Source: a virus. Taken from it: a stretch of 64,000 bases of DNA. The notes beneath the pieces are model-generated. The model was not told the DNA's origin and made no database searches. It saw nothing but the letters and a program-made list of their open reading frames with translations. Shown here one piece after another: positions 1-64,000 of this stretch. The DNA lies in the IMG/VR virus record IMGVR_UViG_3300029906_000002, positions 76,507 to 140,506 of that record; one strand, written 5' to 3'. The translations under genes were made by a program, and so were the position numbers. How positions within the stretch are numbered: the stretch's first letter is position 1; each line of letters opens with the position of its first letter.

Positions 1-402
1 CTCGACATACAACTCGGCAATGCCATAGTGCTTATCATTACCGTCAATGACATAATCGCCGTTCTCATCCTTTTCCCAACGCGAAGAAGCGATACCGGGA
101 CAATTCTCGATGCACTCCCAGATAGCTTTGTCGCGAGGCTTGGACAAGTCCAGTTCTTGCCCAGGCTTAATCTCAATCATCATGTCCATAGGAATGAACA
201 CTTTACCTTTTGATTGAAGCGTCTTATCTTCCTCGGAAAGAATCATGTCGCCATTCTTATCCACGGAACGCACGCATTCGGGGTAAGTACCGTCCGGTCT
301 ACGGCAAGGTTGGATAACATAGATTTGACCTACATCACTGAACGTGCTACGCAGTCTGATGAAATTTTTCTTTTTCTCTCGTCTTGAATCAAAACTGTTC
401 AT
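1..402 (-). CDS. Conserved crAss-like protein downstream of MCP (runs off window start)
   Basis: ATG at 402, open frame MNSFDSRREKKNFIRLRSTFSDVGQIYVIQPCRRPDG...YGIAELYVE to base 1; absent from the ORF track because truncated. Confidence 0.8.
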   Translation of the reverse strand, partial: MNSFDSRREKKKNFIRLRSTFSDVGQIYVIQPCRRPDGTYPECVRSVDKNGDMILSEEDKTLQSKGKVFIPMDMMIEIKPGQELDLSKPRDKAIWECIENCPGIASSRWEKDENGDYVIDGNDKHYGIAELYVE

Positions 403-463
403 ATCTTAATAATGATTAGTATCCTGTTTTCAGGATTGGTTAGTTTCTTTATCATCATTTGTT

Positions 464-503
464 AATAAGAAGGGACGGCTTGGTTGCGGCCTTACCGTCC
501 CTT
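464..503 (-). terminator. Intrinsic terminator after MCP
   Basis: Stem AAGGGACGG (470-478)/CCGTCCCTT (495-503) then T-rich tail on minus strand. Confidence 0.65.
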
Positions 504-521
504 GGAAGTATATAAGGGAAA

Positions 522-1961
522 TCAGACTTCCCTCATGATTGCGCTGCGGTAGGGCGAGAAAGCAGCGATGGAGCTGTAACCCCAGATAACCGCCTTGCTT
601 GCTGCAACGGGAGAGCTTACGTCGCCACTGGTCAGGCCGTTCTGTCCGCCCACACCTGTGATGGTGTTCGTGATGAAGTCGCCACCTTTCAGCGTGAAGC
701 CTGCAATGGCGGGATTACCTGTGGACTTGTCGGCAGTCAGGTCGATGAACATAGCATAACCCTTGTCCATACCCCATTCACGAGAGAACGTACGGTCAAC
801 CTTGAAGGACAAGATATTGCCTGCTACCTCGTAAGACATGAACGTGGCACCTACGCCAACCTTGCTGACCTGCATATATTCATGCTTAGCCATCGTGTAC
901 AAGAACGTACCACAAGTTTTGAACTGTGCCAACCAGCTGAACAAGGCATCTTGGGCATCAACCCAGAACTTCTCGTTGCAGACAACGGTGATGATGTTAC
1001 CAGTCGGCTTGTCGGCCTTGTGGATAACTTGCTGGAGCATACGGTTGAACACGCTCACACTCAGATTGGTGTAGAACGTCTTGGAAGCGAAACGCTCAAC
1101 CTGCGGAACCAGACCTTCACCGATGTAGATGGGACGGTTGTCAACAGGGTCGTAGATAGTCGGCTTGCCCGTCTTGCCATCCACATTGGTCTTGCTCAGC
1201 AACAGGCCGTTGTTACGAACTTCAAGGAAGCTCTCCATCAGCTGCTTCTTGGCAGTGTTCATGATGAAGATCTTCTCGGATGCGGCACCATTGCCTTCAC
1301 CCTTGGCAATCTTCACAAACACATCCTCCTGGGCTGCATACAGTGCTGTCCAAGAGATGTCACAACGATGCGTGGAGATGTAATTACGATGCTTCTCGAC
1401 GTTGCTCTGAGCCTTCGTGTAACCTTCCTGGTGTGCTTCGGGATGATAGTTGGACAGGAAACGGGTGTAGTCGCCAATCTGGCAAGCATTGACATCCAAA
1501 ATGGACTTGTAGTCGTTGTCAATCAAACGGACCATGACAGCCCATTTCTTATCGCCCTTACGATACGGACGCTCGATAACGAAACATTGCTGACGGCTCT
1601 TCTCGATGCGGAAGGTATCGTACTTCTCGAAATAGCGTTCCTTGAATACCATTTCGATAGGCGTGCCGTTCTCGCCGGTTTCCGTGGGAACCTCTGCGAA
1701 TTCCACACGTTTGATAAAGTTTACGTCAACATACCATTCATACATCATGGAGTTGATGGAGCGGAATTTCTCCTTGGAATCGCGGTTCAGGTAGAACGTA
1801 TTACGGAGCGATTCAGTCAGGAAAGAACCAGTCAGGTCGGAGTACATTCTCGACATGACACCCAGACGTTCAGGGCGTGCGCCTACATACGAGAAGTAAT
1901 CCTGGTATGTACGGGTATCGCCCATGGTCTCGTGGTGGTTTACATACTTTGCTACTAACAT
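522..1961 (-). CDS. Major capsid protein, crAss-like
   Basis: 479 aa; EGYTKAQSNVEKHRNYISTHR segment resembles crAss-like MCPs; same strand and module as portal/TerL. Confidence 0.85.
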   Translation of the reverse strand: MLVAKYVNHHETMGDTRTYQDYFSYVGARPERLGVMSRMYSDLTGSFLTESLRNTFYLNRDSKEKFRSINSMMYEWYVDVNFIKRVEFAEVPTETGENGTPIEMVFKERYFEKYDTFRIEKSRQQCFVIERPYRKGDKKWAVMVRLIDNDYKSILDVNACQIGDYTRFLSNYHPEAHQEGYTKAQSNVEKHRNYISTHRCDISWTALYAAQEDVFVKIAKGEGNGAASEKIFIMNTAKKQLMESFLEVRNNGLLLSKTNVDGKTGKPTIYDPVDNRPIYIGEGLVPQVERFASKTFYTNLSVSVFNRMLQQVIHKADKPTGNIITVVCNEKFWVDAQDALFSWLAQFKTCGTFLYTMAKHEYMQVSKVGVGATFMSYEVAGNILSFKVDRTFSREWGMDKGYAMFIDLTADKSTGNPAIAGFTLKGGDFITNTITGVGGQNGLTSGDVSSPVAASKAVIWGYSSIAAFSPYRSAIMREV

Positions 1962-1991
1962 GTTAAGTCGTTTTTAATGTGCTTTCTATCT

Positions 1992-3176
1992 TTAATCAAG
2001 ACCGGCATCAAGGTCATCAAGCGTGGGGATGTCCTTGAACTGCCCGCGAGAAGGTTTGGATACCGGCTTTTTCACGACGTATGACATGCCTTTGCCGTTC
2101 TTTGCATCCTCAAAACCTTTCTGGTATGCGGCCTGCTGGCGGTTATTGATTTCATTTTTGTAATATCTCTGCATCTGATTGATGGCTTCATCGCCTTTCA
2201 AGGCATACCATACCATCTTAGATAGCGTTTCAGGATCGTTGATAAGACCAACCAGATAACGTGTGCCTGTAGCATCGGAATCCAAGATAGCGGAAGCGAT
2301 GTCTTCCTTATCCTCATCGGAGAGCTGCGCATCAAGGTCACCGAGCTTCATGTTACTCATACCATTTAATGTGTCAACAATCAAGCCTTCGTATTCCTGC
2401 TGTTGGCGTTTGGTACGGTCTTCGGATTCTTGCAGGCGTTGCTGGTAGATAGCTTCCTCCTGCTTCTTGTAGGTGTCGCGCAACCCGTCCATCATGCGCT
2501 CGTAGGACTGCGGATTGGTCTTTGCTGCATTCAGCGCAGCAACAACCTCATCCTCCGTAGCATCGGGAACACGATTCTTGTAATCTGAGATGAACAGGTC
2601 GTCATCAGTAAGTTGGTCGATATCGTAGTATTGCTGGCCTCCACCGGAGTTCACATAGTTCTGTACGGCTCGATTCTGGATAGTGGTTACGAAATCCTCA
2701 ATGCTCATCTTGGAACGGCGGATGGAATTGATGAGGTCAATCTCGTCATCGTCAAGATCGTAGTCATTGTTGCTTTCACCACTTCCACCGGAAAGGCTTT
2801 GCAACAGATCAAGCTGCTCCGTTCTGCTTAAGCTATTGAACGACGAATAGGACGGATTACCGTTCTCATCGTCAACCTGGATATTGTTCGGATCAATACC
2901 CATGGAGCGCAGATAAGAAGAAAGAACATCTTCGTCTCCGTCTCCATCATTGCCTTTGAACGTAGCAACAGCGTTGTCGTTAAGACGATTAAGCAGTTCA
3001 TTGTCATCGCTTCTTCCACCCGTTTGAACGGCATTCGGGTTGGCTGCGGTAACGGCGTTCTGCCCGACCATTTGGCCGGGATTGTTGTTTGGATTCACTT
3101 GCTGCTGTACTCCAGATGGAGTGACGTCATCAAACAGATCGTCATCAATGTTTGAAGAAAACAAATCATCATTCAT
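1992..3176 (-). CDS. Acidic low-complexity protein, probable scaffold/head assembly protein
   Basis: 394 aa, D/E/N/Q-rich, C-terminal coiled coil, directly upstream of MCP. Confidence 0.6.
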   Translation of the reverse strand: MNDDLFSSNIDDDLFDDVTPSGVQQQVNPNNNPGQMVGQNAVTAANPNAVQTGGRSDDNELLNRLNDNAVATFKGNDGDGDEDVLSSYLRSMGIDPNNIQVDDENGNPSYSSFNSLSRTEQLDLLQSLSGGSGESNNDYDLDDDEIDLINSIRRSKMSIEDFVTTIQNRAVQNYVNSGGGQQYYDIDQLTDDDLFISDYKNRVPDATEDEVVAALNAAKTNPQSYERMMDGLRDTYKKQEEAIYQQRLQESEDRTKRQQQEYEGLIVDTLNGMSNMKLGDLDAQLSDEDKEDIASAILDSDATGTRYLVGLINDPETLSKMVWYALKGDEAINQMQRYYKNEINNRQQAAYQKGFEDAKNGKGMSYVVKKPVSKPSRGQFKDIPTLDDLDAGLD

Positions 3177-3203
3177 ATTACATTCACATAATTAGTTACT
3201 TGA

Positions 3204-3211
3204 CAAAACTA
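3204..3211 (-). promoter_or_regulatory. Bacteroidetes -7 promoter element (TAnnTTTG)
   Basis: TAGTTTTG on minus strand just upstream of 3176 start. Confidence 0.5.
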
Positions 3212-3221
3212 ATCAGAAAAG

Positions 3222-5498
3222 TCAATAATAATTTTCAGAATAACCTATGTACATGATGAATATGAGCGTATAGTACTGAGGTTCTATGTTTACGGGCTGT
3301 CCACCACCTGTCTCGCCTGTTGTGACACTTGCGCGTGCCACACTCTGTGTAACAGCTTGTGTTCCTTCGCCTCCTTCCGAACCTGTGCCACTTTCCGGTA
3401 TATCCACGGTATGTGAGTGAGCTGGCATCTGATCCACAGTGAGCGTGACTTCATTGTTTTCATTGCCTCCTTCAAGTCCCGCTTTAGTGCTTGCTTTGAT
3501 ATACTTGTCTATTAGATTAGGTGTTCCGTTTCCTCCATCACAGATAGCCCATCCTGTAGGTACAGGCTTTCTACCATCATACATCACAATCATGCCAGGA
3601 AAGATGGTATCGGGCATACGAATAGTCCTCAACTCGCCATCCCATACATACACATCGGTAGGTTGCCCGTCTGTGAATATCCCCGAACCTTCACCAGTCA
3701 AGTCTTGATTCTGTACATCTCCACGGAAATAGCAACGGATGATATTCTCTGGGAGCATATTTCCTTCTAATCTGCCTGAAGCATAGCAATAGGTCATGCC
3801 GTTTATTTCTTGCGCCAACAAGAAACCTTGTAGTTTATTGTAGCTGAATTTACCTTCAACCTTTAAGCTGTTAATTATATCGTAAACCACATCGCATCCA
3901 ACCACGCTACAGTTTACTTCGCAACCATTGATTTCTCCAGCTACTATTTTACTGTTGTTTGAAGCACCGTTATCAGTTCCTATTATTGCGCTCTCTGTAA
4001 ATGTCTTGAAAATACAGTCGCTGAACGTGCCTTTCATCTGCATGGTCATATTGCCGCCAAGCGTGTATTCCCTGTTTGGGAAAGCCATGCGTTGCAGGTT
4101 ATCCGGATTGACTTCTATAACCGTGTTTCGTATCTCTCCCGTACACGAACCATCTCCAGCAACAACCAACTCTTCAACATTTTCTTCCTCGCTGACATCC
4201 ATCTGGTTTCTCTCATTGAAGAACTGGAACAAATACTTCCATTCACCGTCTATGTAGAACCTTAGATGCTTGAAATCAAAGTTTGCACTATTGCCGTATT
4301 CATCAGTAAGCCGCGTGATACGTCCAAATGTTTGTAATGTTTCTCCTTCTGCATCCGTCACGTTGTCTGGAGTAGGATCATACTCAAGTTGCCATTGTGG
4401 ATATTCATAGAAGTAAGCGTATTTACTGAGAGTAGTATGTGAAGTGGCGGTAACGACAAGTTTATAGACATTCTTGTTTAGGAATAGATCACCCTCAAAA
4501 GAATCCTCTTCACGTTCCTCAAGCATATCCCACTCGTTCATGAAGTCAAACCTGTACTTCACTCCAGGTTCAAGCGAGCCTTCTTCCATCTTGGTTAGTA
4601 TTTCGCTATATTCTGTATCTATAAATGAATTCGGATCGTTACGGACCACGATATTGTCCACGTACAACCACGATTCACCACCATCCATCTCCATCAAAAA
4701 GCCATTATCTTCACTTCCTCCATCATTGCGAATAGTGTCTGTAACAATTTCTTTGTCACTACCCATGACAAGATTGCTATCCAGCTTTGTTTCATCATTG
4801 GATATGGTTAATGTATCCTTATCATTGATGCTAATTATGATGTCGGTACTGGAATCAATATGCTTCTCGTTACGTTCCGCATAGATTTCTATGCCGTCTG
4901 TTTCGTTGCCTATGATGAGCTTGTTCCCGCTTTCCGAGAAGTAGCCTTCAAGCAACAAAGAGTAGTTTGCTTGGTCGACAAGCACATGCAATGGATCATT
5001 AATAGGATCGGGTATCTTGAATTCGAGTTTGGTAGCAACGCCTCCGGATATGGTATAAATAGCACTTTCCGAGGAGATAAAGGCAATACCGGATTGTATG
5101 CCGTAAGAGTTCAGTTCATCCACTGTTTCGGCAAGTATGCCGATATTCTTCTGGGCAAACATCTTTTCCTCGCCAGTCTTACCTTCCTGTAACTCAAAGG
5201 CTACGAAATTGCTGCTTGACGCATCCTGCACGATAGGAATGATAGTGTCGCCATCTTTGATGAACACTTGTCCATCTTCCGTGATAAAGATGCCACTACC
5301 AGGAGCAGACGCTATGTCGTCTTCCGAAGTCACTTTCTTGAATAACTTGACGTCAGCATTAATCTTACCATCTTTAATAAGATCAATGTATTTGTTTCCC
5401 CACTTAATCTTAACCTTACCCTTTGTCTTTATCAGAAAGTCAGCACTACTCTTGCCGATACTCTCATAATTTCTTCCGAACAATCCTTCCATTGCCAC
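3222..5498 (-). CDS. Tail protein with C-terminal tail-collar/short-fibre domain
   Basis: 758 aa; C-terminal PGMIVMY..VPTGWAICDG.NGTPNL...QMPAHSH...NIEPQYYTLIFIM is a typical collar/tip motif. Confidence 0.75.
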   Translation of the reverse strand: MAMEGLFGRNYESIGKSSADFLIKTKGKVKIKWGNKYIDLIKDGKINADVKLFKKVTSEDDIASAPGSGIFITEDGQVFIKDGDTIIPIVQDASSSNFVAFELQEGKTGEEKMFAQKNIGILAETVDELNSYGIQSGIAFISSESAIYTISGGVATKLEFKIPDPINDPLHVLVDQANYSLLLEGYFSESGNKLIIGNETDGIEIYAERNEKHIDSSTDIIISINDKDTLTISNDETKLDSNLVMGSDKEIVTDTIRNDGGSEDNGFLMEMDGGESWLYVDNIVVRNDPNSFIDTEYSEILTKMEEGSLEPGVKYRFDFMNEWDMLEEREEDSFEGDLFLNKNVYKLVVTATSHTTLSKYAYFYEYPQWQLEYDPTPDNVTDAEGETLQTFGRITRLTDEYGNSANFDFKHLRFYIDGEWKYLFQFFNERNQMDVSEEENVEELVVAGDGSCTGEIRNTVIEVNPDNLQRMAFPNREYTLGGNMTMQMKGTFSDCIFKTFTESAIIGTDNGASNNSKIVAGEINGCEVNCSVVGCDVVYDIINSLKVEGKFSYNKLQGFLLAQEINGMTYCYASGRLEGNMLPENIIRCYFRGDVQNQDLTGEGSGIFTDGQPTDVYVWDGELRTIRMPDTIFPGMIVMYDGRKPVPTGWAICDGGNGTPNLIDKYIKASTKAGLEGGNENNEVTLTVDQMPAHSHTVDIPESGTGSEGGEGTQAVTQSVARASVTTGETGGGQPVNIEPQYYTLIFIMYIGYSENYY

Positions 5499-5510
5499 AT
5501 TACTTTATGG

Positions 5511-5518
5511 CAAAATTA
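5511..5518 (-). promoter_or_regulatory. Bacteroidetes -7 promoter element
   Basis: TAATTTTG on minus strand just upstream of 5498 start. Confidence 0.5.
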
Positions 5519-5552
5519 AAGGCGGCCAGAAACGTGTTCCAACCGCCTCAAA

Positions 5553-5819
5553 TTACAACATGACCCTTGAAAATCTATCTGAATGCCTGTTGTGTTTCCA
5601 GCCTGCAAAACAAACATCCTTATCGTATTCCCATTCGATGATTCCTGTGTCATAGTTGAAGCTATACGGAATAGTGGATTCAATCTTGAAGTTGAATGCA
5701 GGCTTCTTCACCGCGCTTATCCAAATGCTGAAATCCACCGAAGCAATCATCAACCCTAACTTGTCTATCGTATGCTTGCTATTGAAATCATCGAATATCT
5801 TTTTTAAATACAGTTTCAT
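5553..5819 (-). CDS. Hypothetical protein
   Basis: 88 aa, start overlaps stop of upstream gene. Confidence 0.6.
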   Translation of the reverse strand: MKLYLKKIFDDFNSKHTIDKLGLMIASVDFSIWISAVKKPAFNFKIESTIPYSFNYDTGIIEWEYDKDVCFAGWKHNRHSDRFSRVML

Positions 5820-6049
5820 CAGAATAACTTGCCTACATATAAACCTATCTTATTCAGAAACTCATCCTTCTTATCAATATAGTAGAAGTGTTTCTTTTTG
5901 TTCTCGTCATAAATCAAATAAGGCTTATAGGCATCCCTGACGCGCGTGCCACCCTTACTTAGGGCCTCAAGATGTTTCAGTAGACTAATCATCTCTCGCT
6001 CATCCATTGGTATGCCAAGCTCCTTGAACTCTACAAGACGTTCACTCAT
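5819..6049 (-). CDS. Hypothetical protein
   Basis: 76 aa, overlapping stop/start with neighbours. Confidence 0.65.
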   Translation of the reverse strand: MSERLVEFKELGIPMDEREMISLLKHLEALSKGGTRVRDAYKPYLIYDENKKKHFYYIDKKDEFLNKIGLYVGKLF

Positions 6050-6414
6050 TTCAATACCTCCAATACTTTGTCGATGATTTCGGGTTTGCCAAGGTTCTTC
6101 TGAATCTCCAGTAGGCGCATGTAAGAACGGATATAACCGGGTTGGATATACTTGCCATTGCTAACGATATACTTCATATTATAGGTGATATCCTCAATAT
6201 CAGCCAATCTCTTGCCGTTATACCGATAGTTACGCACGGGTCTGTCACGTACCCAGTCTGGCAATAAATCCTCCTCATCAATAGGAACAAGTACTTGTAT
6301 CAAGTTGGTGTACACACGTGAAGCCGACTTGCCTTTGATCCCATTGTAGGCAAATCCCATCTCGACCATAGTGATTATGGTCTTTTCGTTAAATTCTACC
6401 TCGACCTTTCTCAT
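6046..6414 (-). CDS. Hypothetical protein
   Basis: 122 aa in tightly packed minus-strand run. Confidence 0.65.
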   Translation of the reverse strand: MRKVEVEFNEKTIITMVEMGFAYNGIKGKSASRVYTNLIQVLVPIDEEDLLPDWVRDRPVRNYRYNGKRLADIEDITYNMKYIVSNGKYIQPGYIRSYMRLLEIQKNLGKPEIIDKVLEVLK

Positions 6415-6781
6415 AAGTTACTTTATATCTGTTTACTCTTGTTTTTCTGATAATGGCTATGATGTCATTAAGGAACTTCTTTCTTAGTTCATTGTTTCGG
6501 CAGTAAAACTTGCTCATGCCTCCGTTGATTAAGTTGTCCAGCTTTATCAACTTTGAGCCAGTCTCTTCAACTTTGAATTCAAACTCGCATTTACTGCGTC
6601 CTGTCATCACATAGTAGCTGGTTGCCGAGATATAATAGGTGGCGTTATTGAAGAATATGTCTGGTATGATATCGGATTCCATGTGGTTCTTCTCTTCCAC
6701 GTCGAGCTTGACGAAATACATGGTTATCACACCTCTTTTCTTCATCCCTATCCTCTTGGCATTACATCGGATTATTTGCAT
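6389..6781 (-). CDS. Hypothetical protein
   Basis: 130 aa in tightly packed run. Confidence 0.6.
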   Translation of the reverse strand: MQIIRCNAKRIGMKKRGVITMYFVKLDVEEKNHMESDIIPDIFFNNATYYISATSYYVMTGRSKCEFEFKVEETGSKLIKLDNLINGGMSKFYCRNNELRKKFLNDIIAIIRKTRVNRYKVTYEKGRGRI

Positions 6782-6783
6782 AA

Positions 6784-7128
6784 CTATGAGTTTCTATATC
6801 GGTTTCGTAATTCGGTTACCTTCTCTTCAATGGTTTCAATGAAGGAATGATGGGATTCGGATTTGCTTTTCATGAACATCCTCTTGGCAATACTTATTGA
6901 GACAAACGGATGATTGTTGTACATCGTGTAGGCATCACTGTACTTCATCACATCCAACCCAGATATTCTGAACATATCCTCAGTACTCAAGAATGCATTT
7001 GTCTTAGTAAGACAGACAGCGACATAATCCACTTCCATCTTTGATATACGATAAGCGAGGTCGATTTCGGTAGCATCAACCTTCTTTCCTTCTGCTTTTC
7101 CTCTTATCTTTAAAACCACCTGTTTCAT
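6784..7128 (-). CDS. Hypothetical protein
   Basis: 114 aa, first gene of small operon; promoter-like TAACTTGC upstream (7146-7153). Confidence 0.65.
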   Translation of the reverse strand: MKQVVLKIRGKAEGKKVDATEIDLAYRISKMEVDYVAVCLTKTNAFLSTEDMFRISGLDVMKYSDAYTMYNNHPFVSISIAKRMFMKSKSESHHSFIETIEEKVTELRNRYRNS

Positions 7129-7228
7129 AATTCTTGTTTAGGGCCGCAAGTTAGCCATAAAAAATCAAATAACCTAATCTTAATCTTGTGCTGTAAAGCA
7201 GAAGAATGAAGTTTTTCGTGAGAATGAC

Positions 7229-7236
7229 TATATTTG
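7229..7236 (+). promoter_or_regulatory. Bacteroidetes -7 promoter element
   Basis: TATATTTG about 20 nt upstream of 7256 start. Confidence 0.55.
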
Positions 7237-7255
7237 TCGTCTAACCAATAAATGA

Positions 7256-7726
7256 TTGACTATGGAATTGAGAATTGACAGACAATATAAAGGGCTTGAC
7301 TACGTGATAAGCAACCTGTATGTGAACGGTGAGAAGTTTGGTTATGTGCTCGAAGATGCAGACAGAGGATTGCGACAAGAGATGCAGGAAGCTACTATAA
7401 GACGTGAAAAGATTTACGGCAAGACTGCTATTCCATACGGGCGATACAAAATCACATTGTCCGTGAAAAGCCCAAGATTCGGTGAACAGAAGTTCTATAA
7501 GGAAGTATGCGATGGTTATCTGCCGAGGCTTGAAAAAGTCCCTGGTTTCGATGGGGTGCTCGCTCACGTTGGTAACTACCCCAAAGACACCGAAGGATGT
7601 CTGCTTGTCGGGCTTGAAAAGAGTGATGGCATGATACTAAAATCAAGAGATGCTTTCAAAAAACTCTATCCATTGCTCAAAAAAGCTGATGAGAACGGTG
7701 AAGAGATCTGGATTCAAGTAGGTTGA
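7256..7726 (+). CDS. DUF5675-like putative endolysin/peptidoglycan peptidase
   Basis: MELRIDRQYK..YVISNLYVNGEKFGYVLED.DRGL...KIYGKTAIPYGRY...PRLEKVPGFDGVLAHVGN..KDTEGCLLVG matches this Bacteroidetes-phage family. Confidence 0.75.
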   Translation: MTMELRIDRQYKGLDYVISNLYVNGEKFGYVLEDADRGLRQEMQEATIRREKIYGKTAIPYGRYKITLSVKSPRFGEQKFYKEVCDGYLPRLEKVPGFDGVLAHVGNYPKDTEGCLLVGLEKSDGMILKSRDAFKKLYPLLKKADENGEEIWIQVG

Positions 7727-7727
7727 T

Positions 7728-7759
7728 TAAAACAGCTTGCCATCTCGACAAGCTGTTTT
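7728..7759 (+). terminator. Intrinsic terminator after putative endolysin
   Basis: AAACAGCTTG...CAAGCTGTTT then T-run. Confidence 0.6.
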
Positions 7760-7957
7760 ACGATAGAAAATGAAAGAAATTCAAAAACCAGAACATTATT
7801 AACCCTAAAAAACAAAGTAAAAAAAGGCGAGGGATTAATCACTTCCCCCGCCTCAAAGTGTGCCTCAGTGTGCGCCTTGTGACTTTGTGTGCTATGACAA
7901 AAATAAAGGCAGGCTTATGGTAGCCCGCCTCAATAATTCATTTATGTAGTTATGGAA

Positions 7958-8347
7958 TCACAAATCCGTTTCTTCTTTCTTAAACAGGTTGATAATACCC
8001 TTTACAATATCATAAATACCGCATGACATGGATCCTGTGGCTACACCTGCGAGTACGCACATACCCCAACTCAAATCAGTAACAGGGCTTGGAATACTTA
8101 CGGCTTTTACGATAACTGCAATGGCAATACCGATTACCAACGAGCAGCCAATCTTAGCCCACTTGTTGTCAGCGATAACGGGTACCAACTTACCGAGTTG
8201 AGTAATAAGCATACCGACAATACCAGCCAATCCTGCGTATGTCGTAAAGTCAAGAACGATGCCTGTAGCATCACTTGCGCCGTCTTGCGCCAGCAGAACC
8301 ATAGGACACGCCAGCAACAACATCAAAAAACAAATCCAATTCTTCAT
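7958..8347 (-). CDS. Holin-like membrane protein
   Basis: 129 aa, signal-like N-terminus plus three hydrophobic segments, charged tail (KKEETDL); converges on the endolysin gene. Confidence 0.6.
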   Translation of the reverse strand: MKNWICFLMLLLACPMVLLAQDGASDATGIVLDFTTYAGLAGIVGMLITQLGKLVPVIADNKWAKIGCSLVIGIAIAVIVKAVSIPSPVTDLSWGMCVLAGVATGSMSCGIYDIVKGIINLFKKEETDL

Positions 8348-8377
8348 AATTATATGTACATTTGGTTTGAGTGTAAG

Positions 8378-8907
8378 TTAGCTGTATGGTAAAAACGATA
8401 GGATCATTATATATCTTTCTTCCCGTGGTTCAAAATAGGTATCTTCTATAAATGAAGGATATAATGTCTGATTATTTATAATTGTGAATGTACTTCCAGA
8501 TGGCATTTCAAGAGAGTAACCAGTACCTTGTGTATATGATTCATTGTTAGTTATGGTATCAAGGTTTAAATCAAGTTGAAAATTAATAACAAACTCTGCA
8601 TCAGCAAAAGGAAATCCATGAGTATAATAGGATATTGAAGTCTGTATAATATTATCATCACGTAATTCAATAATATCATTAGTCTGTACTGATTTTGTTG
8701 CTTCATAAACATACCCTAATTCATCACGCAGAATTTCGGTCATCATTGTACCAACCTGTAAGTCGGTTTCTTTTAAGTTGTACAAAACATTACACCCTTT
8801 GTATATATCAAAAGCAGGCGTAAATATTATATACTTTATTCCGTTTTTAAGGTTAGCGTACTGCCCCCCCCCATTACCATATCGTTGTATATTAATCTTT
8901 TACGCAT
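8378..8907 (-). pseudogene. Poly-G frameshifted gene (OFF state; 176 aa if G10)
   Basis: ATG 8907 MRKRLIYNDMVM then G9 (8864-8872) gives a 23-aa peptide ending at TAA; one extra G reads GGGQYANLKNGIKYIIFTPAFDIYKGCNVLYNLKETDL straight into ORF 8378-8785. Confidence 0.8.
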
Positions 8908-8914
8908 ATAGATT

Positions 8915-9865
8915 TTACTTTACACGAATAAATGCACGAACATAATTGTTTTTGTCCTTATTGTAGTTATAGACGAAGCCACCGTACGTGCCAACAAAAC
9001 AAGCTTCTGTATTATTGTACTCCGTAGAAGACCAATAGCTGTCGCGCAACTCTACTCCAACGGACGAACCATACGCTGTACGCATTTTGTTTATTGCCTC
9101 ATTTATTTTATTGAAAGGAGGCATTATGTAACCTAATTCACCACAAGCAGGCAAATACCAATCACCTTGTTGAGTACCTTCGGTATGAAACATATCACAG
9201 CATGAAGCAGCAGGATAATCAGCTTCGGTTGTCGCATCAGGTTTCCATGAATTATAATCCTTAGTTCCTCTTTGCGTTATTATTTTTGCTGTATTTCCGA
9301 TTCCATCAAAGTCAGCTAACACATTTCTTGATGAAGAAGGTGAGGAGGTTTGATAATACCCAGGATTTCTACTTCCGTCAGTCAAATATGGCGATGGAAT
9401 ATAAGGCGATGAATGATAAAATGCATCCGTATCATGAGTGCATTGTGTACCGTTAAATCTATCACTGGGTAAATAACCAATAGTATCTTCACCTGTTGGA
9501 ATACCATTTGATGTGTTACCAGTAGGTACTCGGTCTAAATTAGGTAATCCTGAGATATCAGTACCATATCTTCCCCAATACATATATTGTTTAGATATAC
9601 TGCCTATTGAAGGTGTATCACAACTCATAGTCTTCAAACTCATCACCCCGCAAGAACCGTCACCATAAACATCGTGATAACCAGGCACAACTGCAATACC
9701 AATAGGTGTATATCTGTCAACTGGATAGGTTCCTACACTCCATGTATCACCATTAGCAATTATCAGACTATCATTTGTCTTATCATAAAAACATATATCA
9801 CAAGCTTTTGATTCACTTGGATTTATACTACCTCCGCTTGTTACTTGCAAAATCCTTCTTCTCAT
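8915..9865 (-). CDS. Putative receptor-binding protein with CLec/DUF1566-like DGR-target C-terminus
   Basis: 316 aa; DFDGIGNTAKII, GDWYLPACGEL and terminal YWSSTEY...YNYNKDKNNYVRAFIRV motifs typical of DGR targets; MRRRIL..GG leader. Confidence 0.75.
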   Translation of the reverse strand: MRRRILQVTSGGSINPSESKACDICFYDKTNDSLIIANGDTWSVGTYPVDRYTPIGIAVVPGYHDVYGDGSCGVMSLKTMSCDTPSIGSISKQYMYWGRYGTDISGLPNLDRVPTGNTSNGIPTGEDTIGYLPSDRFNGTQCTHDTDAFYHSSPYIPSPYLTDGSRNPGYYQTSSPSSSRNVLADFDGIGNTAKIITQRGTKDYNSWKPDATTEADYPAASCCDMFHTEGTQQGDWYLPACGELGYIMPPFNKINEAINKMRTAYGSSVGVELRDSYWSSTEYNNTEACFVGTYGGFVYNYNKDKNNYVRAFIRVK

Positions 9866-9942
9866 AAAAAAAGAGCTTTATAGTTTCCTACAAAGCTCAT
9901 TACAAATTATCAAATCAAATCAAGCATGAAGAATAATTTCTA

Positions 9943-10992
9943 TTAAACAGCCTCAACGTAGCTACCTCCTCCAACAGTTGCAAGCGTTGCCAAGTCGTCA
10001 TAAACAGGGATTACTGTATCACGGATGCACTTGTACGTCACGCCGTTTTGCGAGTAGTATTTACCCAATTCAAGACGCATGTTTCCATTGTAAGGAATCG
10101 GGTCTTCAAGCGTTCCAGCGTGCGTTTCATCTATTTCTTCGTACAAAGAAGCTGTAGCGATTCCTGGAGCCCAATTTTCCTGCAACTGATGCTGTTGCCT
10201 TACCTTGAACAGTTTGTTCTCATGACGCAGCTTGAAGCCGACAGCAACACTCTTTCCGAACTCTGCACCCCTCTTTCCCCATACGGGATAGAGCATCTTC
10301 ATAGATAAGGCTGTGCTATCGTCATCAGAAGCTGTAAACTCATTAATATGAAGAGCTATGTAGGACGCCACTTGACGATTGAAGGAAGTCTTTTCTTCTT
10401 CGTTATCGAGCTTTTGCAGAGATTCTGTAGTCATGGCAGCTTGCACAGGCAAACCTTCATTGACTACTATAGCTTGGATATCCTCAACTTCGGTAGCCGT
10501 GTTGATTTCAAGTTGTTTCTGGGTAAGCCAAGATTGACAATCGGATTCTTGCTTGGCAATAAGGTCGATGACATGGTTGACCAGATTAGGGTCGATATCC
10601 TGCGTGCCAATCTTTACGGTGCTCTTGCCAATAGCCAATGCGCGGTTTACTTCGTCGCGCTTCTGCAAACGCTGCGTGCTGTTCAACCAAACCTGTTCGT
10701 CGTTTACCGTGAACTTGTTGTAGTTGTCGTAGTAATACGTGCTCAGCTCGCTGTTCTTTGAGCGTCTTGCTTGCGCGGGCGTGATAGGATTGATAGCTTT
10801 GTTGATGATTTCTTCAATCGTAGCTGTAGGATGCTCAGACTTGAATGCAAGCTGCTCCTCATCAAGCAAAACCCACTTGTTATTCTTATAGTCTTCGTAT
10901 GTGGTGCCAATATTGTCGTAGAGTTCAGGATCCAACATCTCTTCAAACTCTACATAATGGCCAGCGATATCTTTCTTTAAATATGTAAACAT
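9943..10992 (-). CDS. Tail-fibre assembly-like protein with C-terminal carbohydrate-binding-like module
   Basis: 349 aa; central FTVNDEQVWL region resembles DUF4376; C-terminal WAPG..SLYEEIDETHAGTLEDPIPY...YYSQNGVTYKCIRD. Confidence 0.6.
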   Translation of the reverse strand: MFTYLKKDIAGHYVEFEEMLDPELYDNIGTTYEDYKNNKWVLLDEEQLAFKSEHPTATIEEIINKAINPITPAQARRSKNSELSTYYYDNYNKFTVNDEQVWLNSTQRLQKRDEVNRALAIGKSTVKIGTQDIDPNLVNHVIDLIAKQESDCQSWLTQKQLEINTATEVEDIQAIVVNEGLPVQAAMTTESLQKLDNEEEKTSFNRQVASYIALHINEFTASDDDSTALSMKMLYPVWGKRGAEFGKSVAVGFKLRHENKLFKVRQQHQLQENWAPGIATASLYEEIDETHAGTLEDPIPYNGNMRLELGKYYSQNGVTYKCIRDTVIPVYDDLATLATVGGGSYVEAV

Positions 10993-11009
10993 GATTTATC
11001 CTCCTTACT

Positions 11010-11708
11010 TTAAGATTGTGCTGCGAATCTGATATAACGCTTAGAGTTGTCGAACACAACATTGATTTCGGCGTAACCGTTTGCAGGAACAGTAAGCGAA
11101 TCGCCAGACATGTTCACATAAGAAGAAGTGGTCGGCATGGATACTGTTCTGTCAGAGCCTGAAGAGTTACGCACAATAATGTGCAATTCCTTACCATCAC
11201 CAGGATTGTTAGCTACAGTGAAGCTCTGGTTCGACGAGATGGTAGCAATGACCAATCGCTTGCTGGTTGCCACGTTAGACAGACTTGTTGTCGTGTTGTG
11301 ACCCGTGTTACGATTGTAGTCAGCAACCGCATTAGAAGTACCGGATGGAACAGTGGGAATGCTCGGCTTGTTAGACAAGTCGTTGTAACTTCCCGATGTA
11401 GCTACTGTAGCCAATCCGCTTACTTGTGCAGCAGTATGGGTATGACTGGCAGCGGCCTTACCATCCAACTGGTCCTGCAAATTAGTAACGTCAGAAATAG
11501 CATGGGTATGTACTGTATCAGCCTTACCAGCCAATCCTTGTGTCAACTCTTCTTGGGTAGCGAAATCTCCGCTTGCTCCATTCGAGTTGTGGTTTAAGAC
11601 ACCAAAAACATAGGTGTCGCCTGTGTCTGTACATTGATAAACCCCTCCCTGGTGGGTTTCAGCAACGTAAGAAGCCGCAGGTCCTTTGTAAAAATTCACG
11701 TATGCCAT
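11010..11708 (-). CDS. Short tail fibre with HxH phage tail repeats
   Basis: KADTVHTHAISDVTNLQDQLDGKAAASHTHTAAQV and ATVATSGSYNDLSNKP motifs. Confidence 0.75.
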   Translation of the reverse strand: MAYVNFYKGPAASYVAETHQGGVYQCTDTGDTYVFGVLNHNSNGASGDFATQEELTQGLAGKADTVHTHAISDVTNLQDQLDGKAAASHTHTAAQVSGLATVATSGSYNDLSNKPSIPTVPSGTSNAVADYNRNTGHNTTTSLSNVATSKRLVIATISSNQSFTVANNPGDGKELHIIVRNSSGSDRTVSMPTTSSYVNMSGDSLTVPANGYAEINVVFDNSKRYIRFAAQS

Positions 11709-11827
11709 AGAACTAAAAAATGTTAGTTATCAGTTACAAAGTTCGTAAGAAAAGAGAATAATAAAGCTGTATGATTAATTGATTATGTTATTCAAATCTG
11801 TTTATATCCAAATCGAGACATCCACAA

Positions 11828-11968
11828 TTATCGATACCCACCATCCTCTTCTACACTTCCCTTATCAACAGTACCTACATCAGCCGACAAACACCCTCTT
11901 TCAGATTTTTCAATAAACAGATAATCAGGAAGTCCGTAGTGTTCAGGATTCAAAAGAACATGCTTCAT
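11828..11968 (-). CDS. Small hypothetical protein
   Basis: MKHVLLNPEHYG..., 46 aa, after AT-rich leader. Confidence 0.35.
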   Translation of the reverse strand: MKHVLLNPEHYGLPDYLFIEKSERGCLSADVGTVDKGSVEEDGGYR

Positions 11969-12052
11969 AATAGTTGAATTTAAATGATTTATAAACAACA
12001 AAAGAGAGCAATACAACATTGCCCTCTTTCATCAATAGTTATGTATCAATTT

Positions 12053-12904
12053 TTATTGAACGGTTTGAAGTGTAAGTGCCGTTTCGAGGGCTTCTACGCG
12101 GGAAGTCAAATCATTGATTGTTGCAGCTTGGTCGGCTACAGTCTTGATAGCAGCATCAAGAGCCTTCAAAGCGGCAACAAATTGCGTTTGACCATTTAAG
12201 TAATTCGTATCGGACAAGTCGGGCATTACCTGATTCGGATTCTCCACACCGAGAACGGTCTGAAGGTTTACGAATGTCTGTGAGGTAACTTCCTCGTTAT
12301 CCAGAATTGCCTTGTGAAGTTTTCCGATAGCAGTCTCGAACGTATCTCCGGCAGCTGGTTCAAGTTGTGCATTGGCCAACTCCGAAGGAGCGTAATCAGC
12401 AGACAACTCAGTAGGTACTTCCTTGTAGGAACCATCATTAGCTAAGAATGATGCACCGTCACCATCAGTCAAAATCCCGTCAACCTTCTGCTTGTCAGCG
12501 GCTGGCATAAGACCGTTGGATGAAGTTGTGGCATCAGGAATAGTGACTACGCCAGTTTGCGGAGCCAGGTTCTCAGCTGCACCAGCGAGCTTCACGCCTT
12601 TAAGGGAAGCTGCGTTAAGAATGGCCAGATTGTCATTCGTAGCTTTGATTTCCTCGTCAAGCTGCATAGCTGCATCAGTCAGGTTAGTTTCCTTGCTGAT
12701 GTAGTTTGCGCCATCGTAAGTGTTCGTACCGATCTGTGAAGACCAGTCCGTACCAGCTGAACAGTTATAGAACTGTCCATGAGTGTAAATCTGCTGCGTT
12801 TCCTTAATCCAGACGATGCTGGTGTCAAGGATGTTACCTGCTTCCAATTCTTTGTTGAAAGCTTGGTAGGTTTTGAAGTGAATCAATTTCTTATTGATTG
12901 CCAT
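12053..12904 (-). CDS. Tail/collar fibre protein
   Basis: N-terminus KLIHFKT..F......LDTSIVWIKETQQIYTHGQFYNCS shared with 13069-14733; IPDATTSSNGLMPAADKQK fibre repeat. Confidence 0.75.
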   Translation of the reverse strand: MAINKKLIHFKTYQAFNKELEAGNILDTSIVWIKETQQIYTHGQFYNCSAGTDWSSQIGTNTYDGANYISKETNLTDAAMQLDEEIKATNDNLAILNAASLKGVKLAGAAENLAPQTGVVTIPDATTSSNGLMPAADKQKVDGILTDGDGASFLANDGSYKEVPTELSADYAPSELANAQLEPAAGDTFETAIGKLHKAILDNEEVTSQTFVNLQTVLGVENPNQVMPDLSDTNYLNGQTQFVAALKALDAAIKTVADQAATINDLTSRVEALETALTLQTVQ

Positions 12905-13068
12905 ATCACAAATAGTTTAATAGGTTGGCGAACGGCTTATGCCGAGCTTTATTGTAAAATAGTGTAGTTAAACGAATTTATAAATCGGTATTACAAAAAA
13001 AGAAGAGGTGACGAAGTTAATCGCCGCCTCTTCAATGTTACCCTAAATATCTAAATCTCAAAACCTTA

Positions 13069-14733
13069 TCAATCGCCTTCGTACCATTCCAGAGAAGCCT
13101 CCAGAGCATCCAGGGCAGTCTTCAAAGCCTTACCTTGTTCGGCAGACAGAACCTTGTCAGTGCCACCCGTAGTCAGGTCGTTAACGATATCGGCATCTTG
13201 CAAAGCGGCTGCGGCGGCGGCAGCAGCTTCTTTTGCACGGGCCTCAACCTTAGCGATAGCCTGGTTCAGATTGTCGGTTGCGGCAACATCTGCGGCAGTA
13301 CCGGCAGCATAACCAGTAGCCAAGATATCAGCACCGTTCAGTACGGGGTTCGTATTGATAGCCTTGCCGTTTACAGTGTAAGCTTTGATAGCCGCGATTT
13401 CAGTGGCGTTGTCGTCAGCCTTCTTCTCAACCTTACCGATAGCTTCAGCGATAGTATCACCGGGCTGTACATCGGGATTTTCAGGAGCGGACGGCTTTTC
13501 GTAATCGGTAATACTACCAGCACCTGCATCAGGCTTGGGAGCTTCACCCGGCTCAGAAGGATCAATACCGGCAGCAGTTGCCAGAGCGTTCAATACCTTC
13601 TTATCCTTCAACGACATTACACCGTCAGCAGTTTCCGTAGCAACGGGAATGGTCACATTGCCAGCAGTGGGGCTGATAGCGGAACCAGTGCCCGGAGTAA
13701 CGGTCTTGACAACTTCTGCATCCAGAGCTGCGATAGCGTCAGCATTCGTCTTAACCTGTGTGTCGATAGCTGCAACGGCACCAGCCAAAGAACCGGCTTC
13801 GCTGCCATAGTTCAAACCAGGCAGAGTAGCATCAACATCACCCAGGTCCTCGCTCAATTCAGGAACGGAAGGAGTATCACCACCTGCGCCAGTCAAACCA
13901 GCCAAAGCAGCCTTATCAGCAGCCGACATCAAACCTGCGGCAGAATCCGTAGCAGCAGGAATGATAACCGTACCACCGTCGCCAGTAGAGAAAATGTTTG
14001 TAGCACCTGCCTTATCAGAATCCGTAAAGGCAATAGTGATGTTCGTTGCAGACGGAGTAACCGCGCCAAAACCTGTTACAACAGTCGTTGGAACGCTGTT
14101 CAAGGCATCGCGGTTGGCCTTACCCTTGGAGCCTTCGTAAGCAGTACCAGCTACTTCACCGAGAACGATAGAGGGAGAAACCTCTGCCATGTTGGCACCA
14201 TCCCAACGGTACAGCACGTTCGTGCGGCCTTGGTCGTCGGCACCACGACGGTTGTACAGAACCTGAGTTTGCGGGTCAGTCTCAACCCATACGCCTTCTG
14301 CGCCTTCGATGATCTTCTTAGATGTACTGTTGAAATAGAACTTGCCTTCCTCAACAGGATCGGGGTTAGCATCAACGAAGTTCTCCAAGCCGAGCACGTG
14401 GCCGATAACGCCGGAAACCAGATCGCTATTGATCTTGCCGTTTTCATCGAACAGCTTCGTGTTCAGAGCTTCAATCAGACCGTTCAGCGTCTTACCCTGC
14501 TCAGCGGACAAAGCCTTGTCTGCGCCGCCAGTCGTCAAATCATTGACGATAGCTGCCTGGATCAGCTCGCCGATGCTTTCAGCGTCTTGGCTGCAATCGA
14601 AATAAATTCCGTGAGTGTAAATCTGCTTGGTATCCTGAATAAACACGATGGTGGTTTGGGGGATACCAGGAGTGGTCAAGGCAGTTTGGAAAGCTGCCAG
14701 TGTCTTAAAATAAGCAAAGCGATTACTAATCAT
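13069..14733 (-). CDS. Tail fibre protein
   Basis: 554 aa Ala/Gly-rich; IVNDLTTGG.DK.LSAEQGK at both ends; IPAATDSAAGLMSAADK repeats. Confidence 0.8.
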   Translation of the reverse strand: MISNRFAYFKTLAAFQTALTTPGIPQTTIVFIQDTKQIYTHGIYFDCSQDAESIGELIQAAIVNDLTTGGADKALSAEQGKTLNGLIEALNTKLFDENGKINSDLVSGVIGHVLGLENFVDANPDPVEEGKFYFNSTSKKIIEGAEGVWVETDPQTQVLYNRRGADDQGRTNVLYRWDGANMAEVSPSIVLGEVAGTAYEGSKGKANRDALNSVPTTVVTGFGAVTPSATNITIAFTDSDKAGATNIFSTGDGGTVIIPAATDSAAGLMSAADKAALAGLTGAGGDTPSVPELSEDLGDVDATLPGLNYGSEAGSLAGAVAAIDTQVKTNADAIAALDAEVVKTVTPGTGSAISPTAGNVTIPVATETADGVMSLKDKKVLNALATAAGIDPSEPGEAPKPDAGAGSITDYEKPSAPENPDVQPGDTIAEAIGKVEKKADDNATEIAAIKAYTVNGKAINTNPVLNGADILATGYAAGTAADVAATDNLNQAIAKVEARAKEAAAAAAAALQDADIVNDLTTGGTDKVLSAEQGKALKTALDALEASLEWYEGD

Positions 14734-14763
14734 AATTATTCAAATAATTAAGTGTTAATGTTT

Positions 14764-15195
14764 TTAGCCTTCATACCAATAATAGAGGTCGTTTACCTTT
14801 TCGAGGATATAGCCGGAAACACCATTTTTGTTGGCATTGACCAGCTTTGTTCCATCCCAATACACAAGGACGTTCTTGTTGGAGCCGTAAGTAGCTACGT
14901 TAGCAAATTCGCCTTCCTTAAGCTCTTTGCGGTGCCAACTGTTTTCCGTCCATTCATATACGGTATGGTTTTCCGTACACAGGTAAACCTTCTTTTCGGT
15001 GGGTTGTTCAGCAGTTATCTCTGCTTCTGTGGCTTTGAGTTCGTCCACGTTTACGACAAGACCGTTCCCGTCCATGCTCACGCCATTCAGGTATATGACC
15101 CGTTTGTCCAAGGCAAAGAATACCATGTCGAGATGGATACCTGCGGGCTGGTAATCGCGGAAGTAACCTCTTGCTAATTTGTATGTTTTATTCAT
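14764..15195 (-). CDS. Small structural/fibre-associated protein
   Basis: 143 aa; VFFALDKRVIYLNG resembles the N-terminal module of neighbouring fibres; ends WYEG like 13069-14733. Confidence 0.7.
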   Translation of the reverse strand: MNKTYKLARGYFRDYQPAGIHLDMVFFALDKRVIYLNGVSMDGNGLVVNVDELKATEAEITAEQPTEKKVYLCTENHTVYEWTENSWHRKELKEGEFANVATYGSNKNVLVYWDGTKLVNANKNGVSGYILEKVNDLYYWYEG

Positions 15196-15221
15196 TGTTG
15201 AAATTACTTTTTGCGTTATGA

Positions 15222-15251
15222 TGGGGGAGCGGAATTGTCCCGCTCTCCCGT
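15222..15251 (-). terminator. Hairpin/terminator between fibre genes
   Basis: GGGGAGCGG...CCGCTCTCCC stem. Confidence 0.45.
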
Positions 15252-15260
15252 AAAATAATA

Positions 15261-18200
15261 TCAGTTGCCTTGTGATTCAAGGGCGGATAAGCGCTCCTCA
15301 ATCTTGCTGATCTTGATGTCGTATCCGTCAAGCGTAACTTTCATGATGCGAGCTATCTGACCAACCATACCCATGTTGTACGTGTTCAATCCGTACAGGT
15401 CGTATGAGAAGACATTCTCGATGCTGCCTACTACCAGATAAGGCTGTCCTACTAAGTAAGGATTAGAGGAAGCGTCATACGGCTTGCCATTCACATTGGC
15501 AGGATTGCCAAGGTCGTCAACGTAGGATTGTTCGAGCTTGCTCAACAACTGGATGGTATATCCGCCGGAGAAGATTGCCGGGTCGAAGTCACCGAACATC
15601 TCAGCCTTGCTGTACATAGCATTAACATCATCCATCAATGCAAGCAACTTGTCGTCATTATAGGTAGGACGCTCTTCGCTACCATTCATATTGAACGGAA
15701 GCTGAGCGGAACCCATATCTACCTTATCCCATTTGGATACCATAGCAATGTTTACAGCAGTGCCATTCGTTGTATTTCCAAGGATGGTGTCGTGATTGGC
15801 TAAGACGATAGACTTGCGTCCGGGATTATCCTCGGTAGCTACATCGGTCCATTCTACCTTCTTACCCAAAGATTCTTCCAGTTCAGCATCCTTGCTTGTT
15901 CTTGCTTCTGCTTCTGCCTGCAAATTGTTTTGCAAGTTGGTATCGGCAAGAGAACGGGCATTCGTTTCTTCGGCAAGATCTGTTATGGAAGCCTTCTCAG
16001 CAATCTGCGTAGTGATGGCAGCAACGACATCATCATTATCAGCCAACTTATTCGCAATCTCTTCAAGCGTATCAAGAGCTTCGGGAGCTGCGCCAACAAT
16101 TTGATTGATACGGTCGTCCACATCGGAAGCTGTTTGATAATCCGAATCGTTTTCAAGCTCGCTGACCTTTGTAGGAACAACGATGGCATCAATCTTCTCA
16201 TTCAATGCGTTGACTTGGAAATCGACATCGGATTGGTTGGCTTTCAATGCAACCTCATCCTTGGTAGCGTAGTTATCCGTTGAAGGAATATCGCTTACGA
16301 ATGCCAGATCGCTGCTCGCAACCTTGATATTGGAATTGCCTTCGATAACAGTGCCGTCAAGATTGATAACAATCTCATACTTGGTCGGCATATCGTTTCT
16401 CGTATCAAGTCCAATGACAACCATCTTAAGTTGGTTGGCGGATTCAAATGCGACATACTGAATCGGCATCTTATAGTAATAAGGATTACCGCTCAGCTGT
16501 ATGCCGTATCTCAAATAGAACTGACCTTCTCTTACGATGAGGTTTTTCAATTCAACCGCATCGGCAACACCAAACCAACCGAAGATTTCCTCCTGCGTGT
16601 ACACCTTGTCTTGCAAAGTGCGAAGCGGGAAGCTGAACTCGACAGGAAGCTTGATATTCTCAATATCCTCCATCAAGGCAAGCTCTTCGTCATCGTTGTA
16701 TGTCGGTCTTTTCTTGGAGCCGTTAAGATTGATGGGAACGGATACTGAACCATAATCAGCCACGTTCCACTTGGACAACATAGCCAGGTTGAATGTCGAG
16801 CCGTTGGTGTCCGTACCAAGCAGGATATCATGATTCTTCAATATGATAGCCTTACGGTTCGGATTGTCGTCAGTAGTCACGTCATCCCATTTGACAGCCT
16901 TCTCAACTTCCTCTTGAATAGCCTTGATAGCGGGACGTATCTCGTTCTCAATAGCACCATTAATAGTATTTACAGCATTATTGATAGCCGTGTTAATGGT
17001 GTTGATTGAGGATACGAGATTGTTATTGATGGTTACATCCGTCTCTTGCAGCTTCTTGATGGCAGGACGAAGCTCGTTGTCGATAGCACCGTTGATAGTG
17101 TTTACCGAATTTTCCCAAGCCGTCTTGAGTTGTGCGATACCGTTTGCCGCATTCGTATTGACCGTATTGATGGTGTCATGGATAACCTGAATGGCACGAT
17201 CATTCGTCGTCTTGTAGTTGGTGAACGCCGTATTCAAATCGGTAGTGACGGTTTTCAGATTCTCGATGGACGGTCTGATCTCGTCATTGATGGCACCATT
17301 GATGGTGTTTACTGAGTTCGTGATGAACGTGTTGATTTGCTCAATGGAACCGTTGACATTCTCATTAAGCTGATTAATCATGTTATCCACACGCTTCTTT
17401 TCGGCATTAAGTTCATCTACAGTAGACAGACTTTCTCCATTGTAAGAGAGGTGCTGGGTAGAACCGAAGATGTTATAAGGAACATCAGACTGTCCAGCCA
17501 TAATGGAACCCGCATCGCCAACCTTAACAAGATTGATTCTCTTGTCTCCAGATTGCTGCATCAACGCAGATTTCTCAGGCAGAACAAGTGCGGATTGTCC
17601 TGTTTCTTCATCAAGGATTGTAAGCTGGATAACGGTATCTGGAATTTCTCCGTATCGTACACCGTTAAGCACGATGAACTTTTTATCCTTGACGAAATAA
17701 ACAACACCTTTACGATTGCCTTCGTCAACGGAATACTTGGCCCAGTTCATCTCGCGCATCTGCACGTCCGAACCATCAGCCCATTTGAATTCAACAACAA
17801 GACCGTTCTCGTTCTTCGACAATTCAATCTGCCCGTGCTTTTGCGACAGACGAAGCGTCACGTACAATCCGTTCTGCGAATCCGTGCAGGTGATCGCCGT
17901 ATCGTTATTGGGAGCAATAACAAGTTCACTGTAGATAACGCCGCTCTGAACAAGCACCTCAATGGTCTTTGTCTTTGAGCCAGTCAAAATCAAACCTTCA
18001 AGCGACAAGCCGAGCTTCTTGCCAGACAACATCTCAAAATCAACAAACGGCTTGCCGATATGCTCGGCATAACCGTTGTCGATATCAAGCTGTGTGGATT
18101 CTCGGCGTGTGATCTTGATGAGATGGTCTTCGGCTTCCAGGTCGAACGCCTTCTCTTCCACACCGTTGGCCCGAATGACATACACAGGTATCAATCCCGT

Positions 18201-18392
18201 GTTGCAATCCACATCGCCAAGACGGAGAGAAGCGAGGAGGCGTTTCGTCTGGTCCAGGATGAGCTGCGCGACACCTTCCTTAGTTAGGAAGCCATCGTTA
18301 AGCACCTCATCGGGATTGCCCGAAACAACCTTGTCGCCGTATGTTTCCCAAAGCCAGTCAAGCTGGCTCTGGTCTATTCTCCTCTTAGTCAT
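15261..18392 (-). CDS. Long tail fibre-like protein with duplicated domains and coiled coils
   Basis: 1043 aa; two copies of KWDDV..DNP.RK.I.L.NHD..LG...RPTYNDD and three NTINGAI..E.RP.I repeats. Confidence 0.75.
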   Translation of the reverse strand: MTKRRIDQSQLDWLWETYGDKVVSGNPDEVLNDGFLTKEGVAQLILDQTKRLLASLRLGDVDCNTGLIPVYVIRANGVEEKAFDLEAEDHLIKITRRESTQLDIDNGYAEHIGKPFVDFEMLSGKKLGLSLEGLILTGSKTKTIEVLVQSGVIYSELVIAPNNDTAITCTDSQNGLYVTLRLSQKHGQIELSKNENGLVVEFKWADGSDVQMREMNWAKYSVDEGNRKGVVYFVKDKKFIVLNGVRYGEIPDTVIQLTILDEETGQSALVLPEKSALMQQSGDKRINLVKVGDAGSIMAGQSDVPYNIFGSTQHLSYNGESLSTVDELNAEKKRVDNMINQLNENVNGSIEQINTFITNSVNTINGAINDEIRPSIENLKTVTTDLNTAFTNYKTTNDRAIQVIHDTINTVNTNAANGIAQLKTAWENSVNTINGAIDNELRPAIKKLQETDVTINNNLVSSINTINTAINNAVNTINGAIENEIRPAIKAIQEEVEKAVKWDDVTTDDNPNRKAIILKNHDILLGTDTNGSTFNLAMLSKWNVADYGSVSVPINLNGSKKRPTYNDDEELALMEDIENIKLPVEFSFPLRTLQDKVYTQEEIFGWFGVADAVELKNLIVREGQFYLRYGIQLSGNPYYYKMPIQYVAFESANQLKMVVIGLDTRNDMPTKYEIVINLDGTVIEGNSNIKVASSDLAFVSDIPSTDNYATKDEVALKANQSDVDFQVNALNEKIDAIVVPTKVSELENDSDYQTASDVDDRINQIVGAAPEALDTLEEIANKLADNDDVVAAITTQIAEKASITDLAEETNARSLADTNLQNNLQAEAEARTSKDAELEESLGKKVEWTDVATEDNPGRKSIVLANHDTILGNTTNGTAVNIAMVSKWDKVDMGSAQLPFNMNGSEERPTYNDDKLLALMDDVNAMYSKAEMFGDFDPAIFSGGYTIQLLSKLEQSYVDDLGNPANVNGKPYDASSNPYLVGQPYLVVGSIENVFSYDLYGLNTYNMGMVGQIARIMKVTLDGYDIKISKIEERLSALESQGN

Positions 18393-18394
18393 GG

Positions 18395-20512
18395 TTAGTC
18401 CTCCGTAGCTTCAACGAATGTGTGGTATTCTTGTACGTGTGCCTCATTATTAGAAGCAATGGCAGCATTGATAGCATCAAGCAACTCCTGCTTCATGGCG
18501 GACATCTCACTGCGAAGAGTAGCAGTAGCCTCATCCACATAACTTCTAAGCGATGCTATAGCATTATTGGTTTCCTGCTTCAATGCGGAGATTTCTCCAC
18601 GAACAGTAGCTGTACCTTCATCGACGTATGTTCTCAGCTCATCAATCTTTCCAGACAGCTGCGTGTCGGCTTCCTGGTAAGCCTTATTCGTATCGCTGAT
18701 TAAGCCTTCAATGCGACCAGCTTCCTCGGTAATCTTGTTCTGTAAGTCAGCAGAGAGATCGGCAACCGTCTTGTTGGTAGCATTAATCTTCTCTTCCAGA
18801 CCAGTAACGGCATCAGTCACAGCAGTGGTAGCATTGTTGGCTACAGCCTCAATCTTCTCGTTGAGGTTCGCATGTGCCTTGTCGCTCTCTTCCTTGTTGG
18901 CTGCGATGACTTGTTCAAGCTCGGTCTTTGTAATGTTGATCTTGTTGTCCAAGGCAGCAAGATTGTCGGCATCAGCCTTTACCAGCTTCTCTTCCAAAGC
19001 AACGATGGAAGCGTCAACGGCGGAACGATTATCGCGAATGGCCTGGTTAACCGTTTCGATGTCGGCATCGTGAGCAGCCTTCTCGTCTTTGAACTTTTGG
19101 TCAACAGCAGCGAACTTGTCATCCGTGTTATGTTCAAGCGTTGAGATGGTATTGTTGACAATGGCGATATTGTCAGCCAACTCGTGTTGCAAGTCAGCCT
19201 TGGTATCGGCAACCAGTTGCTTGACTTCCTCAATCTTCTTGTCAACCTCACCCGGACCTTCACCGATGGCGGCCTTCAACACATCAAGCTGATGGGCTAC
19301 AGATACATTGCCGTAGGTGATATTATTGGAATCTCTGGAGACGTACAAGCCGTTTGAACGCTTTTGGATACCATTGTTGCTGTCAGGGCTTACGACCACC
19401 TCGCCAGAAAGCATATCCTTGCCTTCACCGACAGAACGTGCGAGCGCGAGCTTTAAGCCCGTACCGTCAGTATTAGTTACATCCCAGTCGCGGATAATCA
19501 CGCTGAACGGAATAACCAGCTTCTCGCCGTTCTTAAACTTGATGATGATGGATTCCGTAGCCTGGTCGTATGTCGTGTTGTCAATACCATATTCAGCCTT
19601 AATAGCATCCACATACTCGAAAATATGGATGATGCTGCCATTGACAACAAAGCGGAGTGCCTTGCCCGTGTCCTTGACTTGGATGTTATGGAACAGACCA
19701 CCGTTCTTAACAATGATCTGGTTGTCATTGCGGACATTCAGGTCGGTATCGTCAACACCAGTACCGAGCTTGACGAAATGCTTAATGACTGTGCCGTCTT
19801 TCAGTTCGAGACGTTCAACGGAAACCGTGTCCGTATTCTCAAACTTGAGCGTTCCACCAGTGATCTCGTCAATAACATCCTTGAGCGGCTTGTTGTTCTT
19901 GTAACCCGTCAAGAAGTTGCGCAAGTCTTCCCAAGTCAGGATATCGCTGCCTTCGGGAGAAGAGGTGTGCAGGAAATCATTCAAGGCATTGTTGAGAAGC
20001 GTGATGGAACCATACTTGAGCGTAGCCAGGTATTCAATCACGTCGTCGCCCGCGTAACCGGCAAGGGCCTTGTCGGTCTGATGCAGGATCTTCAACTTGC
20101 CAATCTGGTCATTGAGATAACCAACCTTCTCTGCCAGCTTCTTGATGGAGTTGAGTGTCTCGTCAATATTGGACGGATCTTCGACACCCCAGATAGCGAT
20201 AATCTGGTCGATGATGTCTTGGATATCATTCTCGGCATCCTCGATCTGTCCAAGTGATACCAACTTGACAAGCTCGTAATTCTTTACGTCAATAACAGTG
20301 GACGAAGAGTTGGCTACCTCGCGGAACGTGTAGAAGTCGAGATCCTTGGTGTCAGGATTCTCGACGATCTTCAGAAGACCGGCATGAAGGATAGCCGCGT
20401 TTTCCGAAGCCCATTGCTTCAGTTCCTGTTCGGAAGCGAACTTGTAGTCCAATTCGATAGGTTCGCCCGTCACTCTCTTGAACGGGACGATAATTTGGCT
20501 GTACTGTTTCAT
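18395..20512 (-). CDS. Structural protein with long C-terminal coiled coil
   Basis: 705 aa; heptad-rich C-terminal third; in tail operon. Confidence 0.7.
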   Translation of the reverse strand: MKQYSQIIVPFKRVTGEPIELDYKFASEQELKQWASENAAILHAGLLKIVENPDTKDLDFYTFREVANSSSTVIDVKNYELVKLVSLGQIEDAENDIQDIIDQIIAIWGVEDPSNIDETLNSIKKLAEKVGYLNDQIGKLKILHQTDKALAGYAGDDVIEYLATLKYGSITLLNNALNDFLHTSSPEGSDILTWEDLRNFLTGYKNNKPLKDVIDEITGGTLKFENTDTVSVERLELKDGTVIKHFVKLGTGVDDTDLNVRNDNQIIVKNGGLFHNIQVKDTGKALRFVVNGSIIHIFEYVDAIKAEYGIDNTTYDQATESIIIKFKNGEKLVIPFSVIIRDWDVTNTDGTGLKLALARSVGEGKDMLSGEVVVSPDSNNGIQKRSNGLYVSRDSNNITYGNVSVAHQLDVLKAAIGEGPGEVDKKIEEVKQLVADTKADLQHELADNIAIVNNTISTLEHNTDDKFAAVDQKFKDEKAAHDADIETVNQAIRDNRSAVDASIVALEEKLVKADADNLAALDNKINITKTELEQVIAANKEESDKAHANLNEKIEAVANNATTAVTDAVTGLEEKINATNKTVADLSADLQNKITEEAGRIEGLISDTNKAYQEADTQLSGKIDELRTYVDEGTATVRGEISALKQETNNAIASLRSYVDEATATLRSEMSAMKQELLDAINAAIASNNEAHVQEYHTFVEATED

Positions 20513-20515
20513 TGC

Positions 20516-22306
20516 TTACTTCTGAAGTTTATAAGTGACATCCATATTCAATTCACACATGCCCACACGCAGGATATACAGCTTGTACATCACGATGCGT
20601 CCGTCATTCAACGTCAGCGGGATGTTGTTCACACACTCGAACTGGTTTACATTAATCTGCTGCGTGGCTGTCTCAACGCTGATCAGGTTCGGGTAGTTTA
20701 CGGGCAATGCCAGATACAAGCTCTTGAGTTCCGTAGGAGAAGTGAAGTTGTAGGAAACAGTAACTTCATTCACATCCTCGCTGGTAAAGAACTTGTTGTT
20801 GTTCGTAGGATCATTAGCAACGCTTGTTTCCATCCAGTTGATAGTAACTTGCGTGCCGTTCATCCACTTAGGCATGATACCTGCATATACGGCAAAGGCG
20901 ATCTTCGTCTGTGCGGTAACCGTCTTGATGTTGCCGTTCGTATAAGTAACTTCCATGCGGAAGACAGTAGGATTGTTCGTAATGGGATTGGACTTCACGG
21001 AATATTCACCGTCATCCTCGAAGTCAACCTTCTGGAACGTGCCGATAAGCACATCATCCTGATAGAGCTTGACCACATCAATAAGTGTGATGGGGCGGAT
21101 ATTCATGGATACGTCCACGATAGCGTTGTACTCTGCATAAGGCGGAACTTCCAGATAAACGCCGTCTCCGTAGAAGATGCTGTCCATAATTTCTTGGAAC
21201 GTAACCTTAGCGGGAAGCTCAGTATTGTCCTCTACATAACCTACCGTAGTCTGTACAGGACCGGACGTATTCCAAATCATGTTGTCGGCTTGTTCCTGCA
21301 CAACATTATTCAGGAGCTTCACGCGATAATCCACATCGCCAATAGTAGCCAGGTCGTTCTGCTTGATACCAGGCACACCTTGTTGCGGGTTGGTGAAAGG
21401 AACAGAACCGTCAGCCTTGACATAGTTCATTGCCTTCACGGTCTCCATCGTGTGATGCGGGTCGTCCTCCAACAAGTGACGATTGATAGCAGCCTCAACA
21501 ACGGGCGTCATCAGCTCCTCTATTTTGGAGTTGAGCTGGGCGCGGCTATAAGTCTCGTCCTTGGTGTAAACCTGATCCTTAGTGTAGTAGTTTTTCAAAC
21601 GATCTTCCAACATGGACACCAGACCATGAGGATCAGTTTCCAGCTTGTGTTGGGAAAGCATGTCGTCCACATAACCTTTCGTGGACAGGTCGAGTGAAGA
21701 CTTCGGATAAACGCCTTGCTGCGGAACAAGGAACGGAGTGGTACCGTCATTACGAACCATGTTCTTGATGAGCGTATCCACCTGCACCTGCGTATAGGTT
21801 TCCGCCTTGCCATAAACATGGTCAATGGGAGCATAGTTGGCAAGTTCTTCCTTAACCTTGATCATCGTCTTATGCGGATCATTCGTGCTGCTTGCGTGAG
21901 CATACAGCGCATTGTCCACATATTCCTTCGTGGTCAAATCAGTAGGTGCCACAGGATTCTTGCCGCCAAGCGGGGCCTGCATGGATACCGTGCCGTCCGT
22001 TTTTACATAACCCTCCAGTTTCTTGTCCACGCGGGCAAGGATCTTGTGAGGATCATCGGCGGCCAGATGCGTGTTGATAGCGTCAGACATAGCCTGTGCC
22101 ACATAGTTCTCAATCTCAATGGTGCGCATGGTATCCGTAGATGCAAGCACGCCAAGATTGGTACGGGCAAGGGCTTTCTCGCGCTCATCGACAAACTCGC
22201 TGAGGAAATTGTCGTGCAACAGGGCACCAGTCTCAGACTGCGTTACAGGGTCGCTGCAAACGGACGTTCCCGGATTCAGTATTGTTTGGTTGCTGTTGTT
22301 AGCCAT
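20516..22306 (-). CDS. Structural fibre protein with His-containing repeats
   Basis: 596 aa; four H-x4/5-DPH and three (Y/M)V(K/R)xDG repeats. Confidence 0.7.
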   Translation of the reverse strand: MANNSNQTILNPGTSVCSDPVTQSETGALLHDNFLSEFVDEREKALARTNLGVLASTDTMRTIEIENYVAQAMSDAINTHLAADDPHKILARVDKKLEGYVKTDGTVSMQAPLGGKNPVAPTDLTTKEYVDNALYAHASSTNDPHKTMIKVKEELANYAPIDHVYGKAETYTQVQVDTLIKNMVRNDGTTPFLVPQQGVYPKSSLDLSTKGYVDDMLSQHKLETDPHGLVSMLEDRLKNYYTKDQVYTKDETYSRAQLNSKIEELMTPVVEAAINRHLLEDDPHHTMETVKAMNYVKADGSVPFTNPQQGVPGIKQNDLATIGDVDYRVKLLNNVVQEQADNMIWNTSGPVQTTVGYVEDNTELPAKVTFQEIMDSIFYGDGVYLEVPPYAEYNAIVDVSMNIRPITLIDVVKLYQDDVLIGTFQKVDFEDDGEYSVKSNPITNNPTVFRMEVTYTNGNIKTVTAQTKIAFAVYAGIMPKWMNGTQVTINWMETSVANDPTNNNKFFTSEDVNEVTVSYNFTSPTELKSLYLALPVNYPNLISVETATQQINVNQFECVNNIPLTLNDGRIVMYKLYILRVGMCELNMDVTYKLQK

Positions 22307-22527
22307 ATCAGTTTGTTATAATATGTTACATAATAATCTAATTTGTTCATACCTCCAAGATTCTCAGCGATATCCACGAGGCTTATCTTTTCAAGGATCT
22401 GCTCGTAATCCAGATATCGCCCTCTTTGCGCTTTATGCAGTAAATCCTGAAAGTCGCAGATAATCTGTTCTTTCAGTCTTTTTACTTCTTCGCATTCGTT
22501 GAACCTTACTCCGCAAATCTGTGCCAT
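22276..22527 (-). CDS. Hypothetical protein
   Basis: 83 aa, overlaps start of next gene. Confidence 0.65.
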   Translation of the reverse strand: MAQICGVRFNECEEVKRLKEQIICDFQDLLHKAQRGRYLDYEQILEKISLVDIAENLGGMNKLDYYVTYYNKLIWLTTATKQY

Positions 22528-22533
22528 AGTCGA

Positions 22534-23379
22534 TTAGTTTGAACAGTTGCATCCTCTTTTCGGCAATCCGCCGCATCCGCAATCAGGCTTCAACCCTTCA
22601 TGCTCATACCATCCTTTGCAGAGACCGTTGCAGCCGCCTATCAGTTCGATGATCCGTTGGACTTCCTGCAATCGGTTGAATTCGGTCAGATAACGTATCA
22701 CGTTAAGTGCCATCCAGGCCACATCGCGTCTCCAGACAAGGTTTGAATCAATCTCTCCACGACTGAAGCATTCCGAAAATCCTTGGTCCTCGAAGATAGC
22801 TTGACATAAAGATAGGTAGCAATGAAGCAGGTAGCATATCGAAACAAATGTGCCGCAAGATACCGAGATACTTGTTCCTTCGGGATTACGTTCGATAAGC
22901 TCCAAGGATTCCACACCCGACTTGTCGAAGTCGTCAATAGTCAGGTCTGCCATGTCAGCGTCTTCGTGCTTGATATACTTGTAAATGGCTTTTGCTTCGG
23001 GGTCAACCGTGTACAAGGCATCATAGACAAGCAAAGCTTCAGGATGCTCAATGAGCATGCGTTGGAACCAATCCTCGGTGGGCAACACGATATTGTAAAC
23101 GGTAAACACGCCGTCAAAGTCAATGTTTATCAGGTGTCCTTCGTTCTTCTTCTCGTAATCGTGCTTGTTGAACACGGTCTTAACAACCTTCTTATCCTTG
23201 TCGTTATAGCGTTCAAGGTAGACAATGCTGATAAGTCCAGTATCGCTGAACTTGAATCGTCCTTTGGTAACGGAATCGGATGATTCGGGAAGGTATCCTT
23301 TTGACGCGTCCTCAATGGTATTGTCTTTGACAACTACCCTGCATCTCTCGTTAGTACATATATCAAAACACAAATCCAT
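22534..23379 (-). CDS. Portal-adjacent structural (neck/ring-like) protein
   Basis: 281 aa, Cys-rich C-terminus (CNGLC...CGC...CNC); directly after portal. Confidence 0.6.
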   Translation of the reverse strand: MDLCFDICTNERCRVVVKDNTIEDASKGYLPESSDSVTKGRFKFSDTGLISIVYLERYNDKDKKVVKTVFNKHDYEKKNEGHLINIDFDGVFTVYNIVLPTEDWFQRMLIEHPEALLVYDALYTVDPEAKAIYKYIKHEDADMADLTIDDFDKSGVESLELIERNPEGTSISVSCGTFVSICYLLHCYLSLCQAIFEDQGFSECFSRGEIDSNLVWRRDVAWMALNVIRYLTEFNRLQEVQRIIELIGGCNGLCKGWYEHEGLKPDCGCGGLPKRGCNCSN

Positions 23380-23381
23380 GG

Positions 23382-25559
23382 TTACACATCTTTTATATGA
23401 TCGTTATACGGATTGCCGTCATGCTGCTGTGCAAGCTCGGCATCCAGTTGTTTATTCTTGACTTCTATGAGGTCGTCGTTATACCTGCGTTCATTTTCCA
23501 GCTTCATCAGACCCAGGCGAGAATCAAGCTGCAACTTCTGCTGCTCAAGCTGGAGCTTAGCCTCATCAAGCTGCTCGATCTTCTGCTGTGCCTTTTGCAG
23601 TTCGGCCTGTGCTTGTTGTAGTTGACCGGAAAGTTCCTCAATCTTTTGGTTCAACCTACCAATGACATTCTCTTTCTTCTCCTTCTCGGCATACGCCCGA
23701 CTGATATTCGTTTTCAGTTCAGTCATGGATGTTGCCGTCATACACTCCATAATAACATCAGGCTCGTAGTTACCCGCCTTGATAAACTCGCTTACCACGC
23801 CTTTCATGGTTTCCATATCTCGTATGGTCTGTGAAGAAGACGGGATATGCACATCGTAATCGGTAGTAGTGAAGTGTTGTGGTAAAGCGGTGAATATGCG
23901 TCTACGATTCGGGCCAAGAATAATCTCGCCTTGCAAACCATCCTTGTAAGCAATTTTGGCTTGGTCGAGCATATCCATCAGTATGTCACGTTCCAAAGAA
24001 TCCATCTGTTGATAGATCCATTTGGTAACGGTATAGCTGTTTCTGGCACCAGCTTGTACATTGCGTACGGCATCGTATTGCTGGATGCCGTCAAGACGTT
24101 GTTGGAACACACCTGTAATACTGGATACAACCTTCTCAATGGATTGCAGAGCCATCTCGTAAGCCTGTATGGTAGGTACCTTGATGCTGTTGTCGAAGCC
24201 ATTGAAGAAAGTGTTCACCATCGGCGTACCATCCTGTGAGGAATCAAAGACGCCGATACCCTGCTTCATATAGCCAAGGAAGCGTTCAAGACGGTCTATC
24301 ATATTACCGCCAAGGAACGTAGGCAGTTTGCTCACATCCACGTACGTGCCAGTTGTGCCACTATTGGCGAGGGCATTATCACGCAAATAATGGATGATGT
24401 TATACTTGTCTTGCAGGTCTCCACATTGCAACACAAGCGAGAATGGCTTATTGTTTCGGTTGGTAAAGAACAAACCGTTCACAGACAGCTTACAATCAGT
24501 AGGATTGTCTATAGTACGTATAGCACTCTTATCCTTGCCATACGTGATATAGATGGTTTCGCCGATACGGACAGTATGGTATCTATTCTTTACCCAAATG
24601 CCGTTTTCCTTCTCCGTCTCAATCCATTCCACCTCATAAACGGGAATAAAGTAGTTTAACCTGTGATTACCTTCTTCGGGAAGACCAGGAGTGATATTAA
24701 TATCGTCTCCTACATGTTGGCTTACCGGGAACGGTTGTGCATCGGGAATACGCGAACGGATGATGTAGCTGTTATTGTACAGATTTCCATCACGCCAGAT
24801 ATCGTTTAATTCCTTTATGGTATCTCCATTCAATTCACTACCATACGCATTCAACACATCTTGTCTTGTCATCCAACGACGAATTACGATACGGCTTGCG
24901 TCACGCACATAGTTGCTTTCGGGATTCTTGTCGGGAAAGACATTCATCGGATTATACGTGGAAAGTGCAATGTTCTTTCCATCGGGCGTGATGTAACTAC
25001 GATAGTAACATTGCCCCGCCGTAAGCATATCTACCAGAAGCTCTCTTCGCTTGTTGTAGATATCTATGGGCCGCGCCTGCAATACCCATGCAAGGATGTC
25101 GTTGGCAGCAAGCTCGAACTCGGAGATATAGTTCAGATTGGTATCTTGAATCAATCGGTATTGCTCGGCTCGTATGGTTTCGTCGTCCATGCGTCCGGTG
25201 ATACCAAGCAGCACTTCCTTTCTGAAAAGATTGCGATAGAACTGGGCAAGGACGGCTTTGATACGAAGCTGCCTGTTCCGTGCTATTTGGTTGAGCGTAC
25301 CGCTGTCCTTACAGGATACAGTGGGTGTCAACGGCACCTCCAAATGCTCGCCTACAAGCGCGTCCACATGCTTCTTGATAAGCGGTATGAACGTGACAGT
25401 GGTAGGATTGTTGATGCCGTAATTCTCCTCCAGATAGCGGAACTGTTCCGTATCTATGATGCAGTTGATATAGTTATACGCCTTCTGTACCCTCACCTTG
25501 GGTATAACAAGCTCGGTGATATGCTTGTCCGTAAGCTCTATTAGTTTATCGCGATTCAT
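23382..25559 (-). CDS. Portal protein
   Basis: 725 aa; FRYLEENYGI..PT.V.FIPLIKKHVDALVGE start, C-terminal coiled coil, next to TerL. Confidence 0.85.
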   Translation of the reverse strand: MNRDKLIELTDKHITELVIPKVRVQKAYNYINCIIDTEQFRYLEENYGINNPTTVTFIPLIKKHVDALVGEHLEVPLTPTVSCKDSGTLNQIARNRQLRIKAVLAQFYRNLFRKEVLLGITGRMDDETIRAEQYRLIQDTNLNYISEFELAANDILAWVLQARPIDIYNKRRELLVDMLTAGQCYYRSYITPDGKNIALSTYNPMNVFPDKNPESNYVRDASRIVIRRWMTRQDVLNAYGSELNGDTIKELNDIWRDGNLYNNSYIIRSRIPDAQPFPVSQHVGDDINITPGLPEEGNHRLNYFIPVYEVEWIETEKENGIWVKNRYHTVRIGETIYITYGKDKSAIRTIDNPTDCKLSVNGLFFTNRNNKPFSLVLQCGDLQDKYNIIHYLRDNALANSGTTGTYVDVSKLPTFLGGNMIDRLERFLGYMKQGIGVFDSSQDGTPMVNTFFNGFDNSIKVPTIQAYEMALQSIEKVVSSITGVFQQRLDGIQQYDAVRNVQAGARNSYTVTKWIYQQMDSLERDILMDMLDQAKIAYKDGLQGEIILGPNRRRIFTALPQHFTTTDYDVHIPSSSQTIRDMETMKGVVSEFIKAGNYEPDVIMECMTATSMTELKTNISRAYAEKEKKENVIGRLNQKIEELSGQLQQAQAELQKAQQKIEQLDEAKLQLEQQKLQLDSRLGLMKLENERRYNDDLIEVKNKQLDAELAQQHDGNPYNDHIKDV

Positions 25560-25560
25560 C

Positions 25561-25881
25561 TCAGCAAGAAGGTGTTGGGTCTATATATTGTCCGTAGGTA
25601 TACATCACCCTGCTGGGGATGTTATCCTCTCTAAGTTGGATTCTGACGAGATTGAAAAAAGTCTCTATGTCATTTCCAACGTAGGTAATATAATAAGGTT
25701 TGTCAAGGTTGTTCAGGGACATTTCGAGCTGGTATCCATCAGGTTCCTTTGTGTATTTGTCGTACGTTCGGCGTACCCATAGGTTGCCTACATACTTAAC
25801 ACCAAGCTCCTCCTCAATGATAGCCAACACCCTTTCCTCCTCTGGAGTAAATTCCCGTTTATCAAATTCTCTATTTACCAT
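25561..25881 (-). CDS. Hypothetical protein between TerL and portal
   Basis: 106 aa overlapping TerL stop. Confidence 0.7.
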   Translation of the reverse strand: MVNREFDKREFTPEEERVLAIIEEELGVKYVGNLWVRRTYDKYTKEPDGYQLEMSLNNLDKPYYITYVGNDIETFFNLVRIQLREDNIPSRVMYTYGQYIDPTPSC

Positions 25882-28127
25882 ATCTCTTCCTCCTCCATCA
25901 TTCCGTTATATATCGGATTGGAAGAATACAGTCTCCCGTCCCTTCCAATAAAGTCATTTTCCAAATCAGGATCGTAAGTTCCTTTGTCATTCTTTTTGTC
26001 CTTCAGTTTGATAATACCTCTTCTTCTATATCCTCTATCATCCGTATAATAGCCGTACACGTATGTGATATCCGTGTTTCTTGTCTTTAGGTCGTCGTCA
26101 GTAGTTTTGATAGAAGATGTAGAAGTAAGCTCTTCGTCAGCAAGCTCAGCCATCTGCATGGCAGCTACCATGTCGAACTTACGCTTGTTCTCGTAGCTGT
26201 ATGTGATGAGCTGATCAATCATCTCTGTAATCCAGATGGTATGGCAGTACTCCTCGACAAACTCAGCCACAAGTGTCAAACCATGCTGGATAGCTTGCTC
26301 GGAAGCAGGAGCACCAAAGTTGGATTGCAACGACCTGGAGTTCTTGTCTGATTCGGTAGCTTTCGGACGTTTCATCATGTAGCGGTACTTAAGCTTCTTG
26401 CCGTCCATGAATGACAGGAAGTTGATTCTTGTTTTCTCAATCATAGCTTTGGCATTATACCACTGAATGAGACGAAGTGCTTGCATGTAGTCGTCTTTCA
26501 CATTATCATGCCTGCCCATATAGTAAGCCACGTACATAGGTTCTTTCATACCCTGCATGCGTTTCTTGATAACAATGCAGAACTTTGAACGCTCCGTGGT
26601 GGTGGCCGATGTATCGTCATTACCAAAGTCGATACCGTCTATACCTGCTACATAAAGATTGGTATATACCTGGTCTTTCTCTTCAGGACGCTGAGGAGGT
26701 TCAATAATGCAAACGCCATTCATAGGACCGCATTTGTTGCTCTCTACAAACTCAATACCAGTAATGCTATCCTTATCTACTTTACCATCAGCAAACGTGT
26801 ATTCCAATAATCCATATCTTGGTGTGAACTCGTTGGGACGTTTGTTGAACAAGGTAATACGCGACTTCTGGTCAGTAAGCATGGCTGTGTTAAATCGCTC
26901 GTCACCTTCAAGAGCAAGGGCTTCTTCGGGATACCAGCATTGTTCTGCGCATTTGATAAGCAGCTGTTTCGGGTTGTTCTGTAACGGGTCGCGGTCAACA
27001 GCCTGTCTGTAAGCTTTGCCTTCCTGCTCGTTCACATAACCACGTTCATCCATCAAGTCACGAATGATAGACCATGCAGGAACAAAGAAACCAGTAATAC
27101 AGTACTCGCCAGACTTGGTATGGTTGTGTCTATAACCAAGCACGCCAAATTCCTTTGGCTTCTTGAATATCTCGGAAAGCCCTTCAAGATTCGGGCCTGA
27201 ATCTCCACCAGTACCAAAGAACAGAATGTTACCGATTCGTTTACCTTGCAAAGTAACAAGCTCTTTGGCTTGAGTAAATGCTTTCTGCGATTCAGGCCAG
27301 GACCCCCCTTCATCCATCAATAGAATCTCGACACGCTTACCACGAATCTTATTAGGCTTATCGGCAACAAGACCATACACCTCAGACTTCATGCCTTTCT
27401 CTACGCTCTGCTTGTCTATATATTCGATGTGTGAGGAACGTCTACGAAGAGCGGCATCCTTAACCTGTCGCAAACGACGCATACCGCCTTCACTGTTGGA
27501 GTTGTTCTCGTCCATTTGGTCGAAGATTTTTTTGATAGTATCCTCGACATATTTTTGGTCGTAGCAGACGACAAGCGAAGTAGAGTTCTGTCGCCACGTG
27601 TACATGTTCGCGCACATGGAAGCATTAATCTCCGACCAACCTATACCACGGGATTTGAGCGTGCAGCCATCAAAGTTGTAGAACCTGCAAAGCTGTACAT
27701 AGTGAAAATATTTGTACTGCTCCACATAGAAGCTGGGTGTGACAAACGAACGTCCCTCACCTGCATAATCCACATCAATGGATAATAGATGATAGAAATT
27801 CAAGAAGTAGTAGTTGTCACCAGTTATCGTATAACCGTTCGATGTGTAGCCTTCTCTACAACGCCAACCTTGTTCTGTCCAGAAATCCCTGAATGGTTTG
27901 GTACCGAATTTCCACGGGCAATACTTACCTGTTTCTTTCTTGACAACGGCAGCTTCTGTGAACCATGCCGGATTAAACTCAAGGCCATGAGTATCATCTA
28001 TTGGACGATAACCCGTGGCCTCATAGCTTAGTGTAGGGTCGAAGTATTCTATCGGGCCGTCCGATATGCGGACATCCCAATCAACCAATCGCTCTACATT
28101 TTTAAAATGTCTTTGATAACTTCCCAT
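25875..28127 (-). CDS. terL: Terminase large subunit
   Basis: 750 aa; LKSRGIGWSE (Walker A-like), LLMDEGG (Walker B), FFGTGG, YVAGIDGID nuclease motif. Confidence 0.92.
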   Translation of the reverse strand: MGSYQRHFKNVERLVDWDVRISDGPIEYFDPTLSYEATGYRPIDDTHGLEFNPAWFTEAAVVKKETGKYCPWKFGTKPFRDFWTEQGWRCREGYTSNGYTITGDNYYFLNFYHLLSIDVDYAGEGRSFVTPSFYVEQYKYFHYVQLCRFYNFDGCTLKSRGIGWSEINASMCANMYTWRQNSTSLVVCYDQKYVEDTIKKIFDQMDENNSNSEGGMRRLRQVKDAALRRRSSHIEYIDKQSVEKGMKSEVYGLVADKPNKIRGKRVEILLMDEGGSWPESQKAFTQAKELVTLQGKRIGNILFFGTGGDSGPNLEGLSEIFKKPKEFGVLGYRHNHTKSGEYCITGFFVPAWSIIRDLMDERGYVNEQEGKAYRQAVDRDPLQNNPKQLLIKCAEQCWYPEEALALEGDERFNTAMLTDQKSRITLFNKRPNEFTPRYGLLEYTFADGKVDKDSITGIEFVESNKCGPMNGVCIIEPPQRPEEKDQVYTNLYVAGIDGIDFGNDDTSATTTERSKFCIVIKKRMQGMKEPMYVAYYMGRHDNVKDDYMQALRLIQWYNAKAMIEKTRINFLSFMDGKKLKYRYMMKRPKATESDKNSRSLQSNFGAPASEQAIQHGLTLVAEFVEEYCHTIWITEMIDQLITYSYENKRKFDMVAAMQMAELADEELTSTSSIKTTDDDLKTRNTDITYVYGYYTDDRGYRRRGIIKLKDKKNDKGTYDPDLENDFIGRDGRLYSSNPIYNGMMEEEEIW

Positions 28128-28900
28128 TCCTTATCTTCAGTAACATCTTCTGCGTCTTTCTTTCGCGGTTTGCCGCGCTTCTCCTTTGGTACATCAACAG
28201 ATTCCACAACATCCTTAAACTCGACAACACGCTTGCGTTTGTTCATCTCAATGCGTTTGTCCTCAGCATTTAGCTTACCCATGCGTATCATCTTCTCTTT
28301 CTCGAAGTCGATGAGTATGCCTTCTACGGCATCGGAACGAATAGAAGATTGTGTGGATTCTCCAACACGTATCCTATCCTCGAACCTATCCAGCATATCG
28401 GAAGCGTTACCAAGCTCATCAAGGGCTTTAATGGAATCGTTGATTTCTTTGATACCGTAAGTCTTACCGGGTTCTTTAGGCTTGGAGAAATAGTTGATCA
28501 TCTCATCTACTTTAAACTGGGCGGAACGAAGCAAGCGAATGTTTCTGTCTTGCTCTTGAATCTCAGACCATTTCTTGCAGGCCCTTTTCAGTTCCTCCAT
28601 GCCAACTTCTTCACCAGTCAGCATGGCATCAAATCCGGCGCTATTAATCTTCTCGGTATCTGTGAAATCTCTATATGGTGAAGCAGCATCGGAAACCAGA
28701 TAGACGAACTTGCAATAGTTGACATACTTACCTATGGCTTCGGGATTACCAATAAGGACGCCGTTCTCGTTGCGTTCACACCCGCAACGCTTTTTGGCTT
28801 CCACCCATAAATCAGCAAACTCATTAACCAACTTGATTTCTTGCTCATTGACAAAGAACTCGCCAGTCAGTTCGTCATATACAAAAATCCTTTGCTGCAT
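28094..28900 (-). CDS. Possible terminase small subunit
   Basis: 268 aa helical protein directly upstream of and overlapping TerL; positional inference only. Confidence 0.45.
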   Translation of the reverse strand: MQQRIFVYDELTGEFFVNEQEIKLVNEFADLWVEAKKRCGCERNENGVLIGNPEAIGKYVNYCKFVYLVSDAASPYRDFTDTEKINSAGFDAMLTGEEVGMEELKRACKKWSEIQEQDRNIRLLRSAQFKVDEMINYFSKPKEPGKTYGIKEINDSIKALDELGNASDMLDRFEDRIRVGESTQSSIRSDAVEGILIDFEKEKMIRMGKLNAEDKRIEMNKRKRVVEFKDVVESVDVPKEKRGKPRKKDAEDVTEDKEWEVIKDILKM

Positions 28901-28903
28901 AGC

Positions 28904-30634
28904 TTACTTTCTTTTCTTCACCAGTTTCTTTTTGGTCTTACCACCGCATTTGTATTCCGTGCCTTTTGGGCGGCCTACAAACTTGTCAATGATGCTCGGC
29001 TTACCAATACCATCTTTGAGTTCGCTGTTGAACTTACCTCCTTCCTTGAACGGAGTAGCTTTACCGCCACCACAGAAACGCGCTTTAGTCTTACCGCCAC
29101 CACAGAATCTCTTTTTGGGAGATGCTCCAGCACCGGATACGGCTTCACCGCGAGCTTCCGATTTCAAATCGTGACGCACCTTCTCATCGTATGACATTCC
29201 TTGGTATTGATCTTTGGTCACCTTACCCATTCTGAGTGTGCCATACTTCTTTGTATTGATTGTATCATTCGGATTGACATCCTTCTTTTTCAGCTGTTTC
29301 TTGTTGCCGAATCGCGATATCTTGGTGCCGTTTTCAGCCTTTTGACACATGCAACCGCCATTCTTAAAAACAAGCCGCTGTCCTTCGGGGCAAATCATAA
29401 CTCCTCCTTTTTTATATTGTTTATTACCGTTTAGTCTACTTTTTACTTCTTCAGGATCCATGCCTTGTTTAAAGGCTACCTGAAGCTGTTTTAATCCTTC
29501 CTCACCAAGTTCCTGCAAAACTTGTCTGAACTGGTTCTCGTCTTGAATGTCGAAAATCTGTGCAATGAATTGCAAGAACTGTGTCTGCTCGTCATTGATG
29601 GTTCCGCCCTGTTGCATAGCAGCAAGGTTACGAGGTTTCTCGTTATTGCCATAGTTGGCTACAGAAGCGTCAAATAACATGTGGCCACCCACGCGTGGTA
29701 TCTGCATGGATGGTTTCACATTAGAGACATACTGGTTGAGCGAATTATCCTTAATCATCCAGTTGTCCGTTCTTGGCAGCTTCTCCGTGATAGTGCCGCC
29801 ATATTGGTGTTTACTAATCATACCTCCACGTTTTTTGAATCCTATGAAATTGAAAGCATCGGACGACCATTTGTTGTACGCATTGCGGTCTATCCCCATA
29901 GCTTCTTGTTCTGTTATCTCCGTATAAGCGTTCGGGTCATTGCGATCCATTGACGGGTCTACGCGATAGTACTTGCCATCGCGAAGAGCAAGCTGCCCGT
30001 TACGATTAATTTTCAATCCTCCGCGTTGAATGGGATTACCATTGGCATCAAAGGTCTTGAATCCTTCCTGATAGCCTATTATATTGCCATCCTGATAAAT
30101 CATCCGTCTGCCTGTATCGCCTTCCTTAAACTCGATATTGCCAACTCGACCAAGACCATACTGTCCTAACTTACCTTCGTTGCTTTGTATGGGTTTGCTT
30201 CCTGCGCCATACGTCTGCATCAGAGCTTGATCCTCAAGTTGTCTTTCAAGTTCTGAACCAGGACTTATAAGCTGCGGAACCTGCTGTGTTGCCTTTTCTT
30301 GTGCAGCGGCACCAATAGGATTATCGTTGTCGGTAGGAGAGCTTGCTCCTTGTATATCTTGATTGGGTATGGTTTGTTGCAGTTGGGTAGGCTTGGTTTG
30401 TAATCCTCCAACAGGTGATGTATTCAGTGATGGGAATTTGGGTGTTTGTTTCTGGGTAGTAGGTGTGATTTTCTTTGCAGCAGTAGAACTTGCGGAGACA
30501 TCGGTAGTGGCAGCTGTTCCTCCTCCAAATACGGGAGCTTGACTAAGACCGAGATCTTTGAATACACTATCCAAGAATCCATTGGCGAATCCTTGGACTT
30601 TCTCATTGCCGAATATCTTATCTAACAATCCCAT
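28904..30634 (-). CDS. Probable internal virion (cargo) protein with repeated basic-xxGG motifs
   Basis: 576 aa low-complexity; KHQYGG, AMQQGG, QYKKGG, FKNGG, RFCGGG x2, FKEGG, YKCGG. Confidence 0.65.
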   Translation of the reverse strand: MGLLDKIFGNEKVQGFANGFLDSVFKDLGLSQAPVFGGGTAATTDVSASSTAAKKITPTTQKQTPKFPSLNTSPVGGLQTKPTQLQQTIPNQDIQGASSPTDNDNPIGAAAQEKATQQVPQLISPGSELERQLEDQALMQTYGAGSKPIQSNEGKLGQYGLGRVGNIEFKEGDTGRRMIYQDGNIIGYQEGFKTFDANGNPIQRGGLKINRNGQLALRDGKYYRVDPSMDRNDPNAYTEITEQEAMGIDRNAYNKWSSDAFNFIGFKKRGGMISKHQYGGTITEKLPRTDNWMIKDNSLNQYVSNVKPSMQIPRVGGHMLFDASVANYGNNEKPRNLAAMQQGGTINDEQTQFLQFIAQIFDIQDENQFRQVLQELGEEGLKQLQVAFKQGMDPEEVKSRLNGNKQYKKGGVMICPEGQRLVFKNGGCMCQKAENGTKISRFGNKKQLKKKDVNPNDTINTKKYGTLRMGKVTKDQYQGMSYDEKVRHDLKSEARGEAVSGAGASPKKRFCGGGKTKARFCGGGKATPFKEGGKFNSELKDGIGKPSIIDKFVGRPKGTEYKCGGKTKKKLVKKRK

Positions 30635-30636
30635 TT

Positions 30637-31548
30637 CTATTTATCGTATAATGACATATCATTAAATACTCTCCTCACGTCTTCTGGAACTTCGTTTGGT
30701 TGTATTCTTTGATTGTTGTAGTAATAATATCCTTGTCCAAATCCTGCATATTCAGGAGCGTAGTATCTGTAATTATTCATCTCGTAATTCCATCTTCCTC
30801 TTCTTACTCCTCCTTTGCTTTTTATCTCATCAGGAGATAACGCTTTGTATGCACTATGCGATTTAAACGCTCCAGATATATCAAGAGGAAGTGTTCTTGG
30901 GTCTACTGATGTTTCACGTACTTGCCCCCCCCCACGATCTATTTCGTGGGTGTAAGGTTTCCCTACGTGACCAAATCCTCCGTTGTTATACATATCGCGC
31001 ATAGCCTGATATGTATTTTTACCAAACTTGCCATCGGTAGCTACGCCAAGGTATTTCTGTATGGCAGTCACATCATCAATGCTATCGACTTTTCCAAGAT
31101 CATAACCAAGTTCTTTTGACAAATTAGCAAGCCTGCTATTTGCTTCATTGAGCCACCACTTTCTATCGCTTGCAACTTTAGCGGCTTTCTGACCGAATCT
31201 CTGTATTTCAGCATTGATATTACCCATTACTGGAGACGGAGCATTGTCAATCGTTGCGGCATCATCCAGTCTTTGTGTAACAGCTTGACCAGGTAGCGGT
31301 ACATTAGGAGAAGTAGGTTCGGGACGATTGGCTTCTGCTCGCTTAGCAGCTTCTTGAAGAAACAAATTCTTATTGGCAGCAAACTGTTGACGCATCCTAT
31401 CGTTGTTGATCTGTGCGTTACCTCTCCAATCCTTGCCATACAAACTCGACATCGTATTGTCGAACAAAGCATTTTGTGCAAATACCTCTCTCCCCTTCTC
31501 CGCTCTTCTTGCTGCCCTTCTGGCCCGTATATTGTCAAACAAACCCAT
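30637..31548 (-). CDS. Protein with peptidoglycan-binding-like motif and in-frame G9 tract
   Basis: DVTAIQKYLGVATDGKFGKNTYQAM resembles PG_binding_1; G9 at 30925-30933. Confidence 0.65.
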   Translation of the reverse strand: MGLFDNIRARRAARRAEKGREVFAQNALFDNTMSSLYGKDWRGNAQINNDRMRQQFAANKNLFLQEAAKRAEANRPEPTSPNVPLPGQAVTQRLDDAATIDNAPSPVMGNINAEIQRFGQKAAKVASDRKWWLNEANSRLANLSKELGYDLGKVDSIDDVTAIQKYLGVATDGKFGKNTYQAMRDMYNNGGFGHVGKPYTHEIDRGGGQVRETSVDPRTLPLDISGAFKSHSAYKALSPDEIKSKGGVRRGRWNYEMNNYRYYAPEYAGFGQGYYYYNNQRIQPNEVPEDVRRVFNDMSLYDK

Positions 31549-31549
31549 A

Positions 31550-31828
31550 TCAATCCTGATTATAAGTCTTTACCAATTCAAGATCTTTTGTACTAAAAGT
31601 AGCCTCCTGCAACTGACCTTGCGAGGTAAACCATCTGCAACGGACACCTTTCAATGTGTCCTTTGATTCGGTAACGAATCGTCTGTTATCGTTACCTACT
31701 ATTATCATCATGGGGGCGTTGATAAGATCCTTTTGTTTCAGAATCACAACGTCCCCAGGTTTTAAATACTGCTTGCTCACTTTATTGCTTGTCTTTGGAA
31801 AGCTCCAGCCATCTTGCGGAAAGGTCAT
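31550..31828 (-). CDS. YodC/DUF2158-like small protein
   Basis: KPGDVVILK...PMMII...VRCRWF...LQEATF.TKDL pattern. Confidence 0.6.
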   Translation of the reverse strand: MTFPQDGWSFPKTSNKVSKQYLKPGDVVILKQKDLINAPMMIIVGNDNRRFVTESKDTLKGVRCRWFTSQGQLQEATFSTKDLELVKTYNQD

Positions 31829-32423
31829 CTACGTTGCCTATCACGCATTTGATATGCGTCTGTGCGACAACCTCGAAGCCTTGTCCATAGAACGGAATTG
31901 GAACACTTTCAAATTGGTTATACATCACGATGTCGCCTGACTTTATGCCTCTTGTGTCAGGCGAAATCTCTACTACACAAGCAAATATAGAAGTACGTCT
32001 CATTTCTTCGTATTCACCCGTATCTTGCGATTTGTAGTGTGGATCGAATTCGGGGATGATAAGACCGTCTTCAGTACGTGTCATACGGGAGAAAGGATTG
32101 ACATCAAACGGCTTGACAAGGACGTAGATACCCCAAGGGCGAATGTCGAGATTTCCTATATTCTCCTTAATTTGCTTGCCTACTTCCTCAATATAAGCAG
32201 CCTTTCTCTTCCATTCATCTTCCTGCAAATTGAAGTTCTCTTCCGTTTCCGACATAATGCGCTCTTCGTACTCGTCGAATTTGTCGTCGGATACGGCACG
32301 CACCGTTCCATCAGATACAGTAGACATCATGCCATTATTCACGATACCTTCGCTTGAAATCTGCTGCATCACATCAGCCGCCTTTTGGCTACCCATTGTT
32401 TTCTTTACGTTGTTTTTCCTCAT
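31782..32423 (-). CDS. groES: GroES-like co-chaperonin with acidic N-terminal extension
   Basis: IRPWGIYVLVKP...RTEDGLIIP...VVEISP...IKSGDIVMY...HIKCVI follows the cpn10 pattern. Confidence 0.7.
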   Translation of the reverse strand: MRKNNVKKTMGSQKAADVMQQISSEGIVNNGMMSTVSDGTVRAVSDDKFDEYEERIMSETEENFNLQEDEWKRKAAYIEEVGKQIKENIGNLDIRPWGIYVLVKPFDVNPFSRMTRTEDGLIIPEFDPHYKSQDTGEYEEMRRTSIFACVVEISPDTRGIKSGDIVMYNQFESVPIPFYGQGFEVVAQTHIKCVIGNVDDLSARWLELSKDKQ

Positions 32424-32446
32424 CGTTGATAATTTTGATTATCCCG

Positions 32447-32454
32447 CAAAGCTA
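32447..32454 (-). promoter_or_regulatory. Bacteroidetes -7 promoter element
   Basis: TAGCTTTG on minus strand upstream of 32423 start. Confidence 0.5.
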
Positions 32455-32518
32455 TGATAAAAAAGGCAAGATTCAAAAATCCCGCCTCAAATTCACACAG
32501 TGTTGAACAGAAAATCAT

Positions 32519-32743
32519 TCACCATTTCTCTATCGGGCAGTTTTCGTTAACCACCCTTGTCTTTGCTTTAAGAAAACATCCGCACATGGCGCATATTTCC
32601 AAAACAAAGAATTTCTTCCTGTAATGTGGACAGCCTTTACAGATGTTCATACGGAACTTCGAGAGGCTGTGTTTTCTTCCGGTAGCCAGATTGTAGAAGC
32701 CATTCGTTATATGTTTAAGATTTAGTCTCATAATGATTACCAT
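32519..32743 (-). CDS. Small Cys-rich (Zn-binding) protein
   Basis: CKGCP...CAMCGC...CPIEKW. Confidence 0.7.
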   Translation of the reverse strand: MVIIMRLNLKHITNGFYNLATGRKHSLSKFRMNICKGCPHYRKKFFVLEICAMCGCFLKAKTRVVNENCPIEKW

Positions 32744-33003
32744 TTACCGCATACACAATGTAATGTCGGGTTGTGAACACGATATTCGATGTTGCAACCA
32801 CATCCTTGACGATAACCTTCCTTTGGCGTGATAGACACATCGCCGTTTGTCTTGTTTAAGTATAGCTTGCTGTTGCATATAGCAATGACGCCGTACTTCA
32901 TCTTGTACAATGGGCATCTCTTGCAGATAGACAATCTCGTATCGGCAAGTTCTTCGATACTATCAGGCGTTCCTGGAAATGAAAAATCTTCCTTCATGTT
33001 CAA
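32737..33003 (-). CDS. Small Cys-rich (Zn-binding) protein, paralog of neighbour
   Basis: CKRCP...C...GCGC...CVCGKW. Confidence 0.7.
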   Translation of the reverse strand: MNMKEDFSFPGTPDSIEELADTRLSICKRCPLYKMKYGVIAICNSKLYLNKTNGDVSITPKEGYRQGCGCNIEYRVHNPTLHCVCGKW

Positions 33004-33922
33004 TTACCTTTTTATAATTATAGTGTATGTGGTCCCTAAAATAGCGGAACATTAATATGACTGCGCTTGGGATGTACTCAAGTTCGTATATCTTCCTTTC
33101 CTCGGTATTCTCCTTATTATATAGGTGTATTATCTTAGGATTGGCAGTATCAAACAATCTGTATTTTCTTTTCAGTATCCACGTGTAGATGGATGTCTGC
33201 AACTGGTAGTGTATAGCATTGCAGTCCATCAGTTCATTGAGTGGATATTTCATCATTTGATACTTACCATACGGATCTCTATATGATTGAAAATCAATAG
33301 ATGCGTTCGTTTTGTAGTCTAAGATTTGTATGGTATTTCTATTCTTTAGGCATAAGTCTACCTGTCCTGCTATACGAACGCCGGATTCTGTCTTCATGCT
33401 AATTAGCATCTCTGGAAAGACTTGTCTGTCGAGTTTCTCGGAGAATTGATAGAAGCCTGGTATGTAAGCGAACCATTCCGTAGGTTTGAATCCTAACCAA
33501 TCCAACTGGTACCAATCCTTTTCTTTGAATCGGTTTTCGTATCTGGCATGAGCTTTAGTACCAAACTCGCAAGCCTTTTTCCCACTCTCATTCCACTTGT
33601 CCGAATACTCTTTCTTTTTGCTCTCAAACTCTTCGGCAGTAAACGAACCTGGATAGATGGAGAGAACCTCATCTATGTCTATGGCTTTTAGTCTACGAAG
33701 ATTGAACAGGAATTTCTTTATGCCAGGCTTATCTGCAAGAATCTCCTGTAAGGCTTTGTAGCCAAGCCAGAAATCCCTGTCGTAGTTCTCAAACATGCCG
33801 ATAAGAGTGGTTACCGAGATATAGGTGAACATATCTTTCCTATCCCAGTACACATGATGCTTGTCGTTATAACAAACCACACCATCAGTCTTGTCTATCG
33901 TCAGTTCAATAAAATCCTTCAT
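32963..33922 (-). CDS. PD-(D/E)XK family exonuclease
   Basis: FGTKAH..YE, IAGQVDL, ILDYKTN, HYQLQTSIY; start set at ATG 33922 because a terminator lies at 33971-34006. Confidence 0.8.
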   Translation of the reverse strand: MKDFIELTIDKTDGVVCYNDKHHVYWDRKDMFTYISVTTLIGMFENYDRDFWLGYKALQEILADKPGIKKFLFNLRRLKAIDIDEVLSIYPGSFTAEEFESKKKEYSDKWNESGKKACEFGTKAHARYENRFKEKDWYQLDWLGFKPTEWFAYIPGFYQFSEKLDRQVFPEMLISMKTESGVRIAGQVDLCLKNRNTIQILDYKTNASIDFQSYRDPYGKYQMMKYPLNELMDCNAIHYQLQTSIYTWILKRKYRLFDTANPKIIHLYNKENTEERKIYELEYIPSAVILMFRYFRDHIHYNYKKVIEHEGRFFISRNA

Positions 33923-34054
33923 GGAGCGCAAAGATACGGAAAAATATGCAATACACAACTTATACTGCATAAAAAAGGCTGCCGAAATGACTAAGGCAGC
34001 CTCAAAATGAGTAGTCAATAAGTAGTAAAAGAACCTAAAAAAACAAACCCTGAT

Positions 34055-34753
34055 CTATTTGCGTTTTTTCTTTAAGTTGTTAATATGTCGTCTATAGTCT
34101 ATAAGTATAGCAAGTTGCTCTATTTCGTCTGAGATGTTGTAAATATATTGCGCCCGGTCGGTTATCTCGACATCATCCTTGTACAGTATCACTATCATGC
34201 CAATAGGTTTTGATATGCCATTGATAGGAATAAAGAAGCCAGTCCTTGCTTTGCTTTCGTCAATGAGTTTGGAGAGTTTCGGGAACTCTTTGGTATCTTC
34301 GTAGCAGTTGAGATTGATAACAGCCGTCTTGTTGGTATGGATATATTTCAATTCTGGCTGGTAGTTGATATAGCTTTTCTCACGCCACACATCAAAACAC
34401 TGGTTAGTAGTATTGCCTATCTGCTCCGATAATGATGTGAAGTGGTAATAGGAGAAGTTGGCATCAGATGCTATACCGTTGTGATAATTGCACAGAATGA
34501 CGTTTGATATGCGCGAATCACCGCGCACAATATCTTGCAGAATATCGTTTATCTTCTGCGCTGATTCTATGGAGTATTCTTCGGCATACTTGGTTTTCGC
34601 ATCGTTCATGTCATCCATCTTGCCAATTACTTTGCGCAATATCGTCTTCCAATAGAAGATGAGTATTGCTATTGCTGCCCCTATGATAATACTGGCTATA
34701 TCAAATCCACTCTCTGATAGCGTCTTTAAAAGACTGAAAATATCCTCAACCAC
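34055..34753 (-). CDS. Single-TM membrane protein, T4 T-holin-like architecture
   Basis: One N-terminal TM then ~180-aa soluble domain ending FFIPING..KPIGMIVILY (GAF-like). Confidence 0.55.
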   Translation of the reverse strand: MVEDIFSLLKTLSESGFDIASIIIGAAIAILIFYWKTILRKVIGKMDDMNDAKTKYAEEYSIESAQKINDILQDIVRGDSRISNVILCNYHNGIASDANFSYYHFTSLSEQIGNTTNQCFDVWREKSYINYQPELKYIHTNKTAVINLNCYEDTKEFPKLSKLIDESKARTGFFIPINGISKPIGMIVILYKDDVEITDRAQYIYNISDEIEQLAILIDYRRHINNLKKKRK

Positions 34754-34778
34754 TTGCTTATATATAAATATGTTTGTT

Positions 34779-34786
34779 TATCTTTG
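34779..34786 (+). promoter_or_regulatory. Bacteroidetes -7 promoter element
   Basis: TATCTTTG upstream of 34804. Confidence 0.55.
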
Positions 34787-34803
34787 TACTTGTAAGTTAA
34801 GTT

Positions 34804-35061
34804 TTGAAGGCTATGAAACTAACTATTAAGAACAATAACGGAACAAGTTTCCGATGTGCGAAGAAAAGATTCGGCGGTACGGTTGAGGTTAATAAGGAAG
34901 GTAATAAGATCCGGATAAAACCGAGCCGGGTCGGTAGTTTTACCCGGTGGTGTGGAGGAAAAGTTACTGACAAATGTATCCAGCGTGGTAAGGCAAGCAG
35001 CGACCCCAGAATACGTCGTAAGGCCACTTTTGCCGCAAATGCCCGCAAGTGGTCTAAGTAA
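34804..35061 (+). CDS. Small basic protein, probable internal virion protein
   Basis: IRIKP...GSFTRWCGGKVTDKCI..GK.S.DP.IRRKATFAANARKW resembles a motif I recall from crAss-like virion proteins. Confidence 0.6.
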   Translation: MKAMKLTIKNNNGTSFRCAKKRFGGTVEVNKEGNKIRIKPSRVGSFTRWCGGKVTDKCIQRGKASSDPRIRRKATFAANARKWSK

Positions 35062-35081
35062 TAATACTCAACATATATTTT

Positions 35082-35867
35082 ATGGATAGAATCAAACTAA
35101 ATCTCGCTACTTACGAACCTGTGGACTTCCATATTCCAGAATCCACACCTGATGGATTGGATTATGAAGTTAGTCCACGTATGTTTGACTATGAACCATC
35201 GGAATACGAAGCAACGATAGATGAGCTTACCGATAGCGATGACGACCTGCCGGAAAGACAATCCGAATCATCGGATTCCCGTAACATCTATTCACAAATC
35301 AATCCTCAACTTGCTGAGGCTCTTCGCATACGACCCAAGCAAAAAGCAGCTGAATCAAGCGGACATGCTACGCCCGATTGGTTGTCGTCTACATCGCAGG
35401 TGTCCAAATGGAACAACCCTGTTTACTCTGGCGAATCATCCTGGGTAGCTATGATGAAGCAAGCTTACCGTAATGCGGGTATCACCAATAATGATACCTT
35501 ATCCATGCTTGTTTCACAAGATGCAATAGAATCAAGTTGGGGCAAGTCTGCGCAAGGATCGTTTAACTATGGTAACATCACTACCGGGCGCGGATACAAA
35601 GGCAAGTATGTAGTAGGTAGAGATAAGGATAAAAGTGGCAAGCCTATCACGCAATACTTCCGTGCATACGATTCTGTTGACGAGTATGTGAAGGATAAGG
35701 TTGCATTACTCAAGAGAAGCTATGACTTTACGGGCAACGAAACGCCTGATGAACTTATAAGCAAGCTGAATGGCAATAACCACAAGAAATACAGATACGC
35801 TGAATCCCCGGAATATTCACGACTATTAAAAGATGTATACCAGTCCTACAAAAGAAAGAAATACTAA
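35082..35867 (+). CDS. GH73-family glucosaminidase/muramidase with acidic N-terminal extension
   Basis: AIESSWG...FNYGNI...FRAYDSVDEY...YAESPEY. Confidence 0.8.
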   Translation: MDRIKLNLATYEPVDFHIPESTPDGLDYEVSPRMFDYEPSEYEATIDELTDSDDDLPERQSESSDSRNIYSQINPQLAEALRIRPKQKAAESSGHATPDWLSSTSQVSKWNNPVYSGESSWVAMMKQAYRNAGITNNDTLSMLVSQDAIESSWGKSAQGSFNYGNITTGRGYKGKYVVGRDKDKSGKPITQYFRAYDSVDEYVKDKVALLKRSYDFTGNETPDELISKLNGNNHKKYRYAESPEYSRLLKDVYQSYKRKKY

Positions 35868-35898
35868 ATAATGGTTCATAAATGTGAGATTTTGATTC

Positions 35899-35930
35899 TT
35901 TGAGGCAGGTTAACTCCTGCCTTTTTGTTT
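35899..35930 (+). terminator. Intrinsic terminator
   Basis: TTTGAGGCAGG-TTAACT-CCTGCC then T-run. Confidence 0.7.
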
Positions 35931-35951
35931 TGTTTACAAGGAAGCTATGAT

Positions 35952-35959
35952 TACCTTTG
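35952..35959 (+). promoter_or_regulatory. Bacteroidetes -7 promoter element for groEL operon
   Basis: TACCTTTG upstream of 35984. Confidence 0.55.
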
Positions 35960-35983
35960 TAGGCACCTAAAACAAGAAATACA

Positions 35984-36328
35984 ATGATTAAGAGATTTGT
36001 ACCCATAAAAACCCATTCTATATTGGCTGTAAAATGGGATGGAAACATTGATACGCTTGAAGACATCGAAGCAATAACGGGTAAGTGTACCGTCGAGATG
36101 AAACAGGAAAGTTTTAATACTAAAGGATTCAGATTTGCTGATGATGTCAACTATCTGGTTGAATATGATAATAAGAAGATGTTGTATGTAGCTACCAGTT
36201 ATGGATTGTTCTGTTGCAACGTCGGTGACTATGTAGCCAGTATATATAATAAGGATAAAGACGACATGTTGTCGTCAGTAATTCGTGAACATGTATTTGA
36301 GAAAACTTATAAATTATACGAACAATGA
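35984..36328 (+). CDS. Conserved phage hypothetical protein
   Basis: AVKWDGN...VGDYV...FEKTY pattern; stop overlaps groEL start. Confidence 0.7.
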
Positions 36329-37875
36329 GTAAGATTATTAAGGAAGGAAAAGAGTGTCGCAACAAGGTTGCTGAAGGTATGAAAGTGCTATACGACATGG
36401 TATCCATGACGCTTGGACCAGGCGGAAAGAACGTGGCTATCGTGGATGGATTCGGCGGATTGAAGGTTACCAAGGATGGTGTCACCGTCGCCAAGTCCGT
36501 GAAGATTGACGATGAGGCTATGAATATCGGTGCCATGTTGCTCAAGGAAGCCGCACAAAAGACTTGTGATGAATCAGGTGATGGTACCACTACTACCACG
36601 GTGCTCGCCTACAATCTTATCAAGGAATGCGAGAGCTATATTGACCAAGGCGGTATTACTGTGACCCAGTTACGCAACAGTCTTGCTGAGGCTTGCAAAC
36701 AGGCTGTGGATGCCATCAGAAAGATTGTTATTGAGTGTAAGGATGCCGAGGATATTCACAATGTAGCCCTCATCTCTTCCAATGGCGACAAGATGGTAGC
36801 CGACCTGGTTACTGAGGCTATCGTGAAGGCGACCAAGGATGGCGCGGTATCTATTGAAAACTCCCAAAGCACGGAAAGCTATGTGGATGTTGTTACAGGC
36901 ATGAGATTCGAGAAAGGTTACGAATCGCCGTATTTTATCAATGACGAGAATATGAAGACCTGTACATTTGATGCCCCGAACATTCTCGTCATTAGAGGCA
37001 AGGTAGACAACGTGAACAATCTCGTTACCATCCTCGGCAAGACCATTAAGGAAGGTAACGGTAGACCGGTACTTATCATGGCAGACGAATTCGAGCACGA
37101 CATCATCAACATGCTTGCCGTGAACAAGGTACAGGAAGGTGTGAAGGTTTGTGCGGTCAAATTACCGTCTTTCGGCGAGCAACGTGATGCCATGACGGAT
37201 GATATCTGTAAGCTCATCGGTTGCCAACCTATCACATACGCCTTGTCTGGCGGTTATGACTTCGACATTGAAAAGCATGTAGGCAGTTGCGATAAGATTA
37301 TCGTAGACCTGCACAATACAACTATAGCAGGAGGAGATGGAGACCCTGATGTGATTACGGCAACCATTGAGCAGCTTCGTGAAGAAATCAATCATGAGAC
37401 AGATAGCTCTACAATAGCCCGATTGAAGGAGCGTCTTGTCAAGCTGTCCGGCGGAGTGGCGGTCATTCATATCGGTGCCAATTCGGATACTGAGGTGAAC
37501 GAAATCAAGGACCGTGTAGACGATGCGGTATGCGCCGTTCGGTCGGCCCTGCAAGAGGGTATTGTACCCGGTAGCGGGTTTGCTTACTGCTATGCTATGC
37601 ATGAACTTGCAAAGATGGGCGGGTATGGTAGCGAAGGACGTGAAATACTCATCAAGACGCTGCCGGTCATCCGAAAGATGGTTTACGACAATATGGAGAT
37701 AAGCCATCATAACCAGAGCGAATGGTACGATGCTTCCAATGCTGAAGGCAATGAACTTATGAACAAGGGTATCATGGATCCATTCAAATCTATCCATACC
37801 GCACTTGAGAATGCTGTATCAGTTGCTTGCATGTTCTTGATTATGAACGGCTGCGTAATTGAGAAGCATGAATAA
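36325..37875 (+). CDS. groEL: Phage-encoded chaperonin GroEL
   Basis: [55 protein letters not shown]; no GGM tail. Confidence 0.97.
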
Positions 37876-37932
37876 TAAAAAAGCCAGCTAAAATCGCTGG
37901 CTCAAAGCAAAGATTAGAAAGAAAAAAGAAAT

Positions 37933-38559
37933 CTAAATTCTTCTGTTGATTAGTATGTGGTATTTATCCGTAGTTCGATACAAGTATAATTTTCTGTCAA
38001 GCAACTGTATTACATGCTCCGGCATCATGTTTACAATAAAGCCAAGTAACTTGCCTGCTCTATCATCTTCGCTTAATGCCACTCTAACCATTGTGCCATA
38101 GACAGGGACATCCATCCATACTTCGTCTAAGTCTATAGTTATTGTATTTATATAGTTTTTTCCAAGTGCTACTCTCTTTTGGCTAAGCAATTCATTGGCG
38201 AAAATTCTTATTTCGTTGAAGCAGTAATAATATGGCTTTATACCAAACATGTAATTGTTCGGGTGATCACCGAATTGCTGGTAAAGAAATCTAAAGAACT
38301 CGTATGTTCCTCCAAAATATTTTTGGATAAGCTTATAATTATTATCTCTGTTCACGAAATCGCTAAACTTCTTTCTTGCTATGTTTGCGCTTTCAATCTT
38401 ATATCTGTTTTTCTCTTCGCACACAGCAAGAATGATGGTTATTTTTAAGGCGTCAAGTTCATACTTGTCGTTATACTCGTCCTGGATTCTTTTTACAAAA
38501 TCCAAGAACTCATTGTTTTTACGTTCTTTTTCAGACGCATTGAATTTGAATATTCCCAT
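37933..38559 (-). CDS. Hypothetical protein
   Basis: 208 aa AT-rich ORF. Confidence 0.65.
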   Translation of the reverse strand: MGIFKFNASEKERKNNEFLDFVKRIQDEYNDKYELDALKITIILAVCEEKNRYKIESANIARKKFSDFVNRDNNYKLIQKYFGGTYEFFRFLYQQFGDHPNNYMFGIKPYYYCFNEIRIFANELLSQKRVALGKNYINTITIDLDEVWMDVPVYGTMVRVALSEDDRAGKLLGFIVNMMPEHVIQLLDRKLYLYRTTDKYHILINRRI

Positions 38560-39248
38560 TACTTCTCAATCATTATAGTTCCACCTTCTAATAGTCTTAT
38601 TTTCTCTCCTTCATTATCCACGAACCTTGCAAGCGAATTACCTTTCTTGATTAGGTTCATAATCTGATAAGCCGTATAGTTTATTGTGTCAGCAACCGTA
38701 AATGGTTTATCCAATCCATCTTTGATGATATACACATGTCTATAATTATACGATTCTTCAATCTTGTTTATAAATTCTATATCAGGTATTCCTGGATCTT
38801 GCATGGATTTAATATAGTCCGCATTGCGCAATAAATCTCTTGCGTTTACCATGATCGACAAGCAGTCTTTCTTTACAGCGTTGATACTACTAAAGAATTT
38901 GCTGATATCAACCGATGGAAGAGATTTCATTAACTCTTTCATCCATCTCGGTTTTTCTTGAATACCGATTGTAACAACAATAAAGTTGAGTGAATCTTCA
39001 TTATCAACAGCATCACGAACGAAGCAGTTATTGTCGTACAGGAAATCAATTACGTTATTCAGCATGATTGATTCAATCCATCTGGCATTCTCTTGGCGTT
39101 CGTATGGAATCTGGTAGGTCCTTCCATATTTGAATGAGGTTAGACATCCACTTCTTGATTCGTTTATAAACGCATACGTTCCATCATTTTTATCATCGAA
39201 ATACTTTTCGAGATCGCGAGGCCATGTGTGTCCGTATTCTGACCTCAT
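38559..39248 (-). CDS. Hypothetical protein (start uncertain)
   Basis: Frame open to 39512, but promoter-like TAACTTGC (39303-39310) and a hairpin lie in the extension; ATG 39248 or 39278 more likely. Confidence 0.55.
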   Translation of the reverse strand: MRSEYGHTWPRDLEKYFDDKNDGTYAFINESRSGCLTSFKYGRTYQIPYERQENARWIESIMLNNVIDFLYDNNCFVRDAVDNEDSLNFIVVTIGIQEKPRWMKELMKSLPSVDISKFFSSINAVKKDCLSIMVNARDLLRNADYIKSMQDPGIPDIEFINKIEESYNYRHVYIIKDGLDKPFTVADTINYTAYQIMNLIKKGNSLARFVDNEGEKIRLLEGGTIMIEK

Positions 39249-39524
39249 CTGTTTAATACTAAATAGGTATATGTACATAAATGATTTTGTTTGATTCGTG
39301 GCGCAAGTTATGGATTTTATTTGATATACGCAACACATTGGTACATATAAATTTTTCTCGTAAAAAACATGAGGAAATATTTGGAGGATAGGAAACTTAA
39401 CCGTACATTTGCATACCCCCTTAAATGAAGGGACAATGCAGATCCCTTCTCCCTCTCCCTCCGAACTGAATAACAGTAAGTGTCGGAGGGCTTTTTTATG
39501 TGTGCTTATCAAAACCTAAATGAG

Positions 39525-39788
39525 ATGAATAAAAGAACAAGAAGATTGGCGAGATTCATAGACAACGACCTGAATATGATACTGTTCATCTGCATAGTCA
39601 TATCCATTGTGTCCATGTTTGTTTATTTGATGATTTACAGTTACTATAACCTGTTTACATCTGGCTATACGCCAGAATGGTGCAATATCCTTCCTGCCGC
39701 ATCAGTATGCCTCGGATTCTCGTCCATAATCATGAAGACCATAGCTTGTACAGTTCGGGAAATCATCAAAAGTGTTTATCATTTCTGA
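39525..39788 (+). CDS. Small two-TM membrane protein
   Basis: MNKRTRR... basic start then two hydrophobic stretches. Confidence 0.55.
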   Translation: MNKRTRRLARFIDNDLNMILFICIVISIVSMFVYLMIYSYYNLFTSGYTPEWCNILPAASVCLGFSSIIMKTIACTVREIIKSVYHF

Positions 39789-40606
39789 CCTCTACCTTGC
39801 GATACAAACCGTTTTCTTTCAGGATTCCAAGTGTTCGCATAGATATCATACGAAGCAACCTTCTCTCGTCTGTCCTTGGCCCGTTGAGGTGTATGCTCCA
39901 GTATGGCTTCCTTCTGGGCATCCGCATCACCGGCAACTACCGCTCGTGCCCATTTGTCGAATATCGGCCTGATATTGCCTCTATTGTATCTTGCTTGGGC
40001 ACCCATCAATCTTACTCCCTGACTGATGGTATCAGGTCTATCAGTATAGCCGCTATCCACCAGTTGCTTCATCAGCATACGGTCGTTGTCGCGCATTAGA
40101 GTAACCGCCAAGTCGTGAGCCTCACTCACGGGTATGCCTTCCTTCTCAGCACGTTTTCTTAGCTTGATACCGTCATCATTGGTACGAACATCAATGCCCG
40201 GACCAAAAGCCCGTGAACCGTCAGAATAAGGGAAATAACGGCCATTGCGAAGTCCTACGCTGTGTGGATTCTCAAGATTCTTGATAACCCGCAAAGTCTG
40301 TACATACTCAAGCGGCTTGACCTTGCTTAGGTTCTCACGACCTTTTTCTTTGTCAACAGTTTTCTTTTCAGTAGATGGGTTTATCCAATTATTAGCCATG
40401 TCTTTCAAGTCGTTTACATGGCTTATTAATGAAGGTAAGGAAGCCATTCCAGGGAGCATAGGGAGTATTTTGGCTGCTATGTCGTATAACTCGCCATTAG
40501 CCTTTCCTCCATTGTCAAAACGTCTGGGTTTCTTGTTTAACCGTTGAGAGAAGTAAGCACTACCAATCCAATCAATTAATTTATTTGCTTCCTTATTTTG
40601 TTTCAT
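39779..40606 (-). CDS. Putative lysozyme-like (muramidase) protein
   Basis: LENP...YFPYSDGSRAFGPGID resembles the T4-lysozyme/pesticin catalytic loop; N-terminal RFDNGG motif. Confidence 0.5.
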   Translation of the reverse strand: MKQNKEANKLIDWIGSAYFSQRLNKKPRRFDNGGKANGELYDIAAKILPMLPGMASLPSLISHVNDLKDMANNWINPSTEKKTVDKEKGRENLSKVKPLEYVQTLRVIKNLENPHSVGLRNGRYFPYSDGSRAFGPGIDVRTNDDGIKLRKRAEKEGIPVSEAHDLAVTLMRDNDRMLMKQLVDSGYTDRPDTISQGVRLMGAQARYNRGNIRPIFDKWARAVVAGDADAQKEAILEHTPQRAKDRREKVASYDIYANTWNPERKRFVSQGRGQK

Positions 40607-40683
40607 TTGAAATCAATCTTATTGAAACAAAATTAATTCTGAGTTATTGTTAGTTGGGCATATTAAATAGAATAAAGCTATGT

Positions 40684-41178
40684 TTATGGATTTGGAGGAA
40701 GATTGCTTTTAGAGAAATTGAATATTAATGTGGCTAAACTACCCATCCAACACCACACATAAGGGCATTTACCAGGTAGAATATACATACCAGTTATTTT
40801 TATATTTGAATCATTAGAACTAAGTTCATTGTCATTATTTTGCATTGTATTATTTGATTCAACTGGTTGCGGAATATACGAAAAGACAAGATCAGCTGTA
40901 TTTCCCATAATATCTTCACAGCGTATAGTTAATCCATAATCAAGTACGCTTTGAAATGTCAACGTACTTCCCTGATTATAGACATAGCTGTAATAATCAT
41001 TTTTGTATATAAATGTTGATGATGGGCCGTTTGAAAAAATATTTATTTTATTGATTATAGAATCATCCTGTGATTCAAATCGACCATACACAAAAATCAT
41101 TTGAATATTACTATCGAAACTCGGATATCCAGCTAACCCCCCCCCATTTTCAACAGTTTCAAGTAAGCGTCTACGCAT
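40684..41178 (-). CDS. Poly-G leader protein, ON state (164 aa)
   Basis: MRRRLLETVENGGG; G9 at 41137-41145 in frame. Confidence 0.85.
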   Translation of the reverse strand: MRRRLLETVENGGGLAGYPSFDSNIQMIFVYGRFESQDDSIINKINIFSNGPSSTFIYKNDYYSYVYNQGSTLTFQSVLDYGLTIRCEDIMGNTADLVFSYIPQPVESNNTMQNNDNELSSNDSNIKITGMYILPGKCPYVWCWMGSLATLIFNFSKSNLPPNP

Positions 41179-41206
41179 GAATAAACTTGTATTAAATAGG
41201 ATAAAA

Positions 41207-41695
41207 TTAGAAAATTAAGCCTGTTATATAAACCAGATTCTTGTTATCGTTATTCACAAGTAAAACTATACTAAATGAGACATTTGATTGCTCAATGCCA
41301 GGATTATTTACTGAAAAATTCAATTCATGGTTCGGAACCATAGAATCGGAATGATCTACTACTTCCAGTGACATGACACTGCTATTATAAGTTTTGTCAA
41401 TTATTTCAAGTTGGTCGGCATCATTATGGAAAATAACTATTTGCATAAGCGGAGATAAGCCTGTTAGTTGCTTATCGTATTGTTCTATCGTTACCAGAAA
41501 TCTGTTACTTTCTTGAAATGCGTAGATTTGGCCGGTTCTCGTATAATCTTCCGTGAATATCCGATGCGAATAATCTTGTATACTGTAATTCCAATACACT
41601 CTTTCGTATCCTTCCGATGAGAATTGCAGGGTTATACTACTTATTATCTGGTCGATATTTGCCCCCCCCCCATTTCCAAAGAGACGCTTGCGCAT
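41207..41695 (-). CDS. Poly-G leader protein, ON state (162 aa, beta-rich)
   Basis: MRKRLFGNGGGA; G10 at 41662-41671 in frame. Confidence 0.85.
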   Translation of the reverse strand: MRKRLFGNGGGANIDQIISSITLQFSSEGYERVYWNYSIQDYSHRIFTEDYTRTGQIYAFQESNRFLVTIEQYDKQLTGLSPLMQIVIFHNDADQLEIIDKTYNSSVMSLEVVDHSDSMVPNHELNFSVNNPGIEQSNVSFSIVLLVNNDNKNLVYITGLIF

Positions 41696-41725
41696 AAGAA
41701 ATGAAGTGTTGGAAACAAAATTAAA

Positions 41726-42081
41726 TTATTGAACTGTATTTGGGAAAAACGAATGATAAGCTTCTACTACTTGATTTGATAAGCTTGACATACTATTAAC
41801 ATTTAACATAAACATCATAGATCCGGTACCCGTATAAGCAATCATGTATGAGCTATCAAGTAAATACATTATATTATTCAATAAAAGCACGTACGCAACC
41901 AATATTACATTATGATCGGTTTCATATACTAAGCATCTTGTAATACAACCTTCCGTACAATTAGTGGGAGTGATATTTCGTAATGGTCCTTCAATAGAAT
42001 TTACAATAGGATAACCCATGAATTCAGTATCATTAGGACCAATTACCTCCCCCCCCCTATCATTGTTCTTCTTTCAAACAT
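41726..42081 (-). pseudogene. Poly-G frameshifted gene (OFF state; 118 aa if G10)
   Basis: ATG 42081 MFERRTMI then G9 (42049-42057) gives MFERRTMIGGGR*; one extra G reads GGGEVIGPNDTEF into MGYPIV ORF 41726-42019. Confidence 0.8.
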
Positions 42082-42334
42082 TATCTTGCTTCGTTTCGTT
42101 ATACTTCTTATTTCCCTTGAAAGCATCAATGCTTTTGGGTATCGTATCCAGACCGAGCATCGAGAACACGCAGATAGTAAACACCTCTGCAATATCTGGA
42201 ATACTTCGATCTATCACTACCACATACGTTATCCAGATGATGATGGCAACCATCCCCATCAATCCTCCCACACGCTTAGTCGATATGCCAGATTGTGCGG
42301 TGAACATCTGCCGTATGAATGAAGTGAATTTCAT
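42074..42334 (-). CDS. Small two-TM holin-like membrane protein
   Basis: ISTKRVGGLMG plus two hydrophobic helices and charged tail. Confidence 0.65.
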   Translation of the reverse strand: MKFTSFIRQMFTAQSGISTKRVGGLMGMVAIIIWITYVVVIDRSIPDIAEVFTICVFSMLGLDTIPKSIDAFKGNKKYNETKQDNV

Positions 42335-42349
42335 GGTATGTAAGATAAA

Positions 42350-42754
42350 TCATTTGAATCTATTATAGACAAAATGAAAAGCCTTAAACCTTTCACTATC
42401 TTTCCATACGCAATCGTAATACGATAGCACCATAGATCTTATTTTCAAGAACAAACAATCGTTTGCCTTTAAATAATCAAACAGCTTCTCTACGTCCTTT
42501 ATGTCATATACGCATTCATCTACAAATGGTATCATTTCCATAACTTCATCTTTATATATGATAAATCCGAGGAATCTTATATGGTCTGTAAATAGCGTAC
42601 ATTTTCTATAATCTTCTGGCCCTAATCCCATATAAGTCTGTTTTATAGATTTGATAATCTTCTTATTTCTTTCGTATAGAATACGAACTAATTTTCTTAT
42701 TTCTTTTTCAGTCCTTCTCATGATTATAAAGCTCTGTACTAATCTCAATACCAA
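42350..42754 (-). CDS. Hypothetical protein
   Basis: AT-rich ORF; start may be MRRTEK at 42721. Confidence 0.55.
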   Translation of the reverse strand: MVLRLVQSFIIMRRTEKEIRKLVRILYERNKKIIKSIKQTYMGLGPEDYRKCTLFTDHIRFLGFIIYKDEVMEMIPFVDECVYDIKDVEKLFDYLKANDCLFLKIRSMVLSYYDCVWKDSERFKAFHFVYNRFK

Positions 42755-42907
42755 TAAATAGATATTTGTTGAAAAAATAAAGGCTGTACCTAATGCAGTA
42801 GGTACAGCCTCAAATTAATTGTATAATGAATGAATATAATTATCTTAACAAAAGCAGCCCATAGCAGAGAACTGCTTCAATGTATCCTTAAAGAGTTGTT
42901 CAGTAGT

Positions 42908-43099
42908 TTACTTCGTAGCTATCGCCTTTTTGTCTTCCTCAATGGAAGCACGACGGAACTGCTTGAGCATCTTTTCGAGCTTCAACGAGTTACGTCTTAC
43001 TCTTGCCGAAGCAGCCTTGATTCTCTTACCTTCATACAGCAGGATGTCGGATTCGATAGCCTGCATAGTCTCCTTGATGTCACTAATCAGTTGTTTCAT
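42908..43099 (-). CDS. Histone H1-like (Hc1-family) basic protein
   Basis: 63 aa; KAASARVRRNSLKLEKMLKQFRRAS parallels Bacteroidetes Hc1-like KAAGTRARK..LE..K..K.FRK.S. Confidence 0.7.
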   Translation of the reverse strand: MKQLISDIKETMQAIESDILLYEGKRIKAASARVRRNSLKLEKMLKQFRRASIEEDKKAIATK

Positions 43100-43667
43100 C
43101 TTTCTTCTTTTTTAAGCTGTTAATAATCTTATTACGCATTCTCGTATTCTTATTCTTTTGGTTCAGTCTTTCTCGTTCAGTAAGCATCACATCCCTTGCC
43201 ACACCGCTCGACATGATAGGCAGCTTCTTCTTCTCCATCTGCCATTCCCTACGCATAGCCTTGACCGTACTCTTCGTATTCTTATACTCCTGCTGTTTCT
43301 TCTCGCGTTGCTTGACCACGAACGGGTTAGTTTCTCTTACTACCTCATAGTCATTCCACAACAGCGTCCAATACAGTCTCATCAGGGAGATATAGATTCT
43401 CAGCGATGCCTTGATAGTTCTTATATCCTGGTAATTATTGGATCGCTTGGCTTCGTACTTCGACATCAAATCCAGGAAAGCTTTGCTTTGCGATTCTATC
43501 ATGGTAGCCAGCTCGAATCGGGAACCTATCTTGGATAACAACCTCCTGATTTGAACGGTAGCTTGACAAGGTTTAATGAGTACCTTCTTGCCATTTTCAG
43601 CCTCCTTCACCATGAAGGATATCATCTCAGGAGTAAGGTCATCCGTTGACTTCTTCTTGAATTGCAT
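43083..43667 (-). CDS. Hypothetical basic protein
   Basis: 194 aa, overlaps both neighbours. Confidence 0.65.
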   Translation of the reverse strand: MQFKKKSTDDLTPEMISFMVKEAENGKKVLIKPCQATVQIRRLLSKIGSRFELATMIESQSKAFLDLMSKYEAKRSNNYQDIRTIKASLRIYISLMRLYWTLLWNDYEVVRETNPFVVKQREKKQQEYKNTKSTVKAMRREWQMEKKKLPIMSSGVARDVMLTERERLNQKNKNTRMRNKIINSLKKKKDETTD

Positions 43668-44112
43668 AATCCTTGGATTTGAATTGTTCGACAGTCATGT
43701 AATTCTCAATACCGCAGTTCTCAGCAAACTCCTTGAACAAGTCACCGCCTACTACCGCGTTATCCTGCTCCTCGATTTTCACTCCAGCATTCACGATACC
43801 CTTCTCGAAGGTCTCCTTAATGAATGTATTGGGCAGCGATTTGTTTTCATCCACATTGTCTATGGCATAGCAACCGAAGCAGGCCACCTTGCATTTTCTC
43901 TTTACCGCATCCACGGACATGGCCATCAGTGTATCCAATTCCTCGGTATCCTTAACCGGAGTATTGCATATCAGCAGCACGCATACGGGATTGGTATTCA
44001 TGATAGCTTTGATGATATCTACATCAGGTTTCAAGGATACCACGCCACCATTAGTCATGTCTACCATGCCCAATGCCTCCACATCCATATAAATGACCTT
44101 GTATTTACTCAT
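43639..44112 (-). CDS. Degenerate HAD-like (polynucleotide 3'-phosphatase-like) protein
   Basis: KVIYMDVEAL start and FAENCGIENYMTVEQF end follow the PNK3P pattern, but DxD is altered. Confidence 0.45.
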   Translation of the reverse strand: MSKYKVIYMDVEALGMVDMTNGGVVSLKPDVDIIKAIMNTNPVCVLLICNTPVKDTEELDTLMAMSVDAVKRKCKVACFGCYAIDNVDENKSLPNTFIKETFEKGIVNAGVKIEEQDNAVVGGDLFKEFAENCGIENYMTVEQFKSKDYAIQEEVNG

Positions 44113-44490
44113 AACCTTGTTTTGACCGCGAAGATAAGCCTTGTCCACTATAAAACAAAATACAGGCCCCTGTTTAACACAACAGAAGCCTGCCAGAACG
44201 AATAAGTATCTTATGTCTATATCAGAATATTGCCGTGACAAAGGTATGAATTATCCTTTTAACAGCCAAATTAAAGAAAGAAAAAGGCAAAATCAAATGT
44301 TACACGATACCGTAATTGCAAGGGTAACATGCGAGCCGGATACACCAGTGGGTTCTGCTCCAATGCTGTTCCAAGTCTGAGGTTTGATACCGAGTTGGCA
44401 AGGAGGTTAGTAAACGAATTGGTAGTTGGTTGGAATGATATTTTTGAAATATATGTTCTTAGATATATATATAAAGGGTAACCACAAGAT

Positions 44491-44628
44491 GCTAATTATT
44501 TGATTATCAATGTTTGTTTGTGAACCAAAAGTTCACTACAGAGGGGGTAAAAATGTACTTTTGGTTCATAAAATAAGGGATTATCATATAATTGAAATAT
44601 AAACACTATTGATAATCAGATAGTTAGC
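44491..44628. repeat. Nested inverted repeats (21-bp outer, 17-bp inner)
   Basis: GCTAATTATTTGATTATCAAT 44491-44511 vs ATTGATAATCAGATAGTTAGC 44608-44628; GTGAACCAAAAGTTCAC 44520-44536 vs ATGTACTTTTGGTTCAT 44553-44569. Confidence 0.8.
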
Positions 44629-44717
44629 TCCATTTATATTTTTCTGAGTATCATAATATATGGCTTATTATCGATAAAAAATATGGCTAAATATTTGGTA
44701 ATCAGATATATTATTCA

Positions 44718-44725
44718 TATTTTTG
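44718..44725 (+). promoter_or_regulatory. Bacteroidetes -7 promoter element
   Basis: TATTTTTG upstream of 44750. Confidence 0.5.
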
Positions 44726-44749
44726 TATTGTCAAATAATATATTGATTT

Positions 44750-45697
44750 ATGGAGCTTAGAAAAGACTTGATGCTATATGAGGTACTTCGTTCAATCGAA
44801 GTAAAGAACAAGAGAAAGGAATTTAGTGTTGAAGGTATAAAACATATATCCATGCGGAAGAGTGTCTATAAATACAGAACATCCGGTGTCGTTATAGAAC
44901 CTATACAGCATTCACGATATATATCATACATACCGCCATGCACATTAGAATCCTTACTGTATACAAGCAGCTCGACAATTATGTTTATTGCAGCATACGT
45001 TTATTTTCAAATCATTGCTACAAAGAAGATCCTCAAAACAAAGGGCATCTATGATTATTATAATCACAATGTGAGAATAAACAAAGAGATTATAGCAGAT
45101 TCCATAGGTGTTTCCAAAAGAAGAGTTTATAAGGCTCTTGAGGAAACTACCGAGAAGTTCGACGAAGCAATACGCAAAAGCGACAACGGATTCATGAGAG
45201 TTGATATTAACGCCATACCACTTATCTTTCTTGAAGAAGATGGAAGCGTGACATTGAACTATGCTCTATGTCCGTTCGAGAATGAAATTGGAGTTCTCGC
45301 TTCCGAGGAGAGACTGGCGATAAAAAGGTATAGAGAAAGCGGAACCTATATTGAAAAGAAGAAATGGGAAAATGCTTCCCTCCAACCACCAACCATTCAT
45401 CTTAGCGATATAAGGAATGGAAACATATATACTGAAGAAGGAGCCATTCTGAAGTATATTTCCGAAGAGATAGATAGAATGAATAACGGCAGAATGATAA
45501 TCGAGGATATCAAAGTCCCGATGGATTTTAATAGAATAGCTGAGATATTCAAGAAAGAAGCTGGAGTTGAAGCAAGCGAGCAGGTGATACGAAAAGCGTT
45601 GAGGCTTATGTCCAGCACGGAGATGCTTATTGAATGCGGCAGAAACTCGAAACGACAAAAACTATACGCGATAAATACGAATAGAATTATCATATAA
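44750..45697 (+). CDS. Tandem winged-HTH DNA-binding protein (Rep-like)
   Basis: INKEIIADSIGVSKRRVYKALEE HTH and C-terminal FNRIAE...SEQVIRKALRLM...LIE wHTH. Confidence 0.65.
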   Translation: MELRKDLMLYEVLRSIEVKNKRKEFSVEGIKHISMRKSVYKYRTSGVVIEPIQHSRYISYIPPCTLESLLYTSSSTIMFIAAYVYFQIIATKKILKTKGIYDYYNHNVRINKEIIADSIGVSKRRVYKALEETTEKFDEAIRKSDNGFMRVDINAIPLIFLEEDGSVTLNYALCPFENEIGVLASEERLAIKRYRESGTYIEKKKWENASLQPPTIHLSDIRNGNIYTEEGAILKYISEEIDRMNNGRMIIEDIKVPMDFNRIAEIFKKEAGVEASEQVIRKALRLMSSTEMLIECGRNSKRQKLYAINTNRIII

Positions 45698-45724
45698 CAT
45701 TAATTCTTTTTTAGTTCCATGCGA

Positions 45725-45759
45725 GGCAGCTTCGTTGTGATAACGAGGCTGTCTTTTTT
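45725..45759 (+). terminator. Intrinsic terminator
   Basis: GGCAGCTTCGTT/AACGAGGCTGTC stem then T6. Confidence 0.75.
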
Positions 45760-46269
45760 ATGTAGGTACGGGCGCGATAAAAGGATAGGGTAGTTTATAT
45801 GCCCCCCCTATACCAAATGGACGGGCAAGGATATAATGAGGCTAAACAAGGCTGTAGGAAATGAGATTTTATTGCGAGGTAATAGTTGGTATATCTGAAA
45901 TGAGAAAGTCTCGGAAATAAAAGGAATTGTAGGGAATTGAGGCGATTAGTAGTTTTGAGGCAGATAGGTTGGTATTCTTGCGATAGAGTATGTCTGCTTA
46001 GTAAGCGGAAGTGGTAGACGTAGTAAGCATGACAATACAAGATGCATGGTTACTTTACTGTTGGTTATACCGGCTTTTCAAAACTGACTGATATAGCTAC
46101 TTGTCTTGTCCTATTCCGCTCCACCTACATTCTAATCTCATTCCCCTTCTAAGTAGACAGTCATAGTCAAATAAGCGACAAGACTAAGTGATATTGATTA
46201 GAAAAAAAATATAGGTTCTTTCCGAGCGGGCTGGTACTATATATTTTCACACCCCCTCCGGGTGTGCCG

Positions 46270-46287
46270 TTTCGATTTAAATCGAAA
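46270..46287. repeat. Perfect 18-bp palindrome
   Basis: TTTCGATTTAAATCGAAA. Confidence 0.9.
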
Positions 46288-46484
46288 TCGGATGCTACGC
46301 AGCCCAGCCAAGTTACCAACTCGAATCACGTTACAGCGAGCTGTAACGCTGTTACGTTTGCTACGCTTTCACGTCCTGTCGGCTTTGCGCGGCTGGCTGG
46401 AGTGTGAGCGGTTTTCAACAACAACCAATTTGCAAAACCGGGCGAAGGTTCACAGCCTTAGCGCACGCCCACAAACAAAACAAA

Positions 46485-47192
46485 ATGGAAAATACAAACA
46501 GTTTCCAGCTTCTGAACGCCCGTAGCGGGCAGAGTGTAAACCTTGCACAGTACGCTGAAGCTGTGCAAAGCGGAAGCCGCGAGGCAGTCGAAAACGCGGA
46601 GAGCTTCGGGCTTGTAAGCGTCAACCGTGAGAACGGTGTCGCAAGTGACGAGGCCATCCAAGCAGCGGCCGCGACCATGCAAACCGCTTTGAACGGCTAT
46701 CTGAACAAACCCGTAGCAGGTCAGGGTGCAATACCTGACGGGGCTTTATTGCGCGTGCTTCCTTGCAATGAAGGCGAGGAGGACCGTGCCGTCTTCCTTA
46801 GACCGTTCACGGGCAGACGGCAGAATGGGCAGTCGTACACCGCCATTGCCGTAACTGTCCGCTTTAATCTCTTGGACGAGGCGGGCAACGCGCTTGCATC
46901 TAACGTGGACATCCCGTTAGGCATGCTCACGTGGGACACCTCACGCAGAACAGACGCAAACGGCGCAGTGCATGCCTATGCCGAAGGGCACATCGGTGCC
47001 CAGATTGAGGCGCAAAACCTCACTTTGCAGGAAGCTGTGCGCTTCTTGCAAGGTAGAGTTTTGCGGACAAGTGTGGAAACCTACACGCGTCCGGGTAGAG
47101 TGAACGCAACGCGGCTTGTTAGCCTTGTAGAGGAGGCTCCAGCGGCTCCAGCACCGACTGCAACACGCGGACGCGGCAGACGAAACGCATAA
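46485..47192 (+). CDS. GC-rich early protein, 235 aa, nearly lysine-free
   Basis: ATG 46485 after A-rich leader; strong terminator follows. Confidence 0.8.
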   Translation: MENTNSFQLLNARSGQSVNLAQYAEAVQSGSREAVENAESFGLVSVNRENGVASDEAIQAAAATMQTALNGYLNKPVAGQGAIPDGALLRVLPCNEGEEDRAVFLRPFTGRRQNGQSYTAIAVTVRFNLLDEAGNALASNVDIPLGMLTWDTSRRTDANGAVHAYAEGHIGAQIEAQNLTLQEAVRFLQGRVLRTSVETYTRPGRVNATRLVSLVEEAPAAPAPTATRGRGRRNA

Positions 47193-47207
47193 CGGCGCAC
47201 ACTGATT

Positions 47208-47255
47208 AATAAGGCGGGCAGCTCCTTTCGGGGAGTTGTCCGCCTTATTTTTTTT
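47208..47255 (+). terminator. Strong intrinsic terminator
   Basis: AATAAGGCGGGCAGCTCC-TTTC-GGGAGTTGTCCGCCTTATT then T-run. Confidence 0.9.
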
Positions 47256-47627
47256 GGAATGCCGAGCCGTGACGAGAAAAAATACCGCAACCGCATCGCC
47301 TGCAAACCATCCGAACCACAACAAAGAATACCGCAGTCAAGCGAGGCAAGAACGAAAGCCGAACCACCGCCAACCATCTGAACCAGCCGCCAACCATCTA
47401 AGCGGAAGCAAACCACATACAAACCATCTAAACCATCTAAGTAAATTACATTTACAAAGGGGAGCTACGCAGCCCAGCCACGTTACATACATGGCTACGC
47501 AGCCCAGCCATGTATAAACTCCAATCCTATCCCAGCGGACGGAAAGACAACTCATGTATAAATCTTTCTATGAACTAATCCGTGGCAATATTCCCGCTAA
47601 GTATTGTCACACAACAACTGGTAACAA

Positions 47628-47900
47628 ATGAAAGCAACGAGAAGAACAATCAGACAGACGGTGCTGTTCGCCGTCGTGGGTGCTCTGGGAGTGCCCTTCA
47701 TGGGAGCCAAGGCAGAGTGCATGGACTACATCAAGGAGCATGCGAACGATGACCTGTTCCACGTGGAACCCGCACACGGTGTTGGTATTTCTGAGCGTAA
47801 GAGCTGGGAACAAAGCAAGGTTGTGGTGTACACCAACGCCAAGCTCCCGAAGACCTGGGAAGAGTATAAACAGTTCGTCAAGAAAGGAGGCATGCTATGA
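47628..47900 (+). CDS. Early hypothetical protein
   Basis: 90 aa; ATGA overlap with next gene. Confidence 0.7.
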   Translation: MKATRRTIRQTVLFAVVGALGVPFMGAKAECMDYIKEHANDDLFHVEPAHGVGISERKSWEQSKVVVYTNAKLPKTWEEYKQFVKKGGML

Positions 47901-48415
47901 AGGAGTTTATCTTGACAATCCTACGGCAATACGCGGAACAAGAGATAGGGTTGATAAAGGGAGCAAAGGTAAGGGAAGTATGGAAAGGCAGAGATAGCCT
48001 CGTCCTCGGCCCAGCAGGCAACCACACAACCATCTCCCTTTCCATCCTTCACCAGGCACTGGAAACAACTTCCACCTCCGACCTCGGCTATATCTCAACC
48101 CGTCTACAGCTTATCATAGGCGACGTGCTCACAACCCTCAGACGTGCCTATTCCTTCGACCGTTTCACGACGGTTCCCGAACTGGTACGTTGGTTCAGAT
48201 ACCCAACCTCGAAGGGACGCCTCAGCAGGATAATTGTACAATCCTGCAACGGTGACATACAGCTTATCAATCAGCTCTACGAGTATCTCAAGGAAATTCC
48301 GTTCTATTGGGACAATCTGATAAACGTGGATAACGCCTTGTATATGATCAACGAGCAAATCAAATTGACAAGCTCGCCTGTCATCTACGAACTCAAGCAA
48401 CTCCGTGTGGCGTAA
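47897..48415 (+). CDS. Early hypothetical protein
   Basis: 172 aa. Confidence 0.7.
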   Translation: MKEFILTILRQYAEQEIGLIKGAKVREVWKGRDSLVLGPAGNHTTISLSILHQALETTSTSDLGYISTRLQLIIGDVLTTLRRAYSFDRFTTVPELVRWFRYPTSKGRLSRIIVQSCNGDIQLINQLYEYLKEIPFYWDNLINVDNALYMINEQIKLTSSPVIYELKQLRVA

Positions 48416-48484
48416 AGTCACGGACACCTGGGCAAGTGTATAAACTACCCAAACCATTACTAATCCAATTAAACAGAAACAACA

Positions 48485-48934
48485 ATGAAAGCAATAAATA
48501 AAGACGCAGCAAAGGCTATAGCGCACCTTATAGAGGAAGCCGATAAGCAAAATACGATCACATCCGAATTCAAACACAACATCGCAACCGTGGTTGTGTC
48601 CATCAATGGTGAGATTGCCTCTCCTATGGATCTTGCCGTGTTGGGTGAAGACGCGGATGCGTTACGTCTGACGACAATTTTATCTAATTCTGTGTCTGGT
48701 TTCTATCAGACTAACGAGTTGGATAACGCGAGCCGCGACATCGCTAAAGAAATATTCGGTGAGCAGGTGAAGCGCGTAACCATCTGGTCGCGCGTACAGG
48801 CGAAAAATGCCATCATCCTTAGCGTGATAGATGCCAGAAACTTTGAAGAGAGCGTAAACAAGACACGTAACCTCTTCAACCTGATTGACGAGCTGTACGA
48901 CAATAACGGATTCATTGTTACCGGCATATATTGA
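48485..48934 (+). CDS. Early hypothetical protein
   Basis: 149 aa after A-rich leader. Confidence 0.75.
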   Translation: MKAINKDAAKAIAHLIEEADKQNTITSEFKHNIATVVVSINGEIASPMDLAVLGEDADALRLTTILSNSVSGFYQTNELDNASRDIAKEIFGEQVKRVTIWSRVQAKNAIILSVIDARNFEESVNKTRNLFNLIDELYDNNGFIVTGIY

Positions 48935-49009
48935 GTGATGGGCTTTCGCGGGGTTGTGCCTTAAACAATCCTGCATCTTTAATTACTAACGAATAAAACA
49001 TCAAACATC

Positions 49010-49540
49010 ATGAAGAAGGAATTTATGAGAATCCTGCTGGATTCTTGCGATAAGAAGAGGTTAGTCAATAGTTTGGTAGAAATGATCCGTGATGAGGACC
49101 AACTGGCATGGATCATGGGTATGGTGCCACACATGGACAAGAAGTTCGTGGCTAATCACTACTCGGATCTATTGGCTACGGCTGAATCCAAGTTTAACAA
49201 GCAGAAAGAGAGTGACAACATGGAGCGGATTGTCGGTAAGGTGTTTGCTGCAAACTATCCATGGGATTTTCCTTACGTGAAGTTTGCGGTAAAGAAAAAG
49301 ATGTTCGTGCTTGCTTCTGTCAAAGAACAGTGTGATGCTGTTTCTGCTGAAATAGAAGAGTATCTGGCTGGTAATAACAACCCATCATTCGACGAACTGG
49401 ACAAGTTAATGGACAAGTATCCATACTTCCAGAAACGAAATACGAGTGACGAGAACTACTGTAGCCAGATAACCTACTATATGTTCAATACAGTATATCT
49501 GTATTCAGATGATATAACGCACATTGTCGAAGAAGAGTGA
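49010..49540 (+). CDS. Early hypothetical protein
   Basis: 176 aa. Confidence 0.75.
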   Translation: MKKEFMRILLDSCDKKRLVNSLVEMIRDEDQLAWIMGMVPHMDKKFVANHYSDLLATAESKFNKQKESDNMERIVGKVFAANYPWDFPYVKFAVKKKMFVLASVKEQCDAVSAEIEEYLAGNNNPSFDELDKLMDKYPYFQKRNTSDENYCSQITYYMFNTVYLYSDDITHIVEEE

Positions 49541-49750
49541 TGGAACGTGCCTGGCTTGTCCTACAATGGAATGAGCCAGGCTTTCGTTGAACTATAGCGA
49601 TTCATTTACAATACGAAACCGTGAGAGGAAGGGATCTGTGGCAACACGGAAAGTCGTTAAGACAGCTTGCGTGCAGTTATGCGGGGTCTGCGTTAAACCT
49701 GCAACCGACGCCTGTACGGGTTTTTACGGGCAAACTAAAACAAATTAATT

Positions 49751-50389
49751 ATGGAGAACAATGTAAAAGTTGCATGGGATCTGAGTGAAAACGAAATCAA
49801 GTTTGCAAAGATCAATGACCAGAGAAACAAGGTTGAAGAGGATCCGGAAGCCGGTGACCGCTCATCGTTGGTGAATACGGAGATGAACACGCTGGTGAAG
49901 GGCGACATCTTCCGCTTTGACGAATCTGTAGGTTCACAGACCTGCTTGCGTCAGAAGGTGCGTAACAGCGATGCGTATGCACGGTTCGTTCATGTCAACT
50001 GCGTGGGCAAGGTTCGTAACTTCTATTTCAGCAGCATCACGCGTGTGGCAGCCGAGGTGGTTCGTCCGACTATGGAAGGCATGGTATGCGTGCCTACTGG
50101 CAAGACGTTTGCTGCGAATAGAAAGAACTTCGACATCGACGGCGAGCAGACTGACTTCGCTAAGGTGGCTAACCAGTTCGTGAGCGACAAGGCTTTGGCT
50201 GAGGCTCTGACTGCCGAGAAGGTGGTATTAAAGGTGCTGGACAAGAAGCAGGTTGTGGTAGCGAGATTTACCGACAACACGCGCACGAGCAACCAGAACC
50301 TGATGATGGTAGACTTCAACGAGCAAGATGAGGAGAAGCGTGCCGCTATCATCGAGGCGTTGATGAAGCGTGCCGCTGAGGCTATCTAA
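49751..50389 (+). CDS. Early protein, 212 aa, possible nucleic-acid-binding beta fold
   Basis: Biased codon use, structured leader upstream, hairpin downstream. Confidence 0.75.
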   Translation: MENNVKVAWDLSENEIKFAKINDQRNKVEEDPEAGDRSSLVNTEMNTLVKGDIFRFDESVGSQTCLRQKVRNSDAYARFVHVNCVGKVRNFYFSSITRVAAEVVRPTMEGMVCVPTGKTFAANRKNFDIDGEQTDFAKVANQFVSDKALAEALTAEKVVLKVLDKKQVVVARFTDNTRTSNQNLMMVDFNEQDEEKRAAIIEALMKRAAEAI

Positions 50390-50417
50390 AAAAAAGGCTT
50401 GAATAAGTCGTAATGTG

Positions 50418-50449
50418 GTAGGCCATTCTATGTGAATAGGGTGGCCTAC
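50418..50449 (+). terminator. Hairpin/terminator with GUGA tetraloop
   Basis: 14-bp stem with two G-U pairs, loop GTGA 50432-50435. Confidence 0.65.
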
Positions 50450-50461
50450 TTGCCATGTTTA

Positions 50462-50493
50462 TTTGCTTAAATGGGAGGATTTCCATATTTTTG
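50462..50493 (+). promoter_or_regulatory. Complete Bacteroidetes promoter TTTG-N20-TAnnTTTG
   Basis: TTTG 50462-50465, TATTTTTG 50486-50493, no convincing ORF downstream. Confidence 0.65.
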
Positions 50494-50499
50494 CCTCCC

Positions 50500-50780
50500 T
50501 ATTTGTGCCGCTGCATATTACGGCATTGAATTTAGCATTTGTGGCGGGGTTTGTGCGTTTCCCTGTTCTTGCACGTTTCCTGCCATTAGTTTAACATTTT
50601 ATTTGTGGCGTCCCCTGCGGATGACTATTATTCCCATAGTTGCGGGGTTGCCATTTGAGCGCGTCTTGTTGTGACAGGACTGAGGAGTTTAGCCCTGTCA
50701 TTTAGGTTGATACACTGTTTGTGCTTTCCAAGGCGCGTGAAGGGAAGGGGTTTTATTGATTTTGCTCCCCTTCCCTTTTT
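50500..50780 (+). ncRNA. Candidate structured ncRNA 1 (~280 nt)
   Basis: Promoter upstream; stems 50541-50586, 50606-50653, 50659-50667/50730-50738 enclosing 50673-50699; terminator 50740-50780. Confidence 0.6.
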
Positions 50781-50844
50781 AAAGAGATACAGGTTTGTCC
50801 GTTGTCCTGCGAACAATGGGCTTTGTTTTGTAATTTTGGTTGTT

Positions 50845-51284
50845 GGCCGTTCTGGCTTGGGAGAAGTCGGGACGGTTTTGAATTGGATTGTAACCGGCCT
50901 GTCTGAGGACGGGCTGTCAAGATATACAAGTTCTCTGTGTGGCGATGTGAATCGTTATACGGGGAATCGGCGGCGGAATTTCCATGATTTTAAATTGTGT
51001 TGGACAGATTCTTTTTGTAACTCGTATAATTCTAGCTTGTTCCGCCGCTTTTTAGGATATTGGTCCTGGTTGACGCCAGGGCCATGCCTGCTACCGGGCA
51101 GCTGTGAAGCCATACCGGTTGCGGCTTTGTTTACTTATTCAAGCTAATTGTTTTGCGGCATTTTGATTTGTGTTCACTTGAAATAGGTGGATTTGTTGCG
51201 ATAATTTCTATATTGTGCCGCTTGGTTTTTTAATGTCTATCTAATAGTTTTTCCTTTCTTACCTGTGAAGGTAGGGAAGGTTTT
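50845..51284 (+). ncRNA. Candidate structured ncRNA 2 (~440 nt)
   Basis: TAATTTTG at 50831-50838; many G-U-rich hairpins, three U-GUGA-A loops, long-range helix 50970-50979/51039-51048; terminal hairpin 51253-51280 then T4. Confidence 0.62.
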
Positions 51285-51308
51285 ATTGTGAACTTGGGTG
51301 TGATTCTA

Positions 51309-51316
51309 TATATTTG
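51309..51316 (+). promoter_or_regulatory. Bacteroidetes -7 promoter element
   Basis: TATATTTG right after the ncRNA terminator. Confidence 0.45.
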
Positions 51317-51508
51317 GCACGACAAGACTATAACCAGTTGTTGAGGAAGAGTTTCATCGTGTATGGAAGAGAAAGTGTGGGAACTTTATATCTTCATAAT
51401 AATGATGAAATGATGTTTTGTTGCGGGACATGGTGCGTGAGCATAGTGTCCCTTTCTTTTTGAACGAACTTGGCTTTGATTGGCCGATTAAAATAAAAGG
51501 AGGAAACA

Positions 51509-51718
51509 TTGATGATGAGAAGTGTGAAACTGATGCGGCCTGCTTTCATGAAATGCGGGTTATGCGTATATTCGCTCGATGGTTCGTTCGTAGTGGATGG
51601 ACTGCGGGGGAGGAGTAGTGCGTTTGTTGGCAAGTCCGGAGCCTGCTATGTGCAGTACGTGAAGCAGGGGAAGAATGTGGCCATTGAAAGTATTGTATGG
51701 ATAGGAAAGGAGGCTTAG
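51509..51718 (+). CDS. Small hypothetical protein
   Basis: 69 aa, GGAGG upstream, stop abuts next start. Confidence 0.45.
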   Translation: MMMRSVKLMRPAFMKCGLCVYSLDGSFVVDGLRGRSSAFVGKSGACYVQYVKQGKNVAIESIVWIGKEA

Positions 51719-51719
51719 T

Positions 51720-52553
51720 ATGACTGACAGAGGAGGAAAGAAACTATACGATAGGGACAGGCGGGAAAGGTATAGGGTGAACGGGCTGAACCTGGTTGCT
51801 GATGTAAACAAGAACCTTGAGGGGTTGTTGGGTATTGACGGCAAAGAAAAGGAGGCTTGGCTACTAAAAAAGATGGCTGTAAACCCTATGGAATGCTTGG
51901 TTGTGACTAAATATCCTACGCCTGTGGCCTATTTTGTGCCCTGGATGTTCGGCAAAGAGTATTCGAGTTCCTTGTTCCTACGTAACGAACGTAACGATTT
52001 TTCGTTGAGTTTGAGGGGTAAGGACGTATGCAAGCTCTTTCACGCGGGAAATATCAAGGTTGAGGACCGTCATATCTGGGATGGATTGTCTTGGAGATGG
52101 ACGACAATGGCCTACTGCGCATGGCAGGACTGGGTTCCTGTGCTTTTTGGAGAGCTTCCTTGGCTGGTGGTGGACTTGATTACTTCGAGCCGATTACTGA
52201 TAGGGGGTATAGCTTTTGAGGGCGTATATGGCTGGAAATACCCCGTAAAACGCAGGAAAACCGGAGCACCTGTCGCGGATATTTTCGGTCAAGTAGGAGC
52301 AAATGGCTTGTCCGATTTGAGCGTGAGTACTATCCCTTGCTATCCCGTTGAACCCGTGTTGGAGTGGCTTTGCATGGCTTACGGATACAAATGGTTGCCT
52401 TCGTATGGCAAAGGGTTGTATGGGGTGGATTTGTACGTGGAGAGTGGCAAGGTAGCGAGCTTCGGGGGTACGGTGAAGAGAGATTGCTATTTAGATGCAA
52501 TCAACTGGTTGTTAGACCGTTTGGGTGTGCAGGAATTGGTTGAGGGGATGTAG
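51720..52553 (+). CDS. Hypothetical protein (Trp-rich)
   Basis: 277 aa. Confidence 0.7.
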   Translation: MTDRGGKKLYDRDRRERYRVNGLNLVADVNKNLEGLLGIDGKEKEAWLLKKMAVNPMECLVVTKYPTPVAYFVPWMFGKEYSSSLFLRNERNDFSLSLRGKDVCKLFHAGNIKVEDRHIWDGLSWRWTTMAYCAWQDWVPVLFGELPWLVVDLITSSRLLIGGIAFEGVYGWKYPVKRRKTGAPVADIFGQVGANGLSDLSVSTIPCYPVEPVLEWLCMAYGYKWLPSYGKGLYGVDLYVESGKVASFGGTVKRDCYLDAINWLLDRLGVQELVEGM

Positions 52554-52626
52554 AAAAAAAGAAACTTTTTTACCACCGCTGTGATAAAAAAGTTGCTTAG
52601 ATTTTGGTTGGTAATGAAAAATTTAT

Positions 52627-52634
52627 TACCTTTG
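52627..52634 (+). promoter_or_regulatory. Bacteroidetes -7 promoter element
   Basis: TACCTTTG with TTTG 21 nt upstream; followed by GATGGCAAGA/TCTTGCCATC leader hairpin. Confidence 0.6.
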
Positions 52635-52741
52635 CCCTCAATGACGAAAACGATGGCAAGAGCAAAGGTACGGATAAAGTATCAATCTACCAACTTCCAA
52701 GCTACTTTTCTTCTTGCCATCACAAAAAAAGTCTAAAGTGA

Positions 52742-53902
52742 ATGGCAAATCTGACGACTGACATACGGAAATACGAGGTTTATCTGGGAGAAACTTTCCT
52801 GGATAGATTGATTATTCCACTTACGGGCCTTAAGGACAAAGAGCGTAACGACGCTGTCCGTGAGAATCGTGAGCGGGCAAAGTGTGTCGCGTTTGCCATC
52901 CTGCTTACTAAGGAACACACCAACCATATCGTCGTGTCGAAAGGCATTGGCGACATGATTAGGAAATCCGGCATGACCTGCACATTAAAGACAGGTAGGA
53001 AGTATTTGCGAAAGATGATGGAGCTTGGTCTGATAGAATATATGTTCGAGAAAGACGGCATGAGCTATTGGAAAGTGGCGAGCTTTATTGATGCGAATGT
53101 GGATGGCCGGAGAGTGAAATCCAAACAAAAGAGAAAAGTCTGTTTCACTGAGTTTACAAAGCTGCTGGTATTGGCAAAGAAAGTATTTGACTGCGCGGTG
53201 AGCATTTACTTCTATAGGACTTCCAAGGCTGAGAAGCGTTTGAAAAAAGGGTGCCTGACCATGATTAACAGGGAGAAGCCTTATAAAGAAGGCAGTATCA
53301 AAGATCCTGTATTGGATCGTGCGATGGTAGCGTTGTCTCATGAAGTCTGGGATATTATAGAGGACAGATACCGGGAAGTACCGAAGTGGCTTTGGGTAAC
53401 AGACATGAAGAAGAAGCACGAGGCGTGGAAGTTTGCTTTGGTGAACTGGCTGCGTAGGCGCATCAACGAGATGGTTGCATCAAGAAGTTGGGAGTGGTTG
53501 ATGGATCACTTCGGCTTATCTCGTAATGCGCTTGCCAAAACGCTGCGTGCTTTGAAAGCCACTGAATTGAGAGTGCAGCACAACCATAGGGACATCTCGG
53601 AAGATGAGGAGTTCTGTCTGCGTGCGATGGGAGCGAAGGTTTACATCTTCACTACACCGTGGGGACTGGCTGTAAGAACAAGAAATTCGTACAGCCACTA
53701 TGGTATGGGTTGGACTGAAATTAAAAAGTGGAAGAAAGACACGAAGATTCGTGCGGAAGTTGAGTTGGAGGTGGATTCGACTGCTTCCAAAGTGAAAGAG
53801 ATAAAGAGTGATCGTTGGTATTACCTCGCTGCTCACCCAGAGGTAAGACGGGCGATTGCTGTTGCAAAAAGAAGAAGGGAGGCAATTTATGAAAGGAAGT
53901 AA
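52742..53902 (+). CDS. Basic wHTH-containing protein (Rep-like)
   Basis: GMTCTLKTGRKYLRKMMELGLIE wHTH and WLMDHFGLSRNALAKTLRAL second HTH. Confidence 0.6.
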   Translation: MANLTTDIRKYEVYLGETFLDRLIIPLTGLKDKERNDAVRENRERAKCVAFAILLTKEHTNHIVVSKGIGDMIRKSGMTCTLKTGRKYLRKMMELGLIEYMFEKDGMSYWKVASFIDANVDGRRVKSKQKRKVCFTEFTKLLVLAKKVFDCAVSIYFYRTSKAEKRLKKGCLTMINREKPYKEGSIKDPVLDRAMVALSHEVWDIIEDRYREVPKWLWVTDMKKKHEAWKFALVNWLRRRINEMVASRSWEWLMDHFGLSRNALAKTLRALKATELRVQHNHRDISEDEEFCLRAMGAKVYIFTTPWGLAVRTRNSYSHYGMGWTEIKKWKKDTKIRAEVELEVDSTASKVKEIKSDRWYYLAAHPEVRRAIAVAKRRREAIYERK

Positions 53903-54140
53903 TGTGATTCTTTTCGTAAGGCAGCTGTTTTTGCTAAATGGTAAAAACGGTACTATAGAAACAAAAGGGTTTGTGGGACGATCGAAAATCGCGTGGTTCC
54001 GCTTCAATCCCCGTGTATGCCTCATACCGCATCGCTCGGATGCTATTCTCTCCGCGAATCCTGATATGCGGCATGATTGCCTATACCTTATTCTATTGCA
54101 TCAATATTACCTCTTGCTGCGATTACCTAATCCTTTCTAA
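53889..54140 (+). CDS. Hypothetical protein
   Basis: ATG overlaps end of upstream gene. Confidence 0.35.
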   Translation: MKGSNVILFVRQLFLLNGKNGTIETKGFVGRSKIAWFRFNPRVCLIPHRSDAILSANPDMRHDCLYLILLHQYYLLLRLPNPF

Positions 54141-54480
54141 GTCTTCGGCACAACTAAGGTGAGAAGATTGGTAGGATCAGCTGAGGCTGCGATGAACATT
54201 GCAAGTTGCAGATAAAGCTGAGATTGCTTGAAAGATTAGACAATATCACAAAGACTTGGATTGTCTCTCATGATAGATCGTGAGGCAATTCAAGTCTTTC
54301 TTATTATCGTCTAATCTGTAAACCCTGACCCAATCAATGTTTCTTTCTGACAACGTCTGAGAATTTACGAGTTAATTGTTATAGCTTGTTGTCTCAGACG
54401 TTTGCCTTTTGTGTAATTTTGAGCGTTCGTCTTTCGTGAAATCTTATTGCTGTTTTATGTGCGTAAGATTTCATGGGAGA
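54130..54480 (+). ncRNA. Structured intergenic RNA/leader with long hairpins
   Basis: Hairpins 54233-54317, 54352-54402, 54435-54475 with G-U pairs. Confidence 0.45.
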
Positions 54481-54508
54481 TTGCGATAACTAAAACCGAT
54501 TATCAATC

Positions 54509-54940
54509 ATGGAGGAAAGAAGAGAAAGAGCCGAGATCACTCAACGTGATGGAGAAAATGGGCAATGCTTGCTTGAGATGCACGGCATTGCCGCATGGTC
54601 CGTTGGCATAGGTCTGAAACCGAAGAAGGATTGGGATTTGAGAATTCCTAAGGTGAAGTGCAAGCATTGTGGCAGGAAGATCAAAGACTACGAGACTTGC
54701 TGGTACGACGGAAAAACGTGGGGCGTATATTGCAACGATTGCGTTGACAACTACTACTACATGGATGAGTTTGGTGATGAAAGGCTCAAACCGTTGACGA
54801 AGGAAGAGCTTGCTTCAATCCTTGAGAAACAAGATGGCAAGGTGAACTGGTATGAGAATGAAGTGTTACCGCTACTGAAAAGACAGCAGGAATACAAATC
54901 GCCTCATGAGAAACTGTTGATTGGACTAAAACAAAAATGA
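54509..54940 (+). CDS. Zn-finger protein
   Basis: CKHC...CNDC. Confidence 0.7.
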   Translation: MEERRERAEITQRDGENGQCLLEMHGIAAWSVGIGLKPKKDWDLRIPKVKCKHCGRKIKDYETCWYDGKTWGVYCNDCVDNYYYMDEFGDERLKPLTKEELASILEKQDGKVNWYENEVLPLLKRQQEYKSPHEKLLIGLKQK

Positions 54941-54943
54941 ACT

Positions 54944-55444
54944 ATGGAGAAAATCAAATTGGATAAGAAAGAATTCGAGTTGCTCAAAAGGAAACTTGAA
55001 TTGTTCGGCAACGAGAACGACAAGACTATCATGAACAACCTGTTCGAGGAAGAGAGGGACGAAGTGGATTACAAGATCGTTCCTTTCGACTTGAAGCTGG
55101 TTAATGATTTTGGTTGCCGTGTTGCAACAAAGAGCGGCAGAGAAGTCAGGATAGTCTGCCAGGACAGAAAAGGCAATTCGCCTATTGTTGGCCTCATCGT
55201 AGGCGATAATGACGACGAGTTGCTGATGCCTTACAACAAAGACGGTGTAGCCATGGGTCCTTATTTTTGTGATGAGAATATGGATTTAGTTTGTCTCATC
55301 AAGAAAAAGACCATTGCCGCTTACGTCTATGAAGATGAATACCGTATTCCGCATGTTGTCTCTGTGAATGATTCGGCAAGGATTATAGCATCAAAAGCCA
55401 ATATTGTGAATACGGTGCAAGTAAGTTATTTCCCAAAACATTAA
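54944..55444 (+). CDS. Hypothetical protein, tandem paralog 1
   Basis: PFD...TKSGREVRIVCQDRKGNSPIVGL. Confidence 0.8.
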   Translation: MEKIKLDKKEFELLKRKLELFGNENDKTIMNNLFEEERDEVDYKIVPFDLKLVNDFGCRVATKSGREVRIVCQDRKGNSPIVGLIVGDNDDELLMPYNKDGVAMGPYFCDENMDLVCLIKKKTIAAYVYEDEYRIPHVVSVNDSARIIASKANIVNTVQVSYFPKH

Positions 55445-55458
55445 ACATTTCAACAACT

Positions 55459-55938
55459 ATGGAAGAGAAGAAAATCAGATTGAGTAAGGAGGATTACGAG
55501 TTGCTCAAGGAAAAGTTGCGTGACCTGTCGAATACCGAGGCTATGGTCAAACTGAAGGATCTGTTTGAAGAAGAGAAGGACTATATGGAGATTCCTTTCG
55601 ACTTCGACAAAGCTAAAAGTGGCGATTTACCTATAAAGACGAAAAGCGGGTATGATGTTCGTATCATCTGCTGGGATAGGCTGGGTGAGTATCCGATAGT
55701 CGGCTTGGTTAAGCGCAACGAAGAGACGGAGAACGTGATGCTGTTCGACAGGTTCGGTCTTCCTATGGCCGCTCCCGTAGAAACGGAATGCCTGGTTTGC
55801 CTGGTTAAGAAACGGAAGATCTGGGTGAGCGTCTATTTGGATGAAAATGGCTATGTTCAAGCAGCTGTTCCCAGTGAGGTGAATCCAACCTATAAGGTAT
55901 TGGCTACTGTGGAGATGTATTATTTCCCTAATCCCTGA
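55459..55938 (+). CDS. Hypothetical protein, tandem paralog 2
   Basis: PFD...TKSGYDVRIICWDRLGEYPIVGL. Confidence 0.8.
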   Translation: MEEKKIRLSKEDYELLKEKLRDLSNTEAMVKLKDLFEEEKDYMEIPFDFDKAKSGDLPIKTKSGYDVRIICWDRLGEYPIVGLVKRNEETENVMLFDRFGLPMAAPVETECLVCLVKKRKIWVSVYLDENGYVQAAVPSEVNPTYKVLATVEMYYFPNP

Positions 55939-55943
55939 TAGAT

Positions 55944-56360
55944 ATGATAGAAAACAAATTCGACTTATTTATACTGATTGAAGATTCCTCGGCTGAAAAG
56001 CTGAGGTATATCGAAGGAAGAGTAGATGGGGCTAAGTTGCCTTTTCAAGCCAAAGAAGGAGAAGGGTGGCTGAGCCTCATCGGCGAAGGAATGGAATTGG
56101 ATGAGTGCGTGTCTTACTTGGACATGATTACCCAATTCAGCATTATCATGAGCGATAATTCCAATATCAGCTATGCGATATGCAGCGAAAAAATTGTATT
56201 TACCGACACGCAAAAAGATGGCAAACTGGATATCAATGCTTTTCCCGAAGCAGAGAAGTATAAGGATGTTCCTGCTATCGAACTATTCTATGACGAGATG
56301 AATGATTTCTTTAAATTATTCAAAGCAATAAGCAGATTAACACATGATAAAAGGGATTAA
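55944..56360 (+). CDS. Hypothetical protein
   Basis: 138 aa in operon. Confidence 0.7.
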   Translation: MIENKFDLFILIEDSSAEKLRYIEGRVDGAKLPFQAKEGEGWLSLIGEGMELDECVSYLDMITQFSIIMSDNSNISYAICSEKIVFTDTQKDGKLDINAFPEAEKYKDVPAIELFYDEMNDFFKLFKAISRLTHDKRD

Positions 56361-57021
56361 CATCAGACGAATCTTTATAGTCTACGATGAGGTGCACCTC
56401 GTATTTGGCGCAGGCATCAAGCCTTGTTTGGAGATAAGCGACCGTGTAGCCAGGAAATTTGGTTATAATCTGGAAACTGAGGAAGACCGAAAGAGTGTAA
56501 TACTTGACATGTACAAGAACGGTTGCTTGCCCAAGTACATCTACACTGAATTGACAGCTTGCATGAACGGAAAGGATCGGGAATTTAGTATCAAGAAAGA
56601 TATTGAATTCTTGTATACTGTCGCCAAGAAAGTTTATGACATCGCTAATATCAGAGTAGATAACTTCATTGAGAAGTACATAGACTTCAGATTTAGATAT
56701 GATTCCTTGGAAAGAAGTTGGATATCTGTGAATGATGCGTTTACCATACAACGAAAAGGTAAAGAAACAGACAATAAATTTTACAGAATTATTTGTCATG
56801 TTTCAAGCGAACATATTATGGATAGCGACAAAAAGCTGTTCAAGTATGTGTATGACATGCTTGATAACCATTATGACATGATAACCAACGGCTTTCCTGA
56901 TGGTAATGACAATATCGAGATTGGTTGTCCATGGGAATTCGAGGAAGCTTTCAAGATGTTGTCTACAAACGATCCGCTTTATTGGAACATAGAACTTTGC
57001 GTATCCTTTCAATTTAAATAG
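56344..57021 (+). CDS. Hypothetical protein
   Basis: 225 aa, overlaps upstream stop. Confidence 0.7.
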   Translation: MIKGINIRRIFIVYDEVHLVFGAGIKPCLEISDRVARKFGYNLETEEDRKSVILDMYKNGCLPKYIYTELTACMNGKDREFSIKKDIEFLYTVAKKVYDIANIRVDNFIEKYIDFRFRYDSLERSWISVNDAFTIQRKGKETDNKFYRIICHVSSEHIMDSDKKLFKYVYDMLDNHYDMITNGFPDGNDNIEIGCPWEFEEAFKMLSTNDPLYWNIELCVSFQFK

Positions 57022-57081
57022 TAACCCTTAAAACCGAAAGAAAGTATGGAACAAATAAGCGTTGTCTATAACGATGTTGAA

Positions 57082-58347
57082 TACACATTGTATTTATATA
57101 AACAATTAAATTATATAGTAAAGTATTTGATATATATAGAATATTTTCTATTTTTGTAAAAAGAATTAGAAAATGAATAAGGCTTTCAAATACAGGATAT
57201 ATCCGAATAAGTCTCAGAAAGAACTTCTTTCTAAGACGTTCGGATGTGTGCGTGCAATTTGGAATGTCAATGTCGAATCATTCAATTCTTATGATAAAGA
57301 AAGTAATTATAAACCTAAAATTATTACCAAATCCGATTTAGTAGCCGATAAGCCCTGGTTAGACGAAGTATCGGCTGCTGCCATACAACAGAAGATAAGA
57401 GATTTTCAAGAAGCTACAAAACAGTTCTTTTCAAAAACAAGAAAGAAGAAAATAAATAGACCGACATTTAAGAAGAAGTCCAATAATCAGTCTTACAGAT
57501 TGCCCAATCAGAAGTTTTCATTAAAAGGTAATAAAATAAGATTGGAAAAAATTGGATGGATAAATATGTCTATTGATAGAAATATTCCTGACAATTCAAA
57601 AATGTTGTCTTGTACAATATCAATGAATTGTTGCGGTCAGTATTTCGTTTCAGTATTGGTTGATACGGAAATTAGCCATAAGGCAAAAACGAATAAATCG
57701 GTTGGAATAGATTTAGGATTAAAATCGTTTGCTACGTTATCTGATGGTATAATTATTGATAACATAAAGTTTTTCAAAGAGAAACAATTTGAAATAGCTA
57801 AAATACAGAGACATTTAAGTAGAAAAATAAAAGGTAGTAATAGATATAAAAAGAACAAACTTAGAATAGCAAGATTACATAACAAGATTGCTAATAAGAG
57901 AAATTACTTCCTTCATAATATAACTACATCATTAGTAAATAATTATGACATTATTTGCATAGAAGACTTAAATGTTTCTGGTATGTTATCTAACCATAAA
58001 CTATCAAAAGCTATATCTGATACAAGTTTTTATCAATTCAGGTCCATGTTAGAATACAAGTGTAAATGGTACGGGAAAGAACTTGTTGCGATAGATAGGT
58101 TTTATCCTTCATCAAAAACATGTTCTAATTGTGGATGGAAGAAAGATGACTTAACTTTATCTGATAGAGTTTTTAGATGCGATAATTGTCATATTCAGAT
58201 TGATAGAGATTTGAATGCTGCAATAAACATAAAGAGGGTGGGAGTTGATACCCTCTATAATCGGATACAGAGGGATGAGGTTGCGAATCTCGTTGAAGTG
58301 TCTAAAATTGAATAGTAATTTCTATATTTTACTATAAAATTTACAAC
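57082..58347 (+). mobile_element. Non-autonomous tnpB-only IS (IS200/IS605 or IS607 type)
   Basis: AT-rich; ends inferred from restored ORF (2-nt TA ambiguity); TTGAA at left junction; imperfect subterminal inverted similarity TAAATTATATAGTAAAGTAT vs rc TAAATTTTATAGTAAAATAT; no tnpA in window. Confidence 0.75.
57173..58315 (+). CDS. tnpB: RNA-guided endonuclease TnpB
   Basis: KAFKYRIYP HTH start; RuvC GIDLG, IEDLNV, DRDLNAAINI; Zn finger CSNCG...CDNC. Confidence 0.95.
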   Translation: MNKAFKYRIYPNKSQKELLSKTFGCVRAIWNVNVESFNSYDKESNYKPKIITKSDLVADKPWLDEVSAAAIQQKIRDFQEATKQFFSKTRKKKINRPTFKKKSNNQSYRLPNQKFSLKGNKIRLEKIGWINMSIDRNIPDNSKMLSCTISMNCCGQYFVSVLVDTEISHKAKTNKSVGIDLGLKSFATLSDGIIIDNIKFFKEKQFEIAKIQRHLSRKIKGSNRYKKNKLRIARLHNKIANKRNYFLHNITTSLVNNYDIICIEDLNVSGMLSNHKLSKAISDTSFYQFRSMLEYKCKWYGKELVAIDRFYPSSKTCSNCGWKKDDLTLSDRVFRCDNCHIQIDRDLNAAINIKRVGVDTLYNRIQRDEVANLVEVSKIE

Positions 58348-58613
58348 TATAATGTGTTTATCAACGGCAAGATTACTCCTTGCGCGATAGCTGTACTGAA
58401 TGAAAATGAATCTTCAGTCAAAGTCAAGCAAATAGCGAGTACTACCATCAAGGAGCTGTCAAATGCAGTAAAGAAGGAAGCCAAGCAGGCAAGAATAAAG
58501 TATCTAATGCTTAACGACAAAACGACAGAAGAAGCCTCATCGTTGCTAAGCAAGGAGAGCAAACTGAAAGAAGTTATTGATTCATTGTCTTACTGTAAAA
58601 CGGTTATTGTGGT

Positions 58614-58961
58614 ATGATAGACTTATTTAGCGATTTGACATCCATCAGCAACTTTGCCAACGACAGGAGCAAAAGCAACAACTTAATAGCCAACTGGTTG
58701 TTCGTATTGAATATCATCATGTTGATTGTCTATGTTCTTGTTGCTGTCTTTAATGATGGTACACATATTATTGTTACTGTTTCATCTATTTGCGTGTCCC
58801 TGTGCGGTATCTTGTTTGGCTTCTACATGAAAGCCGAAGCAAAGAGTTATAAGTTCATCAGGGATGCTGCAAATGAATTATTGTTTAACATTTTAAGAAA
58901 AGAAAATGAAGAAAGAGAAAACAAAGAAAGGGAATCTGTTCTTCACGCTGAAAGGCGTTGA
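58614..58961 (+). CDS. Two-TM membrane protein
   Basis: Two hydrophobic helices then charged tail. Confidence 0.7.
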   Translation: MIDLFSDLTSISNFANDRSKSNNLIANWLFVLNIIMLIVYVLVAVFNDGTHIIVTVSSICVSLCGILFGFYMKAEAKSYKFIRDAANELLFNILRKENEERENKERESVLHAERR

Positions 58962-59253
58962 GTTGAAACGGATGGGCATGGGAGCCTGCATGAATGACGG
59001 AGGTCCCCATGAATTGATTTGTGCGGATTGCAATGGCCTCATCCAAGACGATGAGGACTGCTATTTCGTGCCGGTTATGAATGAGGTGTACTGCAAGGAC
59101 TGCAAGGAGGAGATTGAGAGTTTCAACCATTACAAAGAAGATGAAGAGTATGAAGCCAGATCTGCCGAACGCTTCCAGGAAGCCTACGAGTGTACAATCG
59201 AGAATGGTATTGATTTAACCAATAAAAAGAACATCTTTATTACTGAGTTTTGA
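58906..59253 (+). CDS. Zn-finger protein
   Basis: CADC...CKDC. Confidence 0.7.
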   Translation: MKKEKTKKGNLFFTLKGVELKRMGMGACMNDGGPHELICADCNGLIQDDEDCYFVPVMNEVYCKDCKEEIESFNHYKEDEEYEARSAERFQEAYECTIENGIDLTNKKNIFITEF

Positions 59254-59882
59254 TGAAAAGGCTTGAAAGAAGGTTGTGCGCGTTTAGTCGTAGCGTGTAC
59301 ATGAGTATGAATTTTCACGAACCTAAGATTGTTATTCCTAAAATTTCTGTTCTACCCAAAGAGGCTGATAACAACGGTAGTATTGAGGAAAGGAAGAAGA
59401 TCATCATGGATATCTATGAGGATTCTGAACTTCCTTTTACCAAGGATGCCATCGAGAATGGTAATGTGGTTGGGAAAAAGGAATACATCCGTATACTTGG
59501 TCACATGGTTGCAAACGCCTACAAGAAAGGCAATGTAGAAATTGTAGACGGAGCATCGGATAAGGAAGTGAACTACAAGTATGGAAGCTTCGTGATTCAT
59601 TTTGGGAAAAAGAAAAGAAAGAAGATGGATGTGGATATCTTCTTCGACACCAAGAGCATGACCTGTAGTATTTTCATTTCTGTGAACGTCAAGTGCATGA
59701 TGAAGAGCGACGAATGGTTCATGAACAAACTTATCAAGGGTATTGGACGGAGTGCGGACATCTTCCGCAACGGTGATGTGTATGGCCGGTTCAAAGACGA
59801 TGAAGCCTCCGTATTGCTCCACATGGCAAGCAATGCCCTGTGTAACGGGGATTGTACGCCTATCATAGAATTCAAGTTTTGA
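59250..59882 (+). CDS. Hypothetical protein
   Basis: 210 aa, overlaps upstream stop. Confidence 0.7.
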   Translation: MMKRLERRLCAFSRSVYMSMNFHEPKIVIPKISVLPKEADNNGSIEERKKIIMDIYEDSELPFTKDAIENGNVVGKKEYIRILGHMVANAYKKGNVEIVDGASDKEVNYKYGSFVIHFGKKKRKKMDVDIFFDTKSMTCSIFISVNVKCMMKSDEWFMNKLIKGIGRSADIFRNGDVYGRFKDDEASVLLHMASNALCNGDCTPIIEFKF

Positions 59883-59917
59883 TCAATTATTAATCAATTA
59901 ATTAAATCGTCAACAAC

Positions 59918-60220
59918 ATGGAAAAGAAGTTTTTTGTACGTGGTGCCGATAGTGGCATTTACTATGGTGAGATCGTAAGACGCGACGACCGTGAAACCGA
60001 GATGGAGAATGCGTATTATGTCAAATCCCTGACAAGTGTGGATATGCTGTACCACCTTGCCATGAAGGGTTTTCCCGAACCCAGCTTTGACAAGCCCGTT
60101 GAGGACATTAGGCTGACGGATACGCCATTCAGAACAATCATCACCGATACCTGCGAGATCCTTTGCGTGACCGATGAGGCCAGGGAAAGTATCGAGAAGG
60201 AAATGCCCTGGCTGAAATGA
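59918..60220 (+). CDS. DUF6948-like conserved phage protein
   Basis: FFVRGADSGIYYGEI...ENA...LA..G pattern. Confidence 0.55.
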   Translation: MEKKFFVRGADSGIYYGEIVRRDDRETEMENAYYVKSLTSVDMLYHLAMKGFPEPSFDKPVEDIRLTDTPFRTIITDTCEILCVTDEARESIEKEMPWLK

Positions 60221-60954
60221 GAATGTACGACATGGATTTCAAGGAGTTCCGCAAAGCGGCCCTTGAATGGAGTAGCAATGGAAGCGATGAGTATTTCAAG
60301 AATGGTTTTCGCAAGTATAGATCTAAGTATTATCCAAACTGGGTTTACTATTGGAGTTACTTGAAAGCAGGCGTGAAAACTGCGTTCATTCCAAAATGTG
60401 AGATAAGGTGCTTCTCAAGGTCAAAGGATATTGTTGCGCCAATAAGGACAGAATTGGATTATTGTCCTAAGTTTCTTAACGGAGGCACACGTGTGTCTAT
60501 AGATTATATAACAACCTATATCACAGAGATACACGGTGACTTTGCCAAGGGGTTCACTACCCAGATGGGTCTTGATTCCAATATGGAGTGCTGGGTATGC
60601 AGAAGGAAAATTCCCGGCTCCGACAAGTACCTGTACGCTCACGGAAGTACGATACGTGAAGCTTTCAAAAGTCTTGCCGAGAAGTTTGACAGGCATAGTC
60701 CTCTTGAGGAAAGAATCAAAAAGTTCAAGGCTACCTTTCCTGACCTTAATATCAAATACAAGGCTTCTGACCTGTATTACTGGCACGGTGTTGTGACGGG
60801 CAGCTGCAAGTTTGGACGGAATCACTTTTGTGAGGAAAACGGCATAGACGTGTCCAAGGATGAGTTCACGTTGAGGGAGTTCTTTGACCTTGTGTTGAAG
60901 AATTACAACTACGGGAACGATAGTATCAAGGAGCTGAGGGATACATACCGTTAA
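60217..60954 (+). CDS. Conserved Bacteroidetes-phage hypothetical protein
   Basis: YAHGSTIREAFKSL.EK...WH..VTGSCKFGR..F...GID motif. Confidence 0.7.
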   Translation: MRMYDMDFKEFRKAALEWSSNGSDEYFKNGFRKYRSKYYPNWVYYWSYLKAGVKTAFIPKCEIRCFSRSKDIVAPIRTELDYCPKFLNGGTRVSIDYITTYITEIHGDFAKGFTTQMGLDSNMECWVCRRKIPGSDKYLYAHGSTIREAFKSLAEKFDRHSPLEERIKKFKATFPDLNIKYKASDLYYWHGVVTGSCKFGRNHFCEENGIDVSKDEFTLREFFDLVLKNYNYGNDSIKELRDTYR

Positions 60955-61025
60955 GAACGGAAATGCCTTGTTGGTTTTTGACGGTTTTTAGTTAACTTCG
61001 CTGCCATTAACAATATGACAACGCA

Positions 61026-61883
61026 ATGGGGCTGAGACCGTTAAAGATCAACAAGGAGTTGACCATCAGGGATTCAAGGGCGGTGGATTTGTATTTCCAG
61101 GAGATCAATAAGATACCGGTGCTTACACCGGATGAGGAAGCTGAGCTTTGCCAAGACCTGCATTCCGAGGATGAAACCAGGAGGCTGCACGCACGTGACG
61201 AGCTTGTAAGACACAACCTTAAGTTCGTTATCAGTGTAGCCAAGAGGTACCAGTCCCTCGGTTACAGGCTTGGCGATCTGATAGCCATTGGCAATATCGG
61301 CCTCATACGGGCTGCTGAGAAGTTCGACCCTACCAAGGGTTTCAAGTTTATCAGTTACGCCGTATGGTGGATACGCCAACAGATTATGAGCGAAGTTGGC
61401 TTTCGTGTGAATGGCGTGAAGCTGCCCAGCAACCGCGTTACCATTATGTACAAGATCTCTAAGTTCAGGGAAAAATTCTACAAGGAAAACGACCGTGAAC
61501 CCTTCCTTGCTGAGATTGCCGACGAGTTCGGTATCACAGAAGACCTTGCGTCTGACATCATAGGAGCCTCAACGGACATGTCCAGTCTCAATGAGCTTGC
61601 CTTTGATGACAACGACGGCAAAGAGATTGTCGACAACCTTGCCGACAACTCGGATTTTGGAGAGGACATAGCCAACTTGGATTCCGTATCCAAGGAGGTG
61701 AAGAAGATCCTCTCGGTGCTCACACCCAAGCAACGCCTTGTTGTAGGGTACTATTTCGGACTTGGTGGGAAAACGCTTGACGCCCATCAAATAGCCGAAG
61801 CCACAGGATTGCGCCTGCAAGATGTCAAGAAGAGCTTGCAGGAAGCTATCGACAAAATGAAAAAGGTCGGGCAAAAACTTTAA
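61026..61883 (+). CDS. rpoD: Sigma-70 factor resembling the Bacteroidetes primary sigma
   Basis: LYFQEI..IPVL, NLKFVISVAKRY, GNIGLIRAAEKFDPTKGFKFISYAVWWIRQ, region-4 HTH; no region 1.1. Confidence 0.92.
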   Translation: MGLRPLKINKELTIRDSRAVDLYFQEINKIPVLTPDEEAELCQDLHSEDETRRLHARDELVRHNLKFVISVAKRYQSLGYRLGDLIAIGNIGLIRAAEKFDPTKGFKFISYAVWWIRQQIMSEVGFRVNGVKLPSNRVTIMYKISKFREKFYKENDREPFLAEIADEFGITEDLASDIIGASTDMSSLNELAFDDNDGKEIVDNLADNSDFGEDIANLDSVSKEVKKILSVLTPKQRLVVGYYFGLGGKTLDAHQIAEATGLRLQDVKKSLQEAIDKMKKVGQKL

Positions 61884-61895
61884 TAACAAACTATT

Positions 61896-62417
61896 ATGTA
61901 CGTTTTAGCAACAACTGACATTACATTTGATTGTGCCGTAGAATTCCTCAAAAATCTCGACAAGTCCATCAAATTCAACTACAACAAAAGCGAGAAGCTG
62001 CGTGTGAACATCTCCAGCAGCAAGGAGTGGATCATGAATATGTGCGATGCCGTGAATGCTTCCAATGAGGCTATTCATAATCGTGCCGTGCTTGAAGAGA
62101 ACAAGAGATATGAATATGTCAAGTCGCTCTGTAGCAAGGTATCCAAGAACGTAAGCGTGGCAAGCGACACGCGCGAGAAGATGGAAAATATGGTTCGCCA
62201 GATTCGCACGCTTGACACCAGTGACGCCATCAACCTGCTGCTTGCCCATGGTTTCAATATCGGCAAGGACGGCAAGCTCGTTGGCAATGGAGAGAATGTG
62301 GCGAGCGAGATGCTTGGCATTGAAAAGCCTGAGAAAAAGGACGATACACAGGTCTGCATTGAGAGCGACCTTTCAGCCCCTTCAGTTGACAGCGAAGATA
62401 TAAAGGTGCTTGGATAG
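61896..62417 (+). CDS. Hypothetical protein
   Basis: 173 aa. Confidence 0.7.
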   Translation: MYVLATTDITFDCAVEFLKNLDKSIKFNYNKSEKLRVNISSSKEWIMNMCDAVNASNEAIHNRAVLEENKRYEYVKSLCSKVSKNVSVASDTREKMENMVRQIRTLDTSDAINLLLAHGFNIGKDGKLVGNGENVASEMLGIEKPEKKDDTQVCIESDLSAPSVDSEDIKVLG

Positions 62418-62495
62418 CGGATAAAATGTGAAAATAGCGGAGAAGTCTGTGTTATAACGGATTTTTCCGCTATATTCGCCCGAAAAACAATACCA

Positions 62496-63368
62496 ATGAG
62501 ATTACCTTATAGTAATAAGGAGATAGCCACTATTCTCCAGAAGAACAAATGGCGGTTGCCCGACCATTGCATATACTATTTCTCCACGTCGTCAGTAGTA
62601 GGTTTGAAAAAGAACCTGTTTCCTGATGATGCGGTCACTCCGTTCCATGCCTGCGAGTTCACCTTCCGTTCGGCAAGGCATTGCCGTGCTTTGTTGTCCT
62701 ACGCGCAAGCCAAACATATCGAGCGTAAAGGATGGGGCGATGGCGGGCTGACTTTGGACATGATTGAGAACGATCGCATCATGAAGAGTATCATGCAAGA
62801 GGACCGTCCCAATGGCGCGATGTCCATTGCTCGTCCGTTCATCACGGGATTACCTGAATGCTGGGTGGATATCATCCGACTGATTACTTACCGTTACAAG
62901 TTCTCAAACCGGGAGATGTCCAAGCTGCTGCTTTCTACAGAAGGGTCGTTCCTGTGCTATGCGCATATCAACGACAAGGTGGAAGGCATCTATCGCACGC
63001 CCGCCCAAATGGCCGGAGTGACGAATGTAGGTGAATGGCGTGGCGAGAACCGTGCCGGGAGGACATTGATGATGGTGCGTGACGAGTTATCAAACATTCC
63101 CTTCCATAATGTCATCCCTTCGGACGGAAGACCAGTAAAAATCCTTATCCGCCTGTTTGACGACATGTTGTTCACTTTGTTCTTGGATACAGTGATGAAC
63201 ATGATGCGTATTAGCGAGGGTTGTATCGACTTCAATGAGAAGGAGGACGACCTTATCACCATGCTCTATTTCATCGATCGTGACAAGCGTAAACAGCATA
63301 GGGTTACTTCGCTCATCAAGGCGTTGTCGCTGTATCCCGGACTTGAGGTTATTCATTGGGAAGACTAA
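62496..63368 (+). CDS. Hypothetical protein
   Basis: 290 aa, promoter-like TATATTCG upstream. Confidence 0.7.
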   Translation: MRLPYSNKEIATILQKNKWRLPDHCIYYFSTSSVVGLKKNLFPDDAVTPFHACEFTFRSARHCRALLSYAQAKHIERKGWGDGGLTLDMIENDRIMKSIMQEDRPNGAMSIARPFITGLPECWVDIIRLITYRYKFSNREMSKLLLSTEGSFLCYAHINDKVEGIYRTPAQMAGVTNVGEWRGENRAGRTLMMVRDELSNIPFHNVIPSDGRPVKILIRLFDDMLFTLFLDTVMNMMRISEGCIDFNEKEDDLITMLYFIDRDKRKQHRVTSLIKALSLYPGLEVIHWED

Positions 63369-63383
63369 AATTATTTTGAAGCT

Positions 63384-64000
63384 ATGGATAGAAGAAACAT
63401 CAAAATTGAAAGCCTGAAAGACATGCTTTACAAGGCTGTGTTGGTCAAGAACGATAAGACCTGCACAAATAGCTTCTTGGACGAACTGTATGACAAGGAC
63501 CCCGACGACTTCCTGAAAGCTGCTCTTGTCATGTGTTCCTATTCCAAGCGCAACGTGGGCTACCGAACGAAAGAAGGCACCGAGCTGAACGACGTGAAAG
63601 GCTTGCGCTGCTTGTCATACGGCTTACCCATGCTGCATTGCGTGCTCCGCAAGAATCCCGAAAAGATCTACAAGAACCTGTCGCTCATCGGCGTGATGTT
63701 CGGTGGATGGAGCACGGTGTTCAAGCTGTGGGAGTATTGCATCATCAGTGCTAAGTTCAACATGGACAAGCTGGATATCAGTCAGAGACAAGTGGCTATT
63801 GCCATCCAGCCCGCTTGTTCGGACATGATCACAGGACCCGACTTCTGCAAGGCTCTGCCCATCATACGCAACCTGAACAAGGTACGGACAAAGCATAACA
63901 GAGCCTGGAGAATGGTAGGCATGTACATGCGTTACACACTCATCCCCGGCGATAAGTTTAAGAAACGCCGCATGAGGATGTATCAGGACATCAGAAAGAT
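63384..64000 (+). CDS. Partial ORF, weakly DUF2828/TROVE-like (runs off window end)
   Basis: Open from ATG 63384 to end; DKDPDDFLKAAL and LRKNPEKIYKNLSLIGVMFGGW resemble that family's N-terminus. Confidence 0.55.
   Translation, partial: MDRRNIKIESLKDMLYKAVLVKNDKTCTNSFLDELYDKDPDDFLKAALVMCSYSKRNVGYRTKEGTELNDVKGLRCLSYGLPMLHCVLRKNPEKIYKNLSLIGVMFGGWSTVFKLWEYCIISAKFNMDKLDISQRQVAIAIQPACSDMITGPDFCKALPIIRNLNKVRTKHNRAWRMVGMYMRYTLIPGDKFKKRRMRMYQDIRK

Follow-up and report, generated by a model that had tools for sequence, protein, structure and literature searches.

A chicken-gut crAss-like phage with a genome of 168,622 bp probably carries a set of hypermutable poly-G contingency loci that switch small protein bodies sharing a leader and putatively displayed on the virion. 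The window analysed here is a stretch of 64,000 nucleotides from this roughly 168-kb genome, which was examined in a 93%-complete form; coordinates are positions in the window unless marked as genome positions. The G runs change length through slippage during phage DNA replication, and each change either aligns the body with the reading frame of its start codon or takes it out of that frame; the population would therefore always be a mixture of ON and OFF genotypes, with about ten loci involved. The bodies are putatively small beta-rich modules displayed on or loaded into the virion, the leader may be the tag that attaches or delivers them, and switching may track the phase-variable surfaces of Bacteroidales hosts. 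Switched bodies carried on the virion would therefore yield mixed host-recognition types. Run-length switching of small, fast-evolving genes is a form of bet-hedging shown so far mainly in Campylobacter phages. The features discussed are as follows.

7958–8347, minus strand: holin gene downstream of B (phrog_1299 holin, E 8.4e-8)
8378–8863, minus strand: gene B body, 161 open codons, in frame only with G10 (or G7/G13)
8836–8907, minus strand: gene B leader frame, MRKRLIYNDMVM-GGG, stop after 23 aa, OFF
8864–8872, minus strand: B tract, G9, OFF
8915–9865, minus strand: gene A, 316 aa, leader MRRRILQVTSGG, Lcl_C/DUF1566-like C-terminus
30637–31548, minus strand: 303-aa gene with G9 mid-gene at 30925–30933, ON in the window genome
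39779–40606, minus strand: conserved 275-aa gene, downstream border of the cassette array
40684–41178, minus strand: gene C, 164 aa, leader MRRRLLETVEN and G9 at 41137–41145, in frame, ON
41207–41695, minus strand: gene D, 162 aa, leader MRKRLFGN and G10 at 41662–41671, in frame, ON
41726–42046, minus strand: gene E body, 106 open codons, out of frame in the window genome
42043–42081, minus strand: gene E leader frame, MFERRTMI-GGG-R, stop after 12 aa, OFF
42049–42057, minus strand: E tract, G9 followed by A-GG, an interrupted 12-mer
42074–42334, minus strand: holin-like 86-aa protein (two hydrophobic segments), bordering the cassette array on its upstream side
45802–45808, minus strand: intergenic G7 tract in a non-coding stretch of ~700 bp
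Genome position 68367, just outside the window: sixth leader gene, MRKRLIEN and G7, OFF

The five minus-strand starts and leaders read as an earlier note on this DNA had described them. That note had also reported four G9 or G10 homopolymers, of which the one in E is a G9 within an interrupted 12-mer in the window genome. C and D are in frame, and one added G restores the other two, fusing the B leader frame to 8378–8863 (530+1 nt) and the E start at 42081 to 41726–42046 (356+1 nt). Both predicted repairs occur naturally: the ON proteins P0032 and P0035 (172 aa) are the exact +1 G frame of B, and relative L026 carries that of E. The genome as a whole contains nine G/C runs of at least 7, spanning G7–G10, and its run-length distribution is bimodal, with 19 runs of 5, two of 6, two of 7, one of 8, five of 9 and one of 10. 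At G8 or longer, 11 overlapping matches were observed, against 0.16 expected in shuffles. GGG is the rarest glycine codon in the genome (7% of Gly codons), yet GGG-GGG-GGG recurs. The tracts are placed within the first 8–40 codons of small accessory genes, plus in two larger genes. All tracts previously listed are present, but two more within the window had been missed, at 30925 (in a gene) and 45802 (intergenic). The leader genes are indeed AT-rich, at 36–37% GC compared with 42% for the genome.

A short basic leader (M-R-R/K-R-L/I ... N), with a glycine linker behind it, is common to six genes. The MR[RK]RL leader is conserved at the amino-acid level while its codons differ (AGA/CGT/CGC; TTA/CTC/ATT), and in relatives unrelated, fast-diverging ORFan bodies stand behind the same leader and tract, the C leader included, which bears out the proposal of a shared leader ahead of interchangeable bodies. 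Searches of the bodies against Pfam and PHROG assigned no family, and Foldseek with AF2 models (pLDDT 43 and 61, weak) returned nothing at E <= 0.001. The D model (mean pLDDT 61) has a disordered leader and an all-beta C-terminal half, and the C body gives a weak match to cadherin-like repeats (E 5e-5). Switched-off bodies remain intact ORFs; the chance of a stop-free body is P < 5e-5 for B and P = 1.5e-4 for E, and we count these open OFF bodies in support of selection on them.

About 15 independent assemblies, from at least 6 studies and 3 assemblers, supplied orthologous tracts for comparison, in the form of assembled contigs rather than raw reads. The tract lengths range from G7 to G15 and every reading-frame state was found; the same genes are ON in some relatives and OFF in others, in agreement with the ON/OFF slippage first proposed. 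The B tract is 9 or 10 long, being G10 and ON in L029 and G9 and OFF in L030, two samples from one study with 99.8% identity. The C tract varies from 7 to 15 (G13 ON, G15 OFF, at least G14 at a contig end, and G7 and G10 as inferred from proteins P0007 and P0004, respectively). The D tract takes lengths 9, 10, 11 and 13: G10 and ON in three relatives, G9 and OFF in L023, G13 and ON in L025, and G11 in run X5. The E tract is pure in relatives at G8–G10, with four G8 and two G9 forms all OFF and G10 ON in L026; run X4 has both G9 and G8 forms, at depths of 11.7 and 7.1. An F-type tract, absent from the window, is 9, 10, 11 or 13 long, site 1 is 7, 8 or 9, and site 2 is 7 compared with G8-A-GG in the window genome; the tracts of the 402-aa, 303-aa and 403-aa genes are 6/8/9, 8/9 and 7/9, respectively. 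In-frame +3 forms also exist (GGGG in P0006 and P0012). Because at least nine coding tracts vary, the 16 combinations initially suggested are an undercount.

Near-identical genomes differ chiefly at the tracts. Over 2.1 kb, L022 and L023 differ by 1 mismatch and 5 gap positions, all in 3 tracts; L022 and L024 show 0 mismatches and 4 gap positions in 1 tract, L029 and L030 a single gap, at the B tract, and L033 and L034 3 gaps in 3 tracts. Assembly also stops within a tract in L020, L024, L027, L028, X2 and X8, the last two being broken at the C tract, and two ENA contigs terminate within the E tract. Such breaks, like the two E lengths in run X4, point to heterogeneity within samples. The ON share of observed states is ~40%, near the one-third expected without selection, and the tract genes may be passengers that are close to neutral.

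That the bodies are adhesins and the leader a docking peptide is suggested by tail-fibre context and weak beta-sandwich signals. A and B terminate a tail-fibre gene block, with matches to Phage_fiber_rpt (6.9e-15), PTR (5.9e-12) and tail-fibre PHROGs upstream of them. The neighbours of the C-D-E array are a holin-like gene on one side and an unannotated one on the other, rather than fibre genes. Of the holins said to border both clusters, the neighbour of B is one by PHROG match (8.4e-8), but two hydrophobic segments are all that makes the neighbour of E holin-like, an HMM search of this 86-aa protein giving no match. The 86-aa gene, whose stop overlaps the start of gene E, is kept in all relatives, and the number of cassettes in the array varies among them (3, 4, 1 or 0); in L021 the 275-aa gene directly follows the 86-aa gene with zero cassettes between.

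It is possible, if rather doubtful, that the bodies are instead intracellular or injected accessory proteins, involved in anti-defence, host takeover or superinfection exclusion, with the leader as their packaging tag, an arrangement that would recall the T4 internal-protein locus. In that case it is host defence systems, and not receptors, that poly-G switching would hedge against. Small unrelated ORFans with a common N-terminal tag of ~8–12 residues in hyper-plastic arrays would suit such a role, as would the L/I-x-E motif in several leaders (MRRRLLE, MRKRLIE), the two Tad2-like genes close to sites 1 and 2, and the lysis-like rather than fibre genes around C-D-E. Contingency loci of T2 have likewise been linked to host-defence evasion (Gomez et al. 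2025, bioRxiv 10.1101/2025.10.21.683753). However, searches for an S77 or S78 prohead protease found none (the S77 control was uninformative), the leaders of D, B and A have no Glu, the A-type body closes the tail-fibre block and has a lectin-like Lcl_C domain (below cut-off), and the C and D bodies resemble beta-sandwiches.

Less probable is a model in which RNA or ribosomes chiefly determine expression: through RNA-polymerase slippage or ribosomal frameshifting, every genotype would give the same fixed mixture of frames, which would make the tracts recoding sites and DNA length variation a side effect. OFF bodies stay intact although most assemblies are OFF (7 of 8 for E), G-GGG-GGG matches the slippery pattern X-XXY-YYZ, and GGG is a rare codon here, all of which would fit recoding. 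Against it, DNA length changes are seen directly and account for most of what separates near-identical genomes, and transcriptional slippage is documented best on A/T runs. None of the RNA runs checked for the phage contains it.

The tracts are real slippage switches, that is, contingency loci, and not assembly errors. We consider it very improbable that tract differences and OFF states reflect homopolymer errors of sequencing or assembly and that all the genes are intact, although +1 G would repair all three OFF genes of the genome, the data are contigs, and some platforms are prone to errors in long G runs. Across the ~15 assemblies, tracts are longer or shorter by 1 to 6 bases, with in-frame +3 forms among them, and one relative requires -1 G rather than +1. 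Sample pairs show no uniform direction: SRR20661405 exceeds SRR20661431 in tract length at C, D and F but falls short of it at three other loci. Error also leaves the codon bias and the conserved placement after the start unexplained. Some +/-1 calls at G13–G15 could nevertheless be assembly or Illumina errors.

The layered model of the earlier note, with gene A as the fixed member diversified by a DGR and the other genes toggled by poly-G, is almost certainly wrong, and a DGR was rejected for this genome unless the missing 7% holds a reverse transcriptase and a template repeat: no reverse transcriptase was found in the 93%-complete genome by a PF00078 search that gave matches in control genomes, and relaxed blastn found no second copy or template repeat in the genome for any part of gene A. 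The description of gene A as DGR-target-like had as its sole basis an Lcl_C match of its C-terminus (PF07603, E 1.5e-6) that, at 28.9 bits, falls under the Pfam cut-off of 34.9; the gene also matches phrog_4245 (2.6e-8). Its last ~40 residues are strongly diverged from the ortholog in L030 (leader MRRRILEIGNNSG), which would fit diversification. The gene A leader is encoded AGC GGA GGT, with mixed glycine codons and no tract, but inability to slip is not a fixed property of this type, since in L026 a body 36.5% identical to gene A stands behind a G11 tract.

Switching of this kind was thought in the earlier note to be undescribed. Poly-G phase variation has, however, been published for Campylobacter Fletchervirus phages, and contingency loci have been reported in T-even phages. 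As relayed in PMC10877375 and PMC11959909, Fletchervirus genomes carry hypermutable polyG tracts (Sørensen et al. 2021, Cell Rep 35:109214) whose length varies within populations, turning several genes on or off and giving phenotypic subpopulations tied to receptor-binding proteins. Poly-G runs of variable length within phage genes, with ON/OFF outcomes, are common to both, as far as these accounts go. Our phage belongs to a crAss-like lineage whose probable host, one of the Bacteroidales, is not known for poly-G switching of its own, and its tracts directly follow a shared short basic leader in arrays of unrelated small ORFan cassettes; the role in receptor binding is putative here, from gene context. 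PHROG searches revealed no sequence relation to Fletchervirus genes.

In T2, T4 and other phages, simple-sequence repeats cause reversible frameshifts, population heterogeneity and bet-hedging (Gomez, Barrick, Waters 2025, bioRxiv 10.1101/2025.10.21.683753). Repeat-driven reversible frameshifts in phage genes are the common element; most of the repeats there are short and spread through every class of gene, whereas here the tracts are few, long (G7–G15), strongly over-represented, position-conserved across the clade and clustered at the 5' ends of accessory genes. Bacterial 5' homopolymer contingency loci, such as Campylobacter cj1421/cj1422 and Neisseria hmbR/pilC (PMC8713573, PMC3786947), similarly have poly-G in the first codons of an ORF, ON/OFF slipped-strand mispairing and many independent loci with combinatorial states. 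Unlike them, the element here is a virus, the switch acts on a progeny population rather than a cell lineage, and a shared leader peptide precedes the tract. The T4 internal-protein locus reportedly holds diverse small genes with a 10-residue capsid-targeting sequence. It resembles our arrays in being hyper-plastic, with a common N-terminal tag of ~10 residues and bodies exchanged between relatives, but is not known to have a poly-G switch; here no matching prohead protease was found and the cleavage motif occurs in only some leaders. Klebsiella KP32-type phages are said to carry short conserved N-terminal docking peptides on secondary receptor-binding proteins, also placed before interchangeable bodies. 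The bodies here are much smaller (100–200 aa), and docking is putative.

Tracts extend beyond the leader genes. Relatives P0037, P0040 and P0041 of the 303-aa gene end in ...GGGKYVKHQ (G8), truncated at 214 aa, while P0038 is ON and P0039 has no tract. The intergenic tract at 45802 is G8, G9, G9 and G9 in relatives, and one contig begins inside it. Three further tract genes sit between weak matches to crAss tail-ring genes; such matches flank sites 1 and 2, which two Tad2-like anti-defence genes also adjoin. Such loci are conserved in the clade: in the relative MT835470.1 (45% terminase identity), two G9 tracts lie in small genes arranged in tandem, one of them ON and the other OFF.

Every minus-strand start that the earlier note had described in the window as a basic leader followed by a Gly run (genes A to E, the part of each ORF after leader and Gly run being its body) proved correct in both coordinate and reading. 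Two further tracts that it had overlooked lie in the window, and others lie elsewhere in the genome.

G tracts and leader genes of the phage genome (window coordinates unless marked genome; ON and OFF, body in or out of frame with the leader start)
Gene A, 8915-9865, minus strand: begins MRRRILQVTSGG; Gly codons mixed
Gene B, start 8907, minus strand: G9 at 8864-8872; stop after 23 residues; +1 G opens into 8378-8863
Gene C, 40684-41178, minus strand: G9, in frame
Gene D, 41207-41695, minus strand: G10, in frame
Gene E, start 42081, minus strand: G9 at 42049-57; stop after 12 residues; +1 G opens into 41726-42046
303-aa gene: G9 at 30925-30933, mid-gene; overlooked earlier
Non-coding tract: G7 at 45802-45808 (C7 on the plus strand); overlooked earlier
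Site 1 gene, genome 68336, outside the window: G7 behind another MRKRLIEN leader; OFF
381-aa gene (site 2), genome 70774, outside the window: G8, 17 codons in
403-aa gene, genome 144169, outside the window: G9, 37 codons in

Such tracts are far from what base composition would give. Runs of eight or more G account for 11 overlapping matches against 0.16 expected, and the whole 168-kb genome holds nine G/C runs of 7 or more, with a bimodal distribution of lengths (19, 2, 2, 1, 5 and 1 runs for lengths 5 to 10). In all eight coding tracts the coding-strand base is G, and GGG is the rarest Gly codon (7%). Homopolymers of about 7 bases or more, a length at which slippage can occur, are over-represented relative to composition, which is a mark of contingency loci. 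Two tracts are interrupted here as Gn-A-GG, namely G9-A-GG at 42046-42057 and G8-A-GG at genome 70771-70781, and are pure runs in relatives; the interruptions may be point mutations that damp slippage. The non-coding G7 sits behind a 315-aa gene and the terminator-like hairpin that follows this gene, in a stretch of about 700 bp (45700-46400) where no ORF is credible. Relatives keep the tract at lengths of 8, 9, 9 and 9, and one contig begins within it; a phase-variable promoter or an RNA element is a possible role.

The IMG/VR record itself (168,622 bp, 93% complete, 42% GC), whose bases 76507-140506 form the window, encodes a terminase 27-29% identical to those of classified Crassvirales (Suoliviridae) and 45% identical to those of MT835470.1 and MT835539.1, two unannotated human-faecal phage scaffolds. 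The Pfam domain Crass_capsid (PF23898) is present in the ortholog of its capsid gene of 479 aa, PHROG matches are strong for portal and terminase, crAss tail-ring proteins are matched weakly (21-22 bits vs a cut-off of 27), and the public runs that contain its DNA are chicken gut, manure and bird metagenomes. Terminase, capsid domain, portal and terminase matches and avian-gut runs together place it among the crAss-like phages, as a large and distant member from the avian gut. Among GenBank phages, distant relatives were reached by terminase only: the window gave no DNA match and gene D no tblastn match. Relatives in IMG/VR were matched neither by the D protein, the terminase protein nor a degenerate leader-plus-tract DNA pattern, and a word-index protein search with C returned its own cluster only. 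A tRNA scan found none. The window also encodes a full-length GroEL-type chaperonin at 36325-37875 on the plus strand (phrog_5725, E 2e-121), and Cpn60_TCP1 is present in all relatives.

Relatives were obtained through 90%-identity protein clusters of window genes and the contigs that encode those proteins. These leader-plus-tract sites recur across about 15 contigs, which come from six or more studies, and the survey of leader, tract and frame state that the earlier note had proposed revealed varying lengths in both states. ON and OFF forms both exist for B, C, D, E, F (a leader gene of relatives), site 1, site 2 and the 402-, 303- and 403-aa genes, and the natural ON proteins of B read exactly in the frame that had been predicted from a repair by one added G.

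Tract lengths and frame states in the window genome and its relatives (L, contigs; P, proteins; X, sequencing runs)
B: G9 OFF (window, L030); G10 ON (L029, proteins P0032/P0035)
C-type leader: G9 ON; G13 ON; G15 OFF; at least G14 where a contig ends; G7 and G10 deduced from proteins P0007 and P0004; before other bodies, G8, G9, G10 and G11, all OFF
D: G10 ON four times; G9 OFF; G13 ON; G11 in run X5
E: OFF with G8 (four times) and with G9 (twice); G10 ON once; window, G9-A-GG
F-type gene, not in the window: G9, G9 and G11 OFF; G10 and G13 ON
Site 1: G7 and G8 OFF; G9 ON
Site 2: G8-A-GG ON (window genome); G7 OFF
402-aa gene, outside the window: G6 ON (window genome); ON in P0067; G8 and G9 OFF
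303-aa gene: G9 ON; G8 three times, cut to 214 aa; one relative without a tract
403-aa gene: G9 ON; G7 OFF

Contigs from different samples of one study, 99.7-99.9% identical, differ by gaps confined to the tracts. Over 2.1 kb, L022 and L023 are separated by a single mismatch and by 5 gap positions, which fall in 3 tracts; L022 and L024 have no mismatch and 4 gap positions in one tract; the single gap between L029 and L030 falls in the B tract, and L033 and L034 have 3 gaps in 3 tracts. These sample-to-sample differences have no consistent direction, which argues against platform bias. Systematic under-calling of homopolymers, which could have produced the three OFF states repaired by +1 G, is rejected because the correction required in relatives is -1, +1 or +2 G and the sample pairs differ both ways. 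Four contigs (L020, L024, L027 and L028) end or start inside tracts, a tract is the sole overlap between neighbouring contigs in runs X2 and X8, and run X4 yields two short contigs with unequal E-tract lengths at depths of 11.7 and 7.1. The OFF bodies are intact, with a chance of carrying no stop of 1.5e-4 for E and below 5e-5 for B. We conclude from these assembled contigs that the tracts are real, conserved in this clade and probably hypermutable. Length polymorphism between and within assemblies with the same flanks, together with the intact OFF ORFs, supports the earlier proposal that slippage would switch these genes ON and OFF.

The leader appears to be kept for its peptide. Six genes of the genome start M-R-R/K-R-L/I, with Arg encoded by AGA, CGT, CGC or AGG and Leu/Ile by TTA, CTC or ATT, and conservation of residues while codons differ indicates selection on the peptide. 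Gly-Gly-Gly follows the leader even where there is no homopolymer, in gene A and its L030 ortholog. The bodies of B, C, D, E, F and site 1 have no mutual similarity by BLASTP, and positional orthologs diverge fast (identities of 32-95% for C, 57-95% for D and 50-90% for E). In relatives, the bodies behind the C-type leader also include a 165-aa family and a protein of 329 aa that resembles gene A (36.5% identity), and behind the D-type leader there is a 177-aa body. When relatives' contigs are aligned to the window, they break exactly at tracts, with joints from 40608 to 41662/41664 and from 41962 to 42049/42051, and from none to four cassettes separate the 86-aa holin-like gene from the 275-aa gene. 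The contig with none, L021 of SRR27143258 (10001-11297), indicates that the C-D-E array is dispensable. Gene A and the site 1 gene start directly behind a GC-containing hairpin and T run (at 9866-9900 and genome about 68368-68400, respectively), as does the gene A ortholog of L030; such an intrinsic-terminator-like structure abutting the ATG suggests expression by read-through or from a terminator-overlapping promoter.

No family was found for any of the bodies in Pfam or PHROGs, and a profile of the C-type body against 1.84 billion representatives retrieved three family members only, plus weak cadherin-like repeat matches (E 5e-5). The AF2 model of C was unusable (pLDDT 43); that of D (pLDDT 61) has a disordered leader and an all-beta C-terminal half at pLDDT 73-81, for which Foldseek found nothing at E <= 0.001 in PDB or BFVD, with resemblance to generic Ig-like domains only. 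ESM Atlas models of C and D were of low confidence, with all feature matches below 0.85. As for whether the switched genes encode receptor-binding proteins that would alter host range, the A type, which closes the tail-fibre block, carries an Lcl_C-like domain, and the others give weak beta-sandwich or cadherin-like signals only. Genes A and B close a run of fibre genes of 1043 aa (tail-fibre PHROGs), 554 aa (Phage_fiber_rpt, 6.9e-15) and 232 aa (PTR, 5.9e-12), and a holin with PHROG support comes after them. Weak matches to crAss tail-ring proteins 2 and 1 flank the group formed by the site 1, 402-aa and site 2 genes. Compared with T4-type capsid targeting, the shared N-terminal tag is present and the L-x-E cleavage motif occurs in some leaders only; prohead protease families S77 and S78 gave no match, and the S77 control likewise gave no match anywhere. 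From the fibre block and the tail-ring neighbours, we favour the reading that the bodies are virion-associated modules, probably host-binding.

A serious rival, which we consider possible though clearly the less probable, is that the bodies are intracellular or injected and serve in anti-defence. The same site 1, 402-aa and site 2 genes adjoin two Tad2-like genes and a Rep3-type initiator. The Tad2-like (Thoeris anti-defence 2) domains lie on two adjacent genes (E 1.2e-20 and 6.6e-14; L031:12527-13914, genome about 72.5-73.9 kb), one of which also has a crAss001_48-related domain. The Rep3_N-type initiator (E 2e-11; L031:6654-7637, plus strand, genome about 66.7-67.6 kb) is on the opposite strand within the apparent tail block, directly adjoins the MRKRLIEN poly-G gene, and could be either an insertion or the initiator of the phage itself. 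In a relative of the genome region at about 145 kb, the 403-aa poly-G gene has a TnpB/Cas12f-like gene two genes downstream (L035:4472-5329; a Cas12f1-like_TNB match and a weak OrfB_IS605 match), and the earlier note had marked a TnpB element elsewhere in the window.

We think it rather unlikely, though worth stating, that the leader and tract form a three-position switch and cassette socket. In one frame the body would be made with the basic leader, as a tag for virion attachment or loading; in the second, an ATG formed from the conserved Asn codon and the first G would start a leaderless body that stays in the cell; the third would give no product. The junction of leader and tract reads aATG-GGG in the C, D and F types, and gene callers already choose this start in P0004, P0007, P0045 and P0046. 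Conserved leader and tract would also supply short homology for swapping unrelated bodies between phages, a role suggested by the joints in relatives falling exactly at tracts. Diversification of gene A by a DGR, which the earlier note had layered on the switches, was not borne out and is rejected: reverse transcriptase PF00078 found nothing across the entire 93%-complete genome and did match control genomes, a genome-wide relaxed blastn of gene A against itself gave nothing above 33 nt besides the self-match and hence no template-like repeat, and the match to PF07603 (Lcl_C; E 1.5e-6, 28.9 bits) falls under the Pfam cut-off of 34.9.

The earlier note was not aware of such switches having been described. 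In Campylobacter Fletchervirus phages, however, poly-G phase variation of receptor-binding genes is already published (Sørensen et al. 2021, via PMC10877375) and is called "an exceptional case" in PMC11959909; contingency loci in T2, T4 and other phages are reported in a 2025 preprint (bioRxiv 10.1101/2025.10.21.683753). Our search found no literature linking Crassvirales with poly-G tracts, and the new part is phage contingency loci in a crAss-like lineage, in which exchangeable ORFan bodies stand behind a peptide leader that they share and a G tract that encodes Gly. Few gut viruses are more abundant than crAss-like phages, which persist for years with Bacteroidales hosts that escape via capsule phase variation (PMC8375218). 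About ten stochastic switches on the phage side would mirror that host variation and could help explain stable coexistence without lysogeny. Clonal stocks of such phages may differ in host-range phenotype, and for this order of phages the shared leader before exchangeable bodies offers a concrete candidate virion-targeting tag. In practice, annotation and assembly make tract genes look truncated, leaderless or missing, and assemblies break at tracts.

Tracts of this kind also occur at greater distance. In MT835470.1, tandem small genes carry two G9 tracts at a spacing of 673 bp, 25-40 codons from the gene starts, one ON and the other requiring -1 G. The second relative with a 45% identical terminase, MT835539.1, has a G9 run at 13711-13719 in A/T-rich sequence that no ORF reads across. 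In each of five other Crassvirales genomes there is at most one G7/G8 run. Among classified human crAss-like phages, the single G7/G8 run of cr115_1 (NC_055898.1) lies at 6009-6016 inside a large structural gene annotated as lipocalin-like with a BACON domain, that of cr50_1 (NC_055868.1) at 6875-6881 inside a large structural gene, and that of cr10_1 (NC_055875.1) at 8976-8982; these lone runs might be single contingency sites in better-known crassviruses.

Follow-up and report, generated by a model that had tools for sequence, protein, structure and literature searches.

Homopolymeric tracts whose length changes switch genes on and off are described as contingency loci in bacteria such as Neisseria, Campylobacter and Bordetella (PMC1891110, PMC2831843, PMC8355987). 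Comparable loci are described in phages. In coliphages T2 and T4, the abstract of one preprint describes repeats that give rise to reversible frameshifts as a form of bet-hedging, in agt, rIIA and other genes, with effects on the evasion of host defences; neither a conserved leader module nor a long poly-G tract figures there (Gomez, Barrick, Waters, bioRxiv 10.1101/2025.10.21.683753). Phages of Campylobacter carry hypermutable poly-G tracts in receptor-binding-protein genes, in which length changes are reported to toggle the gene and produce mixed progeny (Sorensen et al. 2021, Cell Rep 35:109214; PMC12823448, PMC10877375). In crAss systems, phase variation has so far been described on the host side (PMC8375218), and our searches of the literature turned up no paper that connects Crassvirales with poly-G tracts.

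Here we analyse a gene in a 64,000-nt stretch of viral DNA (the window) that, from its sequence and from its relatives, is likely to be a real coding gene starting at ATG 8907 on the minus strand and governed by a hypermutable poly-G tract, that is, a contingency locus. Among described systems, the nearest by analogy are the receptor-binding poly-G tracts of Campylobacter phages. The two have in common a poly-G tract that is carried by a phage, lies within a coding region and belongs to a host-recognition region, with toggling by length and mixed progeny described for the Campylobacter phages and predicted here. They differ in that they share no sequence relationship and the present phage belongs to a different order (crAss-like); in that the tract here sits in a glycine linker after a basic leader common to five otherwise unrelated genes; and in that the switched protein here is a small ORFan instead of a recognizable receptor-binding protein. 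With bacterial contingency loci the present locus shares a repeat near the 5′ end of an open reading frame (ORF), on/off control by frameshift, off alleles that are otherwise intact and the presence of several loci per genome, but here the carrier is a virus, switching would take place in phage replication and the unit of selection would be the burst and not a cell lineage. The poly-G switch thus seems to be of a known kind that is undescribed in crAss-like phages, with the leader–linker module as its distinctive feature.

Few gut viruses are as abundant as the crAss-like phages, and there is still debate about the way in which they persist alongside hosts whose surface structures switch. Tract-switched phage genes, one of them in the tail-fibre/lysis region, would give the phage a bet-hedging layer of its own.

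The genome that contains the window is a single contig of 168,622 bp whose first 100 bp are repeated at its end, and it is probably complete, either circularly permuted or terminally redundant. A related 122-kb contig (L003) encodes a 479-aa protein with the PF23898 (Crass_capsid) domain at a position syntenic with window ORF 522–1961, which identifies the genome as that of a large crAss-like phage; the host is probably a member of the Bacteroidota. At about 168.5 kb, the genome is large for a crAss-like phage.

Matches in Pfam and PHROGs outline the surroundings of the gene, in which all features described here lie on the minus strand. A tail-fibre repeat protein (13069–14733) and a PTR ‘phage tail repeat’ protein (11010–11708) are followed by a 349-aa protein among the tail genes (9943–10992) and then by the gene directly upstream, a 316-aa tail-fibre/receptor-binding-like gene (8915–9865) with an Lcl_C/DUF1566-like C-terminal region (phrog_4245; Pfam Lcl_C E = 1.5e-6, below the curated cut-off). 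Downstream lies a holin-like gene of 129 aa (7958–8347; phrog_1299 holin, E = 8.4e-8). Terminator-like hairpins with T runs, which come from a consensus scan only, stand just upstream of these three genes (9873–9898) and just downstream of the holin-like gene (7906–7931), and the upstream gene, the hidden gene and the holin-like gene possibly form one terminator-bracketed unit. All related loci preserve this order of genes, with the holin-like gene after the small gene in every one.

The original prediction, made from the letters of the window, held that a 176-aa gene beginning at ATG 8907 is hidden by an out-of-frame G9 tract where the mechanical ORF list offers only a fragment with a TTG start. 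The list indeed contains only this fragment (8378–8785, 135 aa), and direct translation reproduces the remaining elements: the out-of-frame G9, the stop after 23 aa and the read-through with G10 or G7. On the minus strand, the TAA of the upstream gene (8917–8915) is separated by 7 nt from the ATG (8907–8905), with which a leader of 35 nt (8873–8907), read from the sequence, begins. The leader encodes a basic peptide of 11 residues, MRKRL plus six more; its last two bases begin the Met codon with which the tract opens. The tract itself, of exactly nine G (8864–8872), occupies codons 12–15 of the ORF; a homopolymer long enough to slip (about 7 or more) is therefore found inside the reading frame. 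At this length, ATG-frame translation closes at a TAA (8836–8838) that ends a 23-codon product. With one extra G, the frame is open from the tract through the gene body (8378–8863) to a TAA at 8380–8378, giving 162 residues from the tract on (P0001); the distance from ATG to stop is 530 nt at G9 and 531 nt at G10, the latter corresponding to 176 aa plus the stop. A tract with two G fewer (G7) also reopens the frame, for a product of 175 aa, and G13 reaches the same body frame; the linker then contains two glycines at G7, three at G10 and four at G13. In the full-length gene, the TTG at 8783–8785 encodes an internal Leu, and two in-frame ATG codons (Met-Met; 8741–8746) form a candidate restart site, from which off alleles of relatives are called. 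The anatomy that can be observed in the window, comprising the ATG, the G9 tract, the premature stop and the hidden frame, is confirmed.

A protein search with the body returned 20 homolog clusters (E 1e-34 to 1e-90), and the tract was read in the DNA of 15 orthologous loci (L001–L015) from other metagenome assemblies. All related DNA was obtained through exact-protein look-ups; a DNA search of the phage collection and pattern-based locus searches of viral, genome and metagenome contig collections found no relatives. The same ATG, leader and G run occupy the same site in all 15 loci, those with short-called proteins included. The leader is exactly 35 nt in 13 loci and 36 nt in the other two (L001/L002), in which an A takes the place of the tract's first G, and MRKRL is invariant across loci despite synonymous changes in its codons (CGT/CGC, TTA/CTA/TTG).

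What varies is the length of the tract. The gene is on with G7 (L003), with G10 (L006, L007/L008 and L009/L010) and with ATA followed by G9, the form in which the first G is replaced by A (L001/L002; L001:2009–2020). It is off with G8 (L005), with G9 (L004, L011, L012/L013, L015 and the window) and with G11 (L014). A further length, G13, deduced from a protein record with four glycines (P0152), is on. The frame thus follows the length, with G7, G10 and G13 all open and G8, G9 and G11 all closed, and the G7, G10 and G13 orthologs, open from the same start, are the intact-frame homologs that a hidden 176-aa gene predicts. By lineage, 5 of 12 are on and 7 of 12 are off; the on state is accordingly not strongly favoured, which fits the expectation for a bet-hedging gene.

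Interrupted tracts also occur naturally. Besides the ATA-plus-G9 form of L001/L002, one protein (P0155) carries Gly-Glu-Gly-Gly in place of a glycine stretch; both are in frame with a shorter pure run, and they are presumably candidate locked-on alleles.

The gene calls in public records mirror these states. Seven of the 20 homologs, 156–172 aa long, are called from the leader ATG or from ATGs just before the tract, and all seven continue through a Gly2–3 stretch into the body. The other 13 are listed at 113–127 aa and start at or near the conserved internal Met (alignment A1). Wherever the DNA of a short-called homolog was read (six of six), it proved to be an off allele with its start called 3′ of the tract, in five cases at the conserved Met (P0009–P0013). 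Homologs that truly start at the TTG, an outcome that would speak against a hidden gene, are absent: every short call with DNA has the leader ATG and an out-of-frame tract, and no on-state homolog begins at TTG 8783–8785 (alignment A1). Because callers systematically truncate or miss such genes, as in these 13 of 20 homologs, annotation of crAss-like phages needs tract-aware gene models.

Close relatives show that the length changes while the flanks stay constant. Across 644 bp, one G9 locus (L012) and one G11 locus (L014), from two samples of one study, differ by one substitution and two G. Among members of 90%-identity clusters, identical bodies occur in a long and a short form: P0147 (172 aa) and P0145 (118 aa); P0164 (168 aa) and P0011 (113 aa; G9 in L011); and P0007 (three glycines, G10) together with P0152 (four glycines, G13) against P0150 (112 aa). 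Length sets the frame, and off alleles are otherwise intact.

These comparative sequences are all metagenome assemblies, mostly short-read, in which homopolymers are somewhat error-prone, and tracts of 9–11 nt are prone to error in general. It could accordingly be argued that the gene is always in frame and that the G8, G9 and G11 readings, the window's included, are sequencing or assembly errors. We judge this to be very unlikely. The off lengths recur across many independent samples and studies, and two different assemblers applied to the same sample agree on the tract length in each case (L012 = L013, L009 = L010 and L007 = L008). The window's phage was also assembled a second time, in a contig of 168,641 bp; there the gene is annotated from the internal start (P0144), which makes this copy off as well. 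The window's other long ORFs are intact, which speaks against a generally indel-rich assembly. For the window itself, the G9 could be the consensus of a mixed population, or a miscall.

Selection on the segment that the off state hides provides a second line of evidence that ATG 8907 is the start of a contingency gene. By Nei–Gojobori counts over 11 lineages, dN/dS is 0.12 in the 40 codons that separate the tract from the next Met (0.124 when on alleles are compared with one another, 0.129 when off alleles are) and 0.42 in the remaining 124 codons. As purifying selection on this segment is the same in both states and MRKRL is invariant, the segment is coding and a TTG start is ruled out; the part of the protein that is hidden in the off state is its most constrained part.

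The same counts bear on two other explanations. Were the frameshift a loss-of-function lesion in a decaying pseudogene on its way to erosion, the out-of-frame allele of the window would be accounted for, and a similar leader with G7 at genome position 68367, closed in all frames, would offer a parallel; however, off alleles carry no further lesions and are under purifying selection equal to that on on alleles, and on and off alternate among near-identical lineages, so decay is extremely improbable. Alternatively, the functional product might be the short form that starts at the conserved Met (8746/8743), with the tract toggling between a long and a short isoform. A Met does occupy that column in 20 of 21 aligned sequences, and the leader ORF ends 90 nt upstream of it, from where re-initiation is conceivable. 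Nevertheless, we find this reading quite improbable, given that the segment before the Met is the more constrained one, which points to a functional long form, and that one homolog (P0017) has Ile at that column.

A further alternative is recoding instead of genetic switching, in which G9 alleles are expressed through RNA polymerase stutter or through a ribosomal −1 slip on G GGG GGG, and in which an ‘off’ state in DNA amounts to lower expression. RNA polymerases are known to slip on long homopolymers of A or T. On G9, a shift of −1 inside the tract is precisely the one required, and, as read from the sequence, tRNA-Gly could re-pair perfectly along the run. A programmed site, however, would be expected to have a fixed length and a constant shift, whereas each of the three frames is represented among the relatives, and in 5 of 12 lineages the protein is directly in frame; recoding therefore cannot be the designed mechanism. 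The RNA around and after the tract (8760–8920, about 160 nt) has a minimum-free-energy z-score of −1.0, which is not unusual and is compatible with a weak structure or a pseudoknot. The premature stop is of the TAA type, and we know of no phage recoding that reads through TAA. As the sole explanation, recoding appears improbable, although it is compatible with DNA-level switching and might add some expression from G9 alleles.

Switching at the level of DNA would proceed as follows. Slipped-strand mispairing during phage DNA replication, a step that we infer, would add or remove G in a tract placed in a Gly2–4 linker directly after the 11-residue basic leader. Lengths of G7, G10 and G13 would yield full-length proteins that differ only in the number of glycines, a difference that is evidently tolerated, and other lengths would end translation after a short peptide; the sequenced G9 genome would then be in the off state, with a 23-aa peptide. 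Changes in the tract would be frequent and reversible within one population. With close relatives on or off according to tract length, the phage appears to switch the gene on and off at random.

The original prediction had also cast the gene as a phase-variable partner of the upstream receptor-binding gene. The phase-variable part, as a heritable switch, is supported by the polymorphism of tract length and frame among relatives; the partnership is not supported. Across seven lineages, a small sample, identities of the small protein and of the C-terminal 200 aa of the upstream protein are uncorrelated (r = 0.03), and more distant phages that have the upstream gene have neither the small gene nor the G run. 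Complex prediction for the upstream and small proteins gave a score of 0.00 with the fold of the partner uncertain, a result that argues neither for nor against binding. The identity of the small protein tracks the phage backbone instead, with r = 0.61 against the holin-like gene over the same number of lineages (seven), and the small protein evolves faster than this neighbour (64–92% against 77–98% identity).

What the small protein does can be approached from its sequence pattern and position. It has no family match in Pfam or PHROGs, its sequence-profile search of the PDB was empty, and an exhaustive search of representatives returned only its own family and two weak, repeat-like hits. The AlphaFold model is all-beta and poor (mean pLDDT 61). 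Searches with this model found no credible match in the PDB by Foldseek or in BFVD, nor in a wide VIA-align fold search (best Z 3.3), and matches in the ESM Atlas reached TM-scores of at most 0.37 by the length of the model and at most 0.45 by that of the matched protein. A likeness to tail-fibre chaperones or accessory proteins found no match in Pfam, PHROGs, PDB sequences or, with the same pLDDT-61 model, folds. N-terminal clusters of baseplate gp6/J-like proteins were considered as well and set aside, being a weak language-model look-alike below the marks for recognition and for shared features. Along the protein, conservation is concentrated in an N-terminal segment, whereas the middle varies. 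Based on this pattern, on its position in a late-looking unit between a tail-fibre-like and a holin-like gene and on a leader shared with a tail-fibre-like protein, our best guess, held loosely, is a late accessory protein, involved in host interaction or associated with the virion, that would be made in part of the progeny as a form of bet-hedging.

The upstream gene belongs to a much larger family, of 1338 homolog clusters, whose consensus begins MRRR...SGGG (alignment A3); in the window, this gene has an MRRR leader whose Gly-Gly is not encoded by a homopolymer. The last 200 aa of its protein are mosaic, with 50–88% identity that is uncorrelated with the divergence of the neighbouring genes. 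Longer homologs of the upstream gene (487–550 aa) are not fusions with the small protein. A diversity-generating retroelement near the locus was considered and rejected, as the window's genome has no reverse transcriptase (no RVT_1 match). In related 180-kb phages (L019:5641–6068 and L020:5641–6068), a reverse transcriptase gene (RVT_1) lies 2 kb downstream of tandem homologs of the Lcl_C-like upstream gene, which suggests a diversity-generating retroelement there. In a 174-kb relative, a NUMOD4/HNH homing-endonuclease-like gene (L016:4694–5686) adjoins the tail-fibre-like homolog, in the place that the small gene and the holin-like gene occupy in the window.

The basic MR(K/R)R leader is common to five genes of the phage: the gene studied here, the upstream tail-fibre-like gene and three other small genes. 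These three stand in tandem on the minus strand at window positions 40684–42081, each combining a short leader with a poly-G run. The one starting at ATG 42063 has G9 out of frame and is off, and G10 would open about 110 codons; the one at ATG 41695 has G10 in frame and is on (162 aa); and the one at ATG 41178 has G9 in frame and is also on (164 aa). This cassette resembles the studied gene in the type of leader (MR[KR]RL...GGG), the position of the tract and the genome that carries it, and differs from it in being a row of small genes with unrelated bodies, whereas the studied gene lies in the tail-fibre/lysis region. Past the leader, BLASTP detected no paralogy among the four small leader genes. 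A fifth MRKRL leader, on the minus strand at genome positions 68336–68367 (window −8170 to −8139), is followed by only G7, with all three frames shut within 10 codons, and it may be a decayed copy of the leader–tract module.

A more speculative reading of this module, which we regard as doubtful, is that MR[KR]R...GGG is a docking or sorting tag carried by a receptor-binding-like protein and four small ORFans, and that each tract would independently choose whether its tagged protein is made. If so, one burst would produce virions or infections with different combinations, in up to 2^n states, and the phage would have its own equivalent of the phase variation of capsules in Bacteroidales hosts. 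Such variation of Bacteroidales capsules is thought to permit the coexistence of crAss-like phages and their hosts.

Finally, long G runs are more frequent in this genome than its composition would produce. The window contains five G runs of 9–10, all on the minus strand; counted as overlapping 8-mers, runs of at least 8 G number 11 where 0.16 would be expected, a count not attained in any of 100 shuffles. The whole genome has six G/C runs of 9–10, each of them poly-G on the sense strand of its gene, and its A/T runs do not exceed 8 despite 58% A+T. Of 2981 glycine codons, 208 (7%) are GGG, which makes it the rarest; yet, in ORFs of at least 150 aa, pure G9 encodes 3 of 27 Gly-Gly-Gly tripeptides, where the expectation is about 0.01. 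From the enrichment of the runs and the non-random choice of GGG, we infer that these homopolymers are maintained and do not simply follow from composition or codon usage.

Further in-frame runs occur elsewhere in the genome. At 30925–30933 of the window (minus strand), a G9 is in frame at about residue 206 of a 303-aa ORF (30637–31548), where a change in length would truncate the protein. Outside the window, a G8 is in frame close to the beginning of an ORF that encodes about 320 aa (genome 70774–70781, minus strand), and a G9 is in frame some 37 codons from the start of one that encodes about 340 aa (genome 144169–144177, plus strand).

Follow-up and report, generated by a model that had tools for sequence, protein, structure and literature searches.

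Layout and genomic setting of the cassette

Three short genes lie in a row on the minus strand of the window (the whole 64,000-nt stretch of viral DNA analyzed here), each with a long run of G near its 5' end that separates a short leader from a longer body. Gene 1 (42081-41726) consists of the leader MFERRTMI, a G9 tract (42049-42057) and a 106-aa body, gene 2 (41695-41207) of the leader MRKRLFGN, a G10 tract (41662-41671) and a 150-aa body, and gene 3 (41178-40684) of the leader MRRRLLETVEN, a G9 tract (41137-41145) and another 150-aa body. The tracts, which read as C runs on the plus strand, fall within codons 9-14. Genes 2 and 3 are in frame (ON) and encode products of 162 and 164 aa, while gene 1 is off by one base (OFF) and meets a stop after 12 codons; one additional G would give a product of 118 aa. 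The initial annotation had described three adjacent AT-rich genes (118, 162, and 164 aa) with G9-G10 tracts within the first 15 codons, in the state OFF-ON-ON, and its coordinates and features hold. GC content is 0.33 at 41001-42000 vs. 0.42-0.43 overall. As had also been stated, the bodies are unrelated beyond the leader, with no mutual similarity detected by BLASTP or by profile-profile comparison using hhalign.

The slot that holds the cassette is bounded by two conserved minus-strand genes. Upstream is an ORF (42334-42074) for a small membrane protein of 86 aa, with a strong hydrophobic segment at residues 21-46, a second weaker one, and a charged C-terminal tail. The start of gene 1 does overlap the stop of this ORF, as originally noted, its ATG lying inside GATAATGTTTGA. 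Downstream, and adjoining the slot in all relatives compared, is the gene for a basic protein of 275 aa (39779-40606). The initial annotation called the 86-aa gene holin-like, and its product may be a holin. Neither of the two boundary proteins has a match in Pfam, PHROGs, or NCBIfam, and family searches gave no lysin match for the 275-aa protein. The sole peptidoglycan hydrolase that we recognized is encoded at 35082-35867, on the strand opposite to the cassette. An octamer TAATTTTG that resembles the -7 promoter box of Bacteroidota is found on the minus strand at 41716-41723, 21 nt before the ATG of gene 2. It recurs at 40628-40635, 22 nt before the 275-aa gene, and also upstream of cassette genes and scars in three relatives (L011, L010, and L014). 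The motif is not enriched across the window. Each module may thus have its own promoter, if the box functions as its resemblance suggests.

The window corresponds to bases 76507-140506 of a 168,622-bp contig from a chicken-gut metagenome, the terminal ends of which are repeated and which IMG/VR calls linear, with a completeness of 93% as estimated by CheckV. The product of an ORF at 522-1961 matches Crass_capsid (PF23898) with 48.5 bits and an E value of 5.8e-13 (cut-off 27 bits), and the crAss tail-ring families CrAss_Ring_1 and CrAss_Ring_2 have weak matches, below cut-off, just upstream of the window. Judged by its predicted capsid protein, this ~169-kb genome is crAss-like and belongs to the Crassvirales. 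We propose that the phage is of a lytic type, and its host is presumably a member of the Bacteroidota. Genes with tail-fiber repeats are located at 11010-11708 and 13069-14733. The cassette itself is part of a transcription unit made up of small genes, which begins close to a strand switch and beside an Hc1-like gene, and a distance of at least ~7 kb separates it from the closest genes of the structural block.

The tracts are not chance occurrences. Run lengths of G or C in the window are bimodal, with a single run of 7, none of 8, and five of 9-10. Genome-wide, six runs of at least 9 were observed, when 0.15 are expected under an order-1 Markov model and 0 under an order-3 model. In each of the nine runs of at least 7 that we inspected, it is the coding strand of the surrounding genes that carries G, and six of the nine fall among the first 40 codons of their gene. 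Moreover, Gly is least often encoded by GGG, which has a share of 6.5% in 73 long ORFs. Both the improbability of such tracts and the rarity of GGG, which the initial annotation had put forward from the letters alone, are therefore confirmed by counting.

At least five leader-plus-tract genes are spread over the genome, those of the cassette among them. A fourth such gene (8378-8907, minus strand) has the leader MRKRLIYNDMVM, a G9 tract at 8864-8872, and a 161-aa body; it is OFF in the window, one G short of frame, and its tract is G10, hence ON, in three manure-metagenome runs (X3, X4, and X6). Another, with the leader MRKRLIEN and a G7 tract, is OFF and lies at genome position 68367, flanked by the weak tail-ring matches. 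A 381-aa gene located some 1.4 kb upstream has G8 at codon 18, and a 403-aa gene has G9 at codon 37. Long tracts are also found in other contexts. An in-frame G9 (30925-30933, minus strand) is located around codon 205 of a 303-aa ORF (30637-31548) with a peptidoglycan-binding-like motif, and in L003 this tract is replaced by an interrupted GAGGAGGG, where the frame is broken. An intergenic G7 (45802-45808, minus strand) varies in length between genomes, being G7 in the window, G8 in L002 and L007, and G9 in L003, L004, and L010. Since the leaders of paralogs use different synonymous codons, they appear to be conserved at the peptide rather than the DNA level.

Tract variation and module exchange among relatives

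Related contigs were obtained by exact-protein look-ups, and all evidence on variation comes from contigs, not reads. L003 and L004, from two different runs, differ over 14,345 bp by one substitution and three indels, all three of which are in poly-G tracts. Three of five tracts are affected, namely those of an additional gene A (13 vs. 11), gene 2 (10 vs. 9), and gene 3 (15 vs. 13). Likewise, the window's own strain (L001) and its counterpart from a second sample (L002) differ over 10,002 bp by a single mismatch and a single indel, the latter in the tract at 45802 (G7 vs. G8). Across relatives, the gene 2 tract measures 10, 10, 9, 13, and 10, while that of gene 3 is G15 (OFF) or G13 (ON), and G8, G10, or G9 in front of a body that is 32-36% identical. 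Protein clusters reflect this as well. Gene 3 cluster members of 138, 151, 153, 154, and 165 aa and gene 2 cluster members of 154, 155, and 163 aa have the sizes that different tract lengths would give, and members that begin with MGGG, MGG, or an internal Met agree with one body preceded by tracts of differing length.

Heterogeneity is seen even within a single run. In X6, Logan contigs show the gene 2 tract both as a +1 and as a -1 allele, at depths of 22.8 and 50.1, minor alleles reach ~6-30% of depth, and the main contigs terminate within tracts. Runs X3 and X6 differ in their gene 1 tract, and two contigs of distinct assemblies (L012 and L013) terminate precisely within it. PCR or sequencing slippage may add to the within-run heterogeneity, the data being at the level of contigs. 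These findings show that tract length changes far more rapidly than the sequence around it when near-clonal genomes are compared, and that it can differ even inside a single run.

We determined by frame analysis the states of the genes in seven genomes, which display seven different combinations: OFF-ON-ON (window), ON-OFF-ON-OFF (L003), alt-OFF-OFF-ON (L004), ON-OFF-ON-alt (L005), OFF-ON-alt (L006), OFF-OFF-alt-OFF (L007), and ON-alt (L011), where alt denotes genes in frame only with an ATG formed by AAT and the first G of the tract. The ON, alternative-start, and OFF length classes are each populated. By frame analysis of all alleles, a change in tract length turns the full-length product on or off. 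Gene 1 is OFF in six genomes (G8 or G9) and ON in L011 (G10), and six of seven is no departure from the two in three expected by chance. The switch array proposed in the initial annotation is thus supported by tract variation and by the diversity of states, although it extends beyond the cassette to the genome-wide set of genes described above.

The cassette is neither fixed nor consistently in frame. The slot contains four genes in L003, L004, L005, and L007, where the extra gene A has the leader MLEKRIQLA...FGN, three in the window and L006, and two in L011. It is empty in L010, L014, and L015, in which only degenerate leader scars are left, and the cassette is hence dispensable in these three genomes. 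Bodies are either swapped, as in L007, where an unrelated 173-aa body is found behind the gene 2 leader, or highly diverged, as for gene 3, whose alleles are 32-36% identical. A tract stands at the same junction in the paralogs and in alleles that share 32-57% identity.

All cassette genes have dN/dS values of 0.13-0.55 (0.27-0.55 for gene 1 and 0.16-0.28 for gene 2), which indicates that the bodies are real coding sequence, including that of the mostly OFF gene 1. Inspection of gene 1 showed that the substitutions lying between its tract and the internal ATG leave the translation of the ON frame unchanged. The cassette values are 3-10 times those of the flanks (0.02-0.17), i.e., 0.03-0.17 for the 86-aa gene and 0.02-0.14 for the 275-aa gene. 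Between L001 and L003, dS is lower in the cassette (0.08-0.15) than in the flanks (0.44-0.63), which points to cassette alleles that are far younger than the flanks and to recent allele exchange. Together with the unrelated body in L007 and the leader scars in emptied slots, this shows that modules are gained, lost, and exchanged between strains, as their initial description as exchangeable had implied.

Candidate roles of the bodies

Genes 1-3 have no match in PHROGs, Pfam, or NCBIfam, and a DNA search of the GenBank phage collection gave no match either. Protein-pattern scans of IMG/VR yielded no relatives of gene 3 or of the 275-aa protein, and the leader-plus-tract DNA pattern had 0 matches in IMG/VR in its strict form and 20, mostly unrelated-looking, in a relaxed form. 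Among the latter is a 145-kb contig (L031) that may be a relative. In a profile search, the gene 2 family comprised only six clusters, all in this lineage, with no fused architectures. An exhaustive profile search with gene 3 returned its own three clusters and marginal matches to Ig-like repeat proteins (DUF11 and cadherin), which we treat as weak leads only. Profile-profile comparison found no relation between the gene 2, gene 3, and lectin families. Predicted structures are poor, both the AlphaFold2 model of gene 3, which has a pLDDT of 44 and did not enter the fold search, and those from ESM Atlas for genes 2 and 3. We considered a spanin or a secreted protein for genes 2 and 3 and rejected both, as their products lack a transmembrane-like hydrophobic segment and a signal-peptide-like N terminus. 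The gene 1 product contains a single segment of moderate hydrophobicity.

Indirect evidence is provided by genes with the same type of leader. The gene for a 316-aa putative lectin-like adhesin (8915-9865, minus strand) adjoins the tail-fiber-like genes and has the leader MRRRILQVTSGGS, but no tract because its Gly codons are mixed (GGA GGT). Its product matches Lcl_C (PF07603) with 28.9 bits, just under the curated cut-off, and its model (pLDDT 69, pTM 0.73) has as best structural match a fimbrial protein of Bacteroides ovatus (4eps, Z 9.7), followed by Lcl_C (Z 5.0). This protein has 1340 homologs, with N termini that are either MRRRxL...GGG or longer alternative segments joined via GGGG, and in other phages the junction is a poly-G tract, in frame in L040 (G11) and out of frame in L042 (G8). 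A paralog of the 316-aa gene, with the leader MRRRLLENTGN and a G11 tract, is found in the cassette slot of L011. In addition, the G8 gene between the weak, below-cut-off, tail-ring matches resembles viral ConA/LamG-like lectin proteins. Judging from these leader-sharing lectin-like genes, the leader-Gly junction appears to mark a border between modules in binding proteins that are displayed on the virion.

The initial annotation had offered adhesins, superinfection exclusion, or anti-defense as functions. Adhesins gain from the leader shared with a lectin-like gene and from the paralog in the L011 slot, but genes 1-3 themselves have no fold or family match, and we hold their identification as adhesins or receptor-binding proteins as tentative, with odds slightly short of even.

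A probable phage switch, its rivals, and its known counterparts

We propose the following mechanism. A module would consist of a probable promoter box of its own, a translated basic leader of 8-11 codons (MR[KR]RL... or M[FL]E[RK]R...), a Gly linker encoded by the poly-G tract, and a small, fast-evolving, β-rich body. Slipped-strand mispairing during replication of the phage DNA would alter tract length and put the body in or out of the leader's frame, in each gene independently, while a 3-nt change would add or remove a Gly and nothing else. Because switching would be independent, one burst could mix up to 8 states here and 16 in the four-gene relatives. Where the tract follows AAT, an ATG made of AT and the first G could yield a leaderless product in a second length class; the eight states originally counted hold for a two-state switch, and the switch may have three states. 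The leader and the Gly linker would attach the bodies to the virion, or present them on it, and switching would diversify host or surface recognition against the phase-variable surfaces of Bacteroidota. That poly-G tracts act as switches is, in our judgment, highly probable. For the whole, contingency loci whose bodies are accessory binding modules, which is the best explanation that we have, we estimate a probability of about 0.6. Against a binding role stands the leader itself, which with 8-11 residues is very short for a docking element.

A bolder version, which we consider speculative and improbable, is that leader and Gly linker form a universal plug docking any small module on the tail or capsid of the virion, the tract being both switch and junction, with three states for each module (anchored, leaderless and free, or absent). 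If so, virions would carry many combinations of surface modules and would be the viral counterpart of their hosts' phase-variable capsules.

The same switch might carry a different cargo, namely intracellular accessory proteins for anti-defense, host takeover, or superinfection exclusion, with random subsets hedging a benefit in some hosts against a cost, or the triggering of defenses, in others. Such functions fit the dispensability of the cassette and its position in a small-gene unit near the strand switch, by the Hc1-like gene and away from the tail module; its AT-rich and strain-variable nature and the absence of structural-protein family matches for genes 1-3 are in line with them too, and contingency loci of T2 and T4 serve defense evasion (10.1101/2025.10.21.683753). 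We nevertheless find this rather unlikely because the same type of leader is present on the lectin-like adhesin gene and on a gene between the weak tail-ring matches, a lectin-type paralog occupies the cassette slot in L011, the weak leads for gene 3 are Ig-like folds, and no known anti-defense family was matched in Pfam, PHROGs, or NCBIfam.

It is also conceivable that the tracts are non-adaptive mutational hot spots in a decaying accessory island, where frameshifts represent early pseudogenization. The slots that are empty or contain only scars (L010, L014, and L015), a gene 1 that is OFF in most genomes, and dN/dS values 3-10 times those of the flanks are what decay would produce. Yet, dN/dS is well under 1 even for gene 1, the tract is retained at the same junction across paralogs and alleles that are only 32-57% identical, the tracts consist of the rarest Gly codon, are always on the sense strand, and have bimodal lengths, and the ON, alternative-start, and OFF classes are all populated, which together make decay very unlikely. 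We give as little credence to the idea that homopolymer errors in sequencing or assembly mimic variation, or that RNA slippage or ribosomal frameshifting always yields some full-length protein. G9-G15 runs are indeed error-prone on Illumina, and our evidence is at the contig level, but the same tract sites recur in independent assemblies (MEGAHIT-style k119, NODE-style, and Logan) from several studies, consensus lengths are 2-5 nt apart (13 vs. 11, 15 vs. 13, and 8 to 15), and the minor alleles in X6 amount to ~6-30% of depth. RNA polymerase slips on long homopolymers, and OFF alleles may be leaky, but such slippage would come on top of the variation in the DNA rather than substitute for it.

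If the cassette is a set of contingency loci, how does it compare with known systems? Bacterial contingency loci, such as those in surface genes of Campylobacter, Neisseria, and Haemophilus, rely on simple-sequence repeats and slipped-strand mispairing. The cassette is like them in having a homopolymer near the 5' end of an ORF, ON/OFF control by frameshift, and independent loci that generate combinatorial diversity, but it is viral, and its diversity would arise within bursts rather than cell lineages. Other diversifiers of phage tropism are invertible tail-fiber segments (Mu Gin and P1 Cin) and diversity-generating retroelements (BPP-1). Should the bodies be adhesins, these systems share with the cassette the stochastic production of virions with alternative host-binding proteins, and the lectin-like C-terminal fold of the 316-aa protein is of the kind that such retroelements target. 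In contrast to them, the cassette has no accompanying recombinase and works by frameshifting rather than by inversion or mutagenic retrohoming. A diversity-generating retroelement was itself rejected, as the 168.6-kb genome has no reverse transcriptase (no PF00078 match).

Closest in kind are the Fletchervirus phages of Campylobacter, whose genes for receptor-binding proteins contain hypermutable poly-G tracts (Sorensen et al. 2021, Cell Rep 35:109214, as reported in PMC11959909 and 10.1101/2025.10.21.683753). A 2025 review calls these genes "an exceptional case" of phage phase variation in its treatment of them (PMC11959909), and the earlier poly-G cases listed in a 2025 preprint are Fletchervirus, BPP-1, and PB1-like phages only (10.1101/2025.10.21.683753). 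As far as these accounts describe them, Fletchervirus phages have in common with the phage studied here tracts of the G7-G11 type in coding sequence, several per genome, length changes that switch expression and give mixed progeny, and a poultry-gut origin; there the tracts are in host-recognition genes, and here this may be so. The two differ in host phylum, ours being a crAss-like phage presumably of Bacteroidota, and no sequence relation was found for the cassette proteins, whether in PHROG and Pfam searches or in the DNA search of phage GenBank entries. Particular to our phage are the fixed junction between a conserved basic leader and interchangeable bodies, the arrangement as an array in a variable slot, and the possible ATG at the tract. 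In T2 and T4, contingency loci have been described as reversible frameshifts by polymerase slippage that act as bet-hedging (Gomez, Barrick and Waters 2025, 10.1101/2025.10.21.683753). In that study, they involve short runs, of 6 bases or more, that are scattered over ordinary genes such as agt and rIIA, tail-fiber genes being under-represented (10.1101/2025.10.21.683753), whereas our G9-G15 tracts are part of a dedicated leader-plus-linker layout in front of hypervariable cassette genes. A literature search found no paper linking crAss-like phages to homopolymer switching. Since its proteins have no homology to known phage families, the cassette is an analog of known poly-G switches with a new layout, not a member of their family.

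There are practical consequences. Gene callers report such genes as truncated, missing, or started at internal ATGs, assemblies break at the tracts, and consensus genomes mask population structure. Conversely, the leader-tract-body layout can guide the search for unknown host-interaction genes in phages that have not been cultured. Bacteroidota evade crAss-like phages through phase variation of surface polysaccharides. A stochastic switch array in the phage would be a counter-move to this phase variation of the host and would explain their persistent coexistence in the gut. If this is true, contingency loci would be a general strategy of phages, rather than a curiosity of those infecting Campylobacter.

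Leader-bearing genes outside the cassette slot

A fourth gene with a basic leader followed by a G9 tract (tract at 8864-8872) occupies positions 8378-8907 of the window, where it is OFF. In three manure-metagenome runs the tract is G10, and the gene is therefore ON there; the strains in these runs also have the middle of the body swapped for a diverged sequence of equal length. Two further tract genes lie at L008:5737-8833 (67.7-70.8 kb of the genome), between weak matches to families 1 and 2 of the crAss tail-ring proteins. One carries the leader MRKRLIEN and a G7 tract and is OFF; the other, 381 aa long and ConA/LamG-like, has its G8 tract at codon 18 and is ON.

The lectin-like 316-aa gene (8915-9865, minus strand), which has a cassette-type leader and no tract, displays mosaic hypervariability, despite which no reverse transcriptase was found in the genome. 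In run X2, a second contig of lower depth shows clusters of differences along with small indels at 9016-9202, within the C-terminal part of the gene (8946-9202), and other strains have diverged replacements at 8946-9054 and 9397-9779. In two leader-bearing genes, a terminator-like hairpin and then a T run stand directly 5' of the ATG (window 9866-9900 and genome about 68368-68400), an arrangement which suggests that each is transcribed separately.

G tracts in other contexts

An intergenic G7 tract (45802-45808), 3' of a 315-aa gene, is G7, G8 or G9 among relatives and is the sole indel that separates the window strain from L002, the same strain from a second sample. This tract may serve as a switch, acting through promoter spacing or at the RNA level. 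An in-frame G9 tract (30925-30933) is found about two-thirds along the 303-aa product of an ORF (30637-31548) with a peptidoglycan-binding-like motif. The related contig L003 has an interrupted GAGGAGGG in place of the tract and a break in the frame at that point, yet the sequence 3' of it is still conserved.

Empty slots and a possible further lineage

In two related contigs with an empty cassette slot, a resolvase gene and an IS605-family TnpB gene are immediately 5' of the 86-aa membrane-protein gene (L014:4169-5873 and L015:877-2581). Finally, L031, a viral IMG/VR contig (144,745 bp, 47% GC) matched by a relaxed leader-plus-tract pattern, contains a 350-aa ORF opening with MRRRIQK and then an in-frame G10 tract. 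L031 may represent a further phage lineage sharing the leader-tract layout.

Follow-up and report, generated by a model that had tools for sequence, protein, structure and literature searches.

A conserved plus-strand hairpin module, probably a small phage RNA, in a hairpin-rich gene-free gap of a phage related to crAss-like phages

What fills more than a thousand nucleotides between two phage genes when no protein is encoded there? The question is raised by a 64,000-nt stretch of viral DNA (hereafter the window; bases 76507-140506 of the 168.6-kb IMG/VR record IMGVR_UViG_3300029906_000002, which is estimated to be 93% complete) whose terminase, portal and major head proteins match phage families. 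The closest database relatives of the terminase are crAss-like phages (from Bacteroides, Flavobacterium and uncultured gut samples; 28-45% identity), and these relatives point, by sequence, to a host of the Bacteroidota type. In animal guts, crAss-like phages rank with the most abundant viruses. On the plus strand of the window, the gene for a 212-aa protein (49751-50389) ends with its stop codon at 50389 and is followed by a gene-free gap (50390-51508), beyond which lie a small ORF of 55-69 aa (51509-51718) and, directly after it, a gene for a 277-aa protein (51720-52553). The module considered here (50462-50780) sits at the start of the gap and takes up roughly the first fifth of its 1.1 kb. 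A first-pass annotation made from the sequence alone had proposed that this module is a standalone non-coding RNA with its own promoter, a multibranch fold and a terminator. We find that it is a conserved, structured non-coding element of the plus strand and represents a new family, and that it is probably a small phage RNA that forms part of a longer hairpin-rich gap.

Relatives of the locus could be reached only through the flanking proteins, and they fall into four groups. Clade A comprises the window itself, L003/L004, L009 and L010, in which the flanking proteins are near-identical and the gap measures about 1120 nt. Clade B (L002, L005-L007 and the partial L060; flanking-protein identity to the window 76-85%) has a gap of about 1050 nt, clade C (L008 and L011-L013; 38-58%) one of about 370 nt, and clade D (L014; 28%) one of about 440 nt, while L062, which is more distant still, has a gap of 250 nt. 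The order of a 212-aa-like gene, a structured gap, the small ORF and a 277-aa-like gene is common to clades A-D and L062, and in every clade the gap folds on the plus strand with a z-score of -3.8 to -5.3 and 14-26 G-U pairs. The small ORF, for which no family match was found, is conserved in clades A-C and has counterparts in clade D and L062, and the hairpin gap runs up to or into its start.

The module itself is confined to the nearer of these relatives. Distant relatives have a far shorter gap that lacks the hairpins h1-h4 described below, and nhmmer found no match to the module in clades C and D, the one exception being an 11-mer of hairpin h3 (GTCCCCTGCGG) that also occurs in a hairpin of L008 (clade C). 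Nothing that matched the gap was found by blastn among 50,697 phage records, and no further relatives were found in IMG/VR by protein-seeded and DNA-pattern scans or in JGI metagenomes by pattern scans; 45 metagenome matches to a double-hairpin pattern were discarded as chance, having nothing else in common with the gap. When a second copy of the module was sought in the 168.6-kb genome with blastn-short and nhmmer, only the locus itself was returned, and on that ground a diversity-generating (DGR) template repeat was rejected.

The module opens with a promoter-like sequence. P1 (50462-50493, plus strand) is made up of a -33 TTTG (50462-50465), a 20-nt spacer and the -7 box TATTTTTG (50486-50493), and is a full match to TTTG-N20-TAnnTTTG, exactly where the first-pass annotation had placed a textbook promoter. 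A -33 TTTG and a -7 TAnnTTTG about 19-21 nt apart are what we take to be the Bacteroidota -33/-7 (sigma-A type) consensus, as in Bacteroides promoters, and transcription from P1 is predicted to start at about 50498-50502. In all, 13 full-consensus matches occur on the two strands of the 168.6-kb record, as against 4.25 in shuffles, and at the shuffle rate a full match is expected on a given strand in a given 100-nt span with a chance of about 1/800. Of the window's seven other matches, five precede an ORF by 17-110 nt and are correctly oriented (the ORFs start at 35984, 44750, 52742 and 57173 on the plus strand and at 32423 on the minus strand); because these matches stand just 5′ of ORFs, the phage appears to use such promoters. 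P1 is the sole full match in the 1.3-kb gap region, and its -7 box is present in the remaining clade A genomes as TACTTTTG.

The sequence that follows P1 is strongly structured. The region 50495-50785 folds on the plus strand with -100.1 kcal/mol and a z-score of -4.35, none of 200 shuffles being equally good (a second run gave z -4.71), and when 42 other 290-nt windows of the genome were folded (mean z -0.84, sd 1.36) just one of them was lower, which places the module second lowest among 43. The minus strand, with z -5.27 against its own shuffles, also folds well because most pairs are Watson-Crick, but it is 13-15 kcal/mol weaker than the plus strand. Since both strands beat their shuffles, z alone cannot choose between them; the choice is made by the G-U pairs, which number 16 of 81 on the plus strand and 3 of 67 on the minus strand, and by the pattern of substitutions. 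The plus-strand G-U pairing remarked on in the first-pass annotation is thus borne out by the count, but its description of a multibranch RNA lying almost all in stems is not: 162 of 288 nt (56%) are paired, and in the minimum free energy structure five hairpins follow one another in a line instead of forming a compact fold, with an inner branch in h4 only.

It could be asked whether these hairpins merely overlie a coding sequence. Two frames are available, one of 67 aa that starts within the promoter and one of 158 aa that has no match in Pfam. In relatives that are otherwise about 96% identical, both are broken or re-framed by indels of 1-2 nt, and in clade B both are absent, with unrelated frames in their place. 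A coding reading was rejected on account of the frames lost through indels and the missing Pfam match of the longer one, in agreement with the initial view that the module holds no credible ORF. The module is non-coding and structured on the plus strand.

The row of hairpins begins with h1 (50505-50526), a stem of 6 bp (GUGCCG/CGGCAU) with a 10-nt loop. It is followed by h2 (50541-50586), with a 9-bp outer stem GUGGCGGGG/UCCUGCCAU and an inner stem of 5-6 bp, and by h3 (50605-50654), in which the stems GUGGCG/UGCCAU, CCCUGC/GCGGGG and GACUAU/AUAGUU are stacked; UUU stands before each of the three. The fourth, h4 (50659-50738), has a 10-bp long-range stem GCGCGUCUUG/CAAGGCGCGU, an inner hairpin (GUGACAGG.../...CCUGUCA) and an unpaired stretch of about 25 nt. 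No U-runs follow h1-h4. Every stem that had been named beforehand is present at its position: GTGGCGGGG/TCCTGCCAT is h2, CCCTGC/GCGGGG is the inner stem of h3, and GCGCGTCTT/AAGGCGCGT is the outer stem of h4, around GACAGG/CCTGTC. Upstream of P1 and just 3′ of the 212-aa gene, an inverted-repeat search located a further plus-strand hairpin, H0 (50418-50449), which has 14 bp and a GUGA tetraloop and is likely a terminator or 3′ stabiliser of that gene, outside the RNA proper. In L003 five pairs of H0 differ, all of them paired on the plus strand and two altered on both sides, and clade B has a different hairpin at this position.

Hairpins h1, h2 and h3 have a common helix base, which starts with UUUGUG(G/C)CG and ends with (C/U)G(G/C)CAUU. 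As DNA, TTTGTG[GC]CG occurs four times in 168.6 kb, and three of these copies lie in the module, within 100 bp and at spacings of 36 and 64 nt; clade B carries identical helix bases on its three hairpins. The copies also covary with one another, h1 having C-G where h2 and h3 have G-C, and this swap indicates that the motif is a helix and not a mere DNA word. Three direct 9-mers so close together and near-unique to the module in the genome, in a region of which both strands fold better than shuffles, might nonetheless be regarded as an element of the DNA itself, whether as iteron-like protein sites with the sequence TTTGTG(G/C)CG or as cruciform hairpins of an origin or operator. We consider this very improbable, given that about 20% of the pairs are G-U and would become A-C mismatches on the other strand, that substitutions keep pairing on the plus strand only, and that the base which varies in the 9-mer does so together with its 3′ partner; in addition, the cumulative GC-skew minimum and strand switch, the expected site of an origin, lie near 43-45 kb.

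The row ends with T1 (50739-50780, plus strand), which has a 12-bp stem, a 16-nt loop and T5 at 50776-50780, with a folding energy of -20.4 kcal/mol. Its perfect inverted repeat of 11 nt (50740-50750 and 50767-50777), followed by the T5, corresponds to the 11-bp hairpin and U-run that had been read as a terminator at the outset. The U5 fits the intrinsic-terminator pattern, in which a loop of this size is unusual; a simple terminator scan (G+C-rich stem, 3-8-nt loop, U-run) missed T1 because its loop exceeds 8 nt. In clade B, T1 takes the form GGGAGGCGG/CCGUCUCCC followed by U5, and relative to the window two pairs are altered on both sides, one is altered on one side and none is broken. Sixteen nucleotides after T1, and just outside 50462-50780, comes H6 (50797-50830, plus strand; 9 bp, 7-nt loop CCUGCGA, then UUUGUUUUG), which the simple scan did list as terminator-like and which is possibly a back-up terminator or the first element of the remaining array. 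Clades A and B differ on both sides of three of its pairs, and where L003 and L009 have single changes the pairing is kept. T1 and H6 resemble known intrinsic and tandem terminators in their G+C-rich hairpins, U-runs, tandem placement and compensated changes. They differ from plain terminators in the size of the T1 loop and in a loop sequence of H6 that is conserved beyond the needs of termination.

The H6 loop CCUGCGA (as GUCCUGCGA) is kept from clade A to clade C, in the gaps of L011 and L008, while the stem changes, and such a conserved loop over a changing stem suggests, as far as these alignments go, that the loop may be recognised in a sequence-specific manner.

A promoter, about 285 nt of hairpins without an ORF, and tandem hairpin/U-run sites together amount to the layout of a small non-coding transcription unit. 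Such units are familiar from phages as promoter-RNA-terminator "morons", among them lambda OOP, P22 sar and the EHEC prophage anti-sRNAs AgvB and AsxR, which are mostly 60-120 nt long and base-pair via a defined seed. Like them, the module is a short non-coding unit placed between protein genes, with a host-type promoter, an intrinsic terminator and predicted expression by the host polymerase; unlike them, it is about 285 nt long and mostly helical and has three hairpins with one helix base. The Rfam models of moron sRNAs gave no match to the module.

That these hairpins are retained as RNA structure is also indicated by the way in which they vary. In the clade A alignment, 24 of 299 columns are variable, and all seven transitions in well-supported stems (G-U to A-U or C-G to U-G) keep the plus-strand pair, where on the minus strand the same changes would give A-C mismatches. 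Pair-breakers in clade A amount to two transversions and one change in a doubtful 3-bp hairpin. Pair 9 of h2, for example, changes from G-U to A-U within clade A; four clade A variants of h3 still pair via G-U wobble, with one U-U mismatch in L010; and three clade A variants in the inner hairpin of h4 are all pair-keeping on the plus strand only. In clade B, the order h1-h2-h3-h4-T1 is the same and is again followed by H6, with two extra hairpins, a long one separating h1 from h2 and another upstream of h1. There the h1 motif is GUGCCUGU/GCAGGCAU and h2 is GUGGCCGG/CCGGCCAU, pair 6 being U-A in place of G-C in the former and C-G in place of G-U in the latter; the position of h4 is taken by a 9-10-bp long-range stem of other sequence, directly 5′ of T1. 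The region nevertheless folds with z -4.7 to -5.3 in clade B, despite strong sequence divergence.

Across 38 anchor-aligned pairs compared between clades A and B, 10 are changed (seven on both sides, three on one side) and none is broken; for the RNA proper (h1, h2, h3 and T1) the figures are 29 pairs compared and six changed, four on both sides and two on one. L060 shows more pair-preserving changes in h2 and h3. It is important to stress that these counts were made on arms anchored by the conserved helix bases and are thus partly circular. Pairs were counted in this way because an unguided MAFFT alignment of clades A and B mis-registers T1 and produces many "broken" pairs through misalignment; the covariation term that RNAalifold assigns to that alignment is unfavourable (+4.38), so that the clean count depends on the anchoring. 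A covariance model built from clade A h2-h3 gave clade B 14-20 bits (E 0.008-0.16), where a sequence-only model reached at most 8 bits, but it was rejected as a family model because it gave 24 bits to an unrelated two-hairpin site in L062 and so scored that site above clade B. Three or four independent lineages are too few for a formal covariation test. Judged by the aligned arms, however, the hairpins are kept in the diverged clade through pair-preserving changes.

The region might also have no function of its own and be hairpin-rich filler left by terminator duplication and drift, next to which P1 would be a chance match. Such an origin would sit well with a module that is limited to two narrow clades, has no nhmmer match in clade C, in clade D or at any second site of the genome, and lies in a gap whose length varies widely among relatives. 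It would fit poorly with 10 pairs changed between clades and none broken, with the low chance of a full promoter match (the figure of about 1/800 given above), and with a fold z-score in clade B that is similar despite sequence divergence. Taken together, these considerations lead us to give it very little credence, the least of any reading discussed here.

A more substantial challenge is posed by the rest of the gap, which holds further hairpins of the same G/U-rich style. Like the module, the array at 50831-51284 lies on the same strand, consists of G/U-rich hairpins, is found in the same relatives and shows compensating changes, and T1 and H6 join the two. The hairpins at 50505-50738 differ from that array: the GUGA tetraloops typical of it are missing from them, a consensus promoter of their own precedes them, and clades C and D retain GUGA hairpins but have none of these. 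It could be, then, that the module is no separate gene and that 50390-51508 is a single structured leader or spacer of which it is a cis-acting section. The hairpins would serve as tandem terminators or attenuators, processing sites, or 3′/5′ stabilisers that insulate the upstream early genes from the operon of the small ORF and the 277-aa gene, with P1 as a distal promoter of that operon. One argument for this comes from clade B: its P1 -7 box is absent (as it is in L008) and its hairpins are nonetheless kept, so the hairpins can function without P1. Moreover, at least four plus-strand hairpin-plus-U-run sites occur in the gap (T1, H6, 51253-51280 and 51425-51462), synteny is kept across clades A-D and L062 while the gap ranges from about 250 to 1120 nt, the hammerhead-like cores that L014 and L062 have in the corresponding gap would act in cis to process the transcript, and conservation between clades A and B is highest at the T1-to-H6 junction, not in the RNA body.

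Several features resist this explanation. A full promoter followed by hairpins and then by a strong hairpin with U5 is what one would expect of a short transcript; a one-mismatch promoter, ATTG-N20-TATATTTG, at 51285-51316 is much nearer the downstream operon, so that P1 is not needed for it; and terminators alone leave unexplained both the thrice-repeated helix base and a conserved block (50693-50712) described below. Among known systems, HK022 put and Bacillus EAR are cis-acting processive antitermination RNAs. The module is like these in placing stem-loops just after a promoter and ahead of several terminators and an operon, and is unlike them in that no sequence or model similarity was found, the first terminator is immediate, and the operon has a closer promoter candidate. 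Overall, we regard the leader as the main rival, a genuine but doubtful possibility, and we put the chance of our preferred reading, that clade A makes a discrete protein-binding RNA of about 285 nt, at somewhat below even. The two readings are not mutually exclusive. As for the description "standalone", it depends on a promoter that is confined to clade A and missing in clade B, and the module, as one fifth of a 1.1-kb gap, is no isolated unit, so the term is not supported here.

The GUGA-loop hairpin with a U-run at 51425-51470 (plus strand) precedes the ribosome-binding site of the small ORF by about 35 nt. It is kept in clade B with compensating changes, and may be an attenuator for the operon.

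If the module does give rise to an RNA of its own, the next question is whether that RNA would act by base pairing. The best candidate for a seed is the block at 50693-50712 (plus strand; CCCTGTCATT.TA.G.TGATA), in alignments the best-conserved sequence within the RNA, which is kept in clades A, B and L060 even though its pairing partner is deleted in clade B, and part of which lies in the internal loop of h4. These properties would suit a trans-acting antisense sRNA directed at a host or phage mRNA. On the other hand, in clade A a stem takes up half of the block, no exact complement of 8 nt or more was found at a plausible start site in the phage, and a comparison with 501 phage initiation regions produced no outstanding duplex, the search covering the phage genome only. 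We therefore hold an antisense role to be unlikely. The threefold helix base and the lack of a long conserved single-stranded seed argue for protein binding over antisense action.

Comparison with catalogued RNA families brought no closer relative to light. Rfam 15 gave no match at the gathering threshold anywhere in the window, and in E-value mode the region 50380-51720 gave four weak matches (E 0.56-3), none of them inside 50462-50780; the module can thus still be called an uncharacterised RNA, as it was at first. Large structured RNAs carried by phages and prophages, namely GOLLD, ROOL and HEARO, resemble the module in being non-coding, highly structured and phage-borne, and differ from it in that the module consists of local hairpins with little long-range architecture and has a very narrow taxonomic spread. 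No match to the module came from their Rfam models, whether at the gathering score or with E allowed up to 5. The suggestion that the RNA might mimic an antitoxin found no support in the repeats or the neighbouring genes: ToxI-like tandem repeats of about 30-45 nt were not detected, Tandem Repeats Finder reporting only a 14-nt repeat in two copies (50482-50509), and the three shared motifs of the module are 9 nt long and sit in units of unequal length. The neighbouring proteins had no match in PADLOC or Pfam, and no neighbour is toxin-like. A literature search found no characterised non-coding RNA of a crAss-like phage.

We infer that the module RNA is transcribed, has discrete ends and binds protein, and the transcript boundaries predicted here are plausible. 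In clade A phages, host RNA polymerase would start at P1, and the transcript of about 285 nt would fold on the plus strand into h1-h4. Most transcripts would end at T1, and H6, 16 nt further on, would probably act as a back-up. The RNA would then act by multivalent protein binding, in the manner of a sponge or scaffold, and not by antisense regulation. Its partner could be a host RNA-binding protein or RNase; alternatively, it could be the phage 277-aa protein, whose C-terminus has a predicted fold like that of a double-stranded RNA-binding domain (dsRBD).

The case for the 277-aa protein is a weak lead. The protein (51720-52553) has no match in Pfam, PHROG or PADLOC. Its AlphaFold model is alpha/beta, with a pLDDT of 75.8, and ends in an alpha-beta-beta-beta-alpha domain (residues 208-272) whose best structural matches are nearly all dsRNA-binding domains (Z 4.3-6.6), including those of DCL4 (Z 6.6), TARBP2 (5.8), Staufen, ADAR and RNase III. 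Foldseek E-values for the model are all above 0.01 (against PDB, above 0.1), and the usual RNA-contact motif KKxAK lacks conservation, so we describe the C-terminus as possibly dsRBD-like in fold and go no further. An invariant TDLxTSSRL motif lies in the middle domain. Identity with RNase III, raised by a low-TM Atlas lead, was rejected, since the NERND stretch shows no conservation and a signature of the ERLEFLGD type is missing.

The fullest version of the protein-binding reading is that of a multivalent hairpin RNA which is expressed early, perhaps together with the rest of the array, and whose three helix bases dock one protein. That protein might be a host factor that recognises hairpins or dsRNA and is titrated by the RNA, which would act as a decoy against a defence system or RNase, or it might be the phage 277-aa protein, with which the RNA would form a ribonucleoprotein; we know of no ribonucleoprotein of this kind in crAss-like phages. 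We offer this scenario as a speculative one that is unlikely to be right, and the "decoy" or "scaffold" role already suggested in the first-pass annotation remains a guess, with the thrice-repeated helix base as its sole support.

The module is a concrete target for experiment: its ends are predicted exactly, its promoter is open to testing in Bacteroides, and its repeated hairpin motif could serve as bait. Binding of a host factor, if true, would make it a tool of takeover or counter-defence that operates at the level of RNA, while an array that serves only termination and processing would still show how these phages separate early transcription units. The gap turns over fast among relatives, with hairpin modules in some and hammerhead-like cores in others, and could be a natural case of structured-RNA turnover.

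The gap of the window contains no hammerhead ribozyme core (CUGAUGA ... GAAA with three stems). In the equivalent gap of L014, a complete plus-strand hammerhead core is found at 1406-1489 (HH9, 30.2 bits, E 1.2e-5), and in that of L062 another is found at 2068-2173, also on the plus strand (RAGATH-1-hammerhead, 26.2 bits, E 0.018). Both have the arrangement CUGAUGAG ... CGAAAC ... GUC with three stems, and both score below Rfam thresholds. L062 further encodes a Tad2-like protein (PF11195, anti-Thoeris family) and a sigma-70 family protein (5430-5954 and 7608-8462), a few kb downstream of 277-aa-like paralogues in an early-gene block, and the sequence of this block hints at a takeover or counter-defence region.

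Elsewhere in the window, the lowest fold z-score among the sampled 290-nt windows (-5.8) belongs to 47001-47290. Nearby, the plus-strand region 47193-47680 contains a terminator hairpin (19 bp, with T8) and, after it, A/C-rich sequence in which AACCATCT(A/G)A units recur, a style unlike that of the G/U-rich hairpin gap.
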